In this document: piece by piece, positions 1 through 64,000 of the stretch
Layout of the letters: each line of letters opens with the position of its first letter
Position numbering within the stretch: position 1 is the stretch's first letter
Source: Patescibacteria group bacterium
Lineage (GTDB): Bacteria > Patescibacteriota > Patescibacteriia > JAHIZJ01
DNA length: 64,000 nucleotides
Reading direction: 5' to 3'
Assembly: GCA_041650335.1 (NCBI GenBank)
Contig: JBAZLK010000003.1
Coordinates: 57,765-121,764 of the forward strand
Notes under the pieces: generated by a model
What the model saw: only the letters and a program-made list of their open reading frames with translations
What the model was told of the DNA's origin: nothing
The model's database searches: none
Program-made: the position numbers and the translations under genes

Positions 1-27
1 CTGTCCGACCGGCAGTCGGCTAGAAGG

Positions 28-321
28 CTATGTCTGTTTGTCAGATTCCTTCCGCTGGGTCGCAATTTTCCGTCTGGCGTACACCGGATAGAAATACATG
101 ATCAGGCCAGTCAACGCCATGAGTGTGAGGATGCCGCCGAACCATGGGCTTAAACGGTTGTGGATATAGCGCAGCAGGCCGAGATCAATAAATGACAGCG
201 ACCGTGAAACAAAATCTGGATATTTCAATAATAACCCTGAGGTTGCCATGACAAGAATAAGGGCCGATATTAACAAGACGAGCAATCGATGAATTTTTTT
301 TGAGAGCAGAAAGTTATTCAT
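28..321 (-). CDS. small integral membrane protein, hypothetical. Alternative upstream start at 465 would overlap the cytochrome b5 gene.
   Basis: Reading frame 28..465. The Met at 321 precedes two predicted TM helices (LLVLLISALILVMATSGLL; FGGILTLMALTGLIMYF). No match to a known family. Confidence 0.4.
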   Translation of the reverse strand: MNNFLLSKKIHRLLVLLISALILVMATSGLLLKYPDFVSRSLSFIDLGLLRYIHNRLSPWFGGILTLMALTGLIMYFYPVYARRKIATQRKESDKQT

Positions 322-337
322 GGCCGTTATAAAAAAA

Positions 338-769
338 TTATTTGGCGTTTGAATTGTTCGTATCAAGAGCGCCGATATGATATGACGCCAGATCGACGTA
401 CGCCACCGATGAGTGAGCGCCTCGGCCAGCCTTTGTTTGGAAAGCTTGCGTCGCATCTTGTCCACAATGCGGGATGATGATGTCGCCGCCGCCCGGATGG
501 AGCTTGAGATACCTCGTCACGTCATAGACAATGCCCTGGATAACGATCCAGCAGTCAGCCGGAGTAGCATGCTGAGCGACAACACCGGCGGTAAGGACTG
601 TTTGGTTCGTATTTGAATTGCTTCCGGTTATCGGACCGGCCGCCTTGTGTCGATAATACCCCGCGACATAATAGCCGATGATTACCCCGAAGATGAGGAT
701 TAGTATCACCCCGATGACAATTTCTTTTCTCATATGACGCAGTATATCATGCCGAATATTCTGAAACAA
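338..769 (-). CDS. cytochrome b5-like heme-binding domain protein, N-terminally membrane anchored
   Basis: N-terminal TM helix (IVIGVILILIFGVIIGYYVAGYY). The C-terminal segment ATPADCWIVIQGIVYDVTRYLKLHPGGGDIIIPHCGQDATQAFQ matches the cyt b5 fold signature (HPGG, His ligands). Start may be the Met at 733. Confidence 0.55.
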   Translation of the reverse strand: MFQNIRHDILRHMRKEIVIGVILILIFGVIIGYYVAGYYRHKAAGPITGSNSNTNQTVLTAGVVAQHATPADCWIVIQGIVYDVTRYLKLHPGGGDIIIPHCGQDATQAFQTKAGRGAHSSVAYVDLASYHIGALDTNNSNAK

Positions 770-818
770 TTCAATAACAAAACCGGATTATTTATCCGGC
801 TTTGTCGTCTGCAGGTAT

Positions 819-3080
819 TTAGTAGCGTCGGTTCGCGCGCGGTCCGCCATGACCGCCACCGTGGCGATCATAGGGTCGGCGCGGCGGTCGCGAACGGGCA
901 TAATTCATCCGTTCTTCGCGTTCGGCCGGCGTTTCTAAGAGCGCTCGACGCGACAAACTGATGCGGCCGCGTTCGGCATCAACTTCCAGCACCTTTACTT
1001 TCATGGTATCGCCGACTTTCACCACGTCCTCGATCTTATAGACCCGCTCGCGCGCCAGCTCGGAGATGTGAACCATACCGTCTTTCCCGGGCAGGAATTC
1101 GACGATTACGCCGATTTCTTTGCCGGTGTTCCGGTCGCTGACGATTTGCGTCACCGTCCCTTCATACTCTTCGCCGATCTGAATATCGCGGGTGAGGTTT
1201 GTAATCCAGTCGATCGCCTTCTGTGCCATCTCGGAATTATGCGACGTGACCATGATCAAGCCGTCATCCTCGATATCAATCTTGGTGACGTCCTTGCCTC
1301 CGCAATTATCGATAATGTCGTTAATTGTTTCGCCGCCCTTACCGATGACCTCGCGGATTTTCTTCGGATCAATGCGCATCGAGGTGATGCGCGGGGCATA
1401 GGGCGAGAGTTCGGCCCGCGGCGTAGCGATGGCCTCAGCCATTTTATCGAGAATAACGCCGCGCACTTTTTTCGCTCGTTCGAATGTCTTCTCGCAAACC
1501 TCCAAGCTGATGCCGGCGCATTTCACGTCCAGCTGAACGGCGGTAATACCATCCCGTGTCCCGGCGACCTTGAAATCCATATCGCCCGAATGGTCTTCTA
1601 AACCTTGAATATCGCTCAGCAAGCGGAATTTATTTTGTGCTTCGTCCGACATCATGCCGATTGATATGCCGGCGACCGGTTTTGTGATCGGCACCCCGGC
1701 ATCCATGAGAGCGAGGGTTGAGCCGCAGGTTGAAGCCATCGAGGTTGAACCGTTTGACGACAGGACTTCCGAGACCACCCGGACGGTATACGGAAATGTT
1801 TCCTTGTCCGGCAAGACGGGCAGGATCGCTTTTTCGGCAAGCGCCCCGTGGCCGATCTCCCGCCGGCCCGGACCGCGCAACGGCGCGACTTCGCCCACGG
1901 AAAATGCCGGAAAATTGTAATGATGCATATACCGCTTTTTGCCGCTTTCTTCCATGGTATCGAGGAACTGCTCATCTCCCGGCGAACCAAGCGTGACAAT
2001 CGACAGCACCTGCGTCTCGCCGCGGTTGAATAAGCCGGAGCCGTGAGTGCGCGGGAGGATGCCGACCTCGACCGACAGCGGCCGGATGTCTTCGATTCCG
2101 CGGCCGTCAACGCGCTTGCCTGTTTCCAAAACCATCGTTCGGATCGCCCGTTCGAGTAGTTTTTCTACCAGATCCGGCGCTTTCAGCCGCATTTCTTTTG
2201 TTACTTCGTTATCGGCTTTCAGCTCAGCATCGAGGTCGGCAAAAAGTTTCGCCTTTTTTTCCTCGAGCCGCGGCTTCTCGGCAGTCTGGACGATATCGCG
2301 CACGCGGTCTTCGCAAAATGAAACAACTTTTTTCTCGAGCAAGAGCTTCGACTTTTCAGCTTCGTCATCAGCCGCGACTTCGACCACCATTTTCGGCGTA
2401 CCGACTTTTTGCCGCACCTCTTCAATAAGGTCAATGATCTTGCGCAGGTGTTTTTGACCAAAGCGCAGAGCTTCCATCATCGTCGCTTCAGGTACTTCTT
2501 TCGCGCCGGCTTCGAGCATGACAATCCTCTCGGCATTGCCGACGACGACGAGATCGAGCTCTGATTTTTCCCGGGCCGAATAGGTTGGATTTAAAACCCA
2601 TTCGCCGTTTATCTGACCGACGCGGACGCCGCTGACCGGGCCGTTCCAGGGAATATTGGAAATCGTCAGCGCACACGACGCGGCGATCAGCGCGGAAATG
2701 TCGGGATCGTTCTCCTGATCGATCGACAGCACGGTAATCACGACTTGGACGTCATTGCGGATCGTGTCTTTGAAAAACGGTCTAATCGAACGGTCGATCA
2801 AACGCGATGATAAAATCGCCTCGTCGGTTGGTCGGCCCTCGCGTTTAATGAAGCGCGAGCCTTTAATCTTCCCGGCCGCGTAGAGACGTTCTTCATAATC
2901 GACGAGCAACGGGAAGTAGTCGATGCCTTCCCGAACGGTATCGCTCATCACCGCCGTGGCTAATACAACCGTGTCGCCGTACCGGATGGTGCATGAACCA
3001 TTCGCTTGGCCGGCGAATTTCCCGGTCTCGATGGTCATTTTGCGACCGCCGATCTCGGTTTCAAATGTGTTGAGTGGCAT
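819..3080 (-). CDS. pnp: polyribonucleotide nucleotidyltransferase (PNPase)
   Basis: 753-aa frame with two RNase PH domains, a KH domain and an S1 domain (GEEYEGTVTQIVSDRNTGKEIGVIVEF...), and an RG-rich C-terminal tail. Length and domain order are typical of PNPase. Confidence 0.95.
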   Translation of the reverse strand: MPLNTFETEIGGRKMTIETGKFAGQANGSCTIRYGDTVVLATAVMSDTVREGIDYFPLLVDYEERLYAAGKIKGSRFIKREGRPTDEAILSSRLIDRSIRPFFKDTIRNDVQVVITVLSIDQENDPDISALIAASCALTISNIPWNGPVSGVRVGQINGEWVLNPTYSAREKSELDLVVVGNAERIVMLEAGAKEVPEATMMEALRFGQKHLRKIIDLIEEVRQKVGTPKMVVEVAADDEAEKSKLLLEKKVVSFCEDRVRDIVQTAEKPRLEEKKAKLFADLDAELKADNEVTKEMRLKAPDLVEKLLERAIRTMVLETGKRVDGRGIEDIRPLSVEVGILPRTHGSGLFNRGETQVLSIVTLGSPGDEQFLDTMEESGKKRYMHHYNFPAFSVGEVAPLRGPGRREIGHGALAEKAILPVLPDKETFPYTVRVVSEVLSSNGSTSMASTCGSTLALMDAGVPITKPVAGISIGMMSDEAQNKFRLLSDIQGLEDHSGDMDFKVAGTRDGITAVQLDVKCAGISLEVCEKTFERAKKVRGVILDKMAEAIATPRAELSPYAPRITSMRIDPKKIREVIGKGGETINDIIDNCGGKDVTKIDIEDDGLIMVTSHNSEMAQKAIDWITNLTRDIQIGEEYEGTVTQIVSDRNTGKEIGVIVEFLPGKDGMVHISELARERVYKIEDVVKVGDTMKVKVLEVDAERGRISLSRRALLETPAEREERMNYARSRPPRRPYDRHGGGHGGPRANRRY

Positions 3081-3194
3081 TGAGAAATTCTCCTTTTGAG
3101 AATCCTCGTGACCCTCAGACTCCAGACTTTCATTAGAATGAAATGAAAAAGTCTGTTGGTCTGCGGGCCAAAGAGGACGCTGTAGTTAATTATG

Positions 3195-3791
3195 TTAAGA
3201 CTTCGTTTTTGGTGTTGGTTGATTTGCGGGTCTCGACCGGCCAACATTCTGGATCGGTTTTACCAGACGTTTCAAATTGAACGGCCCACGATGGTTGCGC
3301 AGCAAATATTTCGATTCGTCAAGGCAGAGATCGGTGAAATCGTCCACGACTTCGGTGAGGCGTGTTGAGGCGGAACGGGCAAAGGCCACGACCTCAACTT
3401 GTTGGCCGTAAAACTTCAAATATTCAACGAGTGGAATAAAGTCTCCGTCGCCGCTGACGATCACGACCACGTCCAGCCGGCTGGCTAAACGGATCGCGTC
3501 GACGGCTACGCCGACATCCCAATCGCCTTTTTTCTGGCCGCCGTAGAAAACCTGCAAATCCTTTGACCGCACTTCGAATCCCTGCTTGCTCAGGGCGTCA
3601 AAAAAACTCTGTTCGTCCGGCGCCTCGGCTTTGATCACATAGGCGATTGCCCGAATGAGCTTTCGGCCGGCCACCGCGGTTTTTAAAATTTCGCCAAAAT
3701 TAACCTTTGAGTTATAGATATTCTTGGCGGAATAGTACATGTTCTGCACGTCGACGAATACGCCGACGCGCTGTTCTGGGTGTTTCATCAT
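3195..3791 (-). CDS. NYN-domain (LabA-like) protein
   Basis: VGVFVDVQNMYY ... VIVSGDGDFIPLV matches the PIN-like NYN/LabA acidic core. The gene sits between rpsO and pnp. Confidence 0.7.
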   Translation of the reverse strand: MMKHPEQRVGVFVDVQNMYYSAKNIYNSKVNFGEILKTAVAGRKLIRAIAYVIKAEAPDEQSFFDALSKQGFEVRSKDLQVFYGGQKKGDWDVGVAVDAIRLASRLDVVVIVSGDGDFIPLVEYLKFYGQQVEVVAFARSASTRLTEVVDDFTDLCLDESKYLLRNHRGPFNLKRLVKPIQNVGRSRPANQPTPKTKS

Positions 3792-3840
3792 ATGTTTTTT
3801 GTCTTATCGAAAAAAGCCCGACTCAACGGGTATGCAATAA

Positions 3841-4110
3841 TTAATGCTTGAGTTTTAACTTCTTGATGAGGTTTTGATAGCTCTCGGCGTTCTCTTTTTC
3901 GAGATAGCGGAGCAGGCGGCGGCGTTGGCCGACCTTGCGGAGCAGGCCGCGCCGGGAAGAAAAATCCTTTTTATGATCGCGCAGGTGATCGGTGAGCTGC
4001 TGGATTTCCTCGGTCAAAATGGCGATCTGTACCTCGGACGAACCGGTATCGGTTTCGTGCGTTTTAAACTTTTTGATGAGCTCTTCTTTTTTTTGCTTGT
4101 CGATAGCCAT
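3841..4110 (-). CDS. rpsO: 30S ribosomal protein S15
   Basis: 89 aa; [49 protein letters not shown] is the canonical S15 sequence. Position upstream of pnp is the expected gene order. Confidence 0.9.
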
Positions 4111-4520
4111 GGGGCGTTCCTTTCGCGTCCGCGAAACCCGAGTTGCGTCCTAACCTTCGCTCTATTCCCTGGAACAAAGCGGGGCGCAACCAAGGAGTCG
4201 TACATTAATAATATAGCTTTTGCAAAATACCACGGCTGGCAGGACCTGTCAAGCGTCCCCGTGGAAGAAAAAAGGCGGTCTTAGGATTTCTCCAAAAGAT
4301 CCGCCGCTATAGCACCGATCACGCGGAAGGAAGCGCACCAATCTCGAGCTGCCAATGATCGTGTCCGCAGCTTGCGCAGGTTCCGAACTCCTCCCCTTCG
4401 ATTTTGTGTACGCTCTCGCCGCACCCCGTGCATTCAAAGAAGCCGTCGTATGGAACAGTCTCTTCAGACGACCATTCCACTATAATCTCACCTCCTTCAT
4501 CATCTGGAAGCTAGACTCTG

Positions 4521-5450
4521 TTAGAGGGTCTGACTCGTGAACTGCAGGTCTACCCCGTCCACCGTAAGAACGGCATAGCCTGGATGCCCCACGCCGAACT
4601 GTACGCCCCAGACCGCCGGCACAAACATCATCTCATACGGAACCGGTCCGAACTTGGCCAGCTCCTGGCTTGCCCTCAGCTTGGCATGGAAGTCACCGAA
4701 TACTACCGCCTTGATTCTGTCAGAGTAGTCCGAGATTCGTTCCTCAGAGATGACGTTCATCCGGTGGGTGAACAGCACAACCTGCTTTGGGCGACTGCTG
4801 GCGAGTGTCTCGGTGATGAAATCATTCTGCCGGCGAAGCAGATCCTGCAAGAAGGCGCTGTCCGAATCCTTGATCTGCCGCTTCCACCGGAAGAGGTCGC
4901 AGTCGATCCAGACGAACCGGAAGGCTTCGACTTCCTTCATGCCCCAGAGCGGCCCGGCCAATTCGAGCCAGTTGCGGATTGCCTCTTCACTCAGGTCACC
5001 TCCGATATCCCGAGTGATCTCAATCAGGATCTTCGACAAGTCGTTTCCCCAGCGAGGCCGGAAGAAGTAGTCGACTCCGTCGCGATATCCCAAGGGATGT
5101 TCTGACGGAACATGGAACAAGACCCGCCCCATCGATTCGCAAAGTCCGAGAAATTCGCCGAGAACCGATCGGCCCGCCGTTCCCTCGGCACCGCGTTCGG
5201 CAATGCCGTGGATTTGGTCGCCGAGCGTTATCAATCCGTCACTCTGCAGTGACGGATACACCCGCTGGAGCTTAGCGATCGCCCGTAAGTTCGTATGCCG
5301 AAGAAACCGGACGACCAGCCGGACAAGCCGTACTGAAACCCGTCTTTTCATCATCACAATCGGATACCACTGCTTGCGCAGCTGCTCTTCAGTGAGCTCA
5401 TCCGGATGATTCATGAGATGGGTGTTGGAAATGAGCACAAACCGTGTCAT
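4521..5450 (-). CDS. metallophosphoesterase-like (calcineurin-like) protein, tentative
   Basis: FVLISNTHL and TLGDQIHGIAERG loosely fit motifs I and II of calcineurin-like phosphoesterases. The remainder is unassigned. Confidence 0.35.
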   Translation of the reverse strand: MTRFVLISNTHLMNHPDELTEEQLRKQWYPIVMMKRRVSVRLVRLVVRFLRHTNLRAIAKLQRVYPSLQSDGLITLGDQIHGIAERGAEGTAGRSVLGEFLGLCESMGRVLFHVPSEHPLGYRDGVDYFFRPRWGNDLSKILIEITRDIGGDLSEEAIRNWLELAGPLWGMKEVEAFRFVWIDCDLFRWKRQIKDSDSAFLQDLLRRQNDFITETLASSRPKQVVLFTHRMNVISEERISDYSDRIKAVVFGDFHAKLRASQELAKFGPVPYEMMFVPAVWGVQFGVGHPGYAVLTVDGVDLQFTSQTL

Positions 5451-5701
5451 GGATAACCTCCACCTCAGATCAAGTCGTGACGATCCATCTATTCAGCCAT
5501 ACCCAGGAAACACTGCACTGTATACTATTTTTTGTGTACTGTCAAGAATGATTAAACCTGCGACTGGAAAGGCTAAGTATAGAAAAACCGTTGACCATAT
5601 TCGTTGATCAACGGTTGGACGACTGGTGAAGACGGCAAGAGAACAAACGGTACAGCCGGAAACTCGTGGCGGCGCCAGGAAAACGTGATCGAACCCGACG
5701 G

Positions 5702-6025
5702 CTAGATGCTCGTCACCAGATCGAATACGACCGGGCGATCCCGCCTCTGGCCAGGATTGTAGGCGCACATGTAGGCGCACCCCTCCAGAAAAACGTTGCC
5801 CGGCATCCACTGGCCGCGCTCGGAGTTATACTGCACGGTGGCGCGGCCCTTGAACTCGCGGTCCATCCGGACGCACGTGAAATCGATCGAGTGCATCGCC
5901 GTCCGGTCCGTAAGATCGACCGCCTGGGTAGTCACGCTTTCGGCCCTGCCAATGCTTCTGGACAGCGCCGCCTGAGCCATTCGCGTGACAAGCTCTTTCA
6001 CTACCGTCGCATCGCTCTTCGGCAT
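5702..6025 (-). CDS. hypothetical protein in a GC-rich patch
   Basis: 107-aa frame with protein-like composition. A GGGAGG Shine-Dalgarno lies 8 nt upstream of the ATG. No family match. Confidence 0.4.
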   Translation of the reverse strand: MPKSDATVVKELVTRMAQAALSRSIGRAESVTTQAVDLTDRTAMHSIDFTCVRMDREFKGRATVQYNSERGQWMPGNVFLEGCAYMCAYNPGQRRDRPVVFDLVTSI

Positions 6026-6344
6026 TCCCTGTTCCTCCCAAAGACCCTCTCTTTTGGTTGACTGATGCGGCCATACACCATGCTCGAGCTCTGTGGAAGT
6101 ACCACCGAAAAGATCGAGAGAAGTAACGTCCTGCTTTAGCGCACGCGGTAGACGTCTCGTTCACTCAGATGCATAATGACCCGAAACTTGATTGAGTAAG
6201 ACAGTGCGACAACATCAGACCTTATAATATAAAAAGTGGTTTGTCAATAGAATTAATAGAAACTTCAATAAAAACGACTTGATAATCCGCCTTGCATAAT
6301 AGTATGTGACTTGCAATTTTATAAATGTGTCGTAAAATATATGC

Positions 6345-7301
6345 ATGGTCGCAAATTCCCTCACCCAATATATCAAAGACTTTCTCGACTACCTCGAAAT
6401 CGAGCGGAATTGCAGTCTGGCTACGAAACGGAATTACCAGGCTTACCTTGATCGTTTTCTCGATTGGTCGAAATTGTCAAAACCGCAAGACATCACGCTT
6501 GAGGTCGTCCGGCAATTTCGGCTCTATCTCAATCGGCAGGAAAACCAGAAAAAGGAAACGCTCAAAAAAAGTACTCAGAACTACTATCTTATAGCGTTGC
6601 GGGCGTTTCTGAAATACTTGGCCAAACGTGATGTTAAAACTCTGGCGCCGGAAAAAATCGAACTGGCAAAAATGCCCGAACGCCAGGTGACCTTTCTCGA
6701 GGGCGACGATCTCGAACGTTTTCTGGCTGCTCCGCTGAAATCCGACGAGCCGGCCATCATTCAAAAGCGTGACAAGGCGATCTTGGAAATGTTTTTTTCA
6801 ACCGGCCTGCGCGTTTCCGAGCTGGCCGGACTGACTAAAGAAAACGTCAATCTGGCGAAAGACGAATTCACCATTCGCGGCAAGGGCAGCAAGCTCCGGC
6901 TCGTTTTCCTCTCCAACCAGGCCAAGCACTGGCTGAAACAATACCTCGACAGCCGGGCCGATGTTTCGCTCTATCTATTTGTCCGGCACGATCGGGCGAT
7001 CAAGCGTGGTGCCGCGGCTTCGCCGCTCACCTCACGAAGCATCCAACGCCTGGTCCAGCACTACGCAAAATCCGTCGGCATCACCAAACGCATCACCCCC
7101 CACGTGCTCCGGCACTCTTACGCCACCGACCTGCTGACTGGCGGCGCCGATATCCGGTCAGTCCAGTCGTTGCTCGGCCACGCGTCAATCACGACTACGC
7201 AAATTTATACCCATATCACCGATCAGCAGTTAAAGGACGTGTATAAGGCGTTTCACAGTCGGAAACGAACGCCTGGCAAGTTAATTGACACGCCGAAATA
7301 A
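6345..7301 (+). CDS. xerC: tyrosine recombinase, XerC/XerD type
   Basis: N-terminal SAM-like core-binding region (FLDYLEIERNCSLATKRNYQAYLDRFLDW). C-terminal catalytic box HVLRHSYATDLLTGGADIRSVQSLLGHASITTTQIYTHI contains R...HxxR...Y. Confidence 0.85.
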   Translation: MVANSLTQYIKDFLDYLEIERNCSLATKRNYQAYLDRFLDWSKLSKPQDITLEVVRQFRLYLNRQENQKKETLKKSTQNYYLIALRAFLKYLAKRDVKTLAPEKIELAKMPERQVTFLEGDDLERFLAAPLKSDEPAIIQKRDKAILEMFFSTGLRVSELAGLTKENVNLAKDEFTIRGKGSKLRLVFLSNQAKHWLKQYLDSRADVSLYLFVRHDRAIKRGAAASPLTSRSIQRLVQHYAKSVGITKRITPHVLRHSYATDLLTGGADIRSVQSLLGHASITTTQIYTHITDQQLKDVYKAFHSRKRTPGKLIDTPK

Positions 7302-7326
7302 TTCTCGTATTTTCAAATCACAACTT

Positions 7327-7401
7327 GCCCTCGTAGCTCAACGGATAGAGCGCCAGCCTTCTAAGCTGGACATAGAGGTTCGATTCCTCTCGAGGGCACC
7401 A
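7327..7401 (+). tRNA. tRNA-Arg (anticodon TCT), CCA encoded
   Basis: Cloverleaf read by hand. Acceptor stem gccctcg/cgagggc, anticodon stem ccagc/gctgg with loop cttctaa (anticodon TCT), T-arm agagg-ttcgatt-cctct, and a 3' ACCA end. Confidence 0.85.
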
Positions 7402-7421
7402 GTAAATTAAAAAATGGATAT

Positions 7422-7886
7422 ATGACCGCACCCGACTTACAAAAACTCGTCCAGGAAATCGTCGCCCAGGCGCAAAAACTGAAGGACGTTCGCACCGATG
7501 CAAAAGACGCACCGGTGAATTACGCCTGTGTCTTCGCCCAAAGCGATGAAGAATACTCCCGCCTGCTTGAAGTCGCTAAAAAGTTAGGCTTGGTTTTGAA
7601 CGAAACAAAAATGGGCCCGTTGTTCCAGATCAAGCCGCTGGACACCGCGGCCGGAAAACTTCAGCTCCTGAAAATCCGTCGGCCTGACGTGAATCGGCCC
7701 GAGCGGGGCGACGCGGATTTTACCGTGGCCGATTACCCGGCCTTTAAGGAAAAGTATCTTTCCCAACCCGGCTATAAACTCCTGCTTCGGGAACGATTTG
7801 AGATGATCGAGCTGGCTGATCCAAATTTTTCGGTTCTCGCCTATTTCTCCTACCCGCCGCTCGACCAACAATACCATCTCGTATGA
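7422..7886 (+). CDS. hypothetical protein
   Basis: 154-aa frame directly downstream of the tRNA. Its stop overlaps the start of the next gene (ATGA). No recognisable motif. Confidence 0.4.
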   Translation: MTAPDLQKLVQEIVAQAQKLKDVRTDAKDAPVNYACVFAQSDEEYSRLLEVAKKLGLVLNETKMGPLFQIKPLDTAAGKLQLLKIRRPDVNRPERGDADFTVADYPAFKEKYLSQPGYKLLLRERFEMIELADPNFSVLAYFSYPPLDQQYHLV

Positions 7887-8479
7887 GATACCTCTATGGG
7901 ATTATTATCGCCCTGATCGCCCTGGCGGCGTTCGTGGCGATCTGGACGCGCGCGTTTGGTCCCGCCGGCTCGATGTTGATTGTTCCAATCGGCATCGCAA
8001 TTATTTGGTCGATTGTCGCTTTTTTTGCCAGGCGCGGCCGGCTCGATAAACCGTATGGCGTCCGGCGCGTTTATCGCTCCCAAACCGTTAAGAAATCGCT
8101 CTCGGAAACAAGCCCGAAGATCCTATACTTTCAGCCTGACGAGGCGGCGGCAAAAAGGTTCGCCGTAAAATTAACTCAAGCCGGTTTTGACGTAATTCAC
8201 TTTCAAAGCCCCGGCGCCGATCCAGTCCAACTTGTCAAAAAGGAAAAGCCCGCCTTGATTATGGCCGACGTTATGATGCCCGGCCTGGACGGGCTGGAGC
8301 TGGCCCGGCAAATAAAGAAACAGCCTGAAACAAAAAATCTGCCAATCATCGGCGTATCGGATATCAGCAGCGAGGCCGTCCGTCAAAAAGCGCTCGCGGC
8401 TGGAATGAATGATTTTTTATCGCTGCGCCACCTGACAATAGATGAGATCGTGGTAAAAATTACCGAATATCTTCCCTAA
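7883..8479 (+). CDS. membrane-anchored response-regulator receiver (REC) domain protein
   Basis: Two N-terminal TM helices, then a CheY-like fold (ALIMADVMMPGLDGLELARQIKK...LPIIGVSDISS...AGMNDFL) carrying the phospho-acceptor Asp and the conserved Lys. Confidence 0.7.
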   Translation: MRYLYGIIIALIALAAFVAIWTRAFGPAGSMLIVPIGIAIIWSIVAFFARRGRLDKPYGVRRVYRSQTVKKSLSETSPKILYFQPDEAAAKRFAVKLTQAGFDVIHFQSPGADPVQLVKKEKPALIMADVMMPGLDGLELARQIKKQPETKNLPIIGVSDISSEAVRQKALAAGMNDFLSLRHLTIDEIVVKITEYLP

Positions 8480-8542
8480 CCTTATTTTGGCATATCGGGA
8501 AATAAAAAAACCGGTTGGTTTAACTAACGGGAAGTTATAATA

Positions 8543-9355
8543 TTATCTTCCATTTACGAACCGCAGAATGTCCGGCATCTTCACTCGAGCCGCCTTTTCA
8601 CCGGCGACAATGTGCTTCTTGACCGTCTTCGGATCAAAGAAATCATTGAAACCAACAAATGTCTCGCTGTGCGTTTGCGGTTCAATCACAATATCCGAGT
8701 CAAGGATTGTCTGATGGGCAAAATTATGACGGATAATGGTCAGGGCGCGATAGGTTACGTCAGTGATGCTCTTCTTCGACAGGCGTTTTAATCCGATCTC
8801 CGTTTCCAAACTGACCGAAATAACTTTATCGGCGCCAAGAAATCGGACGACATCATCTGGCACCGGGTTCGTCAATCCGCCGTCGGCCAGAAACCAGTTG
8901 TCGTAGGGAATCGGCGAAAAAACCGGGGTGGCGGAAATACTGGCATGAACCGCCTTAACCACGTCGCCCTCGTTAAGATGAACTTCCTTGCCAGTATGGA
9001 GGTCGGTCGCGACCACGGTCAGTGGAATTTTCAGATCGGAAAACTGAAGATAGCCGAGATGAGCGCGTAAAAACTTCTCGATTTTATTGCCGGCCATGAA
9101 GCCGCCTTTCCAGGTCGGGTCGATGAGCGCCAGCCATTGTTTCAGATTGCTGTGTTCCAACGCGAACGCTTCGATCTTCCGGCTGTCGCCCCAGGCCGCG
9201 TACAAGGCGCCGATCAACGCGCCGATACTCGTGCCCGCCATAAGATCGATCGGAACATGATTGTCTTCGAGTGTTTTCAGAACACCGATGTGCGTCAGCC
9301 CGCGCACCCCGCCGGAGCCAAGCGCTAGACCAATTTTTCTTTTTTTCATTATCAT
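8543..9355 (-). CDS. patatin-like phospholipase
   Basis: GLALGSGGVRG (oxyanion GGxR), GTSIG (GxSxG nucleophile) and DGGLTNPVP (DGG catalytic Asp) are all present. Confidence 0.8.
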   Translation of the reverse strand: MIMKKRKIGLALGSGGVRGLTHIGVLKTLEDNHVPIDLMAGTSIGALIGALYAAWGDSRKIEAFALEHSNLKQWLALIDPTWKGGFMAGNKIEKFLRAHLGYLQFSDLKIPLTVVATDLHTGKEVHLNEGDVVKAVHASISATPVFSPIPYDNWFLADGGLTNPVPDDVVRFLGADKVISVSLETEIGLKRLSKKSITDVTYRALTIIRHNFAHQTILDSDIVIEPQTHSETFVGFNDFFDPKTVKKHIVAGEKAARVKMPDILRFVNGR

Positions 9356-9415
9356 CTCGCTAACAATATTTTACGAATAATTATCTGCGTACCGTCGAAT
9401 CATGAAGCGCCTGTA

Positions 9416-9946
9416 TTATAGACGGCCAACTGATGAAATAATATAGATGCCAATTACGTTTGCCAAAAAAGATATGATGATAAATTTTTTGGCCGAGATC
9501 TTCGTGAAACTGAGTAAACCAGAGGCTAACTCATCCGGCAGCGGCGATGCGAGAATCGCCAGTCCAGATAGTGTTAATAGCCAGCTCGGCAATTTTTTAC
9601 TATCCGACAGGCGCGAGCGTAGAGCTTCAAGCAGGCCCTGGCGGGATTGCGTGCGCAATATGACAAACACGGTAACATCGTATACCGCCGCGCCCAGTCC
9701 GCCGATCAGCGCCACCAGCAGCGAGCTGATAGACGCTGGCATATTCAAGAAAACGACCGTCGCCATGCTCGAGGTAAAGGCCAGAGCATAAAGGACGCCG
9801 GCAAAAAAAGCGCCCATCAGACCCGACTGGTCAATTCGGCCGATGTATTGACGGACGGCCGGAAACTGGATGGCGATTACCGTAATGATAAGACCGGTGA
9901 CGAATATGGAAACCGATACCAGAGTACGGACGTTTTTGATATGCAT
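9416..9946 (-). CDS. polytopic membrane protein of unknown function
   Basis: 176-aa frame with 4-5 predicted TM helices. No catalytic motif recognised. Confidence 0.45.
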   Translation of the reverse strand: MHIKNVRTLVSVSIFVTGLIITVIAIQFPAVRQYIGRIDQSGLMGAFFAGVLYALAFTSSMATVVFLNMPASISSLLVALIGGLGAAVYDVTVFVILRTQSRQGLLEALRSRLSDSKKLPSWLLTLSGLAILASPLPDELASGLLSFTKISAKKFIIISFLANVIGIYIISSVGRL

Positions 9947-10019
9947 TGTGATGATGGTTCTGCTCTTGCCTACAGTATACTGTGTTCCGAACGATAATAA
10001 AAATTTCCGCTAGGTATTT

Positions 10020-10769
10020 TCACTGTGCCGCTATTTTTTTTACCGCCTCAATCAGCATGCTTTCCAAGGGTATGCCTTGATACTGTTCTTTGCTGATTTT
10101 TTTATTTTCCGATATGATCGAAACAGCCAAACCAGCTTTTTTTATTATATCCAAATAGGCATCTTTCAGAACCGCCCCCGCCACGCAGCCGGCGATCAGC
10201 GCCTCGTTTTTTCTTTGCTCAGGCGTCAGTTCGGCCAAGAGCACAATATCGGATACATACATCCGGCCGCCCGGCTTCAGCACTCGTTTCGCCTCCTGAA
10301 AAACTTTCAATTTATCCGGCGCCAGATTGATCACACAGTTTGAAATAATAATATCGGCTGAATTATCCGCGAGCGGAAGGTTTTCAATATCACCCAAGAT
10401 AAAATCAACGTTTCGAAAGTCCATTTTCAAGGCGTTGGTTTTTGCCTTGACGATCATTTCCTCGGTGAAATCAACTCCGATGACTTTGCCGGTTGGACCG
10501 ATACGCTTGGCCGCCAGAAAACAATCGATGCCCGCCCCGCTCCCGAGATCAACGACGACGTCACCCGGCCTCATCTTTCCAAACGCGACCGGGTTGCCAC
10601 ACCCCAAGCCGAGATCAGCCTCACCCACCTGCGCCAGGTCCTGTTCCGAGTAGCCGATATTTTTCGAAACGGTGTTTTGTCCGGCGCACGAACAACCGCA
10701 GGTTTTCATCGGCGTCCGGGCGATTTCGGAATATTTGTCTTTCACAATTTGCTTTGTGTTTTGAACCAT
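10020..10769 (-). CDS. SAM-dependent methyltransferase, arsenite methyltransferase (ArsM)-like
   Basis: N-terminal Cys cluster (CGCSCAG). Class I Rossmann motif VVVDLGSGAGIDCF. ADIIISNCVINLAPDK and the GAVLK block resemble ArsM/UbiE-type methyltransferases. Confidence 0.65.
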   Translation of the reverse strand: MVQNTKQIVKDKYSEIARTPMKTCGCSCAGQNTVSKNIGYSEQDLAQVGEADLGLGCGNPVAFGKMRPGDVVVDLGSGAGIDCFLAAKRIGPTGKVIGVDFTEEMIVKAKTNALKMDFRNVDFILGDIENLPLADNSADIIISNCVINLAPDKLKVFQEAKRVLKPGGRMYVSDIVLLAELTPEQRKNEALIAGCVAGAVLKDAYLDIIKKAGLAVSIISENKKISKEQYQGIPLESMLIEAVKKIAAQ

Positions 10770-10783
10770 AGATATTAATAACG

Positions 10784-10954
10784 TTATAACTCAATGCTTT
10801 TACGCTTATTCTTCAACTTTTTAACTTTGTTTTTTGACAAGTACGTCCAGCCTAAAACGCCAACGGCTGTTTCCACGGCCTCTTTCTCTTCAGTACTAAG
10901 CGTCTGCTTTTTTAACATGCTGATCAATACTGCGGCCGCTTCTTTATGGTCCAT
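10784..10954 (-). CDS. small hypothetical protein (56 aa), below the cutoff of the supplied ORF track
   Basis: Hand-translated: MDHKEAAAVLISMLKKQTLSTEEKEAVETAVGVLGWTYLSKNKVKKLKNKRKSIEL. It lies between the methyltransferase gene and tRNA-His. Confidence 0.25.
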   Translation of the reverse strand: MDHKEAAAVLISMLKKQTLSTEEKEAVETAVGVLGWTYLSKNKVKKLKNKRKSIEL

Positions 10955-11014
10955 AGGCTTATCATAACAAAAACCGCCCTAGTTGGCGATTTCTTAGTTA
11001 CGATGATTATCGTC

Positions 11015-11091
11015 TGGGGTGGCCAGTGGGACTTGCACCCACAACCGCCGGTTCCACAGACCGGTGCTCTACTAATTGAGCTATGGCCACC
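11015..11091 (-). tRNA. tRNA-His (anticodon GTG) with encoded G-1 and CCA
   Basis: The reverse complement gives GGTGGCCATAGCTCAATTAGTAGAGCACCGGTCTGTGGAACCGGCGGTTGTGGGTGCAAGTCCCACTGGCCACCCCA. Anticodon loop is ctGTGga. An extra 5' G pairs with discriminator C, which is the His hallmark. Confidence 0.85.
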
Positions 11092-11238
11092 ATAACAAAA
11101 TTCTCCTGGATTATAGCGTGTTTTTACTTATTTTGCAAGGCCCAAAAAGACGTACAATTAATGTTCTTGACAGCCCCGCTCAATCTCACTAAACTACGGG
11201 CAACACAGGTCCTTGGCCTATTCACAAAGGGGGTAAGC

Positions 11239-11889
11239 GTGGCCGTGGAAAAGACACAAAAACGGTATCTTTCACATGTCGAGTTTCTCCGGCTGGCTGA
11301 CAAGGTAGCGGTCATGCTCCGCCGGCGAAGGTTTGACCACTGCCTGCTTGTTTCCCGCGGAGGACTCTCGCCGGGAGGGTACTTGGCCAAGTGCGTGCCG
11401 TTCTACGACATCTTGGTCGCTTCCATCATGTGGTACAAGAAGGGGCGCAAACTCGCACGGCCGGTCATACTCCAGTTTCCGCCCGAGACCCTGCTCAACG
11501 GCCGTCGCATCCTGATCATTGATGACGTGTGGGATAGCGGCGATACGCTCGATCTTGTCCTGCACATGTGCGTCCGGGCCGGAGCCAAGGTCAGAATTGC
11601 CACCCTTCACTACAAACCCAGGAAGTCCACGCATCCAGGTCGGCCTGATTTCTTCGCCGAGGAAACGGAGGAGTGGATTGTCTATCCCTGGGAGGTGGTT
11701 TGGACAGTCCACATCGAGAAATCAGGCGTGAGACGAGGGACGTTCGTTCATGAATTCGACTGCAAGCCGAGAGCGGGCAAAAAAGTCGTTTTCGACCGGC
11801 CGCCCCACAGGAAGACAGTTGCGCGCACATTCGTTTTCACCAGCGTTGATTTCGATACGCATGTCGCGGTTCTTTCTCCGGTTTCATGA
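11239..11889 (+). CDS. gpt: xanthine-guanine phosphoribosyltransferase-like PRTase with a ~60-aa C-terminal extension
   Basis: VSRGGLSPGGYLA, the PRPP loop RILIIDDVWDSGDTL and the terminal WIVYPWE align with E. coli Gpt (VSRGGLVPG / IVIDDLVDTGGT / WIEQPWD). GTG start 5 nt after AAGGGGG, downstream of a TTGCAA-17-TACAAT promoter. The upstream part of the supplied ORF (from 11083) overlaps tRNA-His and is rejected. Confidence 0.7.
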   Translation: MAVEKTQKRYLSHVEFLRLADKVAVMLRRRRFDHCLLVSRGGLSPGGYLAKCVPFYDILVASIMWYKKGRKLARPVILQFPPETLLNGRRILIIDDVWDSGDTLDLVLHMCVRAGAKVRIATLHYKPRKSTHPGRPDFFAEETEEWIVYPWEVVWTVHIEKSGVRRGTFVHEFDCKPRAGKKVVFDRPPHRKTVARTFVFTSVDFDTHVAVLSPVS

Positions 11890-12005
11890 TCCCAGCGGTC
11901 ATCAAGCTGGGTCAATCTGAGCATGACGGCCCGCCGGACTTCTGTGCGGAGGAGACGAACGGCTGGATCGTCTATCCTTGGGAATTGCGGGAACATCAGT
12001 CGTAA
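11886..12005 (+). pseudogene. relic 3' end of a second gpt-like gene (40-codon frame overlapping the gpt stop as ATGA)
   Basis: Translates to MIPAVIKLGQSEHDGPPDFCAEETNGWIVYPWELREHQS*. PDFCAEETNGWIVYPWE parallels PDFFAEETEEWIVYPWE of the gene above. The nucleotide copies differ mostly at synonymous positions. Confidence 0.4.
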
Positions 12006-12565
12006 AGGAGGAAACGCGGTATGAAATCGCCCTGGAAAGTATTTATCGAGCGCAAAGGCGTCAACCGGTGTACATTCGACCATGTCTTCGAACCGGATCC
12101 GGTCGCCGGCGGCTAGATCAACTTCGACCAGCCCCCGCTTCTCGACCAGCCGGTTGGCCAGTACGAGATCCTGATGGTCGATAGCGTCCTCCGCATGGTG
12201 ATCATCAGGCCGAAGGATGACCTGGCTCATTGACGGTACCACCCATCCACCATGGGTGGCTTTTTTGTGGGAGCAAAGAAAAAGCCCGCCGTTTTTCAAA
12301 CGACGGACGGCTCGGCCTCGCCCAGGATATCAACGGTGATTTCCTTGCGAGAACCCGTGTTCACAATGCCGACGACGCGACAGCTGTATCGCTGCCAACC
12401 GCCGGCCTTAAGCCGAAAGTTGAGAATCTGCGTTTCGTCCCCACGCGGCGCATGACAGAACTCAGCCGTGGTTTGGCTCTCAGCCAATAGTTCGGAACCG
12501 GCTTGAACGTGCACTGCCCAGAGCGCGCTCATGGACACACCTCCTTCTCCGGCTGAAGACCGCAC
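11990..12565 (-). pseudogene. MOSC-domain protein gene disrupted by a frameshift near 12296-12300, with a degenerate 3' end
   Basis: Frame 1 (12565..12296) ends ...ITVDILGEAEPSVV*. Frame 2 (12299 downward) continues THGGWVV...DLVLANRLVEKRGLVEVDLAAGDRIRFEDMVECTPV, resembling the YiiM/MOSC core (HGG...GENLTL...CIGDRLRIG...EVTQP). Beyond about 12000 the frame runs antisense through the gpt relic. Confidence 0.4.
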
Positions 12566-12729
12566 GTCAACTCTCGCTCCCCGTCAACACAGCCCATCTT
12601 CTTATATTGTAGCACGATATTGCCATGAACATAATACGCTCATGAAAGCGACTGGACATTGTCTGAATAGCGGCATTATATTATGATGAATAGGAGAGGG
12701 TTTTCCTTTGTCAGAGCCGATTTACATCC

Positions 12730-13323
12730 ATGCGACGCACCGATACATATCGCCATAGCGGTTTTACTTTGATCGAGCTTTTAATTGTCATTGCCATCAT
12801 CGGCTTGATTACCAGTCTGGCGTTAATTTCCCTGCGTGGCGCGCAACAGAAAGCACGAGATACAAAGCGCCTCTATGATTTAAAAATGGTCAGAGAAGCG
12901 CTGGCGCTTTTTGAATCAGATAAAGGCCATAGCCTCACTCCGTGGCTAGACTTTCCTCAACAAATCGACTATTTCCTAGATGGATTTGGCGTCTTAGACG
13001 TTTCGTCAGAATGCGCTCTGAACCCAAGTGATTATTGTTTCCTGCCAATATTGAGAGAGTATTTTAAAACAGACGTTCCGGTCGATCCAATCAATAACAG
13101 CACATATCAATACGGCTATCTTTTTGACGATAACGGCTGTGTTTGCGCCAGGCCGGGCCAGCCCGGTTGTGATCCAGAACGGGCTAAAATGACGTACCTA
13201 TACGCTTCCCGTCTAGAAAAAACAACTACCGATCACGGCGAAGATCCGCAGTGCGCGGGTGGAGACGGCGCGCGTCTTAACGATGCCTATCAGAACGGCT
13301 TTGTCATCGTGGTCCGGCTCTAG
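12730..13323 (+). CDS. type IV pilin-like protein (prepilin with class III signal peptide)
   Basis: MRRTDTYRHSG|FTLIELLIVIAIIGLITSLAL is a basic leader, G-1, F+1, E+5 and a hydrophobic helix, which is a PilD substrate signature. The C-terminal Cys pair could form a disulfide loop. Confidence 0.8.
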   Translation: MRRTDTYRHSGFTLIELLIVIAIIGLITSLALISLRGAQQKARDTKRLYDLKMVREALALFESDKGHSLTPWLDFPQQIDYFLDGFGVLDVSSECALNPSDYCFLPILREYFKTDVPVDPINNSTYQYGYLFDDNGCVCARPGQPGCDPERAKMTYLYASRLEKTTTDHGEDPQCAGGDGARLNDAYQNGFVIVVRL

Positions 13324-13365
13324 CCCGAAATATTTATCAAAAGAATTATTACTTAGCATGCGACG

Positions 13366-13950
13366 ATGTCCATGGCTCGCGTCGACATTCATCGTCACAC
13401 CGGCTTCACTCTGATTGAACTTTTGGTGGTTATCGCCATCATCGGCTTGATTACCAGTCTGGCCCTGGTCAGTCTGCGCGGCGTCCAACAAAAGGCGCGC
13501 GACACGAGACGCCTGTATGACCTGAAACTCATCAGGGAGGCCGTGATCCGGTTTCAGCTCGATCGGGGCTACAATCCAACCCCCGGCTACGATGATTTCC
13601 AGGAAGATGAGGGCGGTATGGTTGGTGGTGCCGGGATGGACCATTCATCTCAGGATGGGTTTATGCCCATGCTGAAGGAGTATTTTAATACCGACACCCC
13701 AGTCGACCCGATCAACAACTTTTCTGGAGGCTACTTACGTGAATACCTGTACCTCGTCGACACGAGCGGTTGCTATTGCCCGACGCCGCCGATGACACCG
13801 CCGAACTGCGATCCGACGCGAGCGGGGATATCCTATCTCTTCATAATCCATCCTGAGAGAACCATGACCGACCACGGCGACGATCCGCACTGCTCGCTCT
13901 ATGGTGCATATCAGAATGGCTACGTCTTTGTTATCCCTCCACTGCGTTAG
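13366..13950 (+). CDS. type IV pilin-like protein, paralog of the preceding gene
   Basis: MSMARVDIHRHTG|FTLIELLVVIAIIGLITSLAL. Shares the C-terminal block DHGDDPHC...AYQNGYVFV with the upstream paralog (DHGEDPQC...AYQNGFVIV). Confidence 0.8.
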   Translation: MSMARVDIHRHTGFTLIELLVVIAIIGLITSLALVSLRGVQQKARDTRRLYDLKLIREAVIRFQLDRGYNPTPGYDDFQEDEGGMVGGAGMDHSSQDGFMPMLKEYFNTDTPVDPINNFSGGYLREYLYLVDTSGCYCPTPPMTPPNCDPTRAGISYLFIIHPERTMTDHGDDPHCSLYGAYQNGYVFVIPPLR

Positions 13951-14021
13951 GATTCAGTGGCTTGTCACATGATTCATTAAATTGTATAATATGATATATT
14001 ACAATTTTTTTTAATACAAAC

Positions 14022-14813
14022 ATGGCTAAAAAAACTCCCTCGGCTAAAAAGCTTCCGGCTCAACCGCAAACGAAAGCTCAAATCAAGACAACTGCTCCCG
14101 CCAAGACACAGACGCCGGCCAAGCAAACCAACAAGTCGGCTGCGCCGATGAAGGCCAAGGCGCCGACCCGGCCGGTCAAGATTAATTCCTATCTTATTTG
14201 GGCGATTATCATCATCACGGCCGTACTCGCCTACACGATGATTTGGGTTTCATATTGGTACAAAAGTGGTCTCGATGAGCTCACTTCGTCAAGCGTCATC
14301 ATCAATCATAACAGTAATACAAATACCACCACAAACGCGAATGCGAATGTCAACGGAGCGATCGTCCCGCCGACAACCGCGTGGAGTACGTATGAGAACA
14401 CCCAGTACGGCTATACCATAAAATATCCGAATACCTGGGCCGATGAAAACACCTCGATCGCCAACCCGGCCATGTTCGCCGATCCCGTGGCAATCGCTCA
14501 GGAAACGGACACGGAGCTCCTCCAAGGCACAAAGGTAGAAATCTATGTGGAAAACAGTAGTGCGTCAAACGTCGCCGCAGCCGTGCTCGCAAAAGACACT
14601 GAATGGACGGTGCTCCAGGAAACACAAACGGTTGTCGACAGCATAGCGGCGGTCCGCCGTCAGGTCCAAGCACTCAGTTTCACAAACGTCACCTATATCC
14701 TCAAGAACAACAAACTCTATAGCATTATCCAATATATTCCAAAACTGGCCGACCGAGGGATGTACACCGCGATCTACGGACAGATTCTGGCAAATTTTTC
14801 TTTCACCCAGTAA
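14022..14813 (+). CDS. single-pass membrane protein with Lys/Ala-rich cytoplasmic tail and Asn/Thr-rich extracellular linker
   Basis: The N-terminal 55 aa are K/A/P/T rich (histone-like). One TM helix (YLIWAIIIITAVLAYTMIWV) is followed by an NHNSNTNTTTNANANVNG linker and a globular domain. Confidence 0.5.
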   Translation: MAKKTPSAKKLPAQPQTKAQIKTTAPAKTQTPAKQTNKSAAPMKAKAPTRPVKINSYLIWAIIIITAVLAYTMIWVSYWYKSGLDELTSSSVIINHNSNTNTTTNANANVNGAIVPPTTAWSTYENTQYGYTIKYPNTWADENTSIANPAMFADPVAIAQETDTELLQGTKVEIYVENSSASNVAAAVLAKDTEWTVLQETQTVVDSIAAVRRQVQALSFTNVTYILKNNKLYSIIQYIPKLADRGMYTAIYGQILANFSFTQ

Positions 14814-14890
14814 TAATAGATAAAGAAACCGCCAGAGGAATCCGGCGGTTTTTTTATTATGTCGAATTATGAAAAATGGAATGTCTGTTT

Positions 14891-15307
14891 CTAGGCCTTT
14901 TTATTTAATTGGTCGCGCACGGTCATTATGCACGACCCATCGGCGACAATATCCATCCCGAGTTTCAGCGCCTTATCGCGGATATCTTGGCTCTCCGCGC
15001 CGGGCTGGAACCAAAGCTTGGCCACGTGGGCAAAATTGGCGTCATCGAGCACAGCTCCGCCTTCATCCGGTGAAACCACCACAATCGCAACATCAACTCC
15101 ACCCGGCACATCCTGAAGCCGATGGTAGACCGGGACACTGACGATTTTCGTGACTTTGGAGTTTGGGTTTACGCCAACAACTTTATGGCCGGCGTTGAAA
15201 AAATCGACCAGGACGCGATACCCGTATTTCTCTTGGTGGGTGCTAGCGCCGACGACAGCATATCGATATTTTTCATTTATAAACCTTTTTGCTCGTTCAG
15301 GGTCCAT
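14891..15307 (-). CDS. CoA-binding domain protein (YccU-like)
   Basis: RYAVVGASTHQEKYGYRV ... GHKVVGVNP ... VDVAIVVVSP is the Rossmann-like CoA-binding fold. Start chosen at MDPERAK. Confidence 0.65.
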   Translation of the reverse strand: MDPERAKRFINEKYRYAVVGASTHQEKYGYRVLVDFFNAGHKVVGVNPNSKVTKIVSVPVYHRLQDVPGGVDVAIVVVSPDEGGAVLDDANFAHVAKLWFQPGAESQDIRDKALKLGMDIVADGSCIMTVRDQLNKKA

Positions 15308-15477
15308 ATATTGTAGTATACAGAAAATAATTACATCTGTTAACAATCGACCCGGCGATAAGGAGGCGATGAAAATTAAGGAGGCTTTTTATTGACAACC
15401 GCGACAATTTCTCTTAAGATAGCGCCGTTGCTGACTATCGCTTGGTGATGTTATGGACACTTTTCAAGGGAGGTGGC

Positions 15478-16734
15478 ATGCGCCGAATCAGCCCGTACCT
15501 TTTCATCCTCACCTGTCTGTTCGCGGCCCAGCCGGCCCGATCGCAGGAACCACTTAGTCTCCGCTTCATGAGCCAGCACACCCAGCTGGACCGTTACCTC
15601 GGAACGACCGGGGTCGGCCAGATCACCGGACAGGACATCAAACTGTTCGTGGACAATCCACGGCGGACGCGGCTGCTCGCCCTGGAGATCGAGAACTTCG
15701 ACAACGACGTTCCCGACTCGATCGGCCTGGAGCTGCCCGAGAAACGCCGCAACATCGGCGTCTGCCTGCCGCTCACCAACCACTTCGCGTTGCGCTACGT
15801 CCACAACTCGTACGAGTACAACATCTCCAACGACTTCACCACCGAGGGCTACTATCCGTGTTACGATGACACGACCAACAAGATTATGCTGGGCTTCGAG
15901 GAAGACAACGAGCGTTCCTTCCTCGCCTACGGGTATGGACGGCGGCAGCTCGGTGCCTGGCAGCTTTACCTGGCTGCTTCGCAGGAGCGCTATGACAAAG
16001 GGATGCGACAGAAGGAGCGGGTGGTCAACGAGCGTTTGGGTCTCGCGGCCTGCAACAACCTCGCCGGCCTGCAGCTCTTTGCCTCCAGCACGTACAACTT
16101 CGAAACGGAACAGCCAACCTGGTCGGCTGGACTGGCCCGACCTGTCCCGATGGGTTCGCGCCAGCCCGGACTGTACGTTTCCGGCCGACTCAAACCTGAG
16201 GCGACATTCGTCCTGGCGATGTTCACGCTCGGTACGAAGGCCTTCTCCCAAGAGATGACAACCGACCTGCTTGCCTCTTCGGAAGTATCAACCATGCATA
16301 CCAGTCGCATCATTCGCGGCCGGGACTTCGATGTCGCGGGCGGTAGCTCATCGGGTTATAAGGTCCAGGAAATGAGCGATGTCGCCGGCTACCTCACCCT
16401 GGTGGACACCGAGGTGACCAAGACTGCCTCAGTCCGGGAGCTCGAAGCGGCTCTCTACGGTACGTTGTCCTGGTGCATCGGCCGACTGACCAACCCATTC
16501 ATCGGTTTCGCCCACTCGGAATCGCGCGACCTGGTCTACGACCCGGTCCTCCATCGCATGGATGACCCAGGCCAGAGCTGGAACACTGTCCTGCTCGGCG
16601 GAAAGATCGATGTGCTGTCGCGACCCGATCCGCGCGGAGCTAGGAAAACCGGCTACCTGAAACTGGAGTCAAAGCTCCGTTTCAGCCGGCACGGTTTTGA
16701 CGGCCTGTGCCTCGAAGGCACCTTCTGGCTCTAG
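15478..16734 (+). CDS. secreted hypothetical protein in a GC-rich patch
   Basis: Signal peptide MRRISPYLFILTCLFAAQPARSQ after a GGAGG RBS. About 400 aa with no recognisable catalytic motif; aromatic-rich, possibly a beta-rich fold. Confidence 0.5.
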   Translation: MRRISPYLFILTCLFAAQPARSQEPLSLRFMSQHTQLDRYLGTTGVGQITGQDIKLFVDNPRRTRLLALEIENFDNDVPDSIGLELPEKRRNIGVCLPLTNHFALRYVHNSYEYNISNDFTTEGYYPCYDDTTNKIMLGFEEDNERSFLAYGYGRRQLGAWQLYLAASQERYDKGMRQKERVVNERLGLAACNNLAGLQLFASSTYNFETEQPTWSAGLARPVPMGSRQPGLYVSGRLKPEATFVLAMFTLGTKAFSQEMTTDLLASSEVSTMHTSRIIRGRDFDVAGGSSSGYKVQEMSDVAGYLTLVDTEVTKTASVRELEAALYGTLSWCIGRLTNPFIGFAHSESRDLVYDPVLHRMDDPGQSWNTVLLGGKIDVLSRPDPRGARKTGYLKLESKLRFSRHGFDGLCLEGTFWL

Positions 16735-16830
16735 GCCAAACCCGATTCATTCATTGATTCCGGGTTTTTTTCTTTGGTGCTATCTGGTACAATGGAGGTG
16801 TTTCGATACCTTAGCAATTAACTCATTTTT

Positions 16831-17916
16831 ATGAACCAAAAAGGCTTTATTTCGCTTGTTGCCACGATTATCATCGTGCTCGCCGTTCTGGCCGCTGGGG
16901 CGTATTATTATGGCCGTGGTTCGGGAAAGGTGATAACAGAAAATCGCGACGTGACCACCTTTTCAAAAATCTCGCTCAAAGGCATTGGCAATTTAAAAAT
17001 CAGTCAGGGTGAAACGGAAAGCCTCCGCATCGAGGCCGAAGACAACCTCATGAAAAAGATCGAGACCGAAGTGCGCGGCGACACGCTTCACATCGGTTTT
17101 AAATTGGCCTGGCCGTTTTGGAGCGTCTGGCCGACGAAAGACGTCAATTTCTATGTGACCGTGAAAAATCTTTCTGACGTCAGTGTTAACGGGTCAGGAA
17201 AAATCGACTTTGCCACCCTGGCTCTCCAGGACGTAGATTTACGCGTTAGTGGCTCGGGTACCATCACCGGTACAACGCTAACTGGCCGCGATGTTAATAT
17301 TGACATTAGCGGTTCGGGGAAAGTTCGGCTCGGCCTGAATGTTGAAAAAATTGTTTCACACATCAGCGGTTCGGGCGACTTCTCGCTCAATGGCACCGCG
17401 ACTGATCAAGAGATTTCCATCAGCGGTTCGGGGAAGTACTTGGCCAAAGATCTGGTCAGTCAGAATGTGAAGGTCGATATCAGCGGCTCGGGGAAATCTG
17501 AGGTAAACGCCCAAAAAAGTCTGACGGTAAAAATCAGCGGCAGCGGCAGCGTCTCATATTTCGGCCAGCCGGTAATCGATCAGTCCATTTCCGGCTCGGG
17601 CAAGATTGAACGGCTTACCGGCAACCCGACAACGAATACAAACATAAACTCCAACACAAACACAGCCGCCAATGTAAATTATCTACCGCCTCCAAGCAGT
17701 GCCTATGCCAATAACCCGAAATATTGTGAAAAAACGTCAGACTGCATCGCTGTTGATCATCCCCTAAATCATTGCTACAAGGCCTACTACAATATCTACG
17801 CCCAGACCGAGATTGAAGCTTATAGAAACCAGACCGGCGCCATGATACTGGATTGCCCATTTTTCGGACCAGCCATATGCGAAAATAACGTCTGTACTGG
17901 ACAACCACAGACATAA
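16831..17916 (+). CDS. DUF2807 / GIN-domain (putative adhesin head) protein with Cys-rich C-terminal domain
   Basis: N-terminal TM anchor, then at least 8 tandem ~20-aa beta-helix-like repeats each containing (I/V)SGSG(K/T). An NTNINSNTNTAANVN linker precedes a C-terminal 8-Cys module. Confidence 0.6.
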   Translation: MNQKGFISLVATIIIVLAVLAAGAYYYGRGSGKVITENRDVTTFSKISLKGIGNLKISQGETESLRIEAEDNLMKKIETEVRGDTLHIGFKLAWPFWSVWPTKDVNFYVTVKNLSDVSVNGSGKIDFATLALQDVDLRVSGSGTITGTTLTGRDVNIDISGSGKVRLGLNVEKIVSHISGSGDFSLNGTATDQEISISGSGKYLAKDLVSQNVKVDISGSGKSEVNAQKSLTVKISGSGSVSYFGQPVIDQSISGSGKIERLTGNPTTNTNINSNTNTAANVNYLPPPSSAYANNPKYCEKTSDCIAVDHPLNHCYKAYYNIYAQTEIEAYRNQTGAMILDCPFFGPAICENNVCTGQPQT

Positions 17917-17993
17917 GATACATTAGACATAAGATACACTTAAAAAAACCGGCGACCAAATGGGAGCCGGTTTTTTATTTCACTAAGCCGAAA

Positions 17994-18251
17994 TCAGTTC
18001 CGTTTTTCGACGACAATCGAACATTTCGTCAGCAACGCAGCCATGGCGCCGAGGGCGGCGAAGACAGGCAGCAGTACTGCGCCGACCGCCGCGAACGTCA
18101 CCGGTATTTCCAATATCGACTCACCTTTTTCGTTTTTGATAATGATCCGGCGAATGTTGCCCTGATGGATCAATTCCTTTACTTTTTGGACGAGCTCGTC
18201 GCCGTTGATTTTGAATTCCTCTTGATTCGGGCTTGTTTTTTCGGTTGCCAT
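17994..18251 (-). CDS. DUF4342-like small protein
   Basis: 85 aa; EEFKINGDELVQKVKELIHQGNIRRIIIKNEKGESILEIPVTFAAVGAVLLPVFAALGAMAALL matches the DUF4342 pattern. Confidence 0.5.
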   Translation of the reverse strand: MATEKTSPNQEEFKINGDELVQKVKELIHQGNIRRIIIKNEKGESILEIPVTFAAVGAVLLPVFAALGAMAALLTKCSIVVEKRN

Positions 18252-18482
18252 AATGTTGTTGGATTTTTTAATAATTATTCAGAGAAAATTAAGGTTCGCA
18301 CTATAGTATATTATTTACCTAACCTGAGCGTACGAATTTCGTTCCACATGTGGACAACTTTTATGAATAGGTGCTCGCTTTTCAGCTAGGCTATATCACT
18401 GTACACTGTTGCCCAAATACTCATCACTGCCAGACGCGGCACGCACGACACGCCCTTCGCCCTAATATGTTATCACGCCATT

Positions 18483-19640
18483 ATGAGACGGACAAAAGCA
18501 AAGGTTATCTATATACAGAAAATTACGCCAACCGTCATCGAGTTGGCCATCGCCCGATCGGACGGACGTCCGTTTTTCGAATTTCGGGCGGGTCAATACG
18601 CAACCGTGAGCTTCCCCGATCAGCCGAGCCTCCGGGGCGAGCGTTCCTTTTCCATCGCCAGCGCTCCGAGCGAGCGTTCTCGGCTGCGTTTCGGTGTTCG
18701 GGTCGTCGGACGATATACCACCAAATTAAGCCAGCTCCAGCCCGGCGAACGGGTCATGGTTGGTGGACCGTTTGGGAAATTTACGTATGAACCCGAACGC
18801 GACGACGCCTCGGTATTCCTTGCCGGCGGCATCGGCATCACCCCTTTTCTGAGCATGATCCAGCTGGCGACGGAGCGCGGTTTGAGCCAGCGCCTGACGC
18901 TTTTTTACAGCGTCCGATCATTGAACGACGCCTCGTATCAAAACGATCTGGAGCGGTGGCAGCAAACGAATCCGAATTTTAAATATTTTCTCGCGGTCAC
19001 GAACGGCCAGCTTCGGCCACCCGCTGACAACCTGATCTCGGGCCGGCTGAACCGCGAGCTGCTCACAAAGAAATTAGCTGACGATCTCTGGAACCGGACG
19101 TACTTTTTGTGCGGCCCGCCCGCCTTTATGTCGGCCATGACAGCCATGCTGCGCTCAATGGGTTTTTCGACGAAGGTCATCCATTCCGAGCGTTTCGGCG
19201 TTGGCTCGCAAGAATTTATTGAACGCGGCACGCCGATTCCGAAATATGTTTTCGCCGCCTGGGGCGTATCAACCGCCATTCTGCTTGGTGCAATCGTCCG
19301 GATCGAGCAAGCCAAACATCTTATTATCCCTCCCACCCAGGACACATCCGCTGAGGCCGCACCGATCGCCAACGAACAAGGGGATAATAGCAATCAGACA
19401 AACTCTGCCCATCTTCCAACCGTTGAACAGAGTGCAGCCCAGCCAACGCCGGCACCAACAACCAAGCCGACTGCTCCAACTCCGACACCAGCACCGAGCC
19501 CAGCGCCGAAACCGACCCCGGCTCCATCAACAAATACCGCTGTCCCGTCGCAACCAACGACAAATATTAACTCACCAGCGCCGGCACCGACCCCGGCCCC
19601 GAAACCAGCTCCCGTCGTTCCTCGGACAACGGTTTCATAA
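18483..19640 (+). CDS. FNR-like FAD/NAD(P)-binding oxidoreductase with C-terminal TM helix and Pro/Thr/Ala-rich tail
   Basis: RAGQYATVSF ... RSFSIASAP (RxYS FAD motif), LAGGIGITPFLSMI (GGxGxxP NAD motif) and YFLCGPPAFM (CGPxxM). Followed by a TM helix YVFAAWGVSTAILLGAIVRI and ~110 aa of PT-rich low complexity. Confidence 0.7.
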   Translation: MRRTKAKVIYIQKITPTVIELAIARSDGRPFFEFRAGQYATVSFPDQPSLRGERSFSIASAPSERSRLRFGVRVVGRYTTKLSQLQPGERVMVGGPFGKFTYEPERDDASVFLAGGIGITPFLSMIQLATERGLSQRLTLFYSVRSLNDASYQNDLERWQQTNPNFKYFLAVTNGQLRPPADNLISGRLNRELLTKKLADDLWNRTYFLCGPPAFMSAMTAMLRSMGFSTKVIHSERFGVGSQEFIERGTPIPKYVFAAWGVSTAILLGAIVRIEQAKHLIIPPTQDTSAEAAPIANEQGDNSNQTNSAHLPTVEQSAAQPTPAPTTKPTAPTPTPAPSPAPKPTPAPSTNTAVPSQPTTNINSPAPAPTPAPKPAPVVPRTTVS

Positions 19641-19652
19641 TCTCCAAGCTTT

Positions 19653-20597
19653 ATGGTATCGCCACCGACCGCCACCAGACAATTTCCCGCCCTCGGCACG
19701 ATTGTTGCCGGTGGTTTTCGCCTCGATCCGGTGACCGCCGACCGACTTTTTGACGATCTTCAACGACAGATCGCCGTGTTTGAAAATCGCTTCAGCCGTT
19801 TTCTTCCCGATTCAGAACTATCTCGACTTAATCAACGAGCCGGTAAACGCGTTCCGGTCAGCCGCGATCTAATCAAGCTTATATTGACTGCCCAAGGGAT
19901 CTGGCGGTATACCGACGGTCTGATTGATTCGACAATCGGTCAGGCGCTCGTCGCGGCCGGGTATGATGCACCCTTTGAGCTTTTGCCGTACCGGGTTGAA
20001 ACCTCCGACCGACCAATGGCGAAATCAGAACATTCCTTCGCCGAAGTCAAGATCAACCGGAAACAAAAAACGGTATTCTTTCCGGCTGATCTACAATTTG
20101 ATTTTGGCGGTCTTGGCAAAGGCTATCTGCTCGACCAACTCCGGTCACGGGTAAAAGCGAAGACGTCTAATTATTGGCTGTCCCTCGGCGGCGACATGAT
20201 CGTGTCGGGCACCGACACGGACGGCCGCGCCTGGTCAATCGGCATCCAGGACCCAAACAAGCCGGAGCGGGATTTTGCCTACTTACGCCTCCCCGCTGGA
20301 GAATGGAACGTGGCTACCTCCGGCACCACGAAGCGGCGCGGCGGACAATCGAAAAAATCTTGGCATCATATCATCGACCCGCGAACCGGCCAACCAGCCC
20401 GAACCGACGTTATCCAAACGACTGTTTTGGCGCCGACCGCGGTGGAGGCTGATGCCCTGGCAAAAGTCGTTCTACTGCTCGGTCCGACCGCTGGCCTGAA
20501 GTGGGCTGCACGCCACAACCTTGAAGCGCTGATTGTGACAAAAGACAGCCGCACGCATACTACGCCCATGCTAAAAAATTACTTGGCTCAGGTATGA
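19653..20597 (+). CDS. apbE: FAD:protein FMN transferase (ApbE family)
   Basis: ApbE hallmarks DFGGLGKGY, ATSGTTKRRG and WHHIIDPRTG. Its stop overlaps the next start (ATGA). Confidence 0.8.
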   Translation: MVSPPTATRQFPALGTIVAGGFRLDPVTADRLFDDLQRQIAVFENRFSRFLPDSELSRLNQRAGKRVPVSRDLIKLILTAQGIWRYTDGLIDSTIGQALVAAGYDAPFELLPYRVETSDRPMAKSEHSFAEVKINRKQKTVFFPADLQFDFGGLGKGYLLDQLRSRVKAKTSNYWLSLGGDMIVSGTDTDGRAWSIGIQDPNKPERDFAYLRLPAGEWNVATSGTTKRRGGQSKKSWHHIIDPRTGQPARTDVIQTTVLAPTAVEADALAKVVLLLGPTAGLKWAARHNLEALIVTKDSRTHTTPMLKNYLAQV

Positions 20598-21565
20598 AAT
20601 TGAGATATCTATTTGCGTTTGCCACTATCAGTTTGTTCATGCTCATTCGTCCCCTGGCAGTGCGCGCTGCGACGGCCACAACGACGACGACCCTGGCGGA
20701 TTCGAGCACGGAACGCCAGGCCGAGATTGAATCAGACGACGAAAAAGAGGTGGACGAAGCGCCGGAGGTTGCGCCCACGCCAAGCACGATCCAGCCCGTT
20801 GAACCAGACGCGCCGGTGGCAACAGCGCCAGTTATTATACCGACGCCCACGGTTGAAACAGCGCCGGCCACACCGACTCAACCGAAAACGGTAGCCACTC
20901 CAAGTGCCGACCAAGTGCCGACGGCTGAAACGGCGCCGAATAACACAGCCGCGCCGCTGACCGAACCGCCCACAGACGCCGCACCCGCCATCACACCCCA
21001 AGCGGCAAACTCCCCGCTTTCTTGGACCTGGATCGCGACGCGGGCGGCCGGTATCGCTTCCTTTCTTCTTCTGGCCGTGATCACAATAACCGGGATAAGC
21101 CTAACGACCGGTCTACTCTTTCGCCTCATGTCGCCAGCTTCAGCCTGGTCAATGCATCGCGCGATCGGCTCCGCGCTGCTTGTCTCCATAATCATTCATA
21201 TTGGCGCGCTGCCGTTTGACCGCTTCATCAGACTACGCGTGGTCGATCTCTTGGTACCATTTGCCTCCAGCTATCGCCCGACTCTTGTTGCCCTTGGTAT
21301 TTTCGGATTTTATCTGCTCCTTCTTGTTCTCGGCACATCGCTCTACACGCTCACGTCGCATGCCCGGTTCTGGCGCACTGTCCACTTCTTCGGTTTCCCA
21401 ATGTTTGTCATGATTTTCCTCCATAGCGTTTTGATCGGTTCCGACAGTAAACAGCCGTGGATGATCGCGATGTATTGGAGTACGGCTGTTTTGGTCAGTC
21501 TCTTCGTTGTCTATCGGCTCGCCTGGAAATATCGAAAACCGGCCCTGGCAAATTATGCCGACTAA
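20594..21565 (+). CDS. ferric-reductase-type (FRD, PF01794-like) di-heme transmembrane protein with extracellular acidic/PT-rich N-terminal region
   Basis: Signal peptide, then ~130 aa rich in Ala/Pro/Thr/Glu/Asp, then 6 TM helices. Paired His residues in two helices (MHRAIGSALLVSIIIHIG; VHFFGFPMFVMIFLHSV) match bis-heme ligands of NOX/MsrQ-type domains. Confidence 0.6.
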   Translation: MKLRYLFAFATISLFMLIRPLAVRAATATTTTTLADSSTERQAEIESDDEKEVDEAPEVAPTPSTIQPVEPDAPVATAPVIIPTPTVETAPATPTQPKTVATPSADQVPTAETAPNNTAAPLTEPPTDAAPAITPQAANSPLSWTWIATRAAGIASFLLLAVITITGISLTTGLLFRLMSPASAWSMHRAIGSALLVSIIIHIGALPFDRFIRLRVVDLLVPFASSYRPTLVALGIFGFYLLLLVLGTSLYTLTSHARFWRTVHFFGFPMFVMIFLHSVLIGSDSKQPWMIAMYWSTAVLVSLFVVYRLAWKYRKPALANYAD

Positions 21566-21576
21566 TTTGTCTTTTT

Positions 21577-22257
21577 TTAATTATGGCAAACATAGAGGCA
21601 CGGATCGAGCCAGCCAGAAAGTTCGGACTGGGCGCCCACGTAACCTTTGATATTGATGTCTGTTCCTTTATGAAAGCCGAGGTGTAAATGCTTCCGTTCG
21701 CCGCCCGTTTCCGAACTGTAATTATTTCCGAGAACGCCAAGCTCGTCTCCGCGAGTGATAGTGTCACCAACCCTCTGTTTGATGCTTGATAACCGCAGAT
21801 GCCCGTAGATCACGGTGATCGCTTCCCCATTGAGCTGACACGACTGCACCGCCACCCCGCCATACCCGCTGGCCGTCTCACGCACGCTGAGCGGGCCGGT
21901 ACAAACTGCTCGAACCGCTACTTCGGCGTTCAGCTCGTCCGAAAAAATCTCGAAATCAGCGCCCGTGTGATACCCACGGAAATGCTCCGGCTGAACAGGC
22001 GAGGTTTGGGGTGTGATAAATATACCGAACGGTTTTTTCGTCACCCGTTCACCTGAACGCGTGAGCGGCGGAAGGAATGTGTCAGCGGCTGAATTTGTCT
22101 GAGCGGGGAGCGATGAATTATTGACAATCGTATTTGTATTGGACGGGGCCGGTGGCGTGTTCGATTGATTCTGGGTTGGCGAAGATAACAATCGAAGCGA
22201 CAGAAAGACCGCACCAACGAAGAAAATTATTACGATGAGGATATATCCCTTTTTCAT
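21577..22257 (-). CDS. M23 family metallopeptidase
   Basis: N-terminal TM/signal. HTGADF, ITVIYGHL and HLHLGFH supply the HxxxD...HxH zinc ligands of LytM-type peptidases. Confidence 0.75.
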   Translation of the reverse strand: MKKGYILIVIIFFVGAVFLSLRLLSSPTQNQSNTPPAPSNTNTIVNNSSLPAQTNSAADTFLPPLTRSGERVTKKPFGIFITPQTSPVQPEHFRGYHTGADFEIFSDELNAEVAVRAVCTGPLSVRETASGYGGVAVQSCQLNGEAITVIYGHLRLSSIKQRVGDTITRGDELGVLGNNYSSETGGERKHLHLGFHKGTDINIKGYVGAQSELSGWLDPCLYVCHN

Positions 22258-22489
22258 AGTGTCGTTACACGAACAAATTCAGGAAAAGATAAGGTTGTTA
22301 TGGTATAAAGAATACGCGAGCAGGCCACAGCGTCATACCTAATACGCTCCGTGTGGAAAAATAATGATGAAATGATTTTCTCGGCGTCGGCATCATGAGG
22401 CTTGTCTCAACTTAGGGAAAAAAGTGCGTCTATGAAGCAACCATAATTTCTGCTATAATGCACTACCCTAAATACTAACACACTCTCAT

Positions 22490-23065
22490 ATGACAAACTA
22501 TCTTCGACCGCCTAGCCAACAAGCAGATGCAAAGCCAGAAGGCTTTCGCTCCATCTATACGCTCTATGCGCCAAAAGTATTTAATTATCTCTGGTATCGC
22601 GTCGGCAATAATTATGCCGTGGCCGAAGACCTCATGCAGGAAACGTTCCTGCGCGCCTTCGAACGCCTGCCCTTCTACACCCAGCGCGGCTATTCCTACC
22701 TGACGTATCTCATTACCATCGCGCACAATCAGCTCATGAATTACTTCCGACGGCCGATCACCTTGTCGCTCGAAGAAGCCTATTACCTGACGGTTGACAC
22801 CAGTTCCGAAGTCGAACGTCGGCTCATGGCGAGCCATGTTTGGGGTCACATCCGTCGCTTGCCGCCGAGCGAGTACCGTCTCTTTGATCTCCGCTACCGG
22901 CAAGATTTATCCATCAAAGCAATCTCAAAAAAAGTTCATAAGTCGGAAAACGCCGTCAAATTGACGCTCAGCCGCTCCCGAGAAAAAATCCGCCGCGAGC
23001 TCGCCCAAGAAGACCGACTACAAAAAGTCTCGTTCCATCGCGCTACCCAGCCCGCTGCCGCCTGA
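22490..23065 (+). CDS. RNA polymerase sigma factor, ECF (sigma-70 group 4) family
   Basis: Region 2 LMQETFLRAFERLPFY...YLTYLITIAHNQLMNYFRR. Region 4 HTH DLRYRQDLSIKAISKKVHKSENAVKLTLSRSREKIR. Preceded by a TGcTATAAT-like -10 element. Confidence 0.8.
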   Translation: MTNYLRPPSQQADAKPEGFRSIYTLYAPKVFNYLWYRVGNNYAVAEDLMQETFLRAFERLPFYTQRGYSYLTYLITIAHNQLMNYFRRPITLSLEEAYYLTVDTSSEVERRLMASHVWGHIRRLPPSEYRLFDLRYRQDLSIKAISKKVHKSENAVKLTLSRSREKIRRELAQEDRLQKVSFHRATQPAAA

Positions 23066-23395
23066 CACCTTTTTCTGGCTCAGGTGTTTAATATAATGTA
23101 AGGGAAAACAATATTGTTGTTGTTTTTCCCTAATAACCCACCTTTTTTACGGCAAAACCGGCTCCCTACAGCCGGTTTTGTTATTGGCTTGACTATCGAT
23201 ATAAACCCGTTATACTGACCAGCTTGTCGGTCAAACGATAAGCACTGGCACCTTTCACGCCCTGGACGGAATGCCCTGCACCGGAGTCCGAAATTCGGGC
23301 GACTGGCGCAGGGATGGCCGGCCTTGGCACTTCCGCCTGCAGGATAGCCCGGCTTTCTAGAGTCGGACAGACCTGCGGTACCGGAGGATGATATC

Positions 23396-24247
23396 ATGCT
23401 AGACTGTCAGGAGTGCGACCGGGCCGAAAGGCAAAAGGAGGAACGGCGAGACTATCAGCCAATTCTGTATCTGGTTGCCGGATTACTTCTTTTCTCCGCC
23501 GGGGTCATCGGCCTTACGTATGGATTCGTGTACGGCTGGAAATCACTGGATGACCAAGTACACGCCTTGGTGGGTTCTATCGGCACCGTCGGTCTCATCC
23601 TAGCGCTCTGGAGATTCTTGGTCCCATATGTCAGGCGAACTGTCAAGGGTTGTTACCTCTACGACTACGTCAATCACCGGAGCGAAGGACATACCCACCT
23701 GACGCAGCCCCAGTACGGCTTTTCGGATGACTATGAGTCCAATGCCAAGGGGCCGATTTTCCGGATCGCTCTCGGCGGTTGGTTCAAGAGCAGCGCCGTG
23801 CTGCATCAGCCATCCGGCCACTGGTGGCACCATCTGAAGCGGGCTGATGGCATTCAGTTCCAATCAGGAAACAGTTACTCGCTGAGCGACCCGGAAGGAG
23901 GCCGCCTGCCACCGATGACTCTGGCCGAGCTGCGCTGGGTGGTGGAATGTTTCACCGGACTGCGCACGCTGATTGAATTCGCCCGAGTGGTTGAAAGACA
24001 GCGGGATCATCTGGGCGGAACGGCTTGCGCAGTTGTCCGCTATGCGAAGGACTCTAAAGACCGGGAGAAGTCGCCGACTGCCCGGAGCATGCGACTGATG
24101 CTCGAACAGGGAGTTCGGACCGTTCCTGCTCATCGTTACGGCGGCTCGGTCGACTCCTCAGGCCTGCTGGCTAGCTGGGAGGCTCTCGCGACCCAGATGC
24201 TCCCTCCAGACCCGGCCAACACCAGCGAGCGAGCCACCGGCAGCTGA
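23396..24247 (+). CDS. hypothetical membrane protein (2 TM) in a GC-rich patch
   Basis: Cys-containing N-terminus (MLDCQECDRAE), two TM helices and a ~200-aa soluble domain. No family match. Confidence 0.45.
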   Translation: MLDCQECDRAERQKEERRDYQPILYLVAGLLLFSAGVIGLTYGFVYGWKSLDDQVHALVGSIGTVGLILALWRFLVPYVRRTVKGCYLYDYVNHRSEGHTHLTQPQYGFSDDYESNAKGPIFRIALGGWFKSSAVLHQPSGHWWHHLKRADGIQFQSGNSYSLSDPEGGRLPPMTLAELRWVVECFTGLRTLIEFARVVERQRDHLGGTACAVVRYAKDSKDREKSPTARSMRLMLEQGVRTVPAHRYGGSVDSSGLLASWEALATQMLPPDPANTSERATGS

Positions 24248-24365
24248 TTGGTTGATCTATTTCTCTCCGCGCCAAGGACGATTATGTCCGCGGCGCTTTT
24301 TCATAGCCGGAAGATTGACAGTAAAGAAAAATGATGCTAGTATACTGAGTTGTTAAACAAATTAT

Positions 24366-25205
24366 ATGACAGTGTCGTCGCGAAAAAAATCTATCTGGCT
24401 GTCCATTGCCCTGATTGCGGTGACTGGTTTGTTTTTTGCCTATCAGTACCGAGTCACCCTGAAAGAATGGGTGAGCGGAAACGCCGTTAGTGATTTACCC
24501 CCAGCCCAGCCGAGTACGAATTTCAATCGCAACACCGCCAATGAGAACAGCAGCGACAACACGAACCAGCCTGCCAACGAAAACATGAATAGCGCTGTAA
24601 ACATTCAGCCACGACCGCTGCCCGCCGAAATTAACTTAAAAGTGCCCTTTACCCCCCAGGCTCCGGATGCGAATTGGGACATGCCCTACCAGGAAGCCTG
24701 CGAGGAAGCGGCCGCGATCATGATCAATGCCTATTGGGATAAGAAAACGTCGTTTACGAAACAAGAGGCGGACGCAGCTATTCTCGATCTGGTTGCGTTT
24801 GAAGAACAGCACTATGGCTTTTATAAGGATACTGACGGCGCGGAGACTGTCCGATTTATCAAAGACAAGTGGGGATATGAAACGGTTGATTTGTATACCG
24901 GGGACGAGGTAACCATCGAGCGGATGAAGCGCGAAGTGGCGAATGGCTATCCCGTGCTCGTCCTGACGGCCGGCCGGATGCTCGGCAATCCGAATTACAA
25001 AGCGCCCGGACCGATCTACCATGCGCTCGTGGTCAAGGGATACAAAAAAGACGGCACGATCATTACTAATGATCCGGGTACGCGGAAAGGAGCTGATTAC
25101 GTCTATGATCCGCAAACCCTGCTCAATGCAATCCACGAATGGAACAATGGCGACGTGAACAACGGTCAGAGGGTCATGATTGTGATCCGTCCGAAAAGCG
25201 AGTAA
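24366..25205 (+). CDS. C39-like peptidase domain protein (Peptidase_C39_2 / YvpB-like), membrane anchored
   Basis: TM anchor, Asn-rich linker, then PFTPQAPDANWDMPYQEACEEAAAIMINAYW... with a Cys/His arrangement typical of C39-like papain-fold domains. Confidence 0.55.
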   Translation: MTVSSRKKSIWLSIALIAVTGLFFAYQYRVTLKEWVSGNAVSDLPPAQPSTNFNRNTANENSSDNTNQPANENMNSAVNIQPRPLPAEINLKVPFTPQAPDANWDMPYQEACEEAAAIMINAYWDKKTSFTKQEADAAILDLVAFEEQHYGFYKDTDGAETVRFIKDKWGYETVDLYTGDEVTIERMKREVANGYPVLVLTAGRMLGNPNYKAPGPIYHALVVKGYKKDGTIITNDPGTRKGADYVYDPQTLLNAIHEWNNGDVNNGQRVMIVIRPKSE

Positions 25206-25309
25206 TCACTCATTTTCCATTACTATTGACAAGCGATAATCATACCGAGTATGATATTTTTGTTTTTGGATCGCCAAACCGTCAACAAGTCCTCGAAGGA
25301 GGGTGAGGA

Positions 25310-25579
25310 ATGACAGCGGCTACCCAGTCCCGGAGAAAGATCGGCGAGGTGGTTGCACATCAGATGATGCGGAACGGGCTAAGGGTCTTCGTCGTCACAG
25401 GCGCAGAAGGATCTCTGCATGTTGGGGGTGAGATCGCGCTTGGAAAGGCTCCGCTCATCACCGTCAATGGCCTGGAACGCGATGGTCAGCCGATCGAGTC
25501 GGTCGGCGGCGGAGCGAAGGTGAGCTTTCACCTGTCCGATAATCGCATCATCCCAAACGGCACGCCGGTCTTCGCCTAG
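25310..25579 (+). CDS. small hypothetical protein
   Basis: GGAGGGTGAGG RBS 2-3 nt before the ATG. An intrinsic terminator (gagacctgcttcggtgggtctc + T5) follows the stop. 89 aa, GC-rich. Confidence 0.45.
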   Translation: MTAATQSRRKIGEVVAHQMMRNGLRVFVVTGAEGSLHVGGEIALGKAPLITVNGLERDGQPIESVGGGAKVSFHLSDNRIIPNGTPVFA

Positions 25580-25584
25580 ACCGA

Positions 25585-25627
25585 CGGTTACTCCAACGGC
25601 CTTGGCCGTCGAGACCTGCTTCGGTGG
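25585..25627 (+). terminator. rho-independent terminator
   Basis: gagacc-tgcttcgg-tgggtctc hairpin followed by ttttt. Confidence 0.6.
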
Positions 25628-25658
25628 GTCTCTTTTTCAATAAAAAAGGGGGCGGGTA

Positions 25659-26372
25659 TTAACCACCCCCGGCGCCTTCCTCGTCGGAAAGCGGTCGAAC
25701 GATCCCGGTAGCCGGAGCAGTGTGAAGATGCCGTATCTGCGGGCTGGTGAAGAAACCGGCAAACGGTTCATTCCGGTCATTGTAGTAGCGCCGGCTTTGT
25801 TCTCCGAGCTCGGCAATCCAAGGCTGGATCCGCGGCTGCCAATCAGCCAATTCGTGACGGAATACCGCCGCCATCGGCAAAAGAATATCCAGTGTTTCGT
25901 GCGCCTTCCGTTCCCGGCTTTCCGGCGGCATGACGTCGCAGGTGCGGAAGTAGTGCAGTCGGTCGCCCAATTTCAGCGGGATTACGCGCGGATTACGCTG
26001 GGCGCAGCGATAGAGCTTCCCATAGTACAGCACGGCTTGCGCAATCCAGCCAAGCTGGCTGAACTCCTTGTCGCAGGTAACGGCCTCAACCAGATCCGCT
26101 ACTTCGGGACCGAACAAGTCGCAGATCACGGCGATGCAGACAGCCGTGTCCTCATCGAGGTCGTGGAGTATGGCCGCGCACACCTCAACCCAGGTGCAAC
26201 CGATCGCCAGCATATAACCGGCGACGGCATAGGCGTGGCTGACCGCCGGCGCTCCCGAGCGGCGGAACTTGCCAGCCATGGCCTGTTCGGCAATGTCGCT
26301 TGCCTGATAGACTCGCTCTGGCTGGACGATGCCGGAACGCGCCAGTTGAAGCCGAAATTCGTCCTTTGTCAT
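25659..26372 (-). CDS. HD-domain hydrolase of the RelA/SpoT type (small alarmone hydrolase-like)
   Basis: HAYAVAGYML ... ILHDLDEDTAV ... LFGPEVADLVEAVT parallels the RelA/SpoT hydrolase motifs (HP...LHDVIEDT...FG..VA.LVEGVT). Confidence 0.65.
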   Translation of the reverse strand: MTKDEFRLQLARSGIVQPERVYQASDIAEQAMAGKFRRSGAPAVSHAYAVAGYMLAIGCTWVEVCAAILHDLDEDTAVCIAVICDLFGPEVADLVEAVTCDKEFSQLGWIAQAVLYYGKLYRCAQRNPRVIPLKLGDRLHYFRTCDVMPPESRERKAHETLDILLPMAAVFRHELADWQPRIQPWIAELGEQSRRYYNDRNEPFAGFFTSPQIRHLHTAPATGIVRPLSDEEGAGGG

Positions 26373-26768
26373 AACCCACCCCCTGAATACCGAATCCGTG
26401 GTTGTGCGCCCCTTCCGTCTAACACCGAAGCGCTTCTTCCGTTGAAAGAGCAGGAACAGTCCTATTGTTCACGTGTACGAGAAAACATGGTGATAAACAA
26501 AAAATCGCCTGGTTCGGCGATTAGTCTTTTGGCACACACCTACTCCTCGGGAGGAAGAACGTGAAGATACTTCGCGGTCTCCTCTTCCCTCTCTTTTCCG
26601 ACCAGGCCGCTGGGAAGATGCCAATATTCATATAGTAAATTTGCTCCATTATATCATCGTTTCAGCGACGGTCAAGTGTACAATCCACCGTCAAAATACT
26701 ACCTTGTATGATTCCGAGATTAGTGCTACGGTATTGATAGAGAATATAATAATTCACTCACGTATAGT

Positions 26769-27569
26769 ATGAACCGCAAAACTTCGGTTTCGATCATCCT
26801 TACGTCGCTTATTCTCATTGTCGGAGTCGGCGCGCTCACACTTTTCGTATATCTGCCGAAGAAAAAGGCGCAACAAAACAAGAGCGACGTTCTGGGCGCA
26901 AAAACAACCAGCACTCTCGAAACGACAACGGCGTATTTGACAACGCAGGTCGGCGTCGTAAAAGAATTGGAACGTCTGATCCGCAATTCCGGGCCAGTCT
27001 ATTCCGATCGCGAAAATAGTCAATACACGCTCGACGATCAACGCAAAACAGCCGATTCCGCCCGACAAAAACTTCTCGCTTTTAAAGTCCAGGCACAAGG
27101 CTGGGTCATTCCGGCCGAGGCCGGAGAGGTTCAAGCGCTTTTTCAAAAAGTGCTCGATCAGGAATTGGCCGTCAGCGACTCATATCAAAAAGCCTTTAAC
27201 CAAATAACGAGCAACGCCCAGGAAGCGCAATTCACCTTGGTCGAATCAGCGCGCTTACGAGCTGAGAGTGAAAAACTCGTTGCCGGCCTGAAAACAAAAA
27301 ATGGCGAATTGCTAAAAAATACTGGCGTGGCATTCACTGACTCCGACGGCGACACGTTGCCGGATGTCTGGGAACGAATTGCCGGCAGCGACCAAACGCT
27401 GGTTGATACCGACGACGATGGACTGCTTGACGGCGAAGAATTCAATCTCTATCTTACGAAGCCATACGAACCCGATACCGATGCTGATGGTTTTAGCGAC
27501 GGCCAGGAAATAACGAACGGCTTTAACCCGATTGGCCTTGGTAAACTGACACCGTCGGTAACCAATTAA
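26769..27569 (+). CDS. membrane-anchored protein with C-terminal thrombospondin type-3-like Ca-binding repeats
   Basis: TM anchor and coiled-coil-like middle. The C-terminus carries DSDGDTLPD, DTDDDGLLDGEE and DTDADGFSDGQE (DxDxDG-type repeats). Confidence 0.55.
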   Translation: MNRKTSVSIILTSLILIVGVGALTLFVYLPKKKAQQNKSDVLGAKTTSTLETTTAYLTTQVGVVKELERLIRNSGPVYSDRENSQYTLDDQRKTADSARQKLLAFKVQAQGWVIPAEAGEVQALFQKVLDQELAVSDSYQKAFNQITSNAQEAQFTLVESARLRAESEKLVAGLKTKNGELLKNTGVAFTDSDGDTLPDVWERIAGSDQTLVDTDDDGLLDGEEFNLYLTKPYEPDTDADGFSDGQEITNGFNPIGLGKLTPSVTN

Positions 27570-27735
27570 ACTTGTTTTCCGTATTTCGATAGTCAACCAG
27601 CCGGCCCCGTGGTCGGTTGGTTTTTCTAGGCGGGACTCCGCAAGTGGTGTATACTTTTACTAGGTTTACGCCCTCACCCTTGATTTTTTTCACTGTTCTG
27701 GTATACTCACAAATTCTTAGAAATTTACGTAATCC

Positions 27736-29322
27736 ATGGAAAACGAGCCACCACAACAACCGATCGCCAAGTTCGTCCACGCCTATCAACAGCCAAATCT
27801 CGACTTCGCCGCTTTCCCGTCCGAGCCCCGTATCCAGGTCAGTCAGATGGCCAGCCGGATGGCTTTTATTTATGAACGGATCCGCAACGCGCTTGAATAT
27901 CAGGAGCTTCATCTGATCCGAAAGAACGCCATTGAACGGATAATGAAACGGCGCCTGATGACGCGGGTAAAGCCGTCAGAGCTTGGCCAGGACCTGATTT
28001 ATGAACTTATCCGCGGCCGCTATCTGCCCGACAAACAAGTTCCGGAACATAAAATTGCCGACGTTACGAATATTCTCAATAAATACTTCTACCTTTTTAA
28101 CCGGATCGGCGTCTATCAAAAAGGCGGGGAAAAACGAAAAACGTACAAATGGCTCATTGGCGTTGCAGCCGCTGAGATCGACCAAACATTGATTTCTTCA
28201 AACAAGATGCAGGCGTTGGCTGAATTCATGTATGCCACCATCCAAAAAAACATCCAGCTCGACCAGAAAATACCAGACTTGGAAAAAAACATCCAAATCT
28301 ATCTCGCCGTTCAGCGGGCACTCCTGCGCTCGGATCAGTCGATCCTCCGCTATCAACTCTTTCTCTATTACAATCAGGGCTGGTATCAGGCTGACCGGGC
28401 CTTCGTTGAAAAACTGGCTCAAAACCTGCGCGCCATAAAAGGCGAGATTGAACGCCAGATCAGTCATCCGATCGGCGATAATCTCTTTCGCTACCTCAAA
28501 AAATACTGCATCTATTTTCACGTTATGAAAGACGTGGTCGAAGAAGATCCGGCCACGGCGCTGCAGCGCTTTTCGGATTTCTCAAACCTCGAGGTCAGCT
28601 TAAAAAAAGCCTGTGCGGAACGGTATAACCAAGCCCGACGGAAGCTTCGAACCGGAGCGGTCCGGGCAATTATCTACATCTTCATTACTAAAATGATGCT
28701 GGCGCTGATCATGGAAGTGCCGTACGACCTCTATTTGAAAGGTGAAACAAATTTGTATCATCTCGGTCTGAATGTTGTGTTTCACCCGCTCCTGCTGTTT
28801 CTCGTCGCCTTGACCGTCCGGATCCCGGCTGAAGAAAACACCGCCCAGATTATCACCGGGGTGAAAAGCATCCTGGCCCGAGGCGATGCCGGTGAAATCT
28901 TGATCCAACGCATTGTCCGGCGACGGAAAATACTCACGACAGCTTTCAACTTTTTTTACGTCGTGATCTTTCTGGTGACCTTCGGAGCGATTATCTATAT
29001 TCTGAACCGCTTTAATTTCAATGAGCTCAGTATCGCTTTGTTCCTGCTGTTTTTAACACTGGTCAGCTTTTTTGGCATCAAGATGCGCGAAGAGGCGAAA
29101 GAGTATATCGTCGTCGGCCGCCGGGAAAGCACGCTCGGATTTATTATCGACCTCTTTTCCATGCCGATTGTTCGGGCCGGCCGCTGGATCAGCTTAAAAT
29201 CACCAAAAGTAAATGTGCTGCTTTTCGTTTTCGACTTTATTATCGAGGCGCCCTACAAGACATTCGTCAATATTTTTGACGAATTGACAAAGTTTATTCG
29301 CGAGAAAAAAGAAGAGTTATAA
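27736..29322 (+). CDS. hypothetical protein with ~300-aa soluble N-domain and 4-5 C-terminal TM helices
   Basis: 528-aa frame with no recognisable motif. Hydrophobic helices in the last ~200 aa. Confidence 0.5.
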   Translation: MENEPPQQPIAKFVHAYQQPNLDFAAFPSEPRIQVSQMASRMAFIYERIRNALEYQELHLIRKNAIERIMKRRLMTRVKPSELGQDLIYELIRGRYLPDKQVPEHKIADVTNILNKYFYLFNRIGVYQKGGEKRKTYKWLIGVAAAEIDQTLISSNKMQALAEFMYATIQKNIQLDQKIPDLEKNIQIYLAVQRALLRSDQSILRYQLFLYYNQGWYQADRAFVEKLAQNLRAIKGEIERQISHPIGDNLFRYLKKYCIYFHVMKDVVEEDPATALQRFSDFSNLEVSLKKACAERYNQARRKLRTGAVRAIIYIFITKMMLALIMEVPYDLYLKGETNLYHLGLNVVFHPLLLFLVALTVRIPAEENTAQIITGVKSILARGDAGEILIQRIVRRRKILTTAFNFFYVVIFLVTFGAIIYILNRFNFNELSIALFLLFLTLVSFFGIKMREEAKEYIVVGRRESTLGFIIDLFSMPIVRAGRWISLKSPKVNVLLFVFDFIIEAPYKTFVNIFDELTKFIREKKEEL

Positions 29323-29419
29323 TATTCGGTAATTCATAAAAAAGAAAAGAGGCGGTCCAACCCGGTTGGGTGGAAACGCCTCGTTTGTGATTCACTAGGA
29401 ATCACGGGAACAATGAAGT

Positions 29420-32400
29420 CTACTTTCTCGGCAGCGAGTGAATGCCACCCTGGCCCTGCCGTTCATGGAGATCCCAGGCGTAGCTGGCGAGCTGCGCCGG
29501 ATCGATCGGGTCGCCATCAACGTACAAGAACAGGATATTGGCATCATCAACGTGGTGCAGCTGCGCTTGGGCGTACTTGGAGGGCATGCAGCCCTGGGGA
29601 CAGACGGCCACACCGCCATGACGCAGGTCCACGATGGTCAGGGCCGCCTCTCCTTCAGGCGCGCCTTCAAAGTACGGTTTGACCGCTTCCATTACCGGCT
29701 CGATCCTGGTGTGCGTGTTCCGGCCAATCGCCCGAGCGACGACCCGGTCCAGGCGCCAGAATACCCACCACTGCAGGAGGGCCTTCAGGCTGACCGCGAC
29801 GCGATTGAACTGATCGCGCTTATGGCCGTGCCCTTGGGTCCAGGTGAGATACTGGATCCATTCGTGGATCGTTGAGCGCCGAACCCTGACATTGTGGTCA
29901 GCCAGTATTCTGACTACATTGCCATTGGCATGGGGATCTCTGACCACGTAGATCTCGCCCGAGAGGTGTCCCTGGACGACATTGGCCGCCCGCTCAGGAT
30001 CAATCCAGATCGACTGAAACTCACGGACGACTCGGTCCAAGAAACCGGGCAGCCCCCAGTCGCACAGCCAATCTCGGATCTGACCCGGCAAGCGCTGGGC
30101 TACCGGACGAACCTTCAACTGCTCTACCGCTCGTGCCATCGCCCACTGATACACTCGATCGACGTCAGCCGGGTTCCGGGCGATCGGCAGATAGTAGCAC
30201 CAGAGCTCATCCAGCAGATCAGCCAGCATGACTGCGGCGCAAGCCTTGAGCCGCAGGTGCTTTCCCACGCCGTCATAGGCATTGTCCGATGAAGTAGCAA
30301 ACAGGTGAACTGCCTGCGCTGGATCCAGCTGGGTCAGAATGATCCCGTGCTGCGTCCGGTAGGAACCGAAGCGGCAGGGACCAGTCGTCGCCGGCATGAA
30401 CCAGTAGAAGTGTTTGATCTCGGGATATCGCGGCAGAACCTCCCGAACCATGTGCTCGAGAACGCCGGTCACGTACATGTACGGGACGCACTCTTTGCCG
30501 GTCGCGTACCGGCCGCGACCCAGACGGAGTATCCGGTCATCGGTCGGCGGCGCCGCGATTACCCTGATGCCGATTGACGAATAGACCGCGGTCAGCAAGG
30601 GCTCAAGGTTGCCAAACTGGCACAGAACCAGAGCTGATTCGGGGTCATTCGGATCAAACGGCTTCCCCGTGTCGTGTTCCTGCAGCAAGGTGAGGTCCGT
30701 GACCAGCGCGCGCTGGTCGCCCTCTCTCAAGTGATGTCGCATGGCGTAGACGCTTGACTGAATCCGCGTCGTAAAGCCGCCCATGCCCGTATGCCCATCG
30801 GTCTCGATGATGCAGTAGGGCACGTCGGCGATGTACCGCAGCCAGTGCTCCAGAAACGCGTCCGGCCCGCAGGAGTAGCAGGTGATCATCAGGGGGTAAA
30901 CGCCGGGTCGCCGGTGCAGATCAACCACCGCCCTGAGAATCCTCTGCCCCTCGCCCCAGTACACTAGGTCGAGAAAAGGCGTGGTCGGATCCACCGGGTA
31001 GCAGTCAACCGGAATGGCCACGACGCCGCTACCCTGGATGATCTCTGGGATCTGCCCATTGATCGCCGGGGAGAGCGTGGCATAGAGCCGGCCCAGCACC
31101 ACGACGGCCGGGACGCGATGTTCTGCGGCATAATCCAGAGCGCGCTGACCGATCGCCAGACAATGCTCTTGGAAATCCCGCTGCACCCCAACGGCCAAGT
31201 AAAAAGCCCGAAGGCTTTCTGCTTTGGTGCGGCCCAGCTCCCGTCCCATCGAGACAAACACTCGTCGCACTTCCTCGCTCGTCTGCCAATTCAGGCCGAA
31301 CTTGATCACCGGCCTCAGGATCTTCATCCCGGAACCCGATGAATCGTTCGGAATCACTCCGTTGATGGCGGCAGCCACCAGCTCGGGCGTTCCCTGAACC
31401 AGCGGGCACGTACTGCCGATGTCGCAGCCGCTCTCCCGAGGCAGTAGGACCACCTTGGGAAAGAAGATCAGATCAACGCCCAGTTCAACCGCCTCGTCAG
31501 CCAGACCATGGGCAACCTTGACCGGCGCACACATGTCTTTGCCTAAACTGATTTCCTCGCCCCGCTTGAGGGTTTTGGTGGTCGGTTCAAGCACTTTGAC
31601 ATTCACGCCGAGGTTGGCCAAGAACGAACTGAATAGGGGCATGAACCGGACGTTGGCCAGAGTCAGCGGAACCGCCACGGTTGGTTGCCCGGCTCGATCC
31701 ACCGGTAAGGCCCGAATCAAAGCATCATGAAGTTTGCGCCGTTCGTCAAACGGCTTTGGCGCGTCAGTCGGCAGTCTGTTTCTGGTGTTTCCTTCGTGCA
31801 GCGGGCACATACCGCCTGACTTAACCGTCACCGTCTGATCGCCGATTGACACCTTCGTCCGCTCAATCCTGCACTTGGCACCGCATTCGCGGTTGCCGCA
31901 TACAAAGCTTGAGCGTTCGACAACCTCTGCCGCCAGAAATCGCCCGAGATCAAACGTCTGATCCAGAACAATCTGTTCCTGACGGCATTGCTCCAGCGTC
32001 AACAAGGCGATACCGATAGCCCCGGTAGCGCCTGGCCGAGGTGGTACGATTACCTTTCGACCAGTTACCGCCGCGATCGCCATAGGCAAGGCGATGTTAT
32101 TCACCGGCATGCCGAGCGCGAAGATGACCTCTTCCAGTCCCAGCTGTCCGACCAGCCGGTTTAACCAGTTGTAGGCAATGAAGTAGAAGCGACCGGCGGC
32201 GATGTCTTGGACGGTAAAGCCCTCACCCAACGCCCGGTCAGCAATGTCCCCAGAGAAGACGACACAGGTCTGACCCATGTCGATCGGCTCCCGCGAGTCG
32301 AGCGCCCACCGGCCAAATTCCTGAATCGTCGTATTCATCCGTCTCGCGTCGTACTCAACTTCAGATCCGGTTCCGGCAGAACAGGCTCGGTTCATGTCTG

Positions 32401-33757
32401 AACCAACCGGCACTCCGTTCCGAATATTGATCACCTTAGCATCCTGGCCGCCCAGCTCACAAACCGTAACCGACCGGCCATGCTCAGGATCGTAGTGACA
32501 AGCACCCGTAGCATGGGCGGTGATCTCGGTTTCAACCAGCATCTGATTCCGCAAACCGCCAAAGCAAGCCTCAGCCACGTCGTAGACCGCGCGCCGACCC
32601 GAACCGGTAAAGCCGAGACTGACGATCTGAACTCGGTCTCCGACGGCAGCCAGCATTTGCCGAACGATCAGCTGTGCAGCGGCGACCGGATTGCTGTTGG
32701 TCGGAACGTAGTCGTCCCAGACCCGGCGTCCGGTAACGATGTCGATCAAGGCTGCCTTGGTTCCGGTTGAGCCGGAATCAATGCCAAGCGCGGCTTGTCC
32801 GCTCCAATGTGCCAGATCAAAATCCGGCTCGGTCAGCTTCTGGACCAGGTGAGCCGCCGTGTTAAGCGGCTTAAACGAACGGATGCTCCGAGACTTAGGA
32901 CGAACGACAGTTGCTGAATCAGCGGTGTAGCTCGACACCTGACCAGCCACGACCAAATCAGCCGCGATCAATCCCGCACCCCAGGCTTCGAAATAGTCAG
33001 CCTCGGGATGGATTTCAATCGTCGGCTGGCCGATCATCGACTGGAGAGAGTCTATAACCGGCTGATTCTTGGTCACGCCACCGATTACGATCACCCGCCC
33101 GTCAATCGAGTTCTTCCTAAACAGGGCGTAAACAGATGCGGCAATGCCTCGGAAATAGCTCTTCAGCAAGACCGCAATGTCTTCGCCCGCATTGGCTAGG
33201 TGAGTGATCTCAGACTGGGCGAACGCCGCACAGCGCGGAACGAACTCAACCACTCGGTCAGTTGCCTGCGCCGCAGTAATCGCCTCGGGTACGTTCATGC
33301 CGGCTCTGGCGCATTGCTTCTCAACCGCTTCACCCGTGCCAGCCGAACACTTTTCAGCCAGCGAATTAGAGTATTCACCACCTTGGTTGCGCGTGAGCAC
33401 GCTGTAGCCCCCGGCGCTGATCCGAATCAGGTTGATCGGCTCGTGGCCGACACCCTCAATCGGAGGAAAGAAATACTCGCAGGCACGATTCAGAGCCGCA
33501 TCTCTGGGAATGTCACTTTGAACTTGTCCCCCAAGAATGCTGCCCAAGCTGCCGGTCGCCACCACCTTACGAATCCGTGAATGGTCCAGTCGCGCCCAGA
33601 TCTGGCCGACCGCCTCACTCGGATTGCGCTGATGGTGGCACAGCATTTCGTCAACCTTCAGCCAGCTTCCATCAGATCGCTCCAGGACGATCGCCGCCAC
33701 GGTAGTCCGCCCGACTTTCAGGCCGACTACCTGGTCTTTCTGAGCCACACTGATCAT
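29420..33757 (-). CDS. giant fusion protein with two BadF/BadG/BcrA/BcrD-type ATPase (dehydratase-activase) domains plus a Cys-rich 2-hydroxyacyl-CoA-dehydratase-like C-terminal region
   Basis: Domain 1: KCSAGTGEAVE, AQSEITH, IGGVTKNQ (compare HgdC KCAAGTG / ESEVIS / TGGVAQN). Domain 2: LGIDSGSTGTKAAL, ELGGQDAKVI, RACSAGTGSE. The last ~800 aa carry CxxC-type clusters and CRFGSY. AGGAGG RBS 4 nt before the start. Confidence 0.7.
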   Translation of the reverse strand: MISVAQKDQVVGLKVGRTTVAAIVLERSDGSWLKVDEMLCHHQRNPSEAVGQIWARLDHSRIRKVVATGSLGSILGGQVQSDIPRDAALNRACEYFFPPIEGVGHEPINLIRISAGGYSVLTRNQGGEYSNSLAEKCSAGTGEAVEKQCARAGMNVPEAITAAQATDRVVEFVPRCAAFAQSEITHLANAGEDIAVLLKSYFRGIAASVYALFRKNSIDGRVIVIGGVTKNQPVIDSLQSMIGQPTIEIHPEADYFEAWGAGLIAADLVVAGQVSSYTADSATVVRPKSRSIRSFKPLNTAAHLVQKLTEPDFDLAHWSGQAALGIDSGSTGTKAALIDIVTGRRVWDDYVPTNSNPVAAAQLIVRQMLAAVGDRVQIVSLGFTGSGRRAVYDVAEACFGGLRNQMLVETEITAHATGACHYDPEHGRSVTVCELGGQDAKVINIRNGVPVGSDMNRACSAGTGSEVEYDARRMNTTIQEFGRWALDSREPIDMGQTCVVFSGDIADRALGEGFTVQDIAAGRFYFIAYNWLNRLVGQLGLEEVIFALGMPVNNIALPMAIAAVTGRKVIVPPRPGATGAIGIALLTLEQCRQEQIVLDQTFDLGRFLAAEVVERSSFVCGNRECGAKCRIERTKVSIGDQTVTVKSGGMCPLHEGNTRNRLPTDAPKPFDERRKLHDALIRALPVDRAGQPTVAVPLTLANVRFMPLFSSFLANLGVNVKVLEPTTKTLKRGEEISLGKDMCAPVKVAHGLADEAVELGVDLIFFPKVVLLPRESGCDIGSTCPLVQGTPELVAAAINGVIPNDSSGSGMKILRPVIKFGLNWQTSEEVRRVFVSMGRELGRTKAESLRAFYLAVGVQRDFQEHCLAIGQRALDYAAEHRVPAVVVLGRLYATLSPAINGQIPEIIQGSGVVAIPVDCYPVDPTTPFLDLVYWGEGQRILRAVVDLHRRPGVYPLMITCYSCGPDAFLEHWLRYIADVPYCIIETDGHTGMGGFTTRIQSSVYAMRHHLREGDQRALVTDLTLLQEHDTGKPFDPNDPESALVLCQFGNLEPLLTAVYSSIGIRVIAAPPTDDRILRLGRGRYATGKECVPYMYVTGVLEHMVREVLPRYPEIKHFYWFMPATTGPCRFGSYRTQHGIILTQLDPAQAVHLFATSSDNAYDGVGKHLRLKACAAVMLADLLDELWCYYLPIARNPADVDRVYQWAMARAVEQLKVRPVAQRLPGQIRDWLCDWGLPGFLDRVVREFQSIWIDPERAANVVQGHLSGEIYVVRDPHANGNVVRILADHNVRVRRSTIHEWIQYLTWTQGHGHKRDQFNRVAVSLKALLQWWVFWRLDRVVARAIGRNTHTRIEPVMEAVKPYFEGAPEGEAALTIVDLRHGGVAVCPQGCMPSKYAQAQLHHVDDANILFLYVDGDPIDPAQLASYAWDLHERQGQGGIHSLPRK

Positions 33758-33939
33758 TCACTGCCTCCTTCTATTCGTGTTCACTGATTGCCCTACCTAC
33801 GTAAAAACACGGGTTTTCAAAGACCGTGTTTATCTTTATTTTTAAGCCAATTTGGCTATATACCTTGTAGCAGGTATATGTCGTATTGTCAAAAAAGAAA
33901 AAATGGCTCAAACCGTGTCGGTCGAGCCAAGAAGAAAGA

Positions 33940-35010
33940 TCACACGTCGATGTGGCGACGGAAGTACCGTTCCTCCACGGGCTGGAAGAGGCGGGTTGCC
34001 TCTGCCAGATCAACGCGATGCATCCATTGCAGCGTGCGGATCACGTTGGTCGGCGTCACATTGACGACCTGAGGAGTAAACCAGCCGAGATGGTAGAGAT
34101 GACCGAGAGGCGTGTCGAAGACCTTGACCTGGCCGCGAACGAACACAGCCAGTGCAAAGACCCCGCCGAGCAGCCCGTGTTCGCACCCCCACTGATCGAT
34201 CGGCGCCATACACTTCTCGTCAGTGATCGAGGCCAGCTGATACGCTTCCATAGCCTCGAGAATCTGAGCTTTGGTCAGAGGCTTCTCTTCCCGACCGATC
34301 GCCCAGAGATGAGGGCTGTGCATACCTTGAACCGGCAGCTTCATGGCATCGGTGACGATCCGAAGCCCCGGCAGCAGCCTGCCCACGTCACCGCCGTGGT
34401 GCGTCCCATACTCATCATCGTCGAAGTCGCTGAACGATGGACCAGTGCACACTTTCGGGTTGCCGCGGTCCGTGTCCCGCCGGTTGAAGCCAGCCACGAC
34501 CAGTACGAGATCCGCGCCTGCCTTCTGGAGAATGCGGATGGCCGTCACCGCGCTGTGGTCGTTACAGGAAGCGTTCTGAAGCCAGACCTCAGCGAGCGAC
34601 TGGTCGTCATCCACACCGAGACAGGTGATCTTGCCGAAGCCGTGTTCCGCGCCCTGTGCGATGAACCGTCTCGTGCCATCATCATACTTCCGGTACAGCT
34701 CCTCCTGGAGGGCTAGAGCATTGTCCGTGCAGTCGATGATGACGGTCGAGCCACCGATCGCGTCTTCCACCCCCATGGGCTTGAACCTCTGGCTCTCGAA
34801 GGCAGGAATCATGTCCGGCCAGGTGGCCAGCCGGACACCGCCCGCGACGAGCTCGTGCAGGACCGAACGATGCGTGATCTTGCCCTTGTCGCCGGCTCTC
34901 TTCACGAGAAAGACGTTCTCGAGACCGAATCCCTCACGGAACTCCGCCAGGATTCTCGCGGTTCTCCTGCCGATCGTGCTTGACCCAACGACTGTTACGC
35001 TGCCCATCAT
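33940..35010 (-). CDS. NAD(P)-binding dehydrogenase with GAPDH/semialdehyde-dehydrogenase-like catalytic Cys
   Basis: N-terminal Rossmann VTVVGSSTIGRRTARIL. LQNASCNDHSAV resembles the GAPDH active site (NASCTTN). GAGGAGG RBS. Confidence 0.5.
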   Translation of the reverse strand: MMGSVTVVGSSTIGRRTARILAEFREGFGLENVFLVKRAGDKGKITHRSVLHELVAGGVRLATWPDMIPAFESQRFKPMGVEDAIGGSTVIIDCTDNALALQEELYRKYDDGTRRFIAQGAEHGFGKITCLGVDDDQSLAEVWLQNASCNDHSAVTAIRILQKAGADLVLVVAGFNRRDTDRGNPKVCTGPSFSDFDDDEYGTHHGGDVGRLLPGLRIVTDAMKLPVQGMHSPHLWAIGREEKPLTKAQILEAMEAYQLASITDEKCMAPIDQWGCEHGLLGGVFALAVFVRGQVKVFDTPLGHLYHLGWFTPQVVNVTPTNVIRTLQWMHRVDLAEATRLFQPVEERYFRRHIDV

Positions 35011-35186
35011 TGACCTCCTCGATGGCCGCATACACCCGGGTAATCGCTTCGAACACAACTCGTTCCTCGGAACGAAAGAAGGCCTGAGTTACCCTCCCCT
35101 GCCTTCTTACCAATCAAATAGTATTACGTATGATAAAGTATGACAAGTGCTTTTTTCCACAGCATTGCTGTTAAAAATACATAGCT

Positions 35187-35606
35187 GTGATAGAATGTTG
35201 TTACATTTGCGTTTTTTTGGTGTTCTGTCGGCAAAGGTTGGTAAAAAATATTCGTGGTTTTTTTCTTTTTCCCCTCATGATTTTTATCGGTCAATTTTTT
35301 GAGATATTAGCCATCGATCGGCAAAAAACAGCCGCTGAATTTCAGCTGCCGTCTTTCGAATTGCCCGAGATCGATTATGCCGGTCTGGCCATTAACGGGG
35401 CGATGTGGCTGGCGATCTTTTTGGCGTTTTTTATGTTAAGCCGGATGATCTTCCATATCTATAAGCTCGCCGTTGCCGGCGCTGACGATGAAAACCGAGA
35501 AATGGCAAAGGATAATATTAAGAAAAATATCGGGTTTTTCCTTCTGGCATCGCTTTCGTGGATGGCCTTGTCTTTCTTCCAGCACGGTATCTCGCAATAT
35601 TTTTAG
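35187..35606 (+). CDS. hypothetical membrane protein
   Basis: 139-aa frame with 3 predicted TM helices. Confidence 0.35.
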   Translation: MIECCYICVFLVFCRQRLVKNIRGFFLFPLMIFIGQFFEILAIDRQKTAAEFQLPSFELPEIDYAGLAINGAMWLAIFLAFFMLSRMIFHIYKLAVAGADDENREMAKDNIKKNIGFFLLASLSWMALSFFQHGISQYF

Positions 35607-35793
35607 GCATTCCATACGCCGACATTTCCTTAACGCTCGGCGCTGTCAGGAATTTCTTTGCCGGCAAGCAGGCTTAAATAGGCCGAATATTGTCGCTTAT
35701 CCCAACCGGAGCGCCTATTATTTGTCAATTATTGGAAAATATATTATAATGTACTGGCAGACGGCATTATTTTATCCATATTTAGGCACAATA

Positions 35794-36258
35794 ATGTCAG
35801 ACGAAAAATTTGTCACTCAATTAAAAGACTTAGACACGACAAAACAAAACACTGAGTCTGATGATAGTGTGAATTTATTCACGTCAGATGACGGCGAGGG
35901 CGATGTTTACTTAGAAGAAGATTATTCCGGCCAGCTGGCCGTTGATGTCTACCAAACGCCTAAGGACATTGTCATTAAATCGACCATCGCCGGCGTACAA
36001 CCCGAGGATCTCGACATCACCATTAATAATGACATGGTCACGATCAAGGGCATCCGCCGGAAAGAGGAGGTTGTCGCCGACGAAGACTATATCTACAACG
36101 AATGCCACTGGGGCGGTTTTTCCCGCTCGATTATTTTACCAGTCGATATCAAAGAAGACCGCGTCAAGGCGAACCTGAAAAACGGTATCTTGACCATTGT
36201 CCTCCCGAAAGCCGGAAAATCAAAAGTCCGCGTTGTTGAAGTCCACGAAGAAACATAA
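35794..36258 (+). CDS. small heat shock protein, Hsp20/alpha-crystallin family
   Basis: Alpha-crystallin domain: LAVDVYQTPKDIVIKSTIAGVQPEDLDITINNDMVTIKGIRRKEE...GGFSRSIILPVDIKEDRVKANLKNGILTIVLPK. Confidence 0.85.
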   Translation: MSDEKFVTQLKDLDTTKQNTESDDSVNLFTSDDGEGDVYLEEDYSGQLAVDVYQTPKDIVIKSTIAGVQPEDLDITINNDMVTIKGIRRKEEVVADEDYIYNECHWGGFSRSIILPVDIKEDRVKANLKNGILTIVLPKAGKSKVRVVEVHEET

Positions 36259-36274
36259 TTTTATACGGATCACT

Positions 36275-37501
36275 ATGCAAAGACGCCTTTTCATTCTTGT
36301 CCTCCTTTGCCTGGCTGCGGCCAGTGTTATTACGACCCTGACCGTCCGGGCTGATTCGTTGAGCGGCAACGACGAGACCGGGTTAACAAACAAAGATCTG
36401 CGAACCGCCCGAACCGACGTTCAAAACAGCAAGCAATTTTTCCGCGATGCGAAAATAAATTGGGAAAAAGCGCGCGACGCCTATCAAGAAGACCCCAGCG
36501 CGAGCAACCTGGAATCAGCCAAGAAGTACGCTGTTCAGCTGATCAAACAGGCAATCGACGTTTTCGATAAACACTATTTCCTCCTGGCCGCTCGGCTGAA
36601 GAATTCGACAGGCCTCGCCGAGGCCGAGCGAGCGACCATGCTTACTGATTTGACCACTGAGCAGGTCTGGCTTCAAACTCAGCGCGTGGCAATATCTGAA
36701 ACCAATGATCCAGCCGTCATCACTGATATCGCCAACCGGCTGAATACCTATCGGACAGAGAAAAGCGTTTTCGTAAAAAAGGTGGTTGGCGTTATCGTCA
36801 GCAGCCGGATCCAAACAATTCTGACTCAAATGAACGACGCCACCGCTCGCGTCGATGATGATGTGACGATATTAACCGCTCTGCAAAAAGACACCGGATC
36901 GGTAACAAGCCCGCGCGCGGATTTTGCCTTGAAGCTGGCAGCGGCAAAAGAAAAATACCAGCTTGGCCACGATGGTTTCGCGAGCTTGGCAAATGCCGCG
37001 ACAGTGGAACAAGATTTTGAGTCAGCGCTGGCTAAGCTCCGCGAGTCCGGCGAGAAACTTACCGACGCCAAAACATCGTTGGATCAAATTATCGCCGAAC
37101 TGAAAAAAGTGAAAGCCTCGCGGGTCGGCGGCAATGGCAAGCTGTCCGTGACTGGAGAGGGAAGTTTCGTCATTTCGGCGAGCGAGGGCACGGTGACAAT
37201 TGCCGCTGGGAAAACGCCGACGCTCGAGGTTTTTGATCGCGCCGGCGATTGCACGGTTGAAACACAGGGCGCCGCGACCAAAATACCGGCTGGCCGGAAA
37301 ACGAGTTATTCCGGGTTTACCCAGGCAACCATCACCGGCACGGATTTCTTGCTTCTCTATACCGGCGCGACGACCGAACTGACCGCTGCCGGCACAGGCC
37401 GGGCCTATCTGAAAGGCACCGGCACGTTTCAGGCCGTACCGGACGGCGTGGCGGAAAGCTTCGCGGATGAAGGCGGCGTCATTTTTAACCTTACTCAATA
37501 A
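36275..37501 (+). CDS. secreted hypothetical protein
   Basis: Signal peptide MQRRLFILVLLCLAAASVITTLTVRA. Alpha-helical or coiled-coil middle and a beta-rich C-terminal part. Confidence 0.5.
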   Translation: MQRRLFILVLLCLAAASVITTLTVRADSLSGNDETGLTNKDLRTARTDVQNSKQFFRDAKINWEKARDAYQEDPSASNLESAKKYAVQLIKQAIDVFDKHYFLLAARLKNSTGLAEAERATMLTDLTTEQVWLQTQRVAISETNDPAVITDIANRLNTYRTEKSVFVKKVVGVIVSSRIQTILTQMNDATARVDDDVTILTALQKDTGSVTSPRADFALKLAAAKEKYQLGHDGFASLANAATVEQDFESALAKLRESGEKLTDAKTSLDQIIAELKKVKASRVGGNGKLSVTGEGSFVISASEGTVTIAAGKTPTLEVFDRAGDCTVETQGAATKIPAGRKTSYSGFTQATITGTDFLLLYTGATTELTAAGTGRAYLKGTGTFQAVPDGVAESFADEGGVIFNLTQ

Positions 37502-37513
37502 CCGCAGGACTAT

Positions 37514-37783
37514 ATGAGAAAAAAAACGCGCGTTAGTATTATCCTCATTATCGTCATCGTTATTGTTGCGGCTGGCGCCTGGTACTTTTTCTTCCGGTCG
37601 TCATCAAAGAAGGAGACCTCAAAAAACAATACGAACCAGGTCGAGGATCTCGGATACGATAGCGTGCTTGATACAAGCGATCTGAGTAAGATTGATCCGG
37701 CCAGCGCCGTGGATGCGCTTGATCTGGATGTTCAAGATTACGCCCAGCCGGATGTAAGCCTTGAAATTGAGCTGACAAAATGA
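37514..37783 (+). CDS. small single-TM protein
   Basis: RVSIILIIVIVIVAAGAWYFFF. The stop overlaps the next start (ATGA). Confidence 0.4.
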   Translation: MRKKTRVSIILIIVIVIVAAGAWYFFFRSSSKKETSKNNTNQVEDLGYDSVLDTSDLSKIDPASAVDALDLDVQDYAQPDVSLEIELTK

Positions 37784-38019
37784 CTGCCTCAGACGCCCGC
37801 GAAGCGATCGTAACATCCGTCGAAGAGACAACGGTTATTCTCGATTGTGACGGCCAGAAAATTTCCTGGCCGAAAAAACATGCTCCAAAAAACGTGGCGG
37901 TCGGCGATCGACTCATGCTCGCGCTTATGGATGTAGCCGCCTACCAAGCCAAGCGCGAAGAGCTTGCCAAAGCAATTTTAAACGACATCCTTCAGGATAA
38001 CGAAAACAAGGAGGTATGA
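37780..38019 (+). CDS. DUF3006-like small protein
   Basis: AIVTSVEETTVILDCDGQKISWPKKHAPKNVAVGDRLMLAL resembles the DUF3006 pattern (IVDRIE...AVLE.DDG...LP...EGD.L). Translationally coupled to the VanW gene. Confidence 0.45.
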   Translation: MTASDAREAIVTSVEETTVILDCDGQKISWPKKHAPKNVAVGDRLMLALMDVAAYQAKREELAKAILNDILQDNENKEV

Positions 38020-39992
38020 CTGCAGCGCCAGCCAAACAGAAAAAAACGCCTCAACGGCGGTGGTTGTGGGTAACCCTGGCCGTCGTTTTTATAATTATTA
38101 TTGGTCTCGCCGGCCTACTCGCCTATCAAGTCTCAGCCTATCGCGACAGCGTAATCCCGGGCGTTCGGCTGGCTGGACGCGCTCAGGCTGGACTGATGAG
38201 CCGCCTGAGCCAATCAAGTCTTGAGTCGCTCCTCGCCACCTACCAACGAGACATTGACGACCAGGGCTTTATGTTCGAATTTCAGACGCGAAAGGCAAAT
38301 CTCCCTTCGCTCGTCCAGTCGACGGTCGATCCAGATCTTTCCCAGCAGCTTTTTTCGGTAGACATCACCGCGACGAAAGACGCCGTCTGGAGCTATGGCC
38401 ACCACGCCTCATTTGGGCGCAATGCGCAGGATGTTATCCGGGCGTTCTTTATCGGGATTGATGTCCCGGTGCGATACTCGCTTAATCGAGACGGTGTGAA
38501 GAAAGTCCTGCAGGAGAATTTTAAAGAATACGATAATCCAGCGACAAATCCGAAAATAACCGTTCAGTCAAACGGGACGATTTCCGTCACTCCGGAACAA
38601 TCCGGCGAAACGCTCGATTACGATCAAGCCCTGTCTGAATTGTCCGCTCAGATCGAAACGCTCGATAATGAGACAATCACGCTAAAAAAAATATACGACC
38701 AGCCGACGATCACTGTCGATGAAATTTCGTCGGCCCGAACCGACCTTACCGCCCTGATAAAAACGCTGCCCTGGACGCTCAGCTACGAAGACAAGCGTTG
38801 GGCGATTACCGTGGCCGAGGTAACGCATTGGTTCCGCTTCAGCCGTCGCGACGATGGCTCAGTCACCTTCGATTTCGATCCTGCGGGCGTGGCCCAATTC
38901 CTTGATGCGACTCCCGGACCAATTCTCAACGTCGAGGCGAAAGAAGGGAAGTTCAAAATCGACAACGGCCGCGTGACGGAATTCCAAGTTAGCACGCCCG
39001 GCCAACACATTGACCTAGACAAGACGGTTGCCAATCTCAATGAGGCGATGATCATAAACGGCGCCACGGAGAGCCCGATTGCCATTCAGACCACGGAACC
39101 GCAATCAAAAGAAACGGATGTTAATGAGCTCGGCATTACGGAATTGGTGGCCGAAGGACGAACCGATTTCAGAGGCAGCCCGGCGAACCGGGTGCATAAT
39201 ATCACCGTCGGCGCCGAGACGCTCAACGGTCTCGTCATTAAGCCGGGCGAGGAATTTTCATTAATCAAAGCGCTCGGAAAAATCGACGCCTCAACCGGCT
39301 ACAAGAGCGAGCTGGTCATCAAGGGAAATAAAACAGTGCCGGAATACGGCGGCGGTCTCTGCCAAATTGGCACGACCTTTTTCCGGCTCGTTTTAAATAC
39401 CGGCCTGCCGGTTCTCGAACGGCAAAACCATTCCTACCGCGTCTCGTATTACGAACCGCCGGTTGGAAAAGACGCCACCATTTACGATCCCAAGCCGGAT
39501 TTTCGCTTCACCAACGACTATGATCATCACTTGCTTTTACAGACCCGGATTGAGGGCACGCAATTGATTTTTGAGTTCTATGGCACCAAGGACGCGCGGA
39601 CAATCGAACAGACCGATCCAAAAGTTTATAATTACGTCAGCCCTGGTCCGACGAAGATGGTTGAAACTGAAGATCTGGCCCCGGGCGAGAAAAAATGCAC
39701 CGAAAAAGCCCACACCGGCGCTGACGCGGAATTCACCTATACCGTCACGTATCCGAATGGGGAGGTTAAACCAACTGTCTTTAAATCACACTATAAAGCG
39801 TGGCCAGCCGTTTGTCTGGTTGGAAAACAGCCTAGCGCGCCTGAAACACCGCCGGTCGAACCGCCTGTCACCAATACGAACACAAACACCAACCTAAATG
39901 CCAACGTGAACACGAATTCTAACGCCAATACAAATACAACAACCAACACGAACACGAATAGCAACGCTAACGTTAACGCAGAAACCCCGTAA
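38016..39992 (+). CDS. VanW family protein with C-terminal Asn/Thr-rich tail
   Basis: N-terminal TM helix. VanW core GGGLCQIGTTFFRLVLNTGLPVLERQNHSYRVSYYEP...GKDATIYDPKPDFRFTNDYDHHLLLQT. The last 40 aa are an NTNTNTNLNANVNTNSNANTNTTTNTNTNSNANVNA tail. Confidence 0.8.
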   Translation: MTAAPAKQKKTPQRRWLWVTLAVVFIIIIGLAGLLAYQVSAYRDSVIPGVRLAGRAQAGLMSRLSQSSLESLLATYQRDIDDQGFMFEFQTRKANLPSLVQSTVDPDLSQQLFSVDITATKDAVWSYGHHASFGRNAQDVIRAFFIGIDVPVRYSLNRDGVKKVLQENFKEYDNPATNPKITVQSNGTISVTPEQSGETLDYDQALSELSAQIETLDNETITLKKIYDQPTITVDEISSARTDLTALIKTLPWTLSYEDKRWAITVAEVTHWFRFSRRDDGSVTFDFDPAGVAQFLDATPGPILNVEAKEGKFKIDNGRVTEFQVSTPGQHIDLDKTVANLNEAMIINGATESPIAIQTTEPQSKETDVNELGITELVAEGRTDFRGSPANRVHNITVGAETLNGLVIKPGEEFSLIKALGKIDASTGYKSELVIKGNKTVPEYGGGLCQIGTTFFRLVLNTGLPVLERQNHSYRVSYYEPPVGKDATIYDPKPDFRFTNDYDHHLLLQTRIEGTQLIFEFYGTKDARTIEQTDPKVYNYVSPGPTKMVETEDLAPGEKKCTEKAHTGADAEFTYTVTYPNGEVKPTVFKSHYKAWPAVCLVGKQPSAPETPPVEPPVTNTNTNTNLNANVNTNSNANTNTTTNTNTNSNANVNAETP

Positions 39993-40030
39993 TACGACGC
40001 CGTCACAAGATTTATCCCCAGGGGGGACTC

Positions 40031-40059
40031 TTGACGGTGTTTTTTAGTTACGATAGAAT
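40031..40059 (+). promoter_or_regulatory. sigma70-like promoter (TTGACG-17-TAGAAT). The -35 hexamer lies within the VanW terminator stem.
   Basis: Spacer is exactly 17 nt and the -10 is TAGAAT. No CDS follows for ~900 nt. Confidence 0.4.
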
Positions 40060-40065
40060 GCTTTT

Positions 40066-40378
40066 CATGTGCCCACATTCGGGCGAGAGTGGCGCAGCGG
40101 GGATCTCGCCCACCGTTCTGAGGGTTTCGGCTCTCCGCGGTGGATCGAGATCCCCCTCCCACTTACATTGCACCTTCTTCTCGCAAGGTATAGATAATGG
40201 GGTGAGGCCTCCCCTACACGTTTCTACGTGTACCGGTGGCCGAACGCATGCAACACTGACACCAGGAAGGTCATCCGAACCATGGAAGGTTCTCACCCCA
40301 GCTACCCCCGCCGCGCGCCATCACGTTTCCCCTTGTTGTACCCCGACACGTGATGGTCGCGCGGTTTTTCATTTACTT
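40066..40378 (+). ncRNA. candidate structured ncRNA 1 (unassigned family), ~310 nt, ending in a strong intrinsic terminator
   Basis: GC-rich, no credible ORF on either strand. Long helices such as ggggatctcgcccaccg...cggtggatcgagatcccc, acacgtttctacgtgt and gaaccatggaaggttc. 3' hairpin ccgcgcgccatcacg/cgtgatggtcgcgcgg + T5 (40311..40370). Confidence 0.35.
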
Positions 40379-40389
40379 GACAATACGCA

Positions 40390-40672
40390 AAAAGAAATGA
40401 TACGATTCGCCCGTCCACGGCAACCAAAACACGGAGGTGCGTCGTGACCAGACGGAACAACCGTCCCCCAAGATGCAGCGCCGGGCATCCACCAACAACG
40501 ATGGAAGCCGAGGCCTCATCGAAACACAAGACGGTTTACCGCTGCCCCGGATGCGGACAAACCACAACGGTCCACACCGAAAAGGGCAGGGTCGTCCAAC
40601 CCGCCTACTGATCATTCTCCCAGTCCGAAAGATTGTGCCCCGTCTCGCCCATGCGCCGAGACGGTTTTTGTA
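40390..40672 (+). ncRNA. candidate structured ncRNA 2 (unassigned family), ~280 nt, with its own promoter-like element and terminator
   Basis: TTGACA at 40377..40382 right after the first terminator, with a weak -10 (TACGAT). GC-rich untranslatable body. Terminator ccgtctcg-cccatgcgc-cgagacgg + T5 at 40640..40672. Confidence 0.3.
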
Positions 40673-40974
40673 TATTTTTCCACCTTTACTTTTTTTGCCA
40701 ACACCCTACAATACAAAACAGCTGATCGAGTACCTGCAGTCAAGAGAATTTTCCTGAGGAGATAGAAAAGGTGAAACACCTGTTCTAGCCTCAGAAAAAC
40801 CCCCATGCTTTTCGTGACTGCAGATACCTGACCAGCTGAATAAATTCAATATCGAGACTAATCTTCAATTCTCGATTTTTTCGAGAACGCGCTATCTTAT
40901 CACACCTAAAAAATCTTGTCAAGACCCCTCAAAAGGTGGTACACTGAGGTGACTTATCTTCTCTAATAAAGCAT

Positions 40975-41955
40975 ATGACGATCAAAAACATCTATGACCT
41001 GGCAGTTCGTCTCGGCATTGCCAATGATCTCCGCGGCCAAAAAGCGGTCGTAAAAAAGCTCAATAAAGAACGGGCAAAATATGAAGCGCTCCGCGGCGAT
41101 GACCGGAAGGAATTTGACATCGAACGATTGACCAATCCTTTTTCTGATACGCGCATTTACTACGGCAATCCAGAGCTACCGGTCCGACGCGTCCTGGCCG
41201 GGATCGATATCGAAGCGGCCGAAATACTCATGGCCAAAGAGCTGAGCCGGCAGAAACCCATTGACTTGATTATTTCGCACCATCCGATCGGCGTCGGTTT
41301 GGCCGGTCTGGACGAGGTGATGCAGATGCAAGCGGAAATTTACGCTCTCTACGGCGTTCCGATCAATATCGGTGAATCATTGCAGCGCAAGCGAATCAGC
41401 GAAGTGGCGCGTTCGATCTCGGCCGAGAATCACAACAAGACCGTCGACGCCGCCCGGCTGATGAATATGCCGTTAATGTCAATGCATACGGCGACGGATA
41501 ATCTGGTCGCAAAATTCCTTGATACGCTCATCAGACGACAACGCCAAACATTGGACACCGTTGACGATGTCATGAAGCTCTTAAAAACGATACCGGAATA
41601 CGCCGCGGCCATGCGCCTAAAAGCCGGCCCGAAACTCTTCGCCGGACACCTGGATCACTCCCTTGGGAAAATTGCCCTCTCGGAAGTGACGGGCGGTACC
41701 TCGGGCGCGAAAGAAATTTTCGCGGAACTCTCACGCGCCGGCGTGGGAACAATTGTCGGCATGCACATGTCCGAAGAACACAAAAACGAAGCGGAGAAAA
41801 ACCATCTCAACGTCATCATCGCCGGACATATTTCATCCGATTCGATTGGCTTGAATCTGTACCTCGATGAACTTGAGAAAAAAGGTATCGAGATCATTCC
41901 CTGCGGCGGTTTGATCCGCGTCAGCCGTCTTAAAAAAGTTCAGTCTAAAAAATAG
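40975..41955 (+). CDS. Nif3/YqfO family (DUF34) dinuclear metal centre protein
   Basis: DLIISHHPIG (HHP motif) ... TIVGMHMSEEH ... IIAGHISSDS. Bipartite NIF3 fold with a central insert. Confidence 0.55.
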   Translation: MTIKNIYDLAVRLGIANDLRGQKAVVKKLNKERAKYEALRGDDRKEFDIERLTNPFSDTRIYYGNPELPVRRVLAGIDIEAAEILMAKELSRQKPIDLIISHHPIGVGLAGLDEVMQMQAEIYALYGVPINIGESLQRKRISEVARSISAENHNKTVDAARLMNMPLMSMHTATDNLVAKFLDTLIRRQRQTLDTVDDVMKLLKTIPEYAAAMRLKAGPKLFAGHLDHSLGKIALSEVTGGTSGAKEIFAELSRAGVGTIVGMHMSEEHKNEAEKNHLNVIIAGHISSDSIGLNLYLDELEKKGIEIIPCGGLIRVSRLKKVQSKK

Positions 41956-41958
41956 CCC

Positions 41959-42981
41959 ATGCCCAAGGAACGCGTCATTACCGGTGAGGAAAAGCCGGAA
42001 GATGAACGGCTCGACTACACGTTGCGGCCGAAAACTCTGAAAGAATACGTCGGCCAGGACACAATCAAGGCGAACTTGAAGATTTTCATGTCCGCGGCAA
42101 AAAAGCGGAATGAGGCGATTGAGCACGTCCTCCTCCACGGCTCGCCCGGTCTCGGCAAGACAACGTTAGCGCACATCATCGCCCGGGAAATGGGCGTCAA
42201 TATCCGCGTCACTTCCGGTCCGGCCATCGAACGAGCCGGCGACCTCGGTTCGATCCTGACGAATTTAGAAGACCATGATATTATTTTCATTGACGAAATA
42301 CACCGCTTGAACCGAGTAGTCGAAGAAACGCTCTATCCGGCGATGGAGGAGTATGGCATCGACATCGTCCTTGGCAAGGGTTTGGGCGCCCGCACTATGC
42401 GCCTGGATCTGCCGAAATTCACGCTCATCGGCGCCACCACGCAAATCAGCAAACTATCCTCGCCGCTCCGCGACCGGTTCGGCAACACCTTCCGGCTTGA
42501 TTACTATGCCGACAAGGACATTGAGCAGATTCTTCAGCGGTCGGCGAAAATCCTCCGCATCCCGATTGAAGCCGAGGCGGTGAAAGAAATCGCCCGCCGC
42601 AGCCGGAAAACGCCGCGCATCGCCAACCGGCTGTTGAAACGGGTGCGTGATTATGCCGAGATGGAAAACGACGGCCAGGTAACCATCGCCTCAACTCAAA
42701 CCGCGCTCGAAATGCTGGAAATCGACAAATTCGGGCTCGATAAGACTGACCGTCTTATTCTACAAACAATCATCGATAAATACAGCGGCGGGCCGGTTGG
42801 CTTGAACACTATCGCCGCCTCGACCTCAGAAGAGATGGACACAATCATGGAGGTCTATGAACCGTTCCTGCTCCAGCTCGGCTTCCTCGCCCGCACCACG
42901 CGCGGCCGGGTCGTGACCAAACTCGCTTACGACCACCTTAACCGAAAACCGCCGGCCAACCTCCAGGATAAATTAATCTAG
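41959..42981 (+). CDS. ruvB: Holliday junction branch migration ATPase RuvB
   Basis: Walker [12 protein letters not shown], Walker [11 protein letters not shown], sensor and winged-helix regions. 340 aa. Confidence 0.95.
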
Positions 42982-42982
42982 T

Positions 42983-43537
42983 ATGCCCCGCCTGCTTCTC
43001 CATGCCTGCTGCGCGCCGTGCGTGGTTTATCCGATCGAGCGACTTGAACCCGAATTTGAACTCGGCGTGTTTTTTTATAATCCAAACATCCAGCCGGCCG
43101 AGGAATATGACAAGCGGCTGGCCGAATTGATCCGCTTTTGCCAAAAACAGAATATGGTTCTTATTGAACGACCGTACGATACTGTCGAGTGGTTTGATAA
43201 AATAAAAGGTCTCGAGAACGAGCCCGAGCGCGGCCGGCGGTGTGATGTCTGTTACGAAATGCGCTTAAGAAAAACGGCTGAGTATGCGAAGAAGAATGGC
43301 TTTGCCTGGTTTGGCACCGGACTGACTAGCAGCCCGTATAAAAAAGCGGATAAAATAAACGAGCTCGGCAAACTGTTAGAAAAAGAATTGGGCGTAAAAT
43401 ATTACGCCGCCGATTTCAAGAAAAAGGGCGGGGCGCTCCGGGCCGTGGAGCTTTCAAAGAAATACGGTTTTTACCGCCAAAATTATTGCGGGTGCATTTT
43501 TTCGAAACGGGAGCGTGATAGGAAAATAAAATCGTGA
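42983..43537 (+). CDS. queH: epoxyqueuosine reductase QueH (DUF208)
   Basis: LLHACCAPC signature, CDVCYEMR, YCGC. 184 aa. Confidence 0.85.
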   Translation: MPRLLLHACCAPCVVYPIERLEPEFELGVFFYNPNIQPAEEYDKRLAELIRFCQKQNMVLIERPYDTVEWFDKIKGLENEPERGRRCDVCYEMRLRKTAEYAKKNGFAWFGTGLTSSPYKKADKINELGKLLEKELGVKYYAADFKKKGGALRAVELSKKYGFYRQNYCGCIFSKRERDRKIKS

Positions 43538-43541
43538 TGAT

Positions 43542-44561
43542 ATGAAGCTTTCGTTGTTTGACTATCGCCTTCCGAAATCATGCATCGCTCAAAAACCCGT
43601 CCGGCCGCGCGATCACTCGCGGCTTCTGGTGTTGAACCGGAAAACGAAAACAATCGAACACCGGCATTTTTATGATCTGGCTGAATACCTAAAACCCGGT
43701 GACGTGCTCGTGCTGAACAATTCAAAGGTATTTCCGGCTCGTTTGATCGGCCGGAAACCGACCGGTGGCAAAATTGAAGTTTTTTTATTGCACCAAGAAA
43801 ATCCGAACACCTGGTCTTGTTTGCTTGGCGGCAAAGGGCGACGGGTTGGATTAACCATCACTGTAGGCGGACAAGCGCTTGTCCGCCTACGAGGCATAAT
43901 AACAAAAGCCCTGCCTGACAACACCTGGCGCATTCGCTTCAACCAAGCCGGCCAAAAACTCATAGCCGCCATCAATGATCTTGGTCAAGCGCCCACCCCG
44001 CCGTATATCAAACGCGCCTCGAATCTGAAAGAATACCAGACGGTCTACGCCGACAAGCCCGGCTCAGTGGCCGCGCCAACCGCCGGGTTTCACTTTACAA
44101 AACCATTACTAAACAAACTGCGGAAACGAGGCGTCCACGCCGAGTTTATAACCTTGCACGTCGGCCTGGGCACATTCCAGCCGGTAAAATTTAACGACAT
44201 AGAAAAACACCGGATGCACCCGGAATTTGTCGAGGTTGACAAAGCCGTCCATCAGCGGCTAGTGAAAGCAAAAAAAGAAGGCCGGCGCATTATCGCGGTC
44301 GGCACCACGACGGTCCGGACACTCGAAACCTTGCCGAAAAAACCCGCCACCTCACGACGCTGGATAAATACGTTCATCTACCCAGGTTACAAATTCAAGA
44401 TGGTCGACGGCTTGGTGACGAATTTTCATTTGCCAAAATCGACCCTTCTTATGCTTGTTTCGGCCTTTGCCGGACGGACGCTCATACTCAAGGCGTATAC
44501 ACGGGCCATACAAAAGGGATATCGGTTCTATTCCTTCGGCGACGCCATGCTGATATTATAA
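43542..44561 (+). CDS. queA: S-adenosylmethionine:tRNA ribosyltransferase-isomerase QueA
   Basis: MKLSLFDYRLPKSCIAQKP.RPRD.SRLLVL...GDVLVLNNSKVFPARL...GFHFT are typical QueA blocks. 339 aa. Confidence 0.9.
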   Translation: MKLSLFDYRLPKSCIAQKPVRPRDHSRLLVLNRKTKTIEHRHFYDLAEYLKPGDVLVLNNSKVFPARLIGRKPTGGKIEVFLLHQENPNTWSCLLGGKGRRVGLTITVGGQALVRLRGIITKALPDNTWRIRFNQAGQKLIAAINDLGQAPTPPYIKRASNLKEYQTVYADKPGSVAAPTAGFHFTKPLLNKLRKRGVHAEFITLHVGLGTFQPVKFNDIEKHRMHPEFVEVDKAVHQRLVKAKKEGRRIIAVGTTTVRTLETLPKKPATSRRWINTFIYPGYKFKMVDGLVTNFHLPKSTLLMLVSAFAGRTLILKAYTRAIQKGYRFYSFGDAMLIL

Positions 44562-44641
44562 CGCTGACAAATTCGCAAAACAGGCACGGAGCGTAATAAA
44601 AAGACGCGGTAAGATTGCGTCTTTTTTTGCTGGATTGGATG

Positions 44642-44944
44642 TTACGCCGTAGTCGCCACGATTTCGGCGAAGTGTTCCAGGGCTTTTTTTTGGGAATCCT
44701 CCAGATCCTTGAACGGCTGGCGCAAGATGCAGTAGCTGATCGCCTCCAGATAGACCAGCGGGTTGTGGCTGTTGAGCTGCTTATCTTTAAGGTATTGGCG
44801 GGCGCAGCTCAAGAGATCGGTCATTTCAGCCGAATCTTCGGCCGGCAGCTTCACCTCGTCGCTAAAAAATCCTTGCTGGATAAGAAACGTCTGTAATTCC
44901 ACGGCCGACGGATGATAATCAATGTGTTGGTCCGTTGAATCCAT
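44642..44944 (-). CDS. hypothetical protein
   Basis: 100-aa acidic frame, no motif. Confidence 0.3.
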   Translation of the reverse strand: MDSTDQHIDYHPSAVELQTFLIQQGFFSDEVKLPAEDSAEMTDLLSCARQYLKDKQLNSHNPLVYLEAISYCILRQPFKDLEDSQKKALEHFAEIVATTA

Positions 44945-44949
44945 ACATT

Positions 44950-46989
44950 TTAATATATTTGCTTAAGCGTGACGCCGGTATAGTAATACTGGAGAATTTC
45001 CGTCCAGGTTTTTCCCTGGCTGGCCATACCCAGCGCGCCTTGGGCGCTCATACCAACGCCGTGGCCCCACAGGGTCATGCCCTTGCAGTTTGGGTCCGAA
45101 ACGGAGACGAGCCACGGGTACGGTCCGCCCGACCAGACTTCATTCCAGGAGCGTGTCCGGCCGTCGCTGCGAGAAAAATATGGCGTGATCGCGACCGAGT
45201 TATCAAAGGTAACAATCGTACCGGCCGTAGCCTTGGCGTTTTCCGCCATCTTTGGCGCGCGAAGCTCAAAATTATAGCCGCGATAAACCTGATCGTATTG
45301 GGCGTCGACGGTAAAATGCTCAGCCGCGTGTTTGGTGTTGCGCTGGATGTGGTAATAGGCGTAGGTTCGCGCGGCCGTGATAAGCGCTTTGACGAATTCA
45401 GGCGGCGCGTTGCCGGATGATTCGGCGAGTCCACCGAGATAGGATTCCAACGGCAGCTCGTTGATGACCCATAATTTCTCCGTTGCCTCGGCCCAGCGGA
45501 TTTCGATCGCGCCGCGGAAACGGTTATCATTCAGGGTGGTGTTCCAGGCTGGCCGGTTTTCATAGCTGAGCAGCTCAACAACGCCGTTCGGTTCGGCCGG
45601 CTCAAACCGGAGGTATTGGGTCGTGGTGTACCGCTTATGGCCGAGATCATAGAGATAGGTGCCGTTGCTGTATGAAACAGCCACCGGCGTTCCGGCCTGG
45701 GCGGTCTGGAGCGTCCGTCCCTGACCGTCGACAATCGCGAAGGTGGTATTGGCGGTCAGACGAATAAGCGCCGTCGTATTGTACAGTCCAACGCGAATAT
45801 CGGGTTGCTGCCGTTCCCCGCCAGCCGGTCCACTGACGGTGATGTGGTAGCTGAATGCTCCGCCGCTCAGCCAGGTTAAATTTTCGGCCACAATGCCGAA
45901 CGACTCATCATAGACGCCGGGCTGCAAGGGCGCCTTCAGCGTGAAGGAGAAACGGCCGACCTCGCCCGGCTTCACCACCGCGGTATCGAGGCGGGTCGGA
46001 CGATAATAATATTCAGTCCAGTTTTCGTGTTGGAAGGCTGAGAGGCGGCCGGCTGGATTGGTGACATTCAAGGCGATAAAATGATCGCCGGTATTTGTCC
46101 AAGTAGCTGTTCCGGTGTTCTTCACGTCCGCCCAGACGGTAAACGAATCACCCGGTTCGACCGTCGGGTTGACCTTGCTATGTTTGACGATTTTCGCCTG
46201 GTAGGCCGGCGGGGGCGGCGTGACAGTGAGCGACAGCGAAACATGTCCGCCCTCAAGCCAAGTATAGTTTTCAGCCACTAAATTATAGTTTTCGACATAA
46301 TCGCCGGGCTCATCCGGAGCGCGAAGGGCGAAGCGGATGGTCCCGGTTTGGCCGGGCTGGACGAGTGGCTCAAGGAGTCGGGCTGGACGATAATCAGCCC
46401 GCCAAAAAGGGTGACGGAAGGGCGACGTGCGGCCAGCTGGGTCAGTGACGTTCAGGGCGATGAAGCGATCGCCAAAGCTGGTCCAGACCGCGCTCCCGGT
46501 ATTTTTCACTTTTATCTCAACGGTGAGTGAGCGTCCGGTTTCAACGGTTATTTTTCCGGTTGGCTGGCTGACAATAGCTGCTTGATATAACGGCGTCGGG
46601 GCAGCGGTCGGGCGATAGGTCTGGACGCCTAAGACCGCGCTCCCTTCGGCAGCGAGCAAGGCGTGATCATTGACGGCTGGTTGCTCTGGCAAGTCAACCG
46701 GCAGGAGTAAATTGAAGTAATCGCCGATATAACCCCGGCTGATTGTCTCACGAACCGCGTTTTGTTCAACCGTGCTCCAAATTTCGGCGCTGGCATTATT
46801 GACCGTTTGGACAAAGTTCAACGCCTGAGCCGCGGCAATGACGCCGAGCATGAAAATAAAAAGACGGATTGTTTTTTCCGCCAACGCCTGACCGGTCCGG
46901 TCCCCACGATAAAAGGGCCCGCTGGAATTATCCAAGACGCCCTTTGCATGAAAAACACCCCAAGTTTTATTTTGTTTTTGTGTTTGCAT
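44950..46989 (-). CDS. SpoIID/LytB domain protein with N-terminal tandem Ig-like (NBR1/CARDB-like) repeats
   Basis: C-terminal SpoIID core ...GHGVGMSAQGALGMASQGKTWTEILQYYYTGVTL. The N-terminal part has two ~110-aa repeats (VKNTGSAVWTSFGDRFIALNVTDPAGRTSPFRHPFW / VKNTGTATWTNTGDHFIALNVTNPAGRLSAFQHENW). Signal peptide present. Confidence 0.8.
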   Translation of the reverse strand: MQTQKQNKTWGVFHAKGVLDNSSGPFYRGDRTGQALAEKTIRLFIFMLGVIAAAQALNFVQTVNNASAEIWSTVEQNAVRETISRGYIGDYFNLLLPVDLPEQPAVNDHALLAAEGSAVLGVQTYRPTAAPTPLYQAAIVSQPTGKITVETGRSLTVEIKVKNTGSAVWTSFGDRFIALNVTDPAGRTSPFRHPFWRADYRPARLLEPLVQPGQTGTIRFALRAPDEPGDYVENYNLVAENYTWLEGGHVSLSLTVTPPPPAYQAKIVKHSKVNPTVEPGDSFTVWADVKNTGTATWTNTGDHFIALNVTNPAGRLSAFQHENWTEYYYRPTRLDTAVVKPGEVGRFSFTLKAPLQPGVYDESFGIVAENLTWLSGGAFSYHITVSGPAGGERQQPDIRVGLYNTTALIRLTANTTFAIVDGQGRTLQTAQAGTPVAVSYSNGTYLYDLGHKRYTTTQYLRFEPAEPNGVVELLSYENRPAWNTTLNDNRFRGAIEIRWAEATEKLWVINELPLESYLGGLAESSGNAPPEFVKALITAARTYAYYHIQRNTKHAAEHFTVDAQYDQVYRGYNFELRAPKMAENAKATAGTIVTFDNSVAITPYFSRSDGRTRSWNEVWSGGPYPWLVSVSDPNCKGMTLWGHGVGMSAQGALGMASQGKTWTEILQYYYTGVTLKQIY

Positions 46990-47196
46990 AGACTTTTTGT
47001 TTTTGTTTTTCTATCTATATATTATCATATTTTTCACAAAAAGTCAATGCATAACGCCGGTCACGGGCCACTCCTTGAGTGATGAAAAGTCGACTGTATT
47101 ATTACTGAACAATTTTAGTGTTCACTGTCAAAAAACGCGAGTTTGCCAAGTACGCCCGATAAATGATATGATTTTGGCAGCATTGGTCTATTCATC

Positions 47197-48618
47197 ATGA
47201 CACTTACCCGACGCATCGCCCACAATACTTTTTATCAAACGCTCGGCCGAATCATCAGCACGATTCTCGGCCTCGTTGTTTTTGGCCTGTTGGCTCGCTA
47301 TCTCGGCACGGACGGGTATGGACAGTATTCAACGGTCATCGCTTTTATCCAGATCTTCGCGGTCGTGCTCGACCTCGGCCTCTATATTATCCTGATCAAA
47401 AAGATTTCCGAACCGGATGCCCCAGTCGAGCGCATCGTCAATAACGTTTTTACCCTGCGTTTCTTTTCAGCCATTATTTTTCTCAGCCTGGCGCCGATTG
47501 TGGCTCTGTTTTTTCCGTATCCCGCCCCAATAAAAATCGGGATCGCCATCACCACACTTTCCTACCTTTTCATCTCCCTGAACCAGGTCCTGACCGGACT
47601 GTTCCAAAAAAATCTGCAGATGAACAAAATCGCCGTGGCTGAGGTCGTCGGACGGATTGCTCTTTTGGCAGCGACCGGCGCGGTGCTTTTTTTTCACCTC
47701 AATCTGTACGCCGTTTTTGGATCAGTCATTGCCGGAAGCTTGGCAAACTTTTTGTACGTGTTTATTTCAGCCCATAAATTCGTTCGCCTCCGCTTCACGT
47801 TTGATTGGCCGATCTGGCGCCAGGTTTTGAGCGAATCTTGGCCGATCGGCCTGTCGGTGGCGCTTAATCTGATTTATTTTAAGGCCGATACCGTGATCTT
47901 ATCGCTCTACCGACCAGCGGCGGACGTCGGCATTTACGGAGCCACGTACAAGGTTCTCGAAGTCTTAGTCACTATTCCGGCAATGTTCGCCGGGCTGATC
48001 ATGCCGCTTATTACCGCCGCCTTCGTGGTCAAAGATCTCGAACGTTTCCGATTCGTCATGCAACGGGCCTTTGATTTCCTGGCCATGATGGCCTTGCCGC
48101 TGATCGGCGGGACGGTCTTCATCGCCACGCCGCTGATGGTTTTGGTCGCGGGCGGCGAGTTCTCGGCCGCTGGTTCAGTTTTGAAAATCCTGGTCGTGGC
48201 CACCGGCATTATCTTCATCGGCAGTTTATTCGGCAACGCGGTCGTGGCCGTGAACCGGCAAAAGCCGATGATCTGGATTTATCTGGCCGTCGCGGTCATC
48301 TCGCTCACCGGCTATCTCATTCTCATTCCCCGCTATAGCTATTACGGCGCCGCCGGCGTCACGGTCGCGTCTGAAACGATGATCATGCTCGGCTCTTATT
48401 TCATGGTTAATCGAGCGGCTCAGTTGAAGCTCCGGTTCGGTAAGATCGGAAAAATGGTGCTTGCAACCGCAGTCATGTCAGGCGCCCTTTGGCTCAGCCG
48501 CGACCTCTCCTGGCTCTGGCTGGTACCGATCGGACTCGGGGTCTACGTCGTCTGCCTCTACCTCTTCCGAGTCGTCTCAAAAGCCGAATTAAAAGAAATC
48601 CTATCGCTCTCCCGATGA
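47197..48618 (+). CDS. polysaccharide biosynthesis protein / Wzx-like oligosaccharide flippase (MOP superfamily)
   Basis: 473 aa, ~12-14 TM. The N-terminal block NTFYQTLGRIISTILGLVVFGLLARYLG is typical of Wzx/PST family. Confidence 0.75.
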   Translation: MTLTRRIAHNTFYQTLGRIISTILGLVVFGLLARYLGTDGYGQYSTVIAFIQIFAVVLDLGLYIILIKKISEPDAPVERIVNNVFTLRFFSAIIFLSLAPIVALFFPYPAPIKIGIAITTLSYLFISLNQVLTGLFQKNLQMNKIAVAEVVGRIALLAATGAVLFFHLNLYAVFGSVIAGSLANFLYVFISAHKFVRLRFTFDWPIWRQVLSESWPIGLSVALNLIYFKADTVILSLYRPAADVGIYGATYKVLEVLVTIPAMFAGLIMPLITAAFVVKDLERFRFVMQRAFDFLAMMALPLIGGTVFIATPLMVLVAGGEFSAAGSVLKILVVATGIIFIGSLFGNAVVAVNRQKPMIWIYLAVAVISLTGYLILIPRYSYYGAAGVTVASETMIMLGSYFMVNRAAQLKLRFGKIGKMVLATAVMSGALWLSRDLSWLWLVPIGLGVYVVCLYLFRVVSKAELKEILSLSR

Positions 48619-49742
48619 AAAATGTTCTGATTTTGAAATTCCCTTACTCCTCTCAATACGGCGGCGGCGAACGCCACACTGTGTTACTCGTCGAACAATT
48701 GCAGAAATTGGACGTGCATTTTTTTCTCGTCTCGTCTTGTCCCGTGCTCCTGGCTGAATTCAGCCGGCGGCGTTGGCCAACGCAGAAACTCTGGCTGCCG
48801 CGAGAGCCGGTTTCAAAGATCGCCCTGCTGTTGTTTCCGCTCTGGGCGTGGCTGGCCTTTTTCATCCTGATCGGCGTACTCGTCCGCGCCCGTTTTACTC
48901 AGGGTGTTCGAACCGTTTACTGCCTCTCCCTGACGGAAAAAATACTTGCCACCATTCCAGCCCGGCTCCTCGGGCTGAGGGTCATCTGGGCTGAACACGT
49001 CGGCTTTCACCGTTGGCTGACGAAAAATCCGCTGCGATATTTCTATCGTCTGTTTTCAAAATTCGCCACGATTGTCGTGATCTCACAGGCGCTCCAGCAT
49101 CAGCTTGTCGACCTGGGCGTGGCCAAGAAAAACATCACGGTTATCTATAACGGCTTTGACTTCCCGTATTTTACCGGTCTCTGCCAACCAGCCGCCGGCC
49201 AGAAACCGGATCAATATGTGGTCGGGACATTGTGTCGGCTGGAAAAAGAAAAGGGCGTTGAGGTGTTATTGCTCGCCTGCCAAAAAGCGATTGAGATAAT
49301 CCCGTATTTACGGCTCATTATTGTCGGTGAGGGCGGCGAACGCAAGCGCCTCGAGTGGCTGGCGAAAAATCTGAGCCTTGATCGGCGTGTTCAATTCGTC
49401 GGCTTCCAGCAAGAACCGGCGCTCTGGCTCAGGGATTTTGACGTGTTCGTGCTTCCGTCGGTGAAGCGCGAGTCGTTCGGCGCGTCGCTGGTTGAGGCGC
49501 TGGCTTTGGAACGGCCCGTGGTGGCCTCAAACCTCGAGGGCATCCCAGAAATTGTCAAACAGAATGAAACCGGCCTGCTGGTCCAGCCGGGCAATTCCGA
49601 GGAGCTGGCCCAAGCGCTCATCTACCTGTATCAACACCCGGAAACAGCGCGCCAATTGGCTCAGCGCGGCCGGCAGTATGTTGAAGGTCAATTTACAGTC
49701 GAACGCATGATCAGTGCTTTTTTCCGATTGTTCAGCGAATAA
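48615..49742 (+). CDS. glycosyltransferase family 4 (GT-B)
   Basis: Start overlaps the upstream stop (ATGA). C-terminal EGIPEIVKQNETGLLVQPGNSEELAQAL is the GT4 E-x7-E nucleotide-sugar binding motif. Confidence 0.8.
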   Translation: MKNVLILKFPYSSQYGGGERHTVLLVEQLQKLDVHFFLVSSCPVLLAEFSRRRWPTQKLWLPREPVSKIALLLFPLWAWLAFFILIGVLVRARFTQGVRTVYCLSLTEKILATIPARLLGLRVIWAEHVGFHRWLTKNPLRYFYRLFSKFATIVVISQALQHQLVDLGVAKKNITVIYNGFDFPYFTGLCQPAAGQKPDQYVVGTLCRLEKEKGVEVLLLACQKAIEIIPYLRLIIVGEGGERKRLEWLAKNLSLDRRVQFVGFQQEPALWLRDFDVFVLPSVKRESFGASLVEALALERPVVASNLEGIPEIVKQNETGLLVQPGNSEELAQALIYLYQHPETARQLAQRGRQYVEGQFTVERMISAFFRLFSE

Positions 49743-49743
49743 C

Positions 49744-51234
49744 ATGGGAAACATATTAAAACAATTACGCTCACGGGAAACGATCATCGGCGGTTTGTTC
49801 GTCCTTGCCACCGTGCTGCTCTTAGGACTAGCCACCGCCAAGCTACCAGTGCTGCTGCCGCTCGGGGGGGTTGTCCTGGCCGGCCTGGCGCTCTTCACCT
49901 ATCGCTCGCCGTTCCTGGCGCTGCTGGTGATCACCTTTTTCCTGCCGTTCGAGCGCATCGGTTCTTACGACGTCGCCGGCATCACCGTCCGGCCGAGCCA
50001 GATCCTGGCGCTCATCCTGATCGTCGTCTGGTTTTTGCATGGCGTGATCAATCGGAATTTCCGGACCCAGAAGAATCCGATCATCATCCCGCTGATCGCC
50101 TTTCTCCTGATCAATCTCGTCTCGCTGACCGGCGCAGCCAATATCCAGCGCTCCATTCTCGTGTTTGCTTTTACCCTTTTCACCATCGGCTTCAGCCTCC
50201 TCATCCCGAATTACGTCACCGACGAGGTGAAGCTGCGGCGCGTCATCCGTATCCTCCTGATCACTACCACCTTGGTCGCGCTCTTTGGTCTGTGGCAATT
50301 CTTCGGCGACATGATCGGCCTGCCGACCACCCTGACCGGGCTGCGCGAGCACTATACGAAGATTGTCTTCGGCTTCCCGCGCATTCAGTCGACCGCGCTT
50401 GAGCCGCTCTATTTCGCAAATTTCCTACTCATCCCGATCGCCGTGATCTACGCGCTGCTGATCAGCCGGTCGAGCTCGATCAAAATGATTCGGCTCCTGC
50501 CGCTTTTCATTCTGACTGTTTTAAATCTTGTTTTAACCGTGTCACGCGGCGGCTACCTCGGCGTGATCGTCATTATTCTCGTGGTGAGCTTTGTTTATCT
50601 GCGAAAAATATTCCGCTGGCAATTTCTGGTTTCGCTGGTTGTTGGGATAGTCGTGGTATGGTTTTTTGCCATTCGGGCGCTCGGCTTCGGCGACGTCTTC
50701 CAATTAAATGCCGAAACCTTCCTGACCCACATCGTCGATTCTTTTTCCGGCCCGGCCTACACTGAACGCATCGAGACGTTTCAGTGGGCTGAAGAGGCCT
50801 GGCGGGCAAATCCGATCCTCGGCATCGGGCCCGGTCAATACGGTCCGTTCGTCTCCGCCCATCCGTATATTGAGCCAAAAGAAGGTTGGAAAATCGTGAA
50901 TAACGAGTTTATCGAATTGCTGGCGGAAACAGGTGTCCTCGGCCTGGCTGCGTTCCTGGTTGTCATCGGCAGCCTCGTCATCCGCTCGCTCAAGGCTATT
51001 GTCCGCGCACGCACGCCCTATCTCCGGGCGCTCATGACCGCGCTCCTGGCCGCCCTGCTCGGCATCCTTGCCCAGTACATGACCTTCTCTATCTTATACA
51101 TCATGCACGTCTGGTTCCTGATCGGGCTCATGGTGGCGGTTCAGAACATTATTCTGAATCCGGCCGTGACCGAACCCGATCCAACGCCCGAAGAATTGGC
51201 TAGTCATACTACCATTCAACCGCCTCAGCCATGA
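49744..51234 (+). CDS. O-antigen ligase / polymerase-like (Wzy_C domain) membrane protein
   Basis: About 12 TM. LNLVLTVSRGGYLGVIVI, then a large periplasmic loop with WAEEAWR...ILGIGPGQY. Confidence 0.65.
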   Translation: MGNILKQLRSRETIIGGLFVLATVLLLGLATAKLPVLLPLGGVVLAGLALFTYRSPFLALLVITFFLPFERIGSYDVAGITVRPSQILALILIVVWFLHGVINRNFRTQKNPIIIPLIAFLLINLVSLTGAANIQRSILVFAFTLFTIGFSLLIPNYVTDEVKLRRVIRILLITTTLVALFGLWQFFGDMIGLPTTLTGLREHYTKIVFGFPRIQSTALEPLYFANFLLIPIAVIYALLISRSSSIKMIRLLPLFILTVLNLVLTVSRGGYLGVIVIILVVSFVYLRKIFRWQFLVSLVVGIVVVWFFAIRALGFGDVFQLNAETFLTHIVDSFSGPAYTERIETFQWAEEAWRANPILGIGPGQYGPFVSAHPYIEPKEGWKIVNNEFIELLAETGVLGLAAFLVVIGSLVIRSLKAIVRARTPYLRALMTALLAALLGILAQYMTFSILYIMHVWFLIGLMVAVQNIILNPAVTEPDPTPEELASHTTIQPPQP

Positions 51235-52520
51235 TTATTGGCCTGATCAGCCTCGTTGTCTTTTTCGCCCTCGCCATCTTACGTTTCCAATGGGCGTCGC
51301 GCGTTTTGGTATTGCTGTTACCGGCGTATCTGGTTCGCTTTTCCATATTTGGCATTCCGTTCACCCTGCTCGAAGGGATGATTCTCATACTTTTCTGTGC
51401 TTGGGTCGGCCGGGTGATTGTTTTCCGCGAAGGCCGGAAATTAATCCTGCCCTGGAAATGGGTAATTCTCTTTTTCCTGGCCGCCGCCACCGCATCCGTG
51501 TTCGTGGCGCCGGAACTAAAGCCTGCGCTGGGCTTATGGAAAGCCTATTTCATTGAACCAGTACTATTATTTCTCGTGCTGGTAAACACGGTGAAAAAAA
51601 CCTCTGAAAAACGCTGGCTCGTGTACGCTCTTGGTTTGAGCGCCATTTTCATCAGTCTCTATGCCGCCGGCCAATACCTCGGGTTTTTCAAAAGCCCGGC
51701 GCCCTGGATCAATGAAACGCCCAAGCGCGTCTCCTCGGTGTTCGACTACCCGAACGCGGTCGGCCTGTATCTCACGCCTATTGTGGTTTTATTCCTGAGC
51801 TTTTTCGCTTTCAAACGCGCAGCCGCCAACCGCCTGTTCACAGCTTTTGTCGTGATCCTCGGCCTAGCCGCCATATTTTTCTCATTCACCCGCGGGGCAA
51901 TCCTCGGCTTTGCGGCCGCGCTGGTTTTCCTCGGTTTTGTCAGTGAACGGAAAAAATTGATCTGGCTGATAATCGCCGTTACCATCGGCACCAGTCTTAT
52001 CCTGCCGGCGAGCCGCCATGTGATCAATTCGGTCGTCAGTGTAAAAGACACCTCGACCGATGTGCGCGTGGTCCTCTGGCAGGGCACCTGGAATCTCCTG
52101 AAAGCCCACCCCTGGCTCGGCGCCGGCCTCGGCGGCTTCCCCGCGCTCTACGACAAATACCGGCTGATCAAACATACGGAGCTCCTGCTCTATCCTCACA
52201 ATATTTTCCTCAATTTCTGGGTTGAGACCGGTTTGGCTGGCTTAATTGCCTTCCTTGGCATACTCCTGTCGTTCTTCCGCCGGGGTATCCGCGCCATCCA
52301 CACAGACAAAAGCCGCATCTGCGGTTACAGTCTCATGGCCAGCATGATCGCGCTCGTGGTCTACGGCCTGGTCGAAGCGCCCTATTTCAAGAACGACCTC
52401 TCAGCCCTGTTCTGGGTTTTATGCGCCTTAGTGGTTATCGCCAGCCGACACGTTGAACGGGACGATGTGCTTAGCCCCGAGGCGGCGGAGAGATTGAAGA
52501 AGAATAGGATGCAGGTCTGA
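51231..52520 (+). CDS. O-antigen ligase-like membrane protein, paralog of the preceding gene
   Basis: FSFTRGAILGFAAALVFL, periplasmic loop LWQGTW...GAGLGGF. Start overlaps the previous stop. Confidence 0.65.
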   Translation: MIIGLISLVVFFALAILRFQWASRVLVLLLPAYLVRFSIFGIPFTLLEGMILILFCAWVGRVIVFREGRKLILPWKWVILFFLAAATASVFVAPELKPALGLWKAYFIEPVLLFLVLVNTVKKTSEKRWLVYALGLSAIFISLYAAGQYLGFFKSPAPWINETPKRVSSVFDYPNAVGLYLTPIVVLFLSFFAFKRAAANRLFTAFVVILGLAAIFFSFTRGAILGFAAALVFLGFVSERKKLIWLIIAVTIGTSLILPASRHVINSVVSVKDTSTDVRVVLWQGTWNLLKAHPWLGAGLGGFPALYDKYRLIKHTELLLYPHNIFLNFWVETGLAGLIAFLGILLSFFRRGIRAIHTDKSRICGYSLMASMIALVVYGLVEAPYFKNDLSALFWVLCALVVIASRHVERDDVLSPEAAERLKKNRMQV

Positions 52521-52561
52521 ATTATAACAACTCGTTTCAATAAATATTCTTTTTTCACTTT

Positions 52562-52798
52562 ATGGAAATCAAGATCCTCGACGGCGCCAACCTCGATATC
52601 GACCTCGTGTCCCAGGACAAAACGTCATGGAAGCAAATGTCGTGCCCCTGGAACGAAGCTGACGGCACCAACACTCACAAATGCGCCGTTAAAAATGTTT
52701 CGATCTGCGAGTATTTTTGCGGTATTCAATATCTCGATAATGTGTTGTGCTGCTATCCAAACAAGAACGAATCAGTGGATAATAAGCAGAAAAAGTGA
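52562..52798 (+). CDS. small Cys-rich protein (78 aa, 7 Cys), AT-rich island
   Basis: MSCPWNEADGTNTHKCAVKNVSICEYFCGIQYLDNVLCCYP. No family recognised. Confidence 0.4.
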   Translation: MEIKILDGANLDIDLVSQDKTSWKQMSCPWNEADGTNTHKCAVKNVSICEYFCGIQYLDNVLCCYPNKNESVDNKQKK

Positions 52799-52880
52799 AT
52801 CGGCTGAATCGCTCGGGATGACGCGTTCAGTCCCGAGGCGGCGGCTGAAGAAAATAAGACTACCCTAAGTTAAATGAAAC

Positions 52881-53261
52881 ATGAATAATTCGGTTGGCAT
52901 ACTTTTTGAAAACGGCGAGGGGAAAATACTCTTTTTGCTGAGAGACGATAAGCCGACTATTCCCCATCCCAACCAATGGGATGTTTTGGGCGGCGTGGTG
53001 GAAGACGGTGAAACAGCCGAGCAAGCCATTGTCAGGGAAATGCACGAGGAGCTTGAACTTGATCTGAAGGATTTCAAGGTATTTAAAGTATTTCATTGGC
53101 CGGAAAAGATTGAAACTATTTTTTATAAGAAACTGGATCTGGATATTAATAAAATCAATCTTCATGAGGGGCAAAAGATAAAATATTTTTCCAAAGAAGA
53201 ATTGCTTCAAATGAATCTGGCTTTTCACGACAATGAAATAGTCAGACAGTTTTTCTTGTAA
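52881..53261 (+). CDS. NUDIX hydrolase
   Basis: NUDIX box GGVVEDGETAEQAIVREMHEELEL (Gx5Ex7REUxEExGU). Confidence 0.8.
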   Translation: MNNSVGILFENGEGKILFLLRDDKPTIPHPNQWDVLGGVVEDGETAEQAIVREMHEELELDLKDFKVFKVFHWPEKIETIFYKKLDLDINKINLHEGQKIKYFSKEELLQMNLAFHDNEIVRQFFL

Positions 53262-53270
53262 ATCCTTTTA

Positions 53271-53921
53271 ATGAATAGCCTGCCCAAAATAACAGCACCC
53301 GGCTTGGCCGTCGACATCGACGAGACGCTTTCCTGGACCATCGGCTACTGGGTGGAAAGGATGCAGGAGAAATTTGGCAATCCCGAAAATCTCACGGTCA
53401 AGGAAATAATCGAGAAGTACCGCTACACCCAGAACGTGCCCTATTGGCAGTCAGCCGAGGCCAAACAGTGGATGCACGACAAAATCAACTCCGACGATTT
53501 GCAAAAAGAACTTCCCTTAATCGAGGGTAGCAACACGTATCTAGAAAAAATCAATTCCATCATTCCGATCGCGGCGTATATAACCGTTCGACCGGAATCT
53601 GTGATTAGCGGCACCCAAGCCTGGCTCAACAAACACGGTTTCCCAAAAGCGCCTATCATCTGCAAACCGCTGGACGTAGACCATGGGGATGGTAATAGAT
53701 GGAAAGCCGATATCCTGCAAAAACTATATCCGGATATCCTGGGCATGATCGACGACAACGCACTACTTCTTGATTTCCTCGACGCCAAATACCCGGGCGT
53801 TATTTTTCTCTACGACCACCACACAATTGATAGCGCTCTTAACGTCATCGCATGCAAAAACTGGGTGGAGGTGTATGGGGAGGTGAGAAGATATTTCAGT
53901 AAAGTAAATATGGCTATTTGA
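53271..53921 (+). CDS. HAD-superfamily hydrolase, 5'(3')-deoxyribonucleotidase-like
   Basis: Motif I VDIDETL (DxDxT) and motif IV GMIDDN. Overall length and spacing resemble NT5C-type nucleotidases. Confidence 0.55.
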   Translation: MNSLPKITAPGLAVDIDETLSWTIGYWVERMQEKFGNPENLTVKEIIEKYRYTQNVPYWQSAEAKQWMHDKINSDDLQKELPLIEGSNTYLEKINSIIPIAAYITVRPESVISGTQAWLNKHGFPKAPIICKPLDVDHGDGNRWKADILQKLYPDILGMIDDNALLLDFLDAKYPGVIFLYDHHTIDSALNVIACKNWVEVYGEVRRYFSKVNMAI

Positions 53922-54029
53922 GCATTACTGACCGCGGTGATAACATGATAAAAGTGAGTGATACCACATACCAACGCCAATCAAATAAGATAACCATGGG
54001 TTAAAAGATAAATATTTTCATAATCCGCT

Positions 54030-54872
54030 ATGTCAACAGTACTAAATGATAGTTTGTACAAGAGATTTGGCCTTGAGATCGATTTGGAAGAAGTCCAATC
54101 GGGTTTTTGCATGTATACTAAAAATGTTTTACTAGATTATTTATCTCCAATTATAAGTCCTGAAATATATAACAATACGAGTATATTAAAAGAAATACAA
54201 ACGAATACTCTAACCGAGTCTTGCCGTCAGCTTTTTAAGGATCCAAGAGCATATTATAGTTATGATAATTTCATTAAAAGAATTTTCGATATAAATTGTA
54301 TATCTTTTGAAAAATATCTAATAAATTTACAAATATTCATTAACGTGCTGTTTAATTATAAACAAATTAGACCCGAACTTAATCAAGTTTTAGAAAATTT
54401 ATCGAATTATCTCATTGATTATCCAATATTAAACATCGCCCTTAAAATATATAAAAGTAAACCCGCCCAAATATTACCCTCCATATCAAAAACCATTGAT
54501 TTAAACATTGAAAATACTTTAAATATTTTAGAGACCATAAAATATAAACCAGTGCTGATAAATTATGAAGAGGGTCTAAAAGAATTTCTATTAGCAAAAA
54601 CTCAATCGCAATTGAAAGATGTTGTCGAAGACATGTTAACTGCATGTGATGAGTTAGCAAAAATAGCCTTAAAGGATAAAAATAAAGGATTCAAACACTT
54701 TTTTAAAAACAGCGACAATTACTTTAAAAATCGAAGTACTAAAGAACTTTATAGAAATCTAAAGGATTGGATGGATAGTATAAAACATGGTTCATTGAAA
54801 GATTTTGATCGGATGGATATTGAAACAATTATTAATGCCGTATCTTCATTTATAAGATTAATGGCAAAATAG
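54030..54872 (+). CDS. hypothetical protein with extreme AT bias (roughly 28% GC)
   Basis: 280-aa Ile/Asn/Lys/Leu-rich frame, uninterrupted, no motif. Confidence 0.5.
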   Translation: MSTVLNDSLYKRFGLEIDLEEVQSGFCMYTKNVLLDYLSPIISPEIYNNTSILKEIQTNTLTESCRQLFKDPRAYYSYDNFIKRIFDINCISFEKYLINLQIFINVLFNYKQIRPELNQVLENLSNYLIDYPILNIALKIYKSKPAQILPSISKTIDLNIENTLNILETIKYKPVLINYEEGLKEFLLAKTQSQLKDVVEDMLTACDELAKIALKDKNKGFKHFFKNSDNYFKNRSTKELYRNLKDWMDSIKHGSLKDFDRMDIETIINAVSSFIRLMAK

Positions 54873-54954
54873 TTTTTATATACTCTACCTAAAAAACCCG
54901 CACCGGCCAATAGAACACAATTTTATCCGCGCTTTTTAGGAAAATAATACACAT

Positions 54955-55560
54955 ATGAAACAAACAATTTGCCTATTCGGCGACAGCATCACCTGGGGCG
55001 CCTGGGATCGGGAACGGGGCGGCTGGGCTGCCCGGCTGAGAAGCTATTTGGAAACGAATAACCGCGATGTTGCCGTGTACAACTGCGGCGTATCCGGCGA
55101 TACGGTTGCGGATTTGCTTCAACGATTCGATGTCGAGTGCAAAGCCAGGGGCCCAAACATCATCGTCTTGTCGATCGGGATAAATGACTCTCGATATTAC
55201 ACGACAAAAGACAAACCAGAAACAACCCCCGAGCAATTTCAAAAGAACTTTGACGAACTTCTTAAGAAGGCAAAAAAGTATGCTGATGCAATCATCTGTT
55301 TGGGGCTCACTAAAGTGGATGAAAAGATAACAACGCCCTGCTCTTGGAAGCCAGATAAGTACTACGATGATGAAAATATCAGAAAGTATGACGCGATAAT
55401 GCAAAAGTCTTGTGACCACGCCGGTGTACTTTTTCACAGCCTGTATGACTTACTAGACTTTTCCGATCTTGTCGATGGTTTACACCCCAGCTCCAAAGGG
55501 CATGAAAAAATGTTTCTAGCGATAAAAGATTTTTTTCAGAAACAGGGGTATATATCATAG
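54955..55560 (+). CDS. SGNH/GDSL family hydrolase
   Basis: Block I ICLFGDSITWG (GDS nucleophile), block III GINDS, block V DGLHPSSKGH (DxxH). Confidence 0.8.
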   Translation: MKQTICLFGDSITWGAWDRERGGWAARLRSYLETNNRDVAVYNCGVSGDTVADLLQRFDVECKARGPNIIVLSIGINDSRYYTTKDKPETTPEQFQKNFDELLKKAKKYADAIICLGLTKVDEKITTPCSWKPDKYYDDENIRKYDAIMQKSCDHAGVLFHSLYDLLDFSDLVDGLHPSSKGHEKMFLAIKDFFQKQGYIS

Positions 55561-55667
55561 CTGGTAATTAACGTATTTCTCTACTCAGCTCGAGAAATAT
55601 TTTTTAAATTAAAAAGTCGTGCAGTAAGCCACACGACTCGAAGTTCGAAGGTGCAATTCTTCAGAGG

Positions 55668-55883
55668 TTATCGGAGAAGAATCGTGCCTGTCCGACCTTC
55701 GCAGTTGTCGCCCTTGGCGGATATGGTACCCGCGGCCAGGCGCTGCTTGATGACGCCTTCCAGGGCAGTGCCTTTGGCACACTGGAAGCCGCCTGGTCCC
55801 ATGCTCAGAAAACCGCATGTCGTCTCACCCTGGCCGGGCTGGCACGTCTTCTCGATGTGTTCTGCTGTTAGCTCCAAGATCAT
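55668..55883 (-). CDS. small Gly/Cys-containing protein (71 aa), tentative
   Basis: MILELTAEHIEKTCQPGQGETTCGFLSMGPGGFQCAKGTALEGVIKQRLAAGTISAKGDNCEGRTGTILLR. AAGGAGG precedes the start but with only 2 nt spacing. Same strand as the gene upstream of it. GC-rich. Confidence 0.3.
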   Translation of the reverse strand: MILELTAEHIEKTCQPGQGETTCGFLSMGPGGFQCAKGTALEGVIKQRLAAGTISAKGDNCEGRTGTILLR

Positions 55884-56011
55884 CACCTCCTTCTTGGTTT
55901 ACAGAACACCCTACCTTAGCACGTGCCTACGTAATGTCAAATTGCTGGAAGTTGTTAATCAAAAAAGACCCTGTTTATTACTCGTCGGGTCTCGGTAACG
56001 AGTGTGTGCTG

Positions 56012-56806
56012 CTAAACGATGCTCACGCCGGCCTGGTTGAGCTCGAGGACGATGCTCGCCTCGTCGTCCAGGATCTGGCCATCGCACCAGTCGAGGCGGT
56101 CCTCGTCACAGCCGGTGCACCGGGCGTAGAGCCGGTCGGGATTCCCGCCGGGATCGCGCCGCGTCACTTCCCAGACGCGGCCGTGCGCATCCCTGATGCC
56201 GTTGCCCAGCGCCAGATCACGCCAGGCCGTCTGCGTGATCGGGGTTCTGAATACGCCGAGCTTGACCGCAAGTTGGCGAAGAGCGTCGTTTCCGGTAGGC
56301 GCGCCGATGATCGCCATGCAGAAATCCGGGCGGGGATCGGGCACGGCGTTCCAGTGATTGGGGAACGGATTGGCGAGACGAACCTCTGTCTGCCTTCCCC
56401 GCACGTCAACGACGGCACTGAACACAGCGGTTGGGGCGCCGCCGTCCTCGCCGGTACGATCACGAAAGTCGCTGCCGCTTCCGAAGTACCGACTAACAGC
56501 GTCCGGAAACTGGTTGAAGCTCATTCGCGCCGCCTCAGCTGACGCATCGGGTTCCGTTGCGGCCGTGCCGGCATCAGTCGCCGTCACCGTGAGGCTCACC
56601 TCGAGCCGGGTGACCTCGCCGTCATCGGTGTAGTGGGGTTCCGCTGAGACACCGCTCTGGACCTGGAGGGTCCGGCGGTCCATCGACACCTGGCCGACTC
56701 GGATCTGCCCGGCCGGAGCATCCGGACCAGGATCGTAAACGCGCCAGATCTCGTACCCGTTCTCGAAACTGAATAGATCCCCGGGCTTGAGCGTGCTTAA
56801 GAGCAT
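56012..56806 (-). CDS. hypothetical protein in a GC-rich patch
   Basis: AGGAGG RBS 6 nt before the ATG at 56806 (MLLSTLKPGDLF...). 265 aa, no motif. Confidence 0.45.
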   Translation of the reverse strand: MLLSTLKPGDLFSFENGYEIWRVYDPGPDAPAGQIRVGQVSMDRRTLQVQSGVSAEPHYTDDGEVTRLEVSLTVTATDAGTAATEPDASAEAARMSFNQFPDAVSRYFGSGSDFRDRTGEDGGAPTAVFSAVVDVRGRQTEVRLANPFPNHWNAVPDPRPDFCMAIIGAPTGNDALRQLAVKLGVFRTPITQTAWRDLALGNGIRDAHGRVWEVTRRDPGGNPDRLYARCTGCDEDRLDWCDGQILDDEASIVLELNQAGVSIV

Positions 56807-57143
56807 GAGGTTCCTCCTTCTCCGTGGACATTCATGGCCATGAGCGCATCGTGACAACAACCGCCCATACTAGCATATTTCCGTGAATTGTCAAGGTGGC
56901 TATCTGAAGCGCCGTTTCAAAAAATGCGATAAAAAAGCGCCCCTATAAATACGTTTATACCACTGTCATCCCGAACTTGTTTCGGGATCTCACTGCTGCA
57001 CTATGGAGATACTGAAACAAGTTCAGTATGACAATTAGAAAACGGCGCTTTCCGGCAAAGCCGGACTTTTCTGTTACCTTTCTTTTTAAAAGGAAGGTAA
57101 CAAAGGACTTGTAAATTCACCCATCCTGAATTACGATGAGTAT

Positions 57144-57764
57144 ATGAAAGGCAATAAAACCCAAATCTTCTACATCCACGGCGGCGATACCCACCCGAAC
57201 GAACGGGCCTATCAGCGCTGGCTGAGAATGCGGCCGGTCACCATCGAGAAAAAAATCACCTGGACCACGACCTATCTCGACCAGGCGCTGGGCCGGCGGT
57301 TTCACATCATCCGTCCCCGGATGCCGCTCCAGGACAACGCGAAGTACCGGGACTGGAAAACGCATTTCGAACGGTTTTTCCCGAAACTGAAAAACAATAT
57401 TATCCTCATCGGCCAGTCGCTTGGCGGCATTTTCCTAGCCAAGTATCTGTCAGAAAACAAATTTCCCCGGAAGATATTATCCGCCTACCTGGTCTGTCCA
57501 CCATTTGACGACACCCTGCGGAAAGAGCGCCTGGCTGGCGGATTCCGGCTGAAGTCCGACTTGTCGCTGATCAAAAAGAACGCACCGAAACTTACGTTGT
57601 TATTTTCGAAGAACGACGATGTCGTTCCGTATGTTCACGCAGCCAAGTACGCGAAGAAATTGCCGCACGCGAAGGTGCTTGTCTACAAACACATAAACGG
57701 ACACTTCCGGGTGGCAAGGTTGCCGGAGATTGTCAGGATGATTAAGCACGATATAAAAAAATAG
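57144..57764 (+). CDS. alpha/beta hydrolase, YdeN/RBBP9-like serine esterase
   Basis: Nucleophile elbow ILIGQSLGG (GxSxG) plus an Asp and His (INGHF) further C-terminal. 206 aa. Confidence 0.7.
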   Translation: MKGNKTQIFYIHGGDTHPNERAYQRWLRMRPVTIEKKITWTTTYLDQALGRRFHIIRPRMPLQDNAKYRDWKTHFERFFPKLKNNIILIGQSLGGIFLAKYLSENKFPRKILSAYLVCPPFDDTLRKERLAGGFRLKSDLSLIKKNAPKLTLLFSKNDDVVPYVHAAKYAKKLPHAKVLVYKHINGHFRVARLPEIVRMIKHDIKK

Positions 57765-57765
57765 C

Positions 57766-58140
57766 ATGAAAATTATACGAAAAGAAGAAACGCCATTTGT
57801 GGCAAAGCCTGAAGGCACGAATGTCCGCTATTATTTGCGCGACGAATACGAGGTGCATCATAATGAACAGGCCCCCGGCTCAACGCAAACGTGGCACCAT
57901 CACGAGAAAATCCTCGAGACGTTGTATATTATCGAGGGCGAACTGACAGCTGAATGGAAACACGACGGGAAAAGCGAAAAAACAATCGTCCGGGCCGGCG
58001 ACTTGATCGAAACGGAAAACACGCCGCATACGTTTACCAACCATACTGATAAAATCGTTAAGTTTATTGTTATTAAGCAGGTGCCGACTGGAACTAGTAA
58101 ACGCGACATTTTAAAAAGCGATAAGGTCGTTGATCAATAA
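57766..58140 (+). CDS. cupin domain protein
   Basis: WHHHEKILETLYIIEGEL...AGDLIETENTPHTFTN shows the two cupin motifs (G(X)5HXH... / G(X)5PXG(X)2H...). Confidence 0.7.
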   Translation: MKIIRKEETPFVAKPEGTNVRYYLRDEYEVHHNEQAPGSTQTWHHHEKILETLYIIEGELTAEWKHDGKSEKTIVRAGDLIETENTPHTFTNHTDKIVKFIVIKQVPTGTSKRDILKSDKVVDQ

Positions 58141-58248
58141 ACGTTACGAAGAAAACTTTGGCAATATAATTAAGTAAGCGGACAAGCCTTGCCCCGTCGA
58201 ATGACGGGAGCTTGTCCGCCTACTTTTTATTGTATTTTGTTGTCGTCG

Positions 58249-60192
58249 CTACTGCCTGGGCGCGAGCGAGAAGTTCACGTTTTTGGCAATATTGCCGATC
58301 GTGACTGTTACGTTTCGCAAGCTAGGCAGGTCATAATACGGGCTGACAACAGTGACGCGGCGCGCGCCGGGAGCGATCCCGTCGACAACATAGTAGCCGT
58401 TCGAGTCTGACCAGGCTGAAAACACCGTATCAACTATCTTCACCAGCGCGGAAACGGGCAGACCGGTCACCTTATCCGTCAGGTAGCCGGAAACCGAGCC
58501 GGCCGGCGCGAGGGCCACGTTTGAGCCGGCAGTCTGACCAGCCGTGACGTTAACGTTTACAATCTGGGTAATATATTTGGTCGAGCTGATTTTCAGACGA
58601 TAGGTGTTGGTTTTCAGGCTCCGTACCAGGTAATACCCTTTTTCATCAGTCACGGCAGACGTATACGGAATCTCCTTGCCGTTATTCGGCGCATAAACCT
58701 CGACAACCGCGCCCGCGACGGCTTTGCCGCCAGCCGTCACCCGTCCGCGGATTGAGCCGCCCTTGTCGAGTCGGTACTTTTGGCCGGTCGTATTGGCATT
58801 TAAGGTGATTGTTTCCTTGGTATACGTAATGTAGCCGTTGAGGATGATTTTCAGCCGGTAATCACCAGGTGAGACATTGCGGAAGGTGAAGCCGCCGTCG
58901 CTCTTCGTGGTAAAGGCGTAATCAGCCACCTCCGAGCGGGTTTTATTCCGTTTAAATAGATAGACAACCGCATTATCGAGCGGGGCGCCGCTCTTTGATT
59001 TCACGGATCCGCTGAATTTCACAGCCGCTGGCAGGGTGAGGTTTTTACCCGAGGTGGTCTGACCGGCGCTGACGGAAACGCTATAAAGCTTCTGGCCGAC
59101 GTAATAGTTCCGGGTGGCCGTAACCGTATAACTGGTCGACGGTTTCAGCCGTGAGAGCGTATACTTCCCGCCCGACCCAGTCGTCGTGGTATAGACATGG
59201 CCGGAGCCGTCATCGGCCGTAACGGTAACGCCCGAGAGACCGCTGCCGTTCGATTTCGTGATTTTGCCTTTTATCTTTCCTCCCTTGTTCAAGGAGAGAT
59301 TCCGATTTGTCAGATGTGTGTCATCGCTCGCAATGGAAACGTCCGCTGTTTTTGTGACATATCCCGACGCGCTGACCGTCATCGTATAATCACCCACAGC
59401 CGTACTATTCATGGTATACATGTCGTAAATAGATACCGTATACCGGCCGGACGAGTTCGTCGTGGCCCCGTAAGTGCCGCCGCCCGACTTCGTAAGGGTC
59501 ACCGTCGCACCGGATAGAGCAGATCCGCTGGCATTCCTTATCACGCCGGAAACGGTGCTGGCCGGTTTCAGCCAAAAATTCCTGGTCACAGTCTGTTCAT
59601 CACCAGTCAAATTGACACCGCTTACGGAAGCGCTGAAATATCCAGGTTTTTGGATTACCACATTGTACACGCCAGCCGCCGAAACAGCGTAGTCGTCAGG
59701 CAACGGAATACTATAATACACGCCGCTCGAGGTTGAGGTTGCATACCCGTACCCGTTCACCGAGCCGCCGGCGTGGGTATAATAAATGGTCGCCCCACCC
59801 ACTCGAGTAACTCCATCAGATGCGTATACGCGTCCGGTAAAACGGCCGCGCTTGGTTAGAGAAAAATTTTTAGTCACCGTACCGGCGCTCGTAACCGTGG
59901 CTGTTTTTGTCTGTTGGATCAAATACATATTGGAAACATTCCCTAGATACATGTAGTGTGTTACGTCATACGTGCCGGGCGCCACGGCAACGCTGTATGA
60001 GCCATCGGCTCCGGTCGTGGCGTATTCGACAGACCCAGTGCTTGTGCTCTGCACATACATAGTCAATGATTCAATCGGACTGCCGTTTGACGCGTACGTG
60101 ACGGTCCCCTGGATTGTTCCATCCGCGGCCAGGGCGGGCGTGGCCACAATAAAAGCCGCGCCGATGATGAACGCGTAGAGAAGTTTTTTCAT
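58249..60192 (-). CDS. secreted multi-repeat protein of carboxypeptidase-regulatory-like / Cna-B-like beta-sandwich domains
   Basis: Signal peptide MKKLLYAFIIGAAFIVATPALA. At least 7 ~85-aa repeats with recurring G.V....G.P...A.V....(S/T)...TD.NG.Y patterns (e.g. GSIRGRVTAGGKAVAGAVVEVYA...TDEKGYY). Confidence 0.65.
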   Translation of the reverse strand: MKKLLYAFIIGAAFIVATPALAADGTIQGTVTYASNGSPIESLTMYVQSTSTGSVEYATTGADGSYSVAVAPGTYDVTHYMYLGNVSNMYLIQQTKTATVTSAGTVTKNFSLTKRGRFTGRVYASDGVTRVGGATIYYTHAGGSVNGYGYATSTSSGVYYSIPLPDDYAVSAAGVYNVVIQKPGYFSASVSGVNLTGDEQTVTRNFWLKPASTVSGVIRNASGSALSGATVTLTKSGGGTYGATTNSSGRYTVSIYDMYTMNSTAVGDYTMTVSASGYVTKTADVSIASDDTHLTNRNLSLNKGGKIKGKITKSNGSGLSGVTVTADDGSGHVYTTTTGSGGKYTLSRLKPSTSYTVTATRNYYVGQKLYSVSVSAGQTTSGKNLTLPAAVKFSGSVKSKSGAPLDNAVVYLFKRNKTRSEVADYAFTTKSDGGFTFRNVSPGDYRLKIILNGYITYTKETITLNANTTGQKYRLDKGGSIRGRVTAGGKAVAGAVVEVYAPNNGKEIPYTSAVTDEKGYYLVRSLKTNTYRLKISSTKYITQIVNVNVTAGQTAGSNVALAPAGSVSGYLTDKVTGLPVSALVKIVDTVFSAWSDSNGYYVVDGIAPGARRVTVVSPYYDLPSLRNVTVTIGNIAKNVNFSLAPRQ

Positions 60193-60421
60193 GTGTGTAT
60201 TGTGAATACTTAGTACTCTTAGTATAGCAATGGATGGGATTCCGCGCTAGCAAGCGAATTTTTTCTCATGTTTCAAAGGCCTAAGCACAATCGGAGCGGG
60301 ACTTGACGTTCGGTCCGTATATGATACATTATTCAGTCGAGCCAATATGACTATTTGCGGTTGTGCTGGCTTCGGACGACGGGGTTACGGTCGGACACAC
60401 GGATAGAAGGAGGGTTTAGTC

Positions 60422-61036
60422 ATGGAGCTGAAGATTCCGCCAACTGCCTACGGCGTGACCTTGTTTGTGCGCCGGGGCGAGGCGCACAAGGGAGTGCCGG
60501 CCATAAGCCGCACCTTGACCCAAGAGGGCGCTGATCACTGCATCAGGGTCAGCTCATACTGGGAAGAGGTGATCGGCTCACTGAGCGCTCGGTTCGACAG
60601 GCCTCGGTATTTCACCGGTCCGATGCCCGCCATGGTGCTCACGTGCTACTTCATCTTCGGGCCGTCGGCGATTACCGTCCACCCGCACCTCGCCTCCACG
60701 GTCAGCGGCAAGACCGTTCAGGAAGGTCGCTGGTTCGAGGCACAGCGGGCGGCCGGCAAGACCCGAGTCCAGATCATCCGAGCGCTCTGGGAAGATCCGA
60801 CGATCTGGGAGGGGCAACCGTTCGAGCATCAGAGCCGGCAGGTGCACCAATTCCTCGTGGAAGAAGAGGCTGGGCTCTTCCGCATCGCCGTCAGCGACGA
60901 GCCGTCGATCACCCTCGCGCTCCTCGGCACGGTCGACGACGACATGCTCGGCCTGGGTCCCTGCGAAGGACTTCTGATCTTCCGTGATCGGGAGGGCACC
61001 ATCGTTGGCACCCAGAAGCTTGTTCCCTCAGCCTAG
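60422..61036 (+). CDS. hypothetical protein in a GC-rich patch
   Basis: 204-aa frame followed by a hairpin + T6 terminator (gtcagtccagggtttcctcggactgac tttttt). Confidence 0.45.
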   Translation: MELKIPPTAYGVTLFVRRGEAHKGVPAISRTLTQEGADHCIRVSSYWEEVIGSLSARFDRPRYFTGPMPAMVLTCYFIFGPSAITVHPHLASTVSGKTVQEGRWFEAQRAAGKTRVQIIRALWEDPTIWEGQPFEHQSRQVHQFLVEEEAGLFRIAVSDEPSITLALLGTVDDDMLGLGPCEGLLIFRDREGTIVGTQKLVPSA

Positions 61037-61201
61037 CGCCGCCCTTCGGCGTTGCGCGTCAGTCCAGGGTTTCCTCGGACTGACTTTTTTATTGTCCCCG
61101 CAATATAAAATTGCAGAAACAATAAAAAACGGGTAACTCTGTGAAAAGTTACCCGGCAATGCCGAAAGTTGGTGGTCGAGATTGCCCGACAGAAGGTGCG
61201 C

Positions 61202-62056
61202 TCATTCTTCCCGGCGAAAGACCGTGTCCGGAAAGGTGAGCTGGGTTGATTCGGGGTTGATCAGCGCCTGCGTGCACCCCATACCCTGCAGTAAACGGAA
61301 GCTCTCCCGCAAGCCCGCCAGGGCTGCAGCGAGGACAGCACCGTTGTTCACCGCCAAAGAAATCGGCTTTTCCACACATGGCGGTGGCGCACTCTCGCGT
61401 GGAGGCGTTGCGGCGTCTTCTCCTGGATCCGGATCGTCCCCCGAGCCTCCTTCGAGCCAAGCGCCAATTTCCTCGAGTAGATCGGCCGCCCGGACATCCT
61501 TCGGATCGAGACGATACTGGATCGCCCCGTCTGAAACGCGTACGGCACAGTGAAGATAGCGACCATCGCCGCTGACTTCCAGCCGGTAGGGTTGTCCCGC
61601 CTGGAGCTGGAGCAGATGATTGTGCTCTCGATCGTACGTAGCAACGCGCGGGTTTCCCTCGAAATAGTCCTCGAGCCCCGCCAGCGTGACCGGCTGACGC
61701 GTCCCGCCACTGTCCGGACCGGGTGGCGGCTTTTCGTCCGCTTCGGACGCAGGATCCCGCGGCTGAAATCCCGGAAAGGCCTGCCGCAATTCTGTAACCA
61801 TGTCATGTACATTGGCGCCGGGTGCCGGGCGGATGTCGATCGGCTGAAGCCAACAGCCCTCGTAGTACGTTACGATAACGCGATCATCCTTGACGTTTGC
61901 AGCTGGCAAGCGCGCCGGCCCGACGTACGGCTGACGCGGTCTCGGCGTAACTGACTGAACGCGGCCTTTCAGCACCACCTTAATCCAGGCGATGAGCTGG
62001 ACTAGGTGCGCTTGAAAGAGCGCCTCCGGTTCAAAAGCCCGCTCCGTTGAACTCAT
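61202..62056 (-). CDS. hypothetical protein in a GC-rich patch
   Basis: AGGAGG RBS 6 nt upstream of ATG (MSSTERAFEPE...). Convergent with the preceding gene, separated by a bidirectional terminator pair. Confidence 0.45.
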   Translation of the reverse strand: MSSTERAFEPEALFQAHLVQLIAWIKVVLKGRVQSVTPRPRQPYVGPARLPAANVKDDRVIVTYYEGCWLQPIDIRPAPGANVHDMVTELRQAFPGFQPRDPASEADEKPPPGPDSGGTRQPVTLAGLEDYFEGNPRVATYDREHNHLLQLQAGQPYRLEVSGDGRYLHCAVRVSDGAIQYRLDPKDVRAADLLEEIGAWLEGGSGDDPDPGEDAATPPRESAPPPCVEKPISLAVNNGAVLAAALAGLRESFRLLQGMGCTQALINPESTQLTFPDTVFRREE

Positions 62057-62278
62057 GGCTGCCTCCTTCTGGCCGCTTGGCCAGATTGCCTGAAACAAAA
62101 GCCGTGGCGTGCGCTCTGCAAATAACCGACCCCACCTTACCAATCGCACCCCCGGGTTGTCAAATAAAAATCGGATAGCCCTAATCAGTAATTGCCTTGA
62201 TGTGATCAATATTATCCCCCTGGACAAAAGTCCAAAAATGCGCTATAATTACTGCAGAAAGTAAAAATAAAAACACAA

Positions 62279-64000
62279 ATGATACTTCGCAAAACAACAA
62301 AGCGCGTGGGGGGCGTATTCGCTATTCTGGCTGTCCTCTGGCTCTGCCTGGCTTCGTACCAGGCCACGGCCAGCGCCCCGGATCGCATTAGCGCTGAAAC
62401 GATTCAGCAAAATACTTTGGGTGAACAAGCACGTTCTCCTTTTTTAATTGGCACGGAATATCAATCGCCAGACATCATGTTGTCAAAAGCCGCCACGGTT
62501 TTCGGCTTTACCTGGCACGGTACCGTCACCGCGACTTTTTCCGTTCAATATAAAAACGATACCACATGGTCGGATTGGAAAAAAGTGCCGGCGATGGAGG
62601 GGGTCGGAAAAAATGACCTTTCTGGCACTGATCTGCTTTTTGTCAGTCCCACCACAACCTTCCGCTACCGCTATACCGCCAGCGAACCGCTAACCAATGT
62701 TCAGGCGTTCGCGCTCCGTGTCGACTCCCGGACTGGCGTTGTTAGTTGGCTCCAGCGATTTCTCCAGTCATTCGTACCCGCCAGCCACGCAAATACACCG
62801 ATCATTCCGCGCGCTGACTGGGGCGCGAATGAAGAAATCAGCTTTTGGGAACCAGAATACGCCCAACCTGAGAAAATTATCGTCCATCATACCGCCGGCG
62901 CTGACGGCAGCGTCAATCCCGAAACCGTCATCCAGTCAATCCAATACTGGCACGCCGTGGCGCTGGGCTGGGGCGACATCGGCTATAATTATCTGATCGA
63001 CGCCAACGGAAATATTTACGAAGGGCGCAAGGGTGGCGACGGCGTGATCGGCGCCCACGCCTATCGTAATAGCGCTTGCAACGAACAGCGTTTCGGCGGC
63101 GACCACGTCGGCGTCGACTTTAATCGCGGCACGATCGGCATTTCGCTGCTCGGAAATTATCAGGACGACGAGCCGACTGCCGCCGCGCTTGATTCGTTGA
63201 GCCGACTGATCGCTGACAAGGCGCATCGCTATGGCATTTCACCGATCGGCTTCTCAAATTTCCAGGATCTCGTGCACGTGCCGAATGTCCTCGGTCATAA
63301 GGACGTTGACTGTACGCTCTGCCCCGGAACGAACGTTGAGGATCGGCTCGTTTCAATACGGACGCTCAGCCAGCATTACTACGACGAGCTCGGCACGCCG
63401 GAGGCGACTACCCGAGCGAGCTTTGTCGCCGCCAGCGATCGTGATTTCAATCTTCAAACCCAGGAGACAATAACCCTGTGGGCGGATTTTAAAAACACCG
63501 GCACGTCAACCTGGCACAGGAATGACACTGTTCCGCTCATGCTGGCAGTAAGTCACGCCGGCTCGCCCTTGGCAGATTCCAGCTGGTTGTCCGACACCGC
63601 CGTCGCAAAATTACACACCGTCAGCGTCGCGCCGGGCGAAACCGGACGTTTTGAATTCACCATCACCGCGCCAAACGACCATCTCGAGGTGACCGAAACC
63701 TTTCAACTCGTCCAGGATGGATTAGCAATCGTCAATACGGATTTTCAGCTTGTTGTCCACGTGACCGGGCTGGACTGGGCGGCCCGGCCGAAAACCCAGG
63801 CCGTCAACGCAGCCAGCTTTCTGGGCGCGCGGCTGCCGACCAGCCTGACGTTTACGAATGCCGGCACACAAACGTGGACGCGCGATAATACCTACCTCTA
63901 TATCTATGACCTCGGCGACGCCACCAGCCGCTATCGTGACCGCGATTGGTCGGAACCGGATGGCAAAATATTGCTCAAACAGACAAGCGTAAAGCCTGGC
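62279..64000 (+). CDS. N-acetylmuramoyl-L-alanine amidase (Amidase_2/PGRP domain) with C-terminal Ig-like repeats; 3' end beyond the window
   Basis: Hand-translated open frame from ATG 62279 to the window end. Absent from the supplied track because no stop lies within the window. Signal peptide, then IIVHHTAG...GWGDIGYNYLIDANGNIYEGRKGG...CPG (Amidase_2). Then repeats with NTGTSTWHRND / NAGTQTWTRDN like those of the SpoIID protein. Confidence 0.75.
   Translation, partial: MILRKTTKRVGGVFAILAVLWLCLASYQATASAPDRISAETIQQNTLGEQARSPFLIGTEYQSPDIMLSKAATVFGFTWHGTVTATFSVQYKNDTTWSDWKKVPAMEGVGKNDLSGTDLLFVSPTTTFRYRYTASEPLTNVQAFALRVDSRTGVVSWLQRFLQSFVPASHANTPIIPRADWGANEEISFWEPEYAQPEKIIVHHTAGADGSVNPETVIQSIQYWHAVALGWGDIGYNYLIDANGNIYEGRKGGDGVIGAHAYRNSACNEQRFGGDHVGVDFNRGTIGISLLGNYQDDEPTAAALDSLSRLIADKAHRYGISPIGFSNFQDLVHVPNVLGHKDVDCTLCPGTNVEDRLVSIRTLSQHYYDELGTPEATTRASFVAASDRDFNLQTQETITLWADFKNTGTSTWHRNDTVPLMLAVSHAGSPLADSSWLSDTAVAKLHTVSVAPGETGRFEFTITAPNDHLEVTETFQLVQDGLAIVNTDFQLVVHVTGLDWAARPKTQAVNAASFLGARLPTSLTFTNAGTQTWTRDNTYLYIYDLGDATSRYRDRDWSEPDGKILLKQTSVKPG

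Follow-up and report, generated by a model that had tools for sequence, protein, structure and literature searches.

The window analysed here, a stretch of 64,000 nucleotides corresponding to positions 92754–156753 of the 215-kb ENA contig k141_1446856 from a Patescibacteria (CPR) MAG, has an overall GC content of 52.7%. A first-pass annotation had described it as strongly mosaic, with eight GC-rich blocks and one very AT-rich block set off by sharp boundaries; outside these blocks, the GC content is 51.7%. Six of the proposed GC-rich blocks indeed reach 59–61% GC (15440–16740, 60.2%; 23400–24250, 59.0%; 25300–26400, 59.9%; 29400–35060, 59.0%; 55600–56870, 60.3%; 60400–62100, 61.0%), and the AT-rich block at 52560–55560 (39.6%) contains, as claimed, a gene near 28% GC (54030–54872, 27.4%). 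The remaining two, at 5460–6170 (55.1%) and 40060–40700 (56.6%), are weak, lying at 55–57% GC and thus merely 3–5 points over the background. Most boundaries are sharp, with a GC step over ±300 bp of 0.12–0.22 that is among the highest 10% to 1% across the window, and these sharp edges are gene starts or stops beside AT-rich spacers; no sharp step is seen at 5460, 23400 and 52560. Comparably GC-rich stretches that had not been listed lie at 18.5–21 kb (56–59%) and 45–46.5 kb (57–60%), and further ones at 11.5–12.5 kb and 4.5–6 kb.

The standard deviation of GC content in 500-bp segments (0.057) is above sampling noise, given a binomial expectation of 0.022, and falls to 0.048 once the AT-rich block is left out. 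It compares with 0.039 in an ordinary 50-kb region of E. coli K-12 and with a median of 0.040 and a 95th percentile of 0.074 among 34 comparator loci, each 15 kb or longer. The GC spread of the window is only moderately high, and its patches are real yet modest, so that "strongly mosaic" overstates the case. Of the two sliding-window checks proposed earlier, the GC analysis bore out a non-uniform composition, whereas the composition-corrected tetranucleotide profile did not track the GC blocks (correlation between atypicality and GC deviation, −0.08), its only outliers being the activase region, 14–19 kb and 2–6 kb.

The GC-rich blocks are largely accounted for by individual genes. In the block at 5460–6170, the only coding-like frame is a 107-aa hypothetical ORF on the minus strand (5702–6025, GC3 0.81), which is also present in the public gene call and whose codon-model score of 0.22 falls in the range of known genes, as opposed to values of at most 0 for the other ORFs in this block. 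The gene at 15478–16734 (plus strand, 60.5% GC, GC3 0.78) encodes a secreted-looking, lineage-restricted 418-aa orphan without a Pfam or PADLOC match, to which just three proteins among 5.8 billion are related (100, 86 and 77% identity); its sister-species ortholog shows a Ka/Ks of 0.16 at a Ks of 0.52, and the gene for the 77% homolog has 61.7% GC and a GC3 of 0.79. A hypothetical membrane protein of 283 aa (23396–24247, plus strand, 59% GC) has a sister ortholog with 75% identity (Ka/Ks 0.37). It is followed by an 89-aa hypothetical protein (25310–25579, plus strand, 60% GC; 89% identity, Ka/Ks 0.33) and, on the minus strand, an HD_4-domain protein (25659–26372, 60.4% GC; Pfam E = 1.7e-18; 88% identity, Ka/Ks 0.20). 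An overlapping plus-strand ORF was rejected as the gene of this block in favour of the HD_4 gene.

The largest block contains a 1445-aa protein of the "CoA enzyme activase" type with BcrAD/BadFG ATPase and DUF2229 Pfam domains (29420–33757, minus strand, 59.5% GC). Its N-terminal ~565–571 residues, to which the loci of the relatives extend, share 94% identity with the sister species and 60% with L006, a relative with 82% RuvB identity; in both, this vertically inherited gene is syntenic and ~7 GC points over the local background. Next to it lies an archaeal-type (type II) GAPDH-like gene (33940–35007, minus strand, 60.7% GC, GC3 0.75), whose product matches archaeal GAPDHs among the PDB sequences. 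At the L006 locus, which has 48.8% GC overall, the activase ortholog has 55.9% and the GAPDH-like homolog about 59–60%. The allele of the GAPDH-like gene was replaced relative to the sister: its protein shares only 33% identity with the sister copy despite flanks of ~90% identical DNA and the same first 10 residues. The copies of L005 and L006 are 53% identical to each other, and no further homolog was found among 5.8 billion proteins.

Towards the end of the window, a 264-aa orphan (56012–56806, minus strand, 65% GC, GC3 0.77) has a 161-aa counterpart in the sister that lacks window positions 56256–56578 (Ka/Ks 0.17 over the shared part). The 204-aa orphan at 60422–61036 (plus strand, 63.4% GC, GC3 0.80) has six relatives among 5.8 billion proteins, with 90% identity and a Ka/Ks of 0.29 in the sister. 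This gene is an old resident of the clade: a 67% homolog is encoded at 63.1% GC (GC3 0.79) beside a neighbour with 50.5% GC, and the gene for a 40% homolog, with 60.4% GC, adjoins Wzy_C in L011. The last of these genes encodes a fast-evolving 284-aa orphan (61202–62056, minus strand, 61.6% GC; sister copy 75% identical, Ka/Ks 0.39). The proposal that the blocks carry orphans therefore holds for six block protein genes without a Pfam family but not for the activase and GAPDH homologs, the HD_4 protein and the contents of the block at 40060–40700.

The latter block consists of small units delimited by promoters and terminators rather than of an orphan protein gene. Its first half contains a candidate structured RNA of ~300 nt, U1 (40066–40372, plus strand), with its own predicted promoter (40031–40059) and terminator. 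Six promoter-like sites occur in 39900–41050 (0.7 expected), and the folding z-score of U1 is −6.65. In a comparison with L005, about 27 columns vary, with five varied nucleotides in the 89 predicted pairs and no pair broken; a long ORF over U1 is ruled out by indels of 1–2 nt. Rfam provided no match to U1: at the gathering score it returned two tRNAs and nothing else, and a permissive scan of 39900–41050 gave one meaningless match. Downstream lies U2 (40444–40611, plus strand), a 55-aa zinc-ribbon-like small ORF with a GGAGG ribosome-binding site, a promoter at 40377–40406 and a terminator at ~40640–40668, whose frame and C..GH..CPxCG motif are kept in L005 and whose Pfam match is weak (HVO_2753_ZBP, E = 0.0013). 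A 122-nt hairpin adjoining the block (40719–40840), likewise without an Rfam match, is kept in front of the NIF3-ruvB-queH-queA operon across genera.

The AT-rich block comprises five plus-strand genes of different standing. It starts with a gene for a cysteine-rich small protein of 78 aa (52562–52798, 45.6% GC; 96% identical in the sister L094, Ka/Ks 0.01), followed by a NUDIX hydrolase gene (52881–53261, 38.6% GC; Pfam E = 1e-16) that matches the PADLOC candidate PDC-S07, has a codon residual of −5.2 points and forms a clean ~470-bp insertion in an intergenic spacer, the aligned sister site being empty. An NT5C-type 5'-nucleotidase (53271–53921, 48% GC; 85% identical in the sister) and a GDSL lipase/acylhydrolase (54955–55560, 45.7% GC; 92% identical), both identified by Pfam, form the conserved left and right flanks of a variable slot. 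These flanks are 84–89% identical to the sister at the DNA level, whereas the cargo between them is unrelated. In the window, the cargo is a 280-aa all-helical orphan absent from the sister (54030–54872, 27.4% GC, GC3 0.23), with a codon-choice residual of −13.7 points (about 7 SD) and no Pfam or PDB relative. In the sister, it is a three-gene DpdB/DndB-like cassette of 31–34% GC, the first gene of which matches DpdB (E = 5e-18) and DndB.

In our reading, the patchwork probably reflects gene-by-gene compositional heterogeneity, with four separate causes, of a genuine and correctly assembled Patescibacteria chromosome. Most of the GC- and AT-rich patches correspond to entire genes that are found in relatives too, at matching positions and with a matching skew, so that the GC patchiness observed here is a known and ordinary phenomenon, not mis-assembly. 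The notion of a chimeric bin, in which blocks of different organisms have been joined by mis-assembly, could draw on the compositional jumps themselves and nothing else, apart from the fragmentation of the Logan contigs from the same run (e.g. a 1437-bp contig around the integrase). The window shares with chimeric contigs and bins the abrupt change of composition within one assembled sequence, but it lies on a single contig rather than being a bin, and its GC jumps occur at gene ends rather than within genes. Moreover, Logan contigs from run SRR8542065, produced by a different assembler than the ENA assembly though possibly from the same reads, are 100% or 99.98% identical across all stretches compared (window 1–3444, 5925–7361, 13414–19142 and 44030–56314), including most of the compared block edges. 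A sister-species SPAdes contig from another project (NODE_11, 918 kb) is collinear with the window from 7.7 to 64 kb, through the block edges and save for small gene-scale indels, as is a sister-species GenBank MAG, and L006 retains the same arrangement of genes through the largest GC-rich block. With the joins kept in independent assemblies and related genomes, we regard a chimera as extremely improbable.

The first-pass annotation had favoured repeated horizontal acquisition, with each anomalous block representing a separate, fairly recent arrival from donors of differing GC content. This view agrees with the absence of the NUDIX gene and the 280-aa orphan from the sister, together with their foreign codon usage, with the replacement of the GAPDH-like allele, and with the codon-level GC excess of about 2–3 SD in four GC-rich genes. 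Genomic islands and horizontal transfer have, in addition, been documented in Patescibacteria (PMC12455944). However, eight of the nine GC-rich genes have sister orthologs at background-like Ks (Ka/Ks 0.13–0.39), with changes dominated by third positions; median Ks is 0.32 in GC-rich genes and 0.38 in the background (p = 0.28), whereas median Ka/Ks is 0.24 versus 0.09 (p = 5e-6). Their GC offsets are kept in distant relatives, with per-gene correlations to the window of r = 0.92 (L006, n = 12), 0.88 (L011, n = 8) and 0.74 (L009, n = 10), obtained for 8–12 genes each within 32–62 kb. In L006, both the activase and the GAPDH-like locus show synteny and high GC, and the skew of the 204- and 418-aa orphans is also seen in their homologs from other lineages. 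As the sequences of the relatives cover the window beyond position 7720, the assessment of the block at 5460–6170 is based on codon statistics. Searches of 5.8 billion proteins with the 418-aa, 204-aa and GAPDH-like queries yielded three, six and one matches, respectively, all from the same clade and none donor-like. Neither long repeats nor mobility genes were found to flank the blocks; the sole recombinase, with an XerC/D-like domain set (6345–7301), lies upstream of the 5' end of a tRNA-Arg, with no link to the block at 5460–6170 established.

The indel map also shows that recent flux exists but is poorly predicted by composition. Events relative to the sister comprise the AT-rich cargo slot, the GAPDH-like allele replacement and two plus-strand insertions of unremarkable composition, namely two paralogous pilin-like (N_methyl) genes at 12658–13911 with ordinary GC and a 3.3-kb segment at 18257–21587 encoding an NqrF-like reductase, ApbE and a 323-aa protein (~56% GC, typical dinucleotide signature). 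The pilin-like insertion thus represents real gene flux without a compositional flag, and whether a gene occurs in the sister bears no relation to the block classes proposed earlier (Fisher p = 0.67). Base composition is reportedly a weak indicator of horizontal transfer in general, and laterally acquired DNA is said to ameliorate towards its host. As in genomic islands, the window shows gene-bounded GC shifts, many hypothetical genes, an AT-rich insertion with foreign codons and a variable slot beside a polysaccharide cluster, and its composition is atypical (59–61% in blocks and 27% in the AT-rich gene versus 52% overall). Unlike in islands, sporadic presence is confined to the NUDIX gene, the 280-aa orphan and the GAPDH-like allele, most GC-rich blocks also exist in the sister and keep both their synteny and their skew in distant relatives, so that there has been no amelioration, and no integrase, tRNA or direct-repeat borders of the GC-rich blocks were found. 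Repeated acquisition hence finds support only in the three sporadic elements, and its extension to the other GC-rich genes as a recent process, already largely refuted, is unlikely.

What, then, makes these genes GC-rich? A decomposition into amino-acid and codon effects attributes +2.4 to +8.7 points of GC to amino-acid content, which explains ~70–95% of the excess in five of the nine genes and ~55–66% in three more. In the 283-aa gene, the excess is nearly all of this kind (+5.4 points; codon residual +1.2), and in the 284-aa gene wholly so (+8.7; residual +0.5). The window thus resembles known cases of protein-driven GC content (GARP versus FYMINK residues), in which composition is no guide to variable genes, but differs in four genes with a synonymous excess (GC3 0.75–0.80), which makes up the larger part in the 418-aa orphan. 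Codon choice is atypical only in these four of the nine GC-rich genes, to which the AT-rich orphan and the NUDIX gene can be added: the residual exceeds 2 SD only in 15478–16734, 60422–61036 and 56012–56806 and amounts to +3.7 (about 2 SD) in 33940–35058. We therefore envisage a first class of vertically inherited genes (the activase-like enzyme, the HD_4 protein and the 283-, 89- and 284-aa proteins) whose GC richness stems chiefly from proteins high in Gly/Ala/Arg/Pro and low in Lys/Ile/Asn/Phe/Tyr. A second, clade-restricted class with additional GC at synonymous sites (GC3 ~0.8) would comprise the 107-, 418-, 264- and 204-aa orphans and the GAPDH-like gene. Its members appear to be flexible, fast-evolving clade genes and yet old residents, older than the sister split and in two cases much deeper, with a skew that is maintained and does not decay.

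High GC3 could alternatively reflect translational selection for C/G-ending codons, with the blocks representing strongly expressed genes. The GAPDH-like gene is of a type that normally shows high expression, and the RuvB and Wzy genes also have a raised GC3 (0.71–0.73). However, GC3 is only 0.66 for the ribosomal protein S15, leaving simple expression-linked codon bias unsupported, and likewise 0.66 for PNPase; moreover, the GC3-rich genes are clade-restricted and faster-evolving (Ka/Ks 0.16–0.29), the opposite of usual highly expressed genes, making this explanation quite improbable. It is tempting to speculate that GC3 is kept high in the second class by a gene-specific constraint and/or by repeated exchange of alleles in a GC-rich pool, a kind of exchange observed a single time, in the GAPDH-like gene. 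A two-gene, GC3-rich block (0.78–0.84) found only in the sister indicates that some members of this class come and go on the time scale of species, an observation that leans towards the horizontal-transfer idea, and the atypical dinucleotide signatures of the activase and the 418-aa orphan are compatible with an ancient foreign origin.

The very AT-rich DNA, by comparison with the sister, would represent recent cargo in the slot between NT5C and GDSL, downstream of a polysaccharide (Wzx/GT4/Wzy) cluster, with the sister carrying a different, equally AT-rich and defence-type cassette. Defence islands and hot spots are regions in which conserved neighbouring genes enclose low-GC accessory genes that replace one another. 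The window and its sister conform to this pattern in their differing AT-rich cargo, and the NUDIX gene lies near the slot of the window, whereas the 280-aa cargo differs in matching no PADLOC model; for this gene, we infer a defence role from position only. The small units of the block at 40060–40700 make up the fourth cause of the patchwork. More tentatively, it is possible that part of the mosaic consists of unannotated elements: two new RNAs may be encoded, a structured one of ~300 nt at 40066–40372 and a hairpin of 122 nt at 40719–40840, the GC3 ~0.8 genes may form a non-ameliorating flexible class of streamlined CPR genomes with recurrent allele exchange in a clade-wide pool, and the 27% GC orphan may belong to an uncharacterised, rare AT-rich family in a defence-type slot. 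The family of the orphan is a rare one (48 cluster representatives out of 1.84 billion), all members of which are FYMINK-rich.

The best-supported reading of this region is a heterogeneity in base composition at the level of individual genes, mostly inherited and resting on a sound assembly, with a recent slot of AT-rich cargo and a single swapped allele in addition. The first-pass annotation had described the DNA as strongly mosaic with sharp boundaries, and the patchiness is indeed real. GC content is 52.7% in the whole window and 51.7% outside the blocks, compared with 55.1% (5460-6170), 60.2% (15440-16740), 59.0% (23400-24250), 59.9% (25300-26400), 59.0% (29400-35060), 56.6% (40060-40700), 60.3% (55600-56870) and 61.0% (60400-62100) in the eight GC-rich blocks and 39.6% in the AT-rich block (52560-55560), which includes a gene of only 27.4% GC (54030-54872). 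Most block edges, which are gene ends adjoining AT-rich spacers, show a GC step of 0.12-0.22 over ±300 bp, but those at 5460, 23400 and 52560 are not sharp; unannotated DNA has a GC content of 45.9%. Given that the standard deviation of GC in 500-bp segments is 0.057 (0.048 after leaving out the AT-rich block), as against 0.039 in an ordinary region of E. coli K-12 and a median of 0.040 in 34 comparator loci (95th percentile 0.074), the patchiness is above average but not extreme. Stretches of comparable GC richness, at 18.5-21 kb and 45-46.5 kb, had not been listed. The composition-corrected tetranucleotide profile, which had been proposed as a check, does not track the blocks (r = −0.08), and a dinucleotide-signature test clearly flags only 15440-16740 and both genes of 29400-35060.

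Exact-protein look-ups locate the window at record positions 92754-156753 of the ENA contig ERZ27247363:k141_1446856 (215,076 bp), and its proteins are entered at NCBI as 'MAG: hypothetical protein WC497_... [Patescibacteria group bacterium]'. The sister species carries its ortholog of the 418-aa orphan on a contig as long as 1.18 Mb, consistent with a small genome. The gene content of the window, including PNPase, S15, RuvB, QueA/QueH, pilin-like N_methyl proteins, VanW, SpoIID and a Wzx/GT4/Wzy polysaccharide cluster, is in keeping with a CPR bacterium. The notion that the blocks carry orphan genes applies to several of them, namely 15440-16740 (418 aa, 15478-16734), 55600-56870 (264 aa, 56012-56806) and 60400-62100 (204 aa, 60422-61036; 284 aa, 61202-62056), whereas others contain recognizable genes: 29400-35060 encodes a 1445-aa BcrAD/BadFG+DUF2229 activase-type enzyme and an archaeal-type GAPDH homolog, 25300-26400 an 89-aa protein and an HD_4 protein (minus strand), and the AT-rich block a 78-aa protein, a NUDIX hydrolase, NT5C and a GDSL lipase besides a 280-aa orphan (54030-54872). 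The block at 23400-24250 encodes a 283-aa membrane protein, and that at 5460-6170 holds a single coding-like ORF of 107 aa (5702-6025; GC3 0.81). All-against-all BLASTP revealed no paralogy among the GC-rich orphans, and a repeat search of the window found no repeats bracketing blocks. Across the full window, Rfam at gathering score returned two tRNAs and nothing else, and permissive scans covering 39900-41050 and 5400-6400 added nothing. Among the orphans and AT-block genes, the sole PADLOC match was the NUDIX gene, to a candidate family. An AlphaFold2 model of the 418-aa orphan, based on a three-sequence alignment, was unusable (pLDDT 27.3). Five long ORFs (40031-40447, 40437-40757, 5666-6061, 5826-6164 and 25722-26564) do not qualify as genes, either by their codon score, because of indels that break the frame, or because an overlapping gene has better support.

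Using the codon table of the background genes, we split the GC excess into contributions of amino-acid content and codon choice. Amino acids account for +2.4 to +8.7 points in the GC-rich genes, in which Gly, Arg, Ala, Pro, His and Cys are raised and Lys, Ile, Asn, Phe and Tyr lowered. The deviant codon usage expected of acquired genes is seen in only part of the set. The residual is at most about 1 SD (1.9 points) for the activase, HD_4 and the 283-, 89- and 284-aa genes, but reaches about 2-3 SD at 15478-16734 (+5.6), 60422-61036 (+5.4), 56012-56806 (+4.3) and 33940-35058 (GAPDH-like, +3.7). Deviations of opposite sign are found in the AT orphan (amino acids −11.6 points, codon choice −13.7) and the NUDIX gene (−8.5 and −5.2). 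High expression is unsupported as a source of high GC3, because the GC3 of S15 is 0.66, which lends no support to a simple expression-linked bias.

A chimeric assembly, offered earlier as the alternative source of the mosaic, is countered by contigs from other assemblies. In a second assembly (Logan, run SRR8542065), contigs match the window at 100% or 99.98% identity over 1-3444, 5925-7361, 13414-19142 and 44030-56314, and a 37-kb contig, judged by its size, is expected to reach back to about 19122. A sister species with about 85-92% nucleotide identity to the window, known from more than 20 contigs and from a SPAdes assembly of another project, is collinear with 7720-64000 on one 918-kb contig (pieces L089 and L094), differing only by gene-scale indels. 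The same gene order recurs in its GenBank MAG (L005, CAYJKP010000002.1), and the order from the activase to Wzx is kept in a more distant relative (L006, 'Patescibacteria STA_36'), whose RuvB is 82% identical. The relatives' sequences cover 7720-64000 rather than 1-7720, the distant ones 32-62 kb only. On these sequence comparisons, mis-assembly of the contig appears effectively excluded. A XerC/D-like recombinase gene (integrase, 6345-7301) lies on a Logan contig of only 1437 bp (5925-7361), one end of which falls within the 107-aa GC-rich ORF and the other within tRNA-Arg (7327-7401); this may point to strain variation or to branching of the assembly graph here. L005 is titled 'uncultured Gammaproteobacteria bacterium', yet its RuvB is 99% identical to that of this Patescibacteria genome and its locus collinear, so that its taxonomic label is probably wrong.

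Repeated horizontal acquisition, the origin initially favoured for the blocks, finds support in the AT-rich cargo slot and the GAPDH-like allele swap, but not in the bulk of the GC-rich genes. Eight of nine have sister orthologs, with a median Ks of 0.32 compared with 0.38 in background genes (p = 0.28). Their Ka/Ks values are 0.13-0.39, with changes mostly at third positions, and the median of 0.24, as against 0.09 in the background (p = 5e-6), indicates faster evolution. Those with sister orthologs are real genes older than the split of the two species. Absence from the sister bears no relation to the block classes (Fisher p = 0.67): window-only segments comprise 12658-13911 (two pilin-like genes), 18257-21587 (NqrF-like, ApbE and 323-aa genes, with typical signature), 52798-53298 (NUDIX), 53903-54955 (AT orphan) and 56256-56578, one segment is replaced (33930-35003), and sister-only segments comprise a 1.8-kb GC3-rich two-gene block, a ProRS gene, an inositol-phosphatase gene and about 650 bp. 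Per-gene GC also correlates between the window and the distant relatives (r = 0.92 for L006, 0.88 for L011 and 0.74 for L009). In the L006 locus, with 48.8% GC overall, the activase ortholog has 55.9% and the GAPDH-like homolog about 59-60% GC (GC3 0.73-0.74), and the AT-leaning gene at 35187-35606 is still lower in GC. At 67% and 40% identity, the homologs of the 204-aa orphan, and at 77% that of the 418-aa orphan, still have 60-63% GC and a GC3 of 0.69-0.79 amid ordinary neighbours. A GC skew that outlasts synonymous-site saturation is not that of an un-ameliorated recent import, although HGT may, in a weak and ancient sense, also apply to the gene class with a GC3 of about 0.8. Since the sister-only block (L089 795-2587, between window positions 8513 and 8538; two hypothetical genes with 60-61% GC and GC3 0.78-0.84) belongs to the same compositional class, some members of this class were gained or lost between the species. 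The two pilin-like (N_methyl) genes absent from the sister (12730-13323 and 13366-13950) are tandem paralogs with 52% mutual identity. In the sister, prolyl-tRNA synthetase (L089 5151-6569) lies between a methyltransferase gene and tRNA-His, where the window has 260 bp instead (10754-11014); the gene is found nowhere within the 64-kb window and is presumably located elsewhere in the genome.

At the GAPDH-like locus (33940-35007, minus strand), the window and sister copies share only 33% identity, against about 90% in the flanking DNA. Both begin with the same ten residues, and the breakpoint lies about 10 codons inside the gene. Identity between the copies of the sister and L006 is 53%, in line with orthologs, and no further homologs of the window copy turned up among 5.8 billion proteins. 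This is an in-place allelic (xenologous) replacement, with the GC-rich state common to all three versions. A CPR bacterium here carries a GAPDH homolog of the archaeal type (type II).

The AT-rich slot is the sole part of the mosaic behaving like recent horizontal cargo. The NUDIX gene is a clean insertion in the spacer separating the 78-aa gene from NT5C. Between NT5C and GDSL, the window carries the 27% GC orphan, and the sister (L094 2077-4367, corresponding to 53903-54955) a DpdB/DndB-like gene followed by two small membrane proteins, all at 31-34% GC, the first being a DGQHR-type protein (PADLOC DpdB, E = 5e-18). The AT-orphan family is rare (48 representatives among 1.84 billion proteins), and every member shows an AT-type amino-acid composition; its profile found no relatives in PDB or Pfam, and a single-sequence AlphaFold2 model was unusable (pLDDT 41.7). 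In L011, the homolog of the 204-aa orphan follows the Wzy gene almost directly, with one small ORF between, and by this comparison the whole of 52.5-60.4 kb is accessory at the family level. A 31-nt direct repeat (52458-52488 and 52814-52844; 81% identical, 13 nt exact) occurs once at the 3' end of Wzy and again at the left border of the NUDIX insertion, and may be a recombination footprint or due to chance. The public gene call places an antisense 101-aa ORF (52860-53165, minus strand) over the NUDIX hydrolase (52881-53261, plus strand; E = 1e-16), probably a mis-call in AT-rich DNA.

That base composition indicates HGT only poorly is established knowledge, as Koski et al. reportedly found in 2001. 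Since HGT and genomic islands have, in addition, already been described in Patescibacteria (PMC12455944), the finding is an ordinary one. It nevertheless serves as a warning: judged by GC alone, enzymes of vertical descent and old clade-specific genes of this CPR genome would be mistaken for imports and two real insertions would be missed, whereas the blocks are sorted correctly once relatives are compared. What emerges is a trustworthy contig and, within it, a single variable cargo slot, a single allelic replacement and a few small units (RNA or protein) missing from the annotation; none of the slot, the swap or the small units alters current understanding.

These small units lie in and next to block 40060-40700. 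Within the 980 bp that separate VanW from NIF3 there are six promoter-like sites, where 0.7 would be expected (four lie on the plus strand), and three plus-strand terminators, two identified by scan and the third read from the sequence. One unit (40066-40372, plus strand) is a structured-RNA candidate of about 300 nt (folding z = −6.65), and 1-2-nt indels exclude a long ORF across it. By our count, about 27 columns vary between the window and L005; only 5 of the varied nucleotides belong to the 89 predicted pairs, all of which stay intact, an avoidance of stems (binomial p = 3e-5) measured on a structure derived from the same two sequences. The second is a 55-aa zinc-ribbon-like ORF (40444-40611, plus strand) with a strong ribosome-binding site (GGAGG), and its frame is kept in L005. 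Neither unit appears in the public gene calls. Just beyond the block, a 122-nt hairpin RNA candidate (40719-40840, plus strand; z = −8.7) precedes NIF3-ruvB-queH-queA, with a promoter-like site at 40685-40712 and a terminator at about 40849-40880. It matched no Rfam family, an exact-match search for its conserved core gave no matches in viral contigs, nhmmer across all retrieved loci detected it in L005 and L006 alone, and no compensatory changes are visible in the three sequences. The hairpin is near-identical in the sister and almost unchanged in L006, a conservation above that of the neighbouring coding sequence.

Follow-up and report, generated by a model that had tools for sequence, protein, structure and literature searches.

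Organisation of the locus

The window analysed here is a stretch of 64,000 nt from contig JBAZLK010000003.1 (GCA_041650335.1) of a Patescibacteria group bacterium, and the region under study lies at approximately 10784-12565. Including this one, two genomes carrying a gene fusion at the locus were compared with two relatives in which the corresponding phosphoribosyltransferase (PRTase) gene is unfused (contigs of 1.9-2.5 kb). The second fusion-bearing genome, at ~85% ANI, is referred to as L001 and the unfused relatives as L007 and L008. The features of the locus, in window coordinates, are as follows.

10784..10954, - strand: 56-aa orphan ORF; singleton cluster, NCBI hypothetical WC497_03025; not part of the fusion
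11015..11090, - strand: tRNA-His (GTG); its 3' end is the synteny breakpoint relative to L001
11167..11195, + strand: promoter-like site TTGACA-17-TAAACT, 5' of the fusion gene; kept in L001 and L007
11239..11694, + strand: PRTase domain of the fusion gene (A and B1), aa 1-152, GTG start; Gpt-like type I purine phosphoribosyltransferase
11611..11694, + strand: B1, the in-gene 3' block YKPRKSTHPGRPDFFAEETEEWIVYPWE, repeated downstream
11695..11889, + strand: C1, 64-aa C-terminal domain and TGA stop; fused copy of small gene family C
11886..12005, + strand: B2, relic of the native PRTase 3' end, a 39-aa ORF and stop; homologous part ~11901-12002, native TAA 12003-12005
12005..12011, + strand: Shine-Dalgarno (SD) sequence AAGGAGG of the native small gene, 9 nt before ATG 12021; same layout in L007, L008 and L001
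12021..12233, + strand: C2, native copy of the small gene; in-frame TAG 12114-12116; intact (67 aa) in L001
12239..12269, + strand: intrinsic-terminator-like hairpin (12239-12259) and T-run, closing the fusion gene-relic-C2 unit
12274..12308, - strand: intrinsic-terminator-like hairpin and T-run (terminator 12308-12284), closing the convergent 78-aa gene
12296..12532, - strand: intact 78-aa orphan gene; 86% aa identity in L001, dN/dS ~0.2; kept in L007

The NCBI proteins at the locus are the consecutive records MFA5107274-76 (56-aa ORF, PRTase and 78-aa ORF); the relic and C2 have no protein record. When positions 10500-13000 were searched for structured RNAs and riboswitches (Rfam, E<=1), the tRNA was the sole match.

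The first 152 residues of the fusion gene product form the PRTase domain. Residues 81-153 exceed the Pfam gathering score for PF00156 (Pribosyltran; 41.8 bits versus a cutoff of 26.3, E=8.7e-11), and the protein matches PDB 1vdm with E=3.4e-17, every structure match stopping at aa ~152-157. It also aligns with homologs of 155-165 aa. The PRPP-binding loop RILIIDDVWDSGDT at residues 89-103 conforms to the pattern VLIIDDxxDSGxT, and a 32-sequence alignment shows no variation at D95, D96, D99 and G101. The best NCBIfam model, the xanthine-PRTase equivalog NF006613, scored 46.7 bits against a cutoff of 138 and so places the protein at family level only, which is why we use the name 'Gpt-like' rather than Gpt.

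Homologs of 153-166 aa terminate in ...WIVYPWE plus ~6 aa, and an extension is present only in the window type and the L001 type (P0001, 93% identical). The initial annotation had remarked on an unusual C-terminal extension of ~60 aa, and the protein does continue for 64 aa past the ...YPWE end of its family; what had been overlooked is its origin as a copy of the downstream small gene, now fused to the PRTase gene. The gene had also been said to start in the shadow of tRNA-His. This is true only of the maximal ORF (ATG 11083), which overlaps the tRNA; the start supported by homology is GTG 11239 (NCBI: 11245), ~150 nt from the tRNA and behind the promoter-like site.

The order on the + strand is promoter, PRTase body (A), 3' block (B1), C1, stop, relic 3' block (B2), SD, C2 and terminator, and no + strand terminator-like site was found between the fusion gene and C2. 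The stretch from promoter to terminator, with fusion gene, relic and C2, constitutes one transcription unit. Since A-B1-C1 is followed on this strand by B2-SD-C2, a unit made of a PRTase 3' block and the small gene C occurs twice. Unit 2 has the ancestral layout, but its B2 has no gene body and its C2 carries the TAG. Unit 1 is without 37-42 nt that comprise the final six codons of the PRTase and its stop, the SD spacer, and the first two codons of C, the ATG among them. In a DNA alignment of six sequences, this loss appears as a single clean 42-column gap in unit 1, with a junction common to the window and L001; it places C1 in frame and thereby yields a 216-aa PRTase-beta-barrel fusion protein. 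The layout of L001 is that of the window, with C2 intact.

The fusion architecture (P0001 type) was read on 18 contigs, and the six places shown represent six samples from ENA and Logan assemblies; these six loci, compared base by base across the region, had the same architecture. These observations bear on the possibility that the metagenome assembler merged two strain versions of the locus in head-to-tail order at the conserved B block, which would make both the duplication and the fusion false and the TAG a consensus error. The source is indeed a MAG contig, and a short repeat conserved at WIVYPWE is a classic place for a mis-join. However, architecture and junction recur in the second lineage (~85% ANI) and across assemblies with SPAdes-style and MEGAHIT-style ENA names as well as Logan. 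Over 9296-13442, the TAG included, the window and Logan contig L114 (run SRR8542065) agree in every base; the contig may share reads with the ENA assembly. Moreover, a mis-join cannot yield an in-frame deletion of 37-42 nt, or purifying selection on C1. We consider an assembly artefact very improbable.

The relic, the small gene C and the opposite strand

A repeat finder paired 11631-11693 with 11921-11983 (63 nt, 73% identity, spacing 290), independently recovering the repeat of the last Gpt block in a downstream frame that had been described in the initial annotation. The accompanying claim that the copies differ mostly at synonymous sites holds as well, third codon positions accounting for 10 of the 14 differences between the in-gene block and the relic (chi-square p=0.008). 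The 39-aa frame is 73% identical to the last 30 residues of the unfused P0002 (BLASTP, E=1e-16), with the stop at the same position, and it ends as the PRTases of the unfused relatives end, in ...WIVYPWELRE(N/H)Q(T/S) and a stop. This match to the true C-terminus of unfused relatives supports the earlier suggestion that the frame survives from the 3' end of a displaced allele rather than from a recent duplication. We also considered a DGR template/variable repeat pair and rejected it; the differences involve all bases and show a third-position bias, and there is no RT among the neighbouring called genes.

The ATG of the B2 ORF overlaps the TGA of the upstream gene (ATGA, 11886-11889), an arrangement that would suit a relic and C2 still in use, with the 39-aa frame translated by coupling, either driving C2 or as a peptide, and the TAG read through or tolerated. 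The uninterrupted path from fusion gene to C2, in which no + strand terminator-like site occurs, points in the same direction, as does the distribution of differences between the window and L001 relics (12 of 19 at third positions, p=0.02). The last 24 codons of the L001 relic are, in addition, only 11% diverged from the functional L007 end, with 8 differences and none at second positions. In contrast, the first ~36 nt of that relic are ~36% diverged and contain a 1-nt indel, and the 5' third of the relic is heavily diverged. The indel puts the L001 start (GTGA) out of frame with the conserved part, so the two genomes have no common ORF here. TAG is an ordinary stop in this genome, closing 13 of the 46 long ORFs in the window, and stop reassignment was rejected on this ground. 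Finally, the window relic differs from L007 at 6, 3 and 9 sites by codon position, a flat distribution as expected for neutral decay. Continued use of the relic and C2 thus seems unlikely to us, and the odd preservation of the last 24 codons in L001 calls for either a further recombination tract or an unrecognised constraint.

The region between relic and terminator, which had likewise been overlooked, is the + strand native copy of C with its TAG. C2 matches P0059 with E=2e-18 and, of 12 positions at which six other family members all agree, retains the common residue at 10 (binomial p=0.003). We favour the view that C2 is a pseudogene or a very recent nonsense allele, its inactivation probably being only recent.

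The fused copy is related to the same family: the PRTase extension matches P0060 (BLASTP, E=3e-14), and the C profile matches P0001 at residues 178-239. In L007 and L008, a homologous orphan gene C of 66-70 aa lies 10-11 nt 3' of the PRTase gene. The distance from PRTase stop to C start is 10-15 nt in L007, L008 and unit 2, and the SD lies within the PRTase 3' end or directly next to it. Family C as defined here (P0059, P0060, P0061, P0062, P0063, P0064 and P0078) forms only about seven 50%-identity clusters among ~15 billion proteins; an exhaustive profile search returned only family members and the fused P0001, and an HMM search of 119 fetched loci found C in already known places only. The identity of C1 to any other C, including C2 of the same genome, is only 33-41%. 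Judged from a dN/dS of ~0.13 between window and L001, C1 is under purifying selection.

C is confidently predicted to be a five-stranded beta-barrel, the AF2 model of C1 showing a five-strand barrel with a pLDDT of 95.6. The full-length fusion was modelled with PRTase homologs only, because MAFFT misplaced the stand-alone C sequences in the combined alignment; in that model the C1 domain reached a pLDDT of only 58-78, and for this reason we claim no interdomain contact. Small beta-barrels among the closest known systems are the L25-like and GlnRS-GluRS anticodon-binding barrels and the barrel of the DUF1998 region in the helicase MrfA (YprA). PADLOC and PHROGs, searched for defence or phage affiliation, gave nothing for C, the 78-aa ORF or the 56-aa ORF, and hhalign, applied for distant paralogy between the 78-aa gene and C, gave a probability of 13% over just 32 columns.

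Directly 3' of the PRTase, C is found in L007, L008, L001 and the window, but not in L009 or L116/L117. Fusion of two genes is itself a pointer to partnership of their products (the Rosetta-stone logic). Unidirectional gene pairs at short distance are reported often to code for subunits of heteromeric complexes (PMC10666635). Because of the tight gene spacing, this precedent and the fusion itself, we infer that C is most likely a PRTase-associated subunit. The fusion protein would then be a 6-oxopurine salvage PRTase with its small beta-barrel partner now tethered. In more distant relatives (L009, L117) C has no PRTase next to it, which weakens the idea that the partnership is obligate.

The opposite strand had been interpreted as a MOSC-domain gene, split by a frameshift at 12296-12300 and eroded by the event that displaced gpt. 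Two - strand ORFs do abut at 12296-12299 (11748..12299, 183 aa; 12296..12565, 89 aa), but neither has a MOSC match, nor indeed any Pfam match at E<=1 or any NCBIfam match. The position of the supposed frameshift is instead the stop of the intact 78-aa gene contained in the 89-aa ORF, which ends at its own terminator, facing the + strand terminator at 12239-12259. L001 and L007 have this gene complete, with the same stop, and its dN/dS of ~0.2 is that of a gene that has been kept. What lies beyond the stop is + strand C, which argues against the two frames being halves of one gene. The 183-aa ORF is antisense to the coding sequence of C1, B2 and C2 and is broken into pieces in L001, where it is not kept as one ORF, and the + strand frames of the same region have significant homologs. 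Taken as a whole, the picture of MOSC decay is refuted: there is neither a MOSC gene here nor a frameshift at 12296-12300. Public annotation misreads the locus, as did this first pass.

Divergence patterns and the history of the locus

The left edge of the variable zone is a 259-bp stretch (10755-11013) that stands in for a ~1.96-kb ProRS-containing segment of L001; ProRS was found nowhere in the window, and no homolog of the 56-aa ORF in any locus. Synteny breaks exactly at the tRNA-His 3' end, with ProRS in L001 and an unrelated 259 bp in the window, in keeping with the initial proposal of a recombination-prone site at tRNA-His. This break and the variable content on both sides of the locus are reminiscent of integrative elements that target tRNA genes. 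However, no integrase Pfam was present among the called genes around the locus, and the 22-nt tRNA-His 3' end occurs once in the 64-kb window at <=3 mismatches, so that neither a second tRNA 3' end nor an att-like repeat is available; moreover, the displaced gene is not the tRNA. A tRNA-targeted element was rejected on these grounds.

Across the tRNA and promoter, the window shares 85-92% identity with L007; from ~11200 onwards the value drops to ~52%. The gene body differs from L007 with a dS of 1.4-1.5, compared with 0.6-0.8 for the relic, the downstream small gene and the flanks, and its dN is ~2x that expected. For L001 versus L007, part A has a dS of 1.37 and a dN of 0.247, and the native parts have dS/dN values of 0.69/0.035 (B2), 0.78/0.198 (C2) and 0.57/0.135 (78-aa gene). 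Each of these estimates comes from 18-134 codons, with several dS values close to saturation; the difference between dS(A) and dS(flanks) is ~2.8 standard errors, a rough estimate that is not decisive. At the amino acid level, A of the window and L007 are 66% identical, similar to L007 and L008 (67%), whereas C2 of L001 and L007 share 71% against 44% for L007 and L008. These divergence patterns favour A-B1-C1 as an incoming, more distant allele that would have overwritten the native gene, in line with the overwriting already proposed in the initial annotation. The relationship between the two fusion-bearing genomes is different: dS for A and B1 is 0.13-0.16 versus 0.48-0.65 for seven neighbouring genes, and the low-dS tract runs from tRNA-His to mid-gene. 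From these comparisons, we now infer two recombination tracts, ~11006-11800 and ~11200-11895.

The same map could have arisen in situ. Unequal or illegitimate recombination between sister chromosomes may have doubled ~320 bp, from PRTase codon ~125 to just past the C stop, after which a deletion of 37-42 nt fused B1 to C1, with A, B1 and C1 evolving fast and unit 2 conservatively. The arrangement A-B1-C1-B2-C2 is the exact head-to-tail product of such a duplication and needs only one junction, and a back-up copy of C is the setting in which a fusion is best tolerated. Purifying selection on C1 at present (dN/dS 0.13) is what would be expected after an adaptive burst, and TCCCAGCGG after the C1 stop loosely resembles CAGCCGG after the C stop of L007. 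Nevertheless, faster evolution under selection raises dN and not dS, and part A versus L007 has both at ~2x the flank prediction. C1 and C2 share 48-54% nucleotide identity, which is essentially saturated, versus 76% between C2 of L001 and L007. Furthermore, similarity to L007 falls already in the 5'UTR, upstream of any duplicated segment. A tandem duplication is a serious possibility, but to our minds the lesser one.

In the replacement history that we prefer, DNA of a more distant relative with its own PRTase-C pair would have recombined into the locus in a common ancestor of the window and L001 lineages. Its left anchor would have been homology within the tRNA-His/promoter region, which is conserved. 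The right join would have been illegitimate, connecting a point ~12 nt past the incoming C stop to native PRTase codon ~125 as homology-facilitated illegitimate recombination does; microhomology at this junction could not be shown. The native 5'UTR and codons 1-124 would thus have been overwritten, and what was left of the native pair would be the 3' end of the PRTase gene (B2) and the small gene (C2). The short deletion fusing PRTase and C may already have been present in the donor or may have followed the transfer. A tract from tRNA-His to mid-C1 would subsequently have been exchanged again between the window and L001 lineages, and in the window lineage the redundant stand-alone C2 would have gained its nonsense codon.

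No donor lineage with a closer A-B1-C1 was found in the homolog, GTDB genome, metagenome and profile searches. The GTDB genome scan found fused or close loci only in the L001-type species (L011), with a next best match of <=45% identity, and the metagenome scan found no match closer than 43% and none with the extension. Overall, the explanation that we find best, and on balance probable, combines the double unit with its fusion, a foreign cassette history and C as a PRTase partner.

Relation to known systems and significance

The result is a new domain architecture produced by known mechanisms; the type of system itself is not new. Residues 1-152 align end to end with Gpt-like type I PRTases of ~150-180 aa (1vdm from Pyrococcus horikoshii; Sulfolobus GpT-1/GpT-2, 4trb and 4z1o; E. 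coli XGPRT, 1a95) and share their PRPP motif ILIIDDVWDSGDT and C-terminal W-I-V-x-P-W-E/D block. Unlike the fusion protein, no solved or database relative has a 64-aa beta-barrel after ...YPWE.

Fusion of adjacent co-directional genes through loss of stop and spacer is the classic prokaryotic route to 'Rosetta-stone' proteins. The present case follows it closely: two neighbouring genes, probably coupled in translation, became one reading frame when a short deletion took the stop, SD and start that separated them. What sets it apart is an unfused remnant beside the fused pair, the relic 3' end and a stand-alone C; as a consequence, a single locus displays the fusion event together with the arrangement that preceded it.

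Homology-facilitated illegitimate recombination and xenologous displacement are known from natural transformation in Acinetobacter, Streptococcus pneumoniae and Pseudomonas stutzeri. The locus resembles these cases in its one-sided anchor (tRNA-His/promoter, 85-100% conserved), in a non-homologous right junction inside the recipient gene, and in an incoming allele whose ancestry appears deeper than that of its flanks. In contrast to them, the mechanism here is deduced from divergence patterns alone, and a tandem duplication gives the same map.

A more far-reaching idea is that C is a fast-evolving, lineage-restricted partner that regulates or inhibits the PRTase, and that the fused allele is advantageous and spreads among related lineages by recombination at the tRNA-His locus, each time overwriting the native gene and making free C dispensable. 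We regard this as doubtful. If true, such a spreading, locked-together allele would explain both the low divergence of the fusion gene between genomes at ~85% ANI and the fresh nonsense codon in C2.

The locus appears to capture a fusion in the act: a single operon contains the product, the displaced gene end and the redundant partner gene, and relatives preserve the unfused state. The origin of new domain architectures in reduced genomes can profitably be studied in cases of this kind. Patescibacteria are generally believed to rely on purine salvage, and the fusion offers a testable link between an orphan beta-barrel family and this pathway.

Gene content around tRNA-His

The window is part of a metagenome-assembled genome from the Patescibacteria (CPR; ENA ERZ27247363), on a contig 215,076 bp long. 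Three ORFs of the region match NCBI proteins MFA5107274-76 (locus tags WC497_03025, WC497_03040), the consecutive accessions MFA5107274, -75 and -76 being the 56-aa ORF, the phosphoribosyltransferase (PRTase) and the 78-aa ORF, respectively.

Features of the region, by position in the window
10020-10769, minus strand: methyltransferase gene
10784-10954, minus strand: 56-aa orphan ORF, a singleton
11015-11090, minus strand: tRNA-His
11239 (GTG start), plus strand: PF00156 phosphoribosyltransferase gene
12296-12532, minus strand: 78-aa orphan ORF
12730-13323 and 13366-13950, plus strand: two pilin-like genes, paralogues in tandem that carry the PF07963 N-terminal methylation motif

The initial annotation read this region as gene decay at tRNA-His, an observation that proved right for a PRTase relic and an unusual PRTase extension, but not for a frameshifted MOSC-domain gene on the minus strand. 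Neither of the two ORFs in question matches MOSC or any other family (Pfam, E<=1; NCBIfam), and the supposed frameshift at 12296-12300 is the stop codon of the intact 78-aa gene. This orphan gene is kept in two relatives (86% and 79% amino acid identity; dN/dS ~0.2), and 5.8 billion sequences yielded just three clusters of it. A terminator of its own lies behind it at 12308-12284, opposing a plus-strand terminator at 12239-12259. The 183-aa minus-strand ORF, considered as the other MOSC half, runs antisense to plus-strand coding sequence and is not open in L001, a relative with the same layout. Similarly, the PRTase gene starts in the shadow of tRNA-His only if the maximal ORF is taken: homologues align from GTG 11239, ~150 nt from the tRNA and 3' of a promoter-like TTGACA-17-TAAACT.

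A PRTase gene joined in frame to a copy of the gene that follows it

Residues 1-152 of the PRTase have the sequence hallmarks of a Gpt-like type I purine PRTase: PF00156 scores above threshold, the PRPP loop is intact and 1vdm is matched at E=3.4e-17. The top NCBIfam model is xanthine PRTase, with a score far below its equivalog cutoff. The protein then continues for 64 residues past ...WIVYPWE, where 153-166-aa homologues and all solved relatives end. In the two closest unfused neighbours, L007 (P0002, 68% identical) and L008 (P0003, 60%), the PRTase is 158 aa long and a 66-69-aa ORF, here called C, starts 10-11 nt after it; C belongs to no Pfam family. The extension in the window is a C homologue, matching the stand-alone member P0060 in BLASTP at E=3e-14. 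What matters most, and what the initial annotation missed, is the fusion of the PRTase gene with a copy of the gene next to it downstream. An exhaustive comparison of the family-C profile with 1.84 billion representative proteins gave only six credible members, among them the fused P0001 of L001, matched at residues 178-239.

Downstream lies a 39-aa frame (11886-12005), its ATG overlapping the PRTase stop codon TGA. An independent repeat finder recovered a 63-nt repeat of 73% identity between 11631-11693 and 11921-11983; as had been reported, the copies differ mostly at synonymous sites, third positions accounting for 10 of the 14 differences in the 18 shared codons (p=0.008). The last 30 residues of the frame share 73% identity with the extreme C-terminus of the unfused P0002 (E=1e-16), with the stop at the identical position. 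Together, these matches indicate that the relic is real and the true end of a PRTase gene.

A second copy of C (C2) lies 3' of the relic on the plus strand, from ATG 12021, after a perfect AAGGAGG, to TGA 12233 (E=2e-18 against the stand-alone P0059). A TAG at 12114-12116 interrupts its frame; this codon serves as a normal stop in the genome, terminating 13/46 long ORFs, and a Logan contig carrying the window sequence (L114, run SRR8542065) has the identical TAG. The L001 copy is intact (67 aa). The window copy is strongly diverged from it (36% amino acid identity; dN 0.63) and retains 10/12 residues invariant across six other family members (p=0.003), which argues that C2 evolved as a functional gene and that its nonsense codon is recent, fitting redundancy after the fusion. 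The fused copy (C1), compared between the window and L001, has a background dS of 0.50 and a dN/dS of 0.13, so the domain is kept by selection. NCBI records no protein for either the relic or the C2 pseudogene (11886-12233); other gene callers report 'proteins' of 39 and 31 aa for these fragments (P0077, P0081). We also noted a faint similarity between family C and the 78-aa protein at their N-termini (MSALWAVHVQAG...EF..PR in the latter; hhalign E=0.002, probability 13%, 32 columns), which may mark this gene, convergent with C2, as a very distant C paralogue or may simply be chance.

With A as the PRTase body and B1 and B2 as the in-gene and relic 3' ends, the locus reads A-B1-C1 (unit 1) followed by B2-SD-C2-terminator (unit 2). 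We aligned the DNA of six sequences, namely both units of the window and of L001 and the single units of L007 and L008. Relative to the ancestral layout, unit 1 shows a single clean 42-column gap (37-42 nt depending on the reference) spanning the last six PRTase codons, the stop, the SD spacer, and the ATG and second codon of C, and so bringing C1 in frame with the PRTase. At the junction of the units, ~12 nt past the C1 stop is joined to PRTase codon ~125, at a position common to the window and L001. L001 is a separate species-level lineage (~84-85% nucleotide identity across shared genes), and the fused architecture is seen on 18 contigs carrying P0001; base-by-base comparison covered the 6 loci shown, from 6 samples (ENA and Logan assemblies). 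Since a second lineage and multiple samples and assemblies carry the same layout and junction, an assembly artefact is ruled out. The GTDB representative with an L001-type locus (L011, CAYJKP010000002.1) bears the title 'uncultured Gammaproteobacteria bacterium', probably a mislabel, since both the gene content and the PRTase (93% identical) fit a Patescibacteria MAG. The fused architecture forms a single 90%-identity cluster among ~15 billion proteins and is a new domain architecture, made by known mechanisms.

Proposed origin of the fused allele and a probable later exchange

The same A-B1-C1-B2-C2 map would result from in situ tandem duplication of a ~320-bp B+C unit, an origin that we regard as rather unlikely given how divergence is distributed. 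Between L001 and L007, the tRNA/promoter region (85-92% identity), B2 (dS 0.69, dN 0.035), C2 (dS 0.78, dN 0.20, 71% amino acid identity) and the 78-aa gene (dS 0.57) look like ordinary orthologues, whereas part A against L007 gives a dS of 1.4-1.5 and a dN of 0.25, these estimates resting on 18-134 codons from two fused and two unfused lineages. Part A and L007 share 66% amino acid identity, no more than do L007 and the more distant L008 (67%); for C, in contrast, L001 C2 and L007 share 71%, and L007 and L008 only 44%. A duplication does not readily account for a dS of part A that is raised along with dN, both being approximately doubled, which points to deeper ancestry rather than selection-driven acceleration. 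Nor does it account for C1 being about equidistant from all other C sequences, including C2 of the same genome (33-41% amino acid identity), or for the loss of similarity to L007 at ~11200, just 3' of the promoter and 5' of any B+C duplication segment.

This pattern leads us to lean towards the arrival of a foreign PRTase-C cassette, which would have replaced the 5' part of the native gene. The incoming allele would correspond to ~11200-11895, with homology in the tRNA-His/promoter region as its anchor and an illegitimate join within the native gene, B2 and C2 being leftovers of the native locus. The earlier idea of a displaced native allele thus holds, the divergence data favouring the relic as the native remnant.

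A more recent event is suggested by comparing the window with L001. Seven neighbouring genes have a dS of 0.48-0.65, against 0.13-0.16 for A+B1; identity across the intergenic region is 92-97%. The tract 11006-11800 (tRNA-His, intergenic region, PRTase and first half of C1) has ~93-100% identity, compared with ~84-85% elsewhere, suggesting homologous exchange between the lineages from tRNA-His to about mid-C1. The L001 relic (L001 6735-6838) differs from L007 at 8 positions in its last 24 codons (11%), none of them second positions; over the initial ~36 nt, divergence rises to ~36% and there is a 1-nt indel. Such preservation of the 3' part is more than a fragment that died before the window and L001 diverged should show; explaining it takes a further recombination tract or some constraint as yet unrecognised.

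The proposal of a recombination-prone locus was also borne out, although the fusion itself had been overlooked: content varies on both sides of the fusion, and the locus is a plastic zone. To the left, L001 (3875-5837) carries prolyl-tRNA synthetase between the methyltransferase and the tRNA, a gene found nowhere in the 64-kb window, which has an unrelated 259 bp with the 56-aa ORF instead (10755-11013); the synteny breakpoint falls exactly at the tRNA-His 3' end. To the right of the 78-aa gene, L001 lacks the entire ~1.25-kb segment 12659-13910 with the two pilin-like genes, which are 71-76% identical to each other at the nucleotide level, in blocks. No integrase was found among the called genes around the locus, and no att-like tRNA repeat in the 64-kb window.

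A possible role for the C domain

C is predicted with high confidence to form a five-stranded small beta-barrel (pLDDT 95.6, six sequences). In the full-length fusion model the C domain reaches a pLDDT of only 58-78, and we therefore claim no PRTase-C interface. Stand-alone members lie in more distant relatives at L116/L117 4001-4213 (GCA_028714495.1) and L009 5001-5201; the surroundings in L117 keep DUF2807 and DUF4342 genes, as in the window and L001, and the neighbours in L009 are LexA and UvrD-like genes. In unfused relatives C follows the PRTase closely, its SD lying at the 3' end of the PRTase gene, and short-spaced gene pairs of this kind are described as tending to encode subunits of heteromeric complexes (PMC10666635). 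Together with the fusion, this suggests that C is a PRTase-associated subunit, now covalently tethered, a reading weakened by the homologues that stand alone without a PRTase. The locus preserves a moment in evolution and gives a functional clue that can be tested, but it does not represent a new kind of system.

Follow-up and report, generated by a model that had tools for sequence, protein, structure and literature searches.

A three-gene cluster in a Patescibacteria genome, combining an FNR-type reductase, an ApbE-family protein and a ferric-reductase-domain protein, as a putative membrane-bound electron-export module

The window analysed here, a 64-kb (64,000-nucleotide) stretch of DNA, contains three co-directional genes, g1, g2 and g3, whose open reading frames (ORFs) lie exactly at the positions collected in Table 1. 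The ORF coordinates give a spacing of 12 nt between g1 and g2, and not the 13 nt of a first-pass annotation made from the sequence alone, whereas the 4-nt overlap between g2 and g3 is as that annotation described it. Upstream of g1, a sigma-70-like promoter match agrees with the consensus at 9 of 12 positions, which is weak evidence, with six such sites found against 2.2 expected in shuffled sequences. The host is represented by a Patescibacteria (Kerfeldbacteria-like) MAG. Scanning of the eight ORFs flanking the cluster yielded no hint at function.

Table 1. Positions of the genes and features of the cluster in the window.
Feature	Position	Strand	Evidence or remark
Sigma-70-like promoter match	18278..18307	+	in the 231-nt region between a divergent DUF4342 gene and g1
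g1, FNR-type NAD(P)H/FAD reductase with membrane anchor, Pro/Thr tail and C-terminal motif, 385 aa	18483..19640	+	Pfam/NCBIfam
g1 FAD-binding beta-barrel, residues 6-102	18498..18788	+	PF00970 (FAD_binding_6), E=1.1e-7; RSFSIAS at 54, GRYT at 76
g1 NAD(P)-binding domain, residues 112-219	18816..19139	+	PF00175 (NAD_binding_1), E=1.6e-13; GGIGITPF at 115, CGPPAFM at 210
g1 hydrophobic helix, predicted membrane anchor, residues 252-280	19236..19322	+	AF2 helix, block pLDDT mostly 85-96
g1 Pro/Thr/Ala-rich low-complexity tail, residues 281-379	19323..19619	+	composition; predicted extracytoplasmic tether, variable length
g1 extreme C-terminus P-R-T-T-V-S, residues 380-385	19620..19637	+	conserved motif; candidate non-canonical ApbE site
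g2, ApbE-family FAD:protein FMN transferase without signal peptide, 314 aa	19653..20597	+	PF02424, E=2e-56
g3, signal peptide, acidic/PT linker and putative di-heme FRD membrane protein, 323 aa	20594..21565	+	sequence, homologs
g3 signal peptide or signal anchor, residues 1-25 (...AVRA/AT)	20594..20668	+	read from sequence
g3 exposed region, residues 26-139	20669..21010	+	acidic 26-70 (net charge -10) within T/A/P-rich linker
g3 FRD membrane domain, residues 140-323, 5 TM helices	21011..21562	+	His188/His202 (Hx13H), His264/His277 (Hx12H)
g3 Ser283-Asp284 of subfamily signature G-[TS]-D	21440..21445	+	outer face, 5-7 residues past last heme His

The g1 product is 100% identical to a database protein (P0085, 'FAD-dependent oxidoreductase [Patescibacteria group bacterium]'), and the FAD and NAD(P) motifs attributed to it by the first-pass annotation were all located. 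Its first 239 residues are modelled by AF2 with pLDDT values of 82-98, mostly 94-98. The ferric-reductase-type profile PF08030 matched g1 only at E=0.005, under the cutoff, and homologs of g1 bear PF08030/PF08022. The C-terminal TM helix and Pro/Thr/Ala-rich tail noticed earlier are both present: the helix is followed by 105 aa consisting of 26% P, 17% T and 16% A, which are disordered in the AF2 model (pLDDT 50-68, no structure predicted). A hydrophobic segment near residue 250 is found in almost all tail-bearing homologs, and the length of the tail varies among them from ~50 to >300 aa.

The second gene retains the motifs DFGGLGKG (150), GGD (179), ATSG (221), HHIIDPRTG (238) and EADA (265), and its product can be aligned with Listeria FmnB (7esa) and the E. 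coli (2o18) and V. cholerae (6nxi) proteins. A Phe within FSRF occupies the position of E. coli Tyr60, and this aromatic residue places g2 in the FAD-binding ApbE class (PMC4767422). No upstream extension of the ORF is possible, and a signal peptide is absent from ~145 ApbEs of this clade, since all 25 ApbEs at the loci compared and all 120 nearest homologs begin at the mature fold. Lacking a signal peptide, g2 is predicted to be cytoplasmic; we propose that it is a catalytically intact FMN transferase that stays in the cytoplasm, so the notion that an ApbE implies an extracytoplasmic flavinylated component fails in its simple form. The search for the target motif D-x-x-[ST]-G-A-[ST] suggested in the first-pass annotation found no canonical target in the 64-kb window, and neither an FMN-bind domain nor an [ST]GA[ST] site occurs in the three-gene system, g1 and g3 included. 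Fifteen sequences of related loci were scanned for [ST]GA[ST] in neighbouring ORFs up to 4.5 kb away; ten had none, and in the others the few matches fell in ORFs unlike substrates. No PF04205 or other known substrate gene was present within ~3.5-6 kb of the cluster in 10 loci with precomputed Pfam annotations.

A direct search of g3 with PF01794 produced no match even at E<=10, and g3 reaches no Pfam threshold; the ferric-reductase-domain (FRD) identity was recovered only via homologs (29-68% identity) that bear PF01794 or the names MsrQ, YedZ or ferric reductase. With that qualification, the three original domain assignments (FNR reductase, ApbE, ferric-reductase-type membrane protein) hold. 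No solved structure was found by sequence with a profile of the g3 family. The two His pairs stood up in a proper alignment, where the four residues are kept at heme-ligand spacing in 79-80 of 80 homologs; fold and His pattern are NOX-like, and His188-Arg189 agrees with the NOX-type inner-heme site, not with the Arg77-Arg78 FMN site of MsrQ (PMC12525009). The same 80 homologs share the signature G-[TS]-D (G in 79, T/S in 78, D in 77), which forms a predicted conserved outer-face patch with Asp209 and Pro222-Phe223. Instead of the plain 6-TM domain described before, the membrane core comprises five helices, to which the N-terminal signal or anchor is added. That segment, with a maximum 12-aa-window hydropathy of 2.42 in the first 35 residues, is common to 24 close homologs in one alignment (A1), and it precedes the exposed region as first described, in which residues 26-70 form the acidic segment. 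At eight other loci (L006, L018, L020, L022, L024, L025, L026 and L027) a distinct ORF next to apbE, secreted or anchored, encodes the counterpart of this acidic D/E/H-rich segment.

The FNR-ApbE-FRD arrangement is far beyond chance, since the genes follow one another in this order at 19 distinct loci whose flanking genes are unrelated, and the trio is conserved as a unit. Across Patescibacteria, Chloroflexota and Bacillota, 33 of 34 loci have ApbE next to an FRD of the g3 subfamily. In a Wolfebacteria relative (L019), FRD and FNR are fused in a single 422-aa protein adjoining the same kind of ApbE, which indicates that g1 and g3 are two halves of one enzyme and bears out the earlier view of a NADPH-oxidase/ferric-reductase divided over separate polypeptides with an ApbE between them. 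Many of the source samples are groundwater or sediment MAGs. A gene for a VIT1 iron transporter adjoins the system in L006 and L113, in agreement with the iron-assimilation proposal for 'MsrQ-like' clusters (PMC8238504), and in L003 a gene for an Fe/Mn superoxide dismutase follows 1.7 kb downstream. No PF00174 (MsrP-type molybdoenzyme) or other reductase was found in the Pfam-annotated neighbourhoods or among the eight flanking ORFs of the window.

There is also a third conserved module, namely a membrane anchor, a flexible tail and a C-terminal P-R-T-x-V-S; in the window it forms the end of g1, whereas other loci encode it in a small gene of its own. The ending [ST]-x-x-S occurs in 67 of 94 tail-bearing homologs, 66 of these 67 having Pro at -5; in an alignment of 66 sequences (A2) Ser385 shows no variation, and conservation of Pro380 reaches at least 90%. 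Stand-alone small ORFs with the same ending adjoin apbE in L018, L019, L020, L022, L024, L025, L027 and L112, and the K/R-rich N-flanks of their anchors predict an N-in/C-out topology. The tail of L021 deviates, finishing in ...GSSGSSR, and no PRT-type ORF was seen at L026. The spacing of the motif ([TS]-x-hydrophobic-S) resembles that of [ST]-G-A-[ST], and Cys-type tails bear S-G-[VL]-T. As no canonical site was found in the window, a flavinylation target within it could only be a non-canonical one, for which we propose the tail end of g1; its P-R-T-T-V-S is the best candidate for the substrate of g2. This site is predicted to lie outside the cell and g2 inside it, so modification would have to precede export.

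Taken together, g1, g2 and g3 probably form one operon encoding a membrane-bound electron-export module of the NOX/MsrQ (ferric-reductase-domain) type, flavinylation of the g1 tail end included, with electron export, ferric reduction or ROS generation as its putative functions. In g1, which its own C-terminal helix would keep at the membrane, the FAD in the cytoplasmic FNR domain would oxidise NAD(P)H; electrons would then pass to an inner b-type heme (His188/His264) and an outer one (His202/His277) of g3, and leave at the outer face for an extracellular acceptor. The likeliest acceptor would be a metal ion, for example Fe(III), which the acidic segment attached to g3 would capture, with O2 as the alternative; the suggested link to metals comes from the acidic D/E/H-rich exposed segments fused to the FRD or encoded next to it and from the VIT1 neighbours. 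In this scheme g2 would put FMN on the C-terminal P-R-T-T-V-S of g1 and not on a canonical FMN-bind domain.

It is conceivable, if on balance unlikely, that the redox core is as described but that ApbE has as its substrate a flavinylated protein of a conventional kind (FMN-bind, DUF2271, DUF3570 or NqrB/RnfD-like) from another part of the genome. The anchor, tail and PRTxxS module would then be a structural or docking subunit, loosely like p22phox, and would bind the conserved outer face of the FRD with its end. The ApbE sites proven by experiment are all of the [ST]GA[ST] type (PMC8238504, PMC12052999), and the candidate P-R-T-x-[VML]-S-COOH is without their common Gly-Ala; moreover, the search for canonical targets covered 64 kb of a ~0.9-Mb genome, and the invariant outer-face patch could bind a peptide. 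A secreted, folded FMN-bind domain would, however, be out of reach of a signal-less ApbE, the neighbourhoods of related loci offered no convincing substrate, extracytosolic flavinylation components are reported to be strikingly under-represented in CPR genomes (PMC8238504), and the tight order of tail module, apbE and FRD across phyla speaks for a direct relation. Distinctly improbable, in our judgement, is covalent FMN on g1 or on a cytoplasmic loop of g3, between FAD and inner heme, as a covalent version of the E. coli MsrQ FMN site or the STEAP flavin site. ApbE is predicted to be cytoplasmic and forms an invariant gene pair with the FRD, FRD proteins are able to hold flavin at the cytoplasmic face (PMC12525009), and there are known cases of cytoplasmic reductases flavinylated by ApbEs of the same compartment (PMC12052999). 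Yet g3 retains both inner-heme His residues, as in NOX, so the MsrQ/STEAP flavin pocket would be filled by heme (PMC12525009); Thr248, the one Ser/Thr on the cytoplasmic side of the FRD that is invariant, lies 16 residues before His264, a spacing equal to that from Ser135 to His151 in MsrQ (PMC12525009), and is thus a general FRD feature; the 'ERF[GS][VI]GS' segment of g1 is not conserved in L015-L017; and neither protein has [ST]GA[ST].

Some ApbE/Ftp proteins split FAD into FMN and AMP (PMC4767422), and with no canonical substrate in the window or around related loci, g2 might be a cytoplasmic FAD-binding/FAD-pyrophosphatase 'flavin-trafficking' protein, no flavinylase, and provide or recover flavin for g1 in a CPR host auxotrophic for it. 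We consider this very improbable: E. coli Ftp becomes a pyrophosphatase when Tyr60 is changed to Asn/Ala, and the corresponding residue of g2 is aromatic, both ApbE classes are FMN transferases given a substrate (PMC4767422), g2 keeps the catalytic His of HHIIDP and the metal-binding EADA, and general flavin supply would not account for so strict an association with a single FRD subfamily in Bacillota, bacteria that synthesise flavins themselves. As for the acceptor, the NOX-like fold and His pattern, the superoxide dismutase gene in L003 and the naming of several homologs as MsrQ by JGI annotators would suit superoxide production from O2 as in SpNOX, delivery to an extracytoplasmic repair or reductase enzyme as from MsrQ to MsrP, or reverse electron import. 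A function other than metal reduction is nevertheless plainly unlikely, given the lack of a partner reductase gene in the neighbourhoods searched and the acidic/His-rich exposed segments and VIT1 neighbours, which suggest cations; O2 is perhaps scarce in the groundwater and sediment sources, a weak point. The preferred reading stays that of metal-directed electron export with the g1 tail end as the candidate flavinylation site.

No description of this exact arrangement was known to the first-pass annotation, but 'MsrQ-like' flavinylation-associated clusters and E. coli MsrQ with its flavin reductase precede it, and the operon is a variant of the 'MsrQ-like' systems, no new category. Those clusters (Méheust et al., 2021, eLife, PMC8238504; models in Huang et al., 2024, PMC11334425) likewise set apbE beside a PF01794-type di-heme membrane protein and a PF00175 NAD(P)H-binding module, with proposed NAD(P)H-driven electron export and an occasional VIT1 neighbour. 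They usually have the NAD-binding domain fused (1437 of 1797), whereas here a second protein, anchored by itself, carries it; they 'typically include' a secreted or lipidated FMN-bind protein, and the study rests on signal-peptide-bearing ApbE/FMN-bind components, whereas this system differs in an ApbE without signal peptide, in having neither FMN-bind domain nor [ST]GA[ST] site, and in the anchor-tail-PRTxxS module and acidic exposed segments. They are also mostly actinobacterial, whereas the window comes from CPR, under-represented in that study.

In E. coli, MsrQ and Fre make up a NOX-like system of two components (Juillan-Binard et al., 2017, as cited in PMC8238504; Carpentier et al., 2025, PMC12525009), a 'split NOX' in which an FRD membrane protein is fed by a separate FNR-family NAD(P)H flavin reductase. 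In that account MsrQ holds one heme and a non-covalent FMN, with Arg77 replacing the inner His, whereas g3 retains all four His; Fre is cytosolic, soluble and unlinked, whereas g1 is predicted to be membrane-anchored and is co-operonic; MsrQ serves the molybdoenzyme MsrP, which was not found near the window operon; and MsrPQ involves no ApbE. With NADPH oxidases (SpNOX, csNOX5, NOX2; PMC11031084, PMC11564096, PMC5676040) the operon shares the Hx13H/Hx12H bis-His di-heme core and an FNR-type dehydrogenase module with GGIGITPF and CGPP, the fused FRD-FNR form being that of L019. NOX, however, has its 6 TM helices in one polypeptide, lacks tethered tails and does not require an ApbE, whereas here two polypeptides, with a 5-TM core plus signal or anchor, are accompanied by both.

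The flavin-based EET system of Listeria (Ndh2, EetA/B, FmnB, PplA; PMC8238504, PMC9973259) resembles the operon in its Gram-positive-type envelope, ApbE-family enzyme (FmnB), NADH electron source and membrane-tethered flavinylated carrier outside the cell, the last putative here. FmnB is an extracytosolic lipoprotein that needs exported FAD, whereas g2 is predicted to be cytoplasmic; the FMN-bind domains of PplA are folded and contain SGAT sites; and transmembrane transfer proceeds via quinone and EetA/B in Listeria but via a putative di-heme FRD here. In the engineered 'flavin-tag', a terminal 7-residue D-x-x-[ST]-G-A-[ST], a short unstructured peptide is a full ApbE substrate, and such tags perform best at protein termini (PMC12052999). 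The tag is artificial and canonical in motif, in contrast to the natural candidate described here, but that it works makes a natural C-terminal peptide target mechanistically plausible.

The three genes lie on one strand, with 12 nt between g1 (an FNR-type NAD(P)H/FAD reductase with a C-terminal anchor and tail) and g2 (ApbE), and a 4-nt overlap between g2 and g3 (a ferric-reductase-domain, or FRD, membrane protein). The three-gene operon and the 4-nt overlap reported in the first-pass annotation are thus borne out, while its 13-nt gap is corrected to 12 nt. The divergent upstream DUF4342 gene is 231 nt away from g1, the interval holding a single weak promoter-like match, and a convergent M23-peptidase gene begins 11 nt past the g3 stop; g1-g2-g3 is therefore a self-contained unit. 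The surrounding genes of the window (DUF2807, DUF4342, M23 peptidase, ECF sigma factor, C39-like peptidase and CoA-binding protein) gave no functional hint, and neither the DUF2807 nor the DUF4342 neighbour recurs beside the trio at other loci. Identical copies (100%) of the g1 and g2 products occur in a MAG named 'Patescibacteria group bacterium', and by g3 homologs the nearest genomes belong to Candidatus Kerfeldbacteria and other Patescibacteria. Away from the operon, a 2-kb segment of the window has a GC content of 0.38 compared with ~0.52 elsewhere and may be foreign or recently acquired DNA; no tRNA lies near it, the only tRNAs of the window being at 7327 and 11015.

Features of the window and of related loci fetched from genomes and metagenomes (L numbers), with the C-terminal endings of small ORFs
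Feature	Locus	Coordinates	Strand	Remark
g1	window	18483-19640	+	385 aa ORF
g2	window	19653-20597	+	314 aa ORF
g3	window	20594-21565	+	323 aa ORF
Membrane-anchored DUF2807 (GIN-domain, adhesin-head-like) protein, Cys-rich C-terminal extension	window	16831-17916	+	immediate upstream neighbour
DUF4342 protein	window	17994-18251	-	immediate upstream neighbour
ECF sigma factor	window	22490-23065		0.9 kb downstream of operon
Low-GC segment	window	54001-56000		ORFs 54030-54872 and 54955-55560
647-aa secreted protein, six CarboxypepD_reg repeats	window	58249-60192	-	holds 'LSGATVTL'; only [ST]GA[ST] match in a credible secreted ORF of the window
VIT1-family iron transporter gene (PF01988)	L113	1569-2336	-	directly beside FNR-ApbE-FRD or ApbE-FRD cluster
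VIT1-family iron transporter gene (PF01988)	L006	2780-3904	-	directly beside FNR-ApbE-FRD or ApbE-FRD cluster
Fe/Mn superoxide dismutase gene	L003	7267-7872	-	1.7 kb downstream of trio
Big_14 Ig-like protein	L018	5394-5867		directly after FRD gene
Big_14 Ig-like protein	L019	7163-7684		directly after FRD gene
597-aa g1 homolog	L031	3959-5752		internal 'TSASGVVS'; acidic end (RSRDNDRDDD)
Small-ORF ending	L018			...KKPRTTVS
Small-ORF ending	L019			...PQPRTILS
Small-ORF ending	L020			...AKPRTRSS
Small-ORF ending	L022			...DRQTRRS
Small-ORF ending	L024			...DRLTRRS
Small-ORF ending	L025, L027			...DRMTQRS
Small-ORF ending	L023			...AITSAS
Small-ORF ending	L006			...IRTRATP
Small-ORF ending	L112			...PRLRSRGS

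Pfam matches of g1 to FAD_binding_6 (PF00970, E=1e-7) and NAD_binding_1 (PF00175, E=2e-13) both exceed the gathering scores; in NCBIfam it most resembles the reductase modules of BenC, flavohemoprotein, MmoC and NqrF. The protein carries RSFSIAS, GRYT, GGIGITPF and CGPPAFM, with the R-x-[YF]-S barrel and the Rossmann GGxGxxP/CGPP elements of an FNR-like module (PF00970 plus PF00175), in agreement with the ferredoxin-reductase family proposed at first pass. The NOX/FRE-type PF08030 scored 17.3 bits in g1, under its 22.2-bit cutoff, and a Pfam search of g1 for PF08022 gave no match; many homologs have PF08030 and/or PF08022. An AF2 model resting on 66 homologs has a confident FNR fold at residues 1-239 (pLDDT mostly 94-98) and a confident helix at 252-280, followed by a disordered tail.

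Searches of Pfam and NCBIfam with g3, including the membrane domain alone at E<=10, returned no match to any family, PF01794 included, and phmmer and a family profile found nothing relevant among PDB sequences, so its identity is taken from homologs and fold. A database search with residues 140-323 retrieved 84 homologs, many of which (E-values between 1e-74 and 1e-6) have precomputed PF01794 annotations or go by the name of ferric reductase, MsrQ or YedZ. His188/His202 are 13 apart (Hx13H) and His264/His277 12 apart (Hx12H), which is the NOX spacing; all four are invariant in 25 close homologs and 25 locus-derived FRDs and are kept in 79-80 of 80 aligned database homologs, so that the two His pairs noticed in the first reading hold up. 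These motifs point to the bis-His di-heme arrangement of the FRD superfamily (NOX/STEAP/MsrQ), and His188-Arg189 corresponds to the NOX-type inner-heme ligand, not to the Arg77-Arg78 FMN pocket of Escherichia coli MsrQ (PMC12525009). The AF2 model of the domain (pLDDT 89.7, pTM 0.84) has five TM helices and the FRD fold, a four-helix heme-binding core in a 5-6 TM bundle. Judged by loop charges, the C-terminus faces the cytoplasm and the G-[TS]-D loop the exterior, consistent with a relative in which FRD and FNR are fused (L019).

The g2 product is an ApbE, as first annotated (PF02424, E=2e-56), although its NCBIfam ApbE score of 112 bits is under the 498-bit equivalog cutoff. It aligns over its full length with Listeria FmnB (7esa) and the E. 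coli enzyme (2o18/4xgw), both compared residue by residue, and with Vibrio cholerae ApbE (6nxi), compared at the level of the match table. It retains DFGGLGKG, GGD, ATSG, HHIIDPRTG and EADA, and with them the DxGxxxKG, T-S-G, catalytic His of H-x-x-D-P and metal-binding acidic motif of ApbE/Ftp enzymes; by this motif the catalytic His of g2 is His239. Replacement of E. coli Tyr60 by Asn or Ala converts that enzyme to an FAD pyrophosphatase (PMC4767422); this position is Phe in g2, which by alignment is therefore of the FAD-binding transferase class. No N-terminal lipoprotein or secretion signal is present in g2, and no upstream extension is possible, the ORF starting 12 nt past the g1 stop; its residue 12 is already aligned to residue 13 of the V. 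cholerae crystal chain. The same start at the mature fold is seen in 25/25 ApbEs from the loci and in 120/120 of the nearest database homologs, which are 242-344 aa long and have a conserved FExRFSRF at median residue 41. Cytosolic ApbEs without signal peptides are already known (PMC12052999), and the N-termini in this family indicate that its ApbE must act in the cytoplasm.

Using HMMs built from g1, g2 and g3 on loci fetched from genomes and metagenomes, we found the order FNR-ApbE-FRD in 19 distinct loci (the window, L001, L003, L005, L009-L017, L029-L032, L111 and L113) whose flanking genes are unrelated to each other; the co-occurrence that the first-pass annotation had proposed to look for is thus present. 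In a Wolfebacteria locus (L019) the gene after this ApbE encodes FRD and FNR in one 422-aa protein, the classical NOX architecture; Chloroflexota, Bacillota (Fictibacillus, Rummeliibacillus) and other relatives have just ApbE and FRD side by side. An ApbE is in the cluster at 33 of the 34 loci holding this FRD subfamily, the exception (L028) being a gene fragment, and sampling from the ApbE side found an adjoining FRD in 3/3 picks. Saccharibacteria, a genetically tractable group (PMC10187176), carry homologs (P0133 and P0316). A metagenome scan with the g1 alignment, which used the single and too general pattern AGGIG[IV]TP, gave 80 loci, of which only two trios (L031 and L032) and L069, in which apbE immediately precedes the gene of a 439-aa g1-like protein, belong to the system.

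The first reading had proposed a search for the canonical target motif of ApbE. Run on the window and the related loci, that search found no strict motif: D-x-x-[ST]-G-A-[ST] occurs in none of the six reading frames of the 64-kb window, no convincing [ST]GA[ST]-type site was found near 14 related loci, and no FMN-bind (PF04205) gene occurs in any neighbourhood with precomputed Pfam annotations. Just two credible window ORFs, one of them secreted, contain the loose [ST]GA[ST] pattern; the SGAT of that secreted protein is probably not a flavinylation site and was rejected as a chance match, the CarboxypepD_reg repeat consensus itself yielding G-A-x-V. Three further candidates within the trio were discarded. 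A degenerate site after the FNR domain, 'ERF[GS][VI]GS', loses its GS in L015-L017, and the segment is absent from the fused L019 protein. Thr248 of g3, an invariant Ser/Thr position where TM3 meets the cytoplasm, is a general FRD feature, since its 16-residue distance to His264 equals that of Ser135 to His151 in MsrQ (PMC12525009). Modification of the outer-face G-[TS]-D, a TM-loop residue, is incompatible with a cytoplasmic enzyme, and we retain it only as a conserved outer-face patch.

A different candidate is the C-terminus of g1, whose last residues are VVPRTTVS and in which Ser385 or Thr382 would carry the FMN. Of the 94 g1 homologs with 300 aa or more, almost all of which have a tail, 67 end in [TS]-x-x-S-COOH, with Pro at -5 in 66 of these 67, giving the consensus P-R-T-x-[VML]-S; 2 of 173 long stop-to-stop segments of the window end in the stricter [ST]-x-[VMLIA]-S. 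Another 13 homologs end in a Cys-bracketed loop, in 10 of which S-G-[VL] has Thr or Lys as the next residue, S-G-V-T being one example. In loci with an FRD-FNR fusion or without an FNR, a small ORF adjoining apbE combines an N-terminal anchor with K/R flanks, a low-complexity tail and this ending. These stand-alone ORFs, with the same three elements, identify anchor, tether and P-R-T-x-x-S by sequence as an independent component of the ApbE-FRD system that is fused to g1 in the window, and the positive-inside rule applied to them predicts that the tail lies outside the cell. Used as a docking test of the C-terminal motif on the FNR domain, the full-length g1 model left the tail disordered, with pLDDT<50 for the last residues.

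Three lines of evidence suggest the tail end as the ApbE substrate: the order tail module-apbE-FRD is kept in different phyla, the spacing of the hydroxyls in [TS]-x-hydrophobic-S mirrors that in [ST]-G-A-[ST], and a terminal 7-residue peptide suffices as an ApbE substrate (PMC12052999). ApbE would modify the tail end before the unfolded tail is exported, a proposal that we make tentatively. In the proposed electron path, NAD(P)H would reduce the FAD of g1 in the cytoplasm, and electrons would pass to the inner and then the outer heme of g3 and on to an extracellular acceptor, probably a metal cation held by an acidic segment of g3. A fuller scenario, a 'flavin tag on a fishing line', seems to us unlikely but specific enough to state: the cytoplasmic ApbE, with cytoplasmic FAD, would put FMN on the terminal Ser or on the Thr at -3 of P-R-T-x-V-S; the modified, unfolded Pro/Thr-rich tail would be threaded outward through the membrane; and the tethered FMN would relay electrons between the FRD outer heme and distant acceptors past the cell wall, which could be Fe(III) or possibly a host cell surface.

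The acidic segment is an exposed, D/E/H-rich stretch at g3 residues 26-70 with a net charge of -10. Fused to g3 in the window, it is encoded next to apbE by an ORF of its own, secreted or anchored, in L006, L018, L020, L022, L024, L025, L026 and L027. The g1 homolog of L031, with a Pro/Ala/Thr-rich tail of >300 aa and an acidic end, indicates that a single protein can carry both a tail and an acidic module. VIT1 genes neighbour the system at two unrelated loci, echoing the iron-assimilation link proposed for MsrQ-like clusters. OmpR-type response regulator/histidine kinase pairs adjoin it at at least six unrelated loci (L001, L006, L008, L022, L030 and L112), which suggests that its expression is regulated, perhaps by metal or envelope stress. 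The superoxide dismutase gene downstream of one trio, seen at a single locus, bears on a superoxide-producing NOX reading. A conserved membrane-anchored Big_14 protein with conserved Cys residues follows the FRD gene in two CPR (candidate phyla radiation) lineages and may be a further accessory subunit.

CPR bacteria, or Patescibacteria, are regarded as episymbionts that live by fermentation and have no electron-transport chains. A widely conserved path from NAD(P)H to the outside would change views of how they balance redox, acquire iron and interact with hosts, and the system offers both a candidate electron outlet in these bacteria and a candidate new type of ApbE substrate. For flavoprotein biochemistry, a whole clade of signal-less ApbEs is strictly linked to one FRD subfamily and, in place of any known substrate domain, is tied to a conserved C-terminal peptide on a tether; this gives a concrete and testable candidate for one of the 'orphan ApbE' substrates that Méheust et al. 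2021 (PMC8238504) left open. Fused, split and accessory-rich NOX-type enzymes within one lineage should also be useful for understanding how FRD and dehydrogenase halves dock. If FMN is indeed attached to the tail before threading, this would be a new ApbE recognition motif and the first case of flavinylation before export, so that FAD export would be unneeded, and the whole would be a minimal extracellular electron-transfer chain by which CPR bacteria without respiratory chains re-oxidise NAD(P)H.

Literature searches found no published description of this CPR system. It falls within the described 'MsrQ-like' clusters, operationally a PF01794 gene clustered with apbE or FMN-bind (PMC8238504), the PF01794 status of g3 coming from its homologs. 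While the parts and the unity of the operon proposed in the first-pass annotation stand, its arrangement is a variant of a described class and not unprecedented, and the flavinylation logic needs the revision set out here. A split design has a precedent in E. coli MsrQ with a cytosolic flavin reductase (PMC12525009). From the MsrPQ methionine-sulfoxide repair system, which pairs a single-heme MsrQ with the molybdoenzyme MsrP, the operon differs in having His188 at the position of MsrQ Arg77 (PMC12525009), and no MsrP-type PF00174 gene is present in the neighbourhoods. Compared with other MsrQ-like clusters, the typical companions are missing, there being no FMN-bind gene in the neighbourhoods with precomputed Pfam annotations and PF00175 being on a separate polypeptide, fused only in L019. 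What also sets the window system apart from them is that its dehydrogenase is a separate, self-anchored protein, that its ApbE lacks a signal peptide, that tail and acidic modules are present, and that it occurs in the CPR, which are reported to be nearly devoid of extracytosolic flavinylation systems and in which such systems are strikingly rare (PMC8238504).
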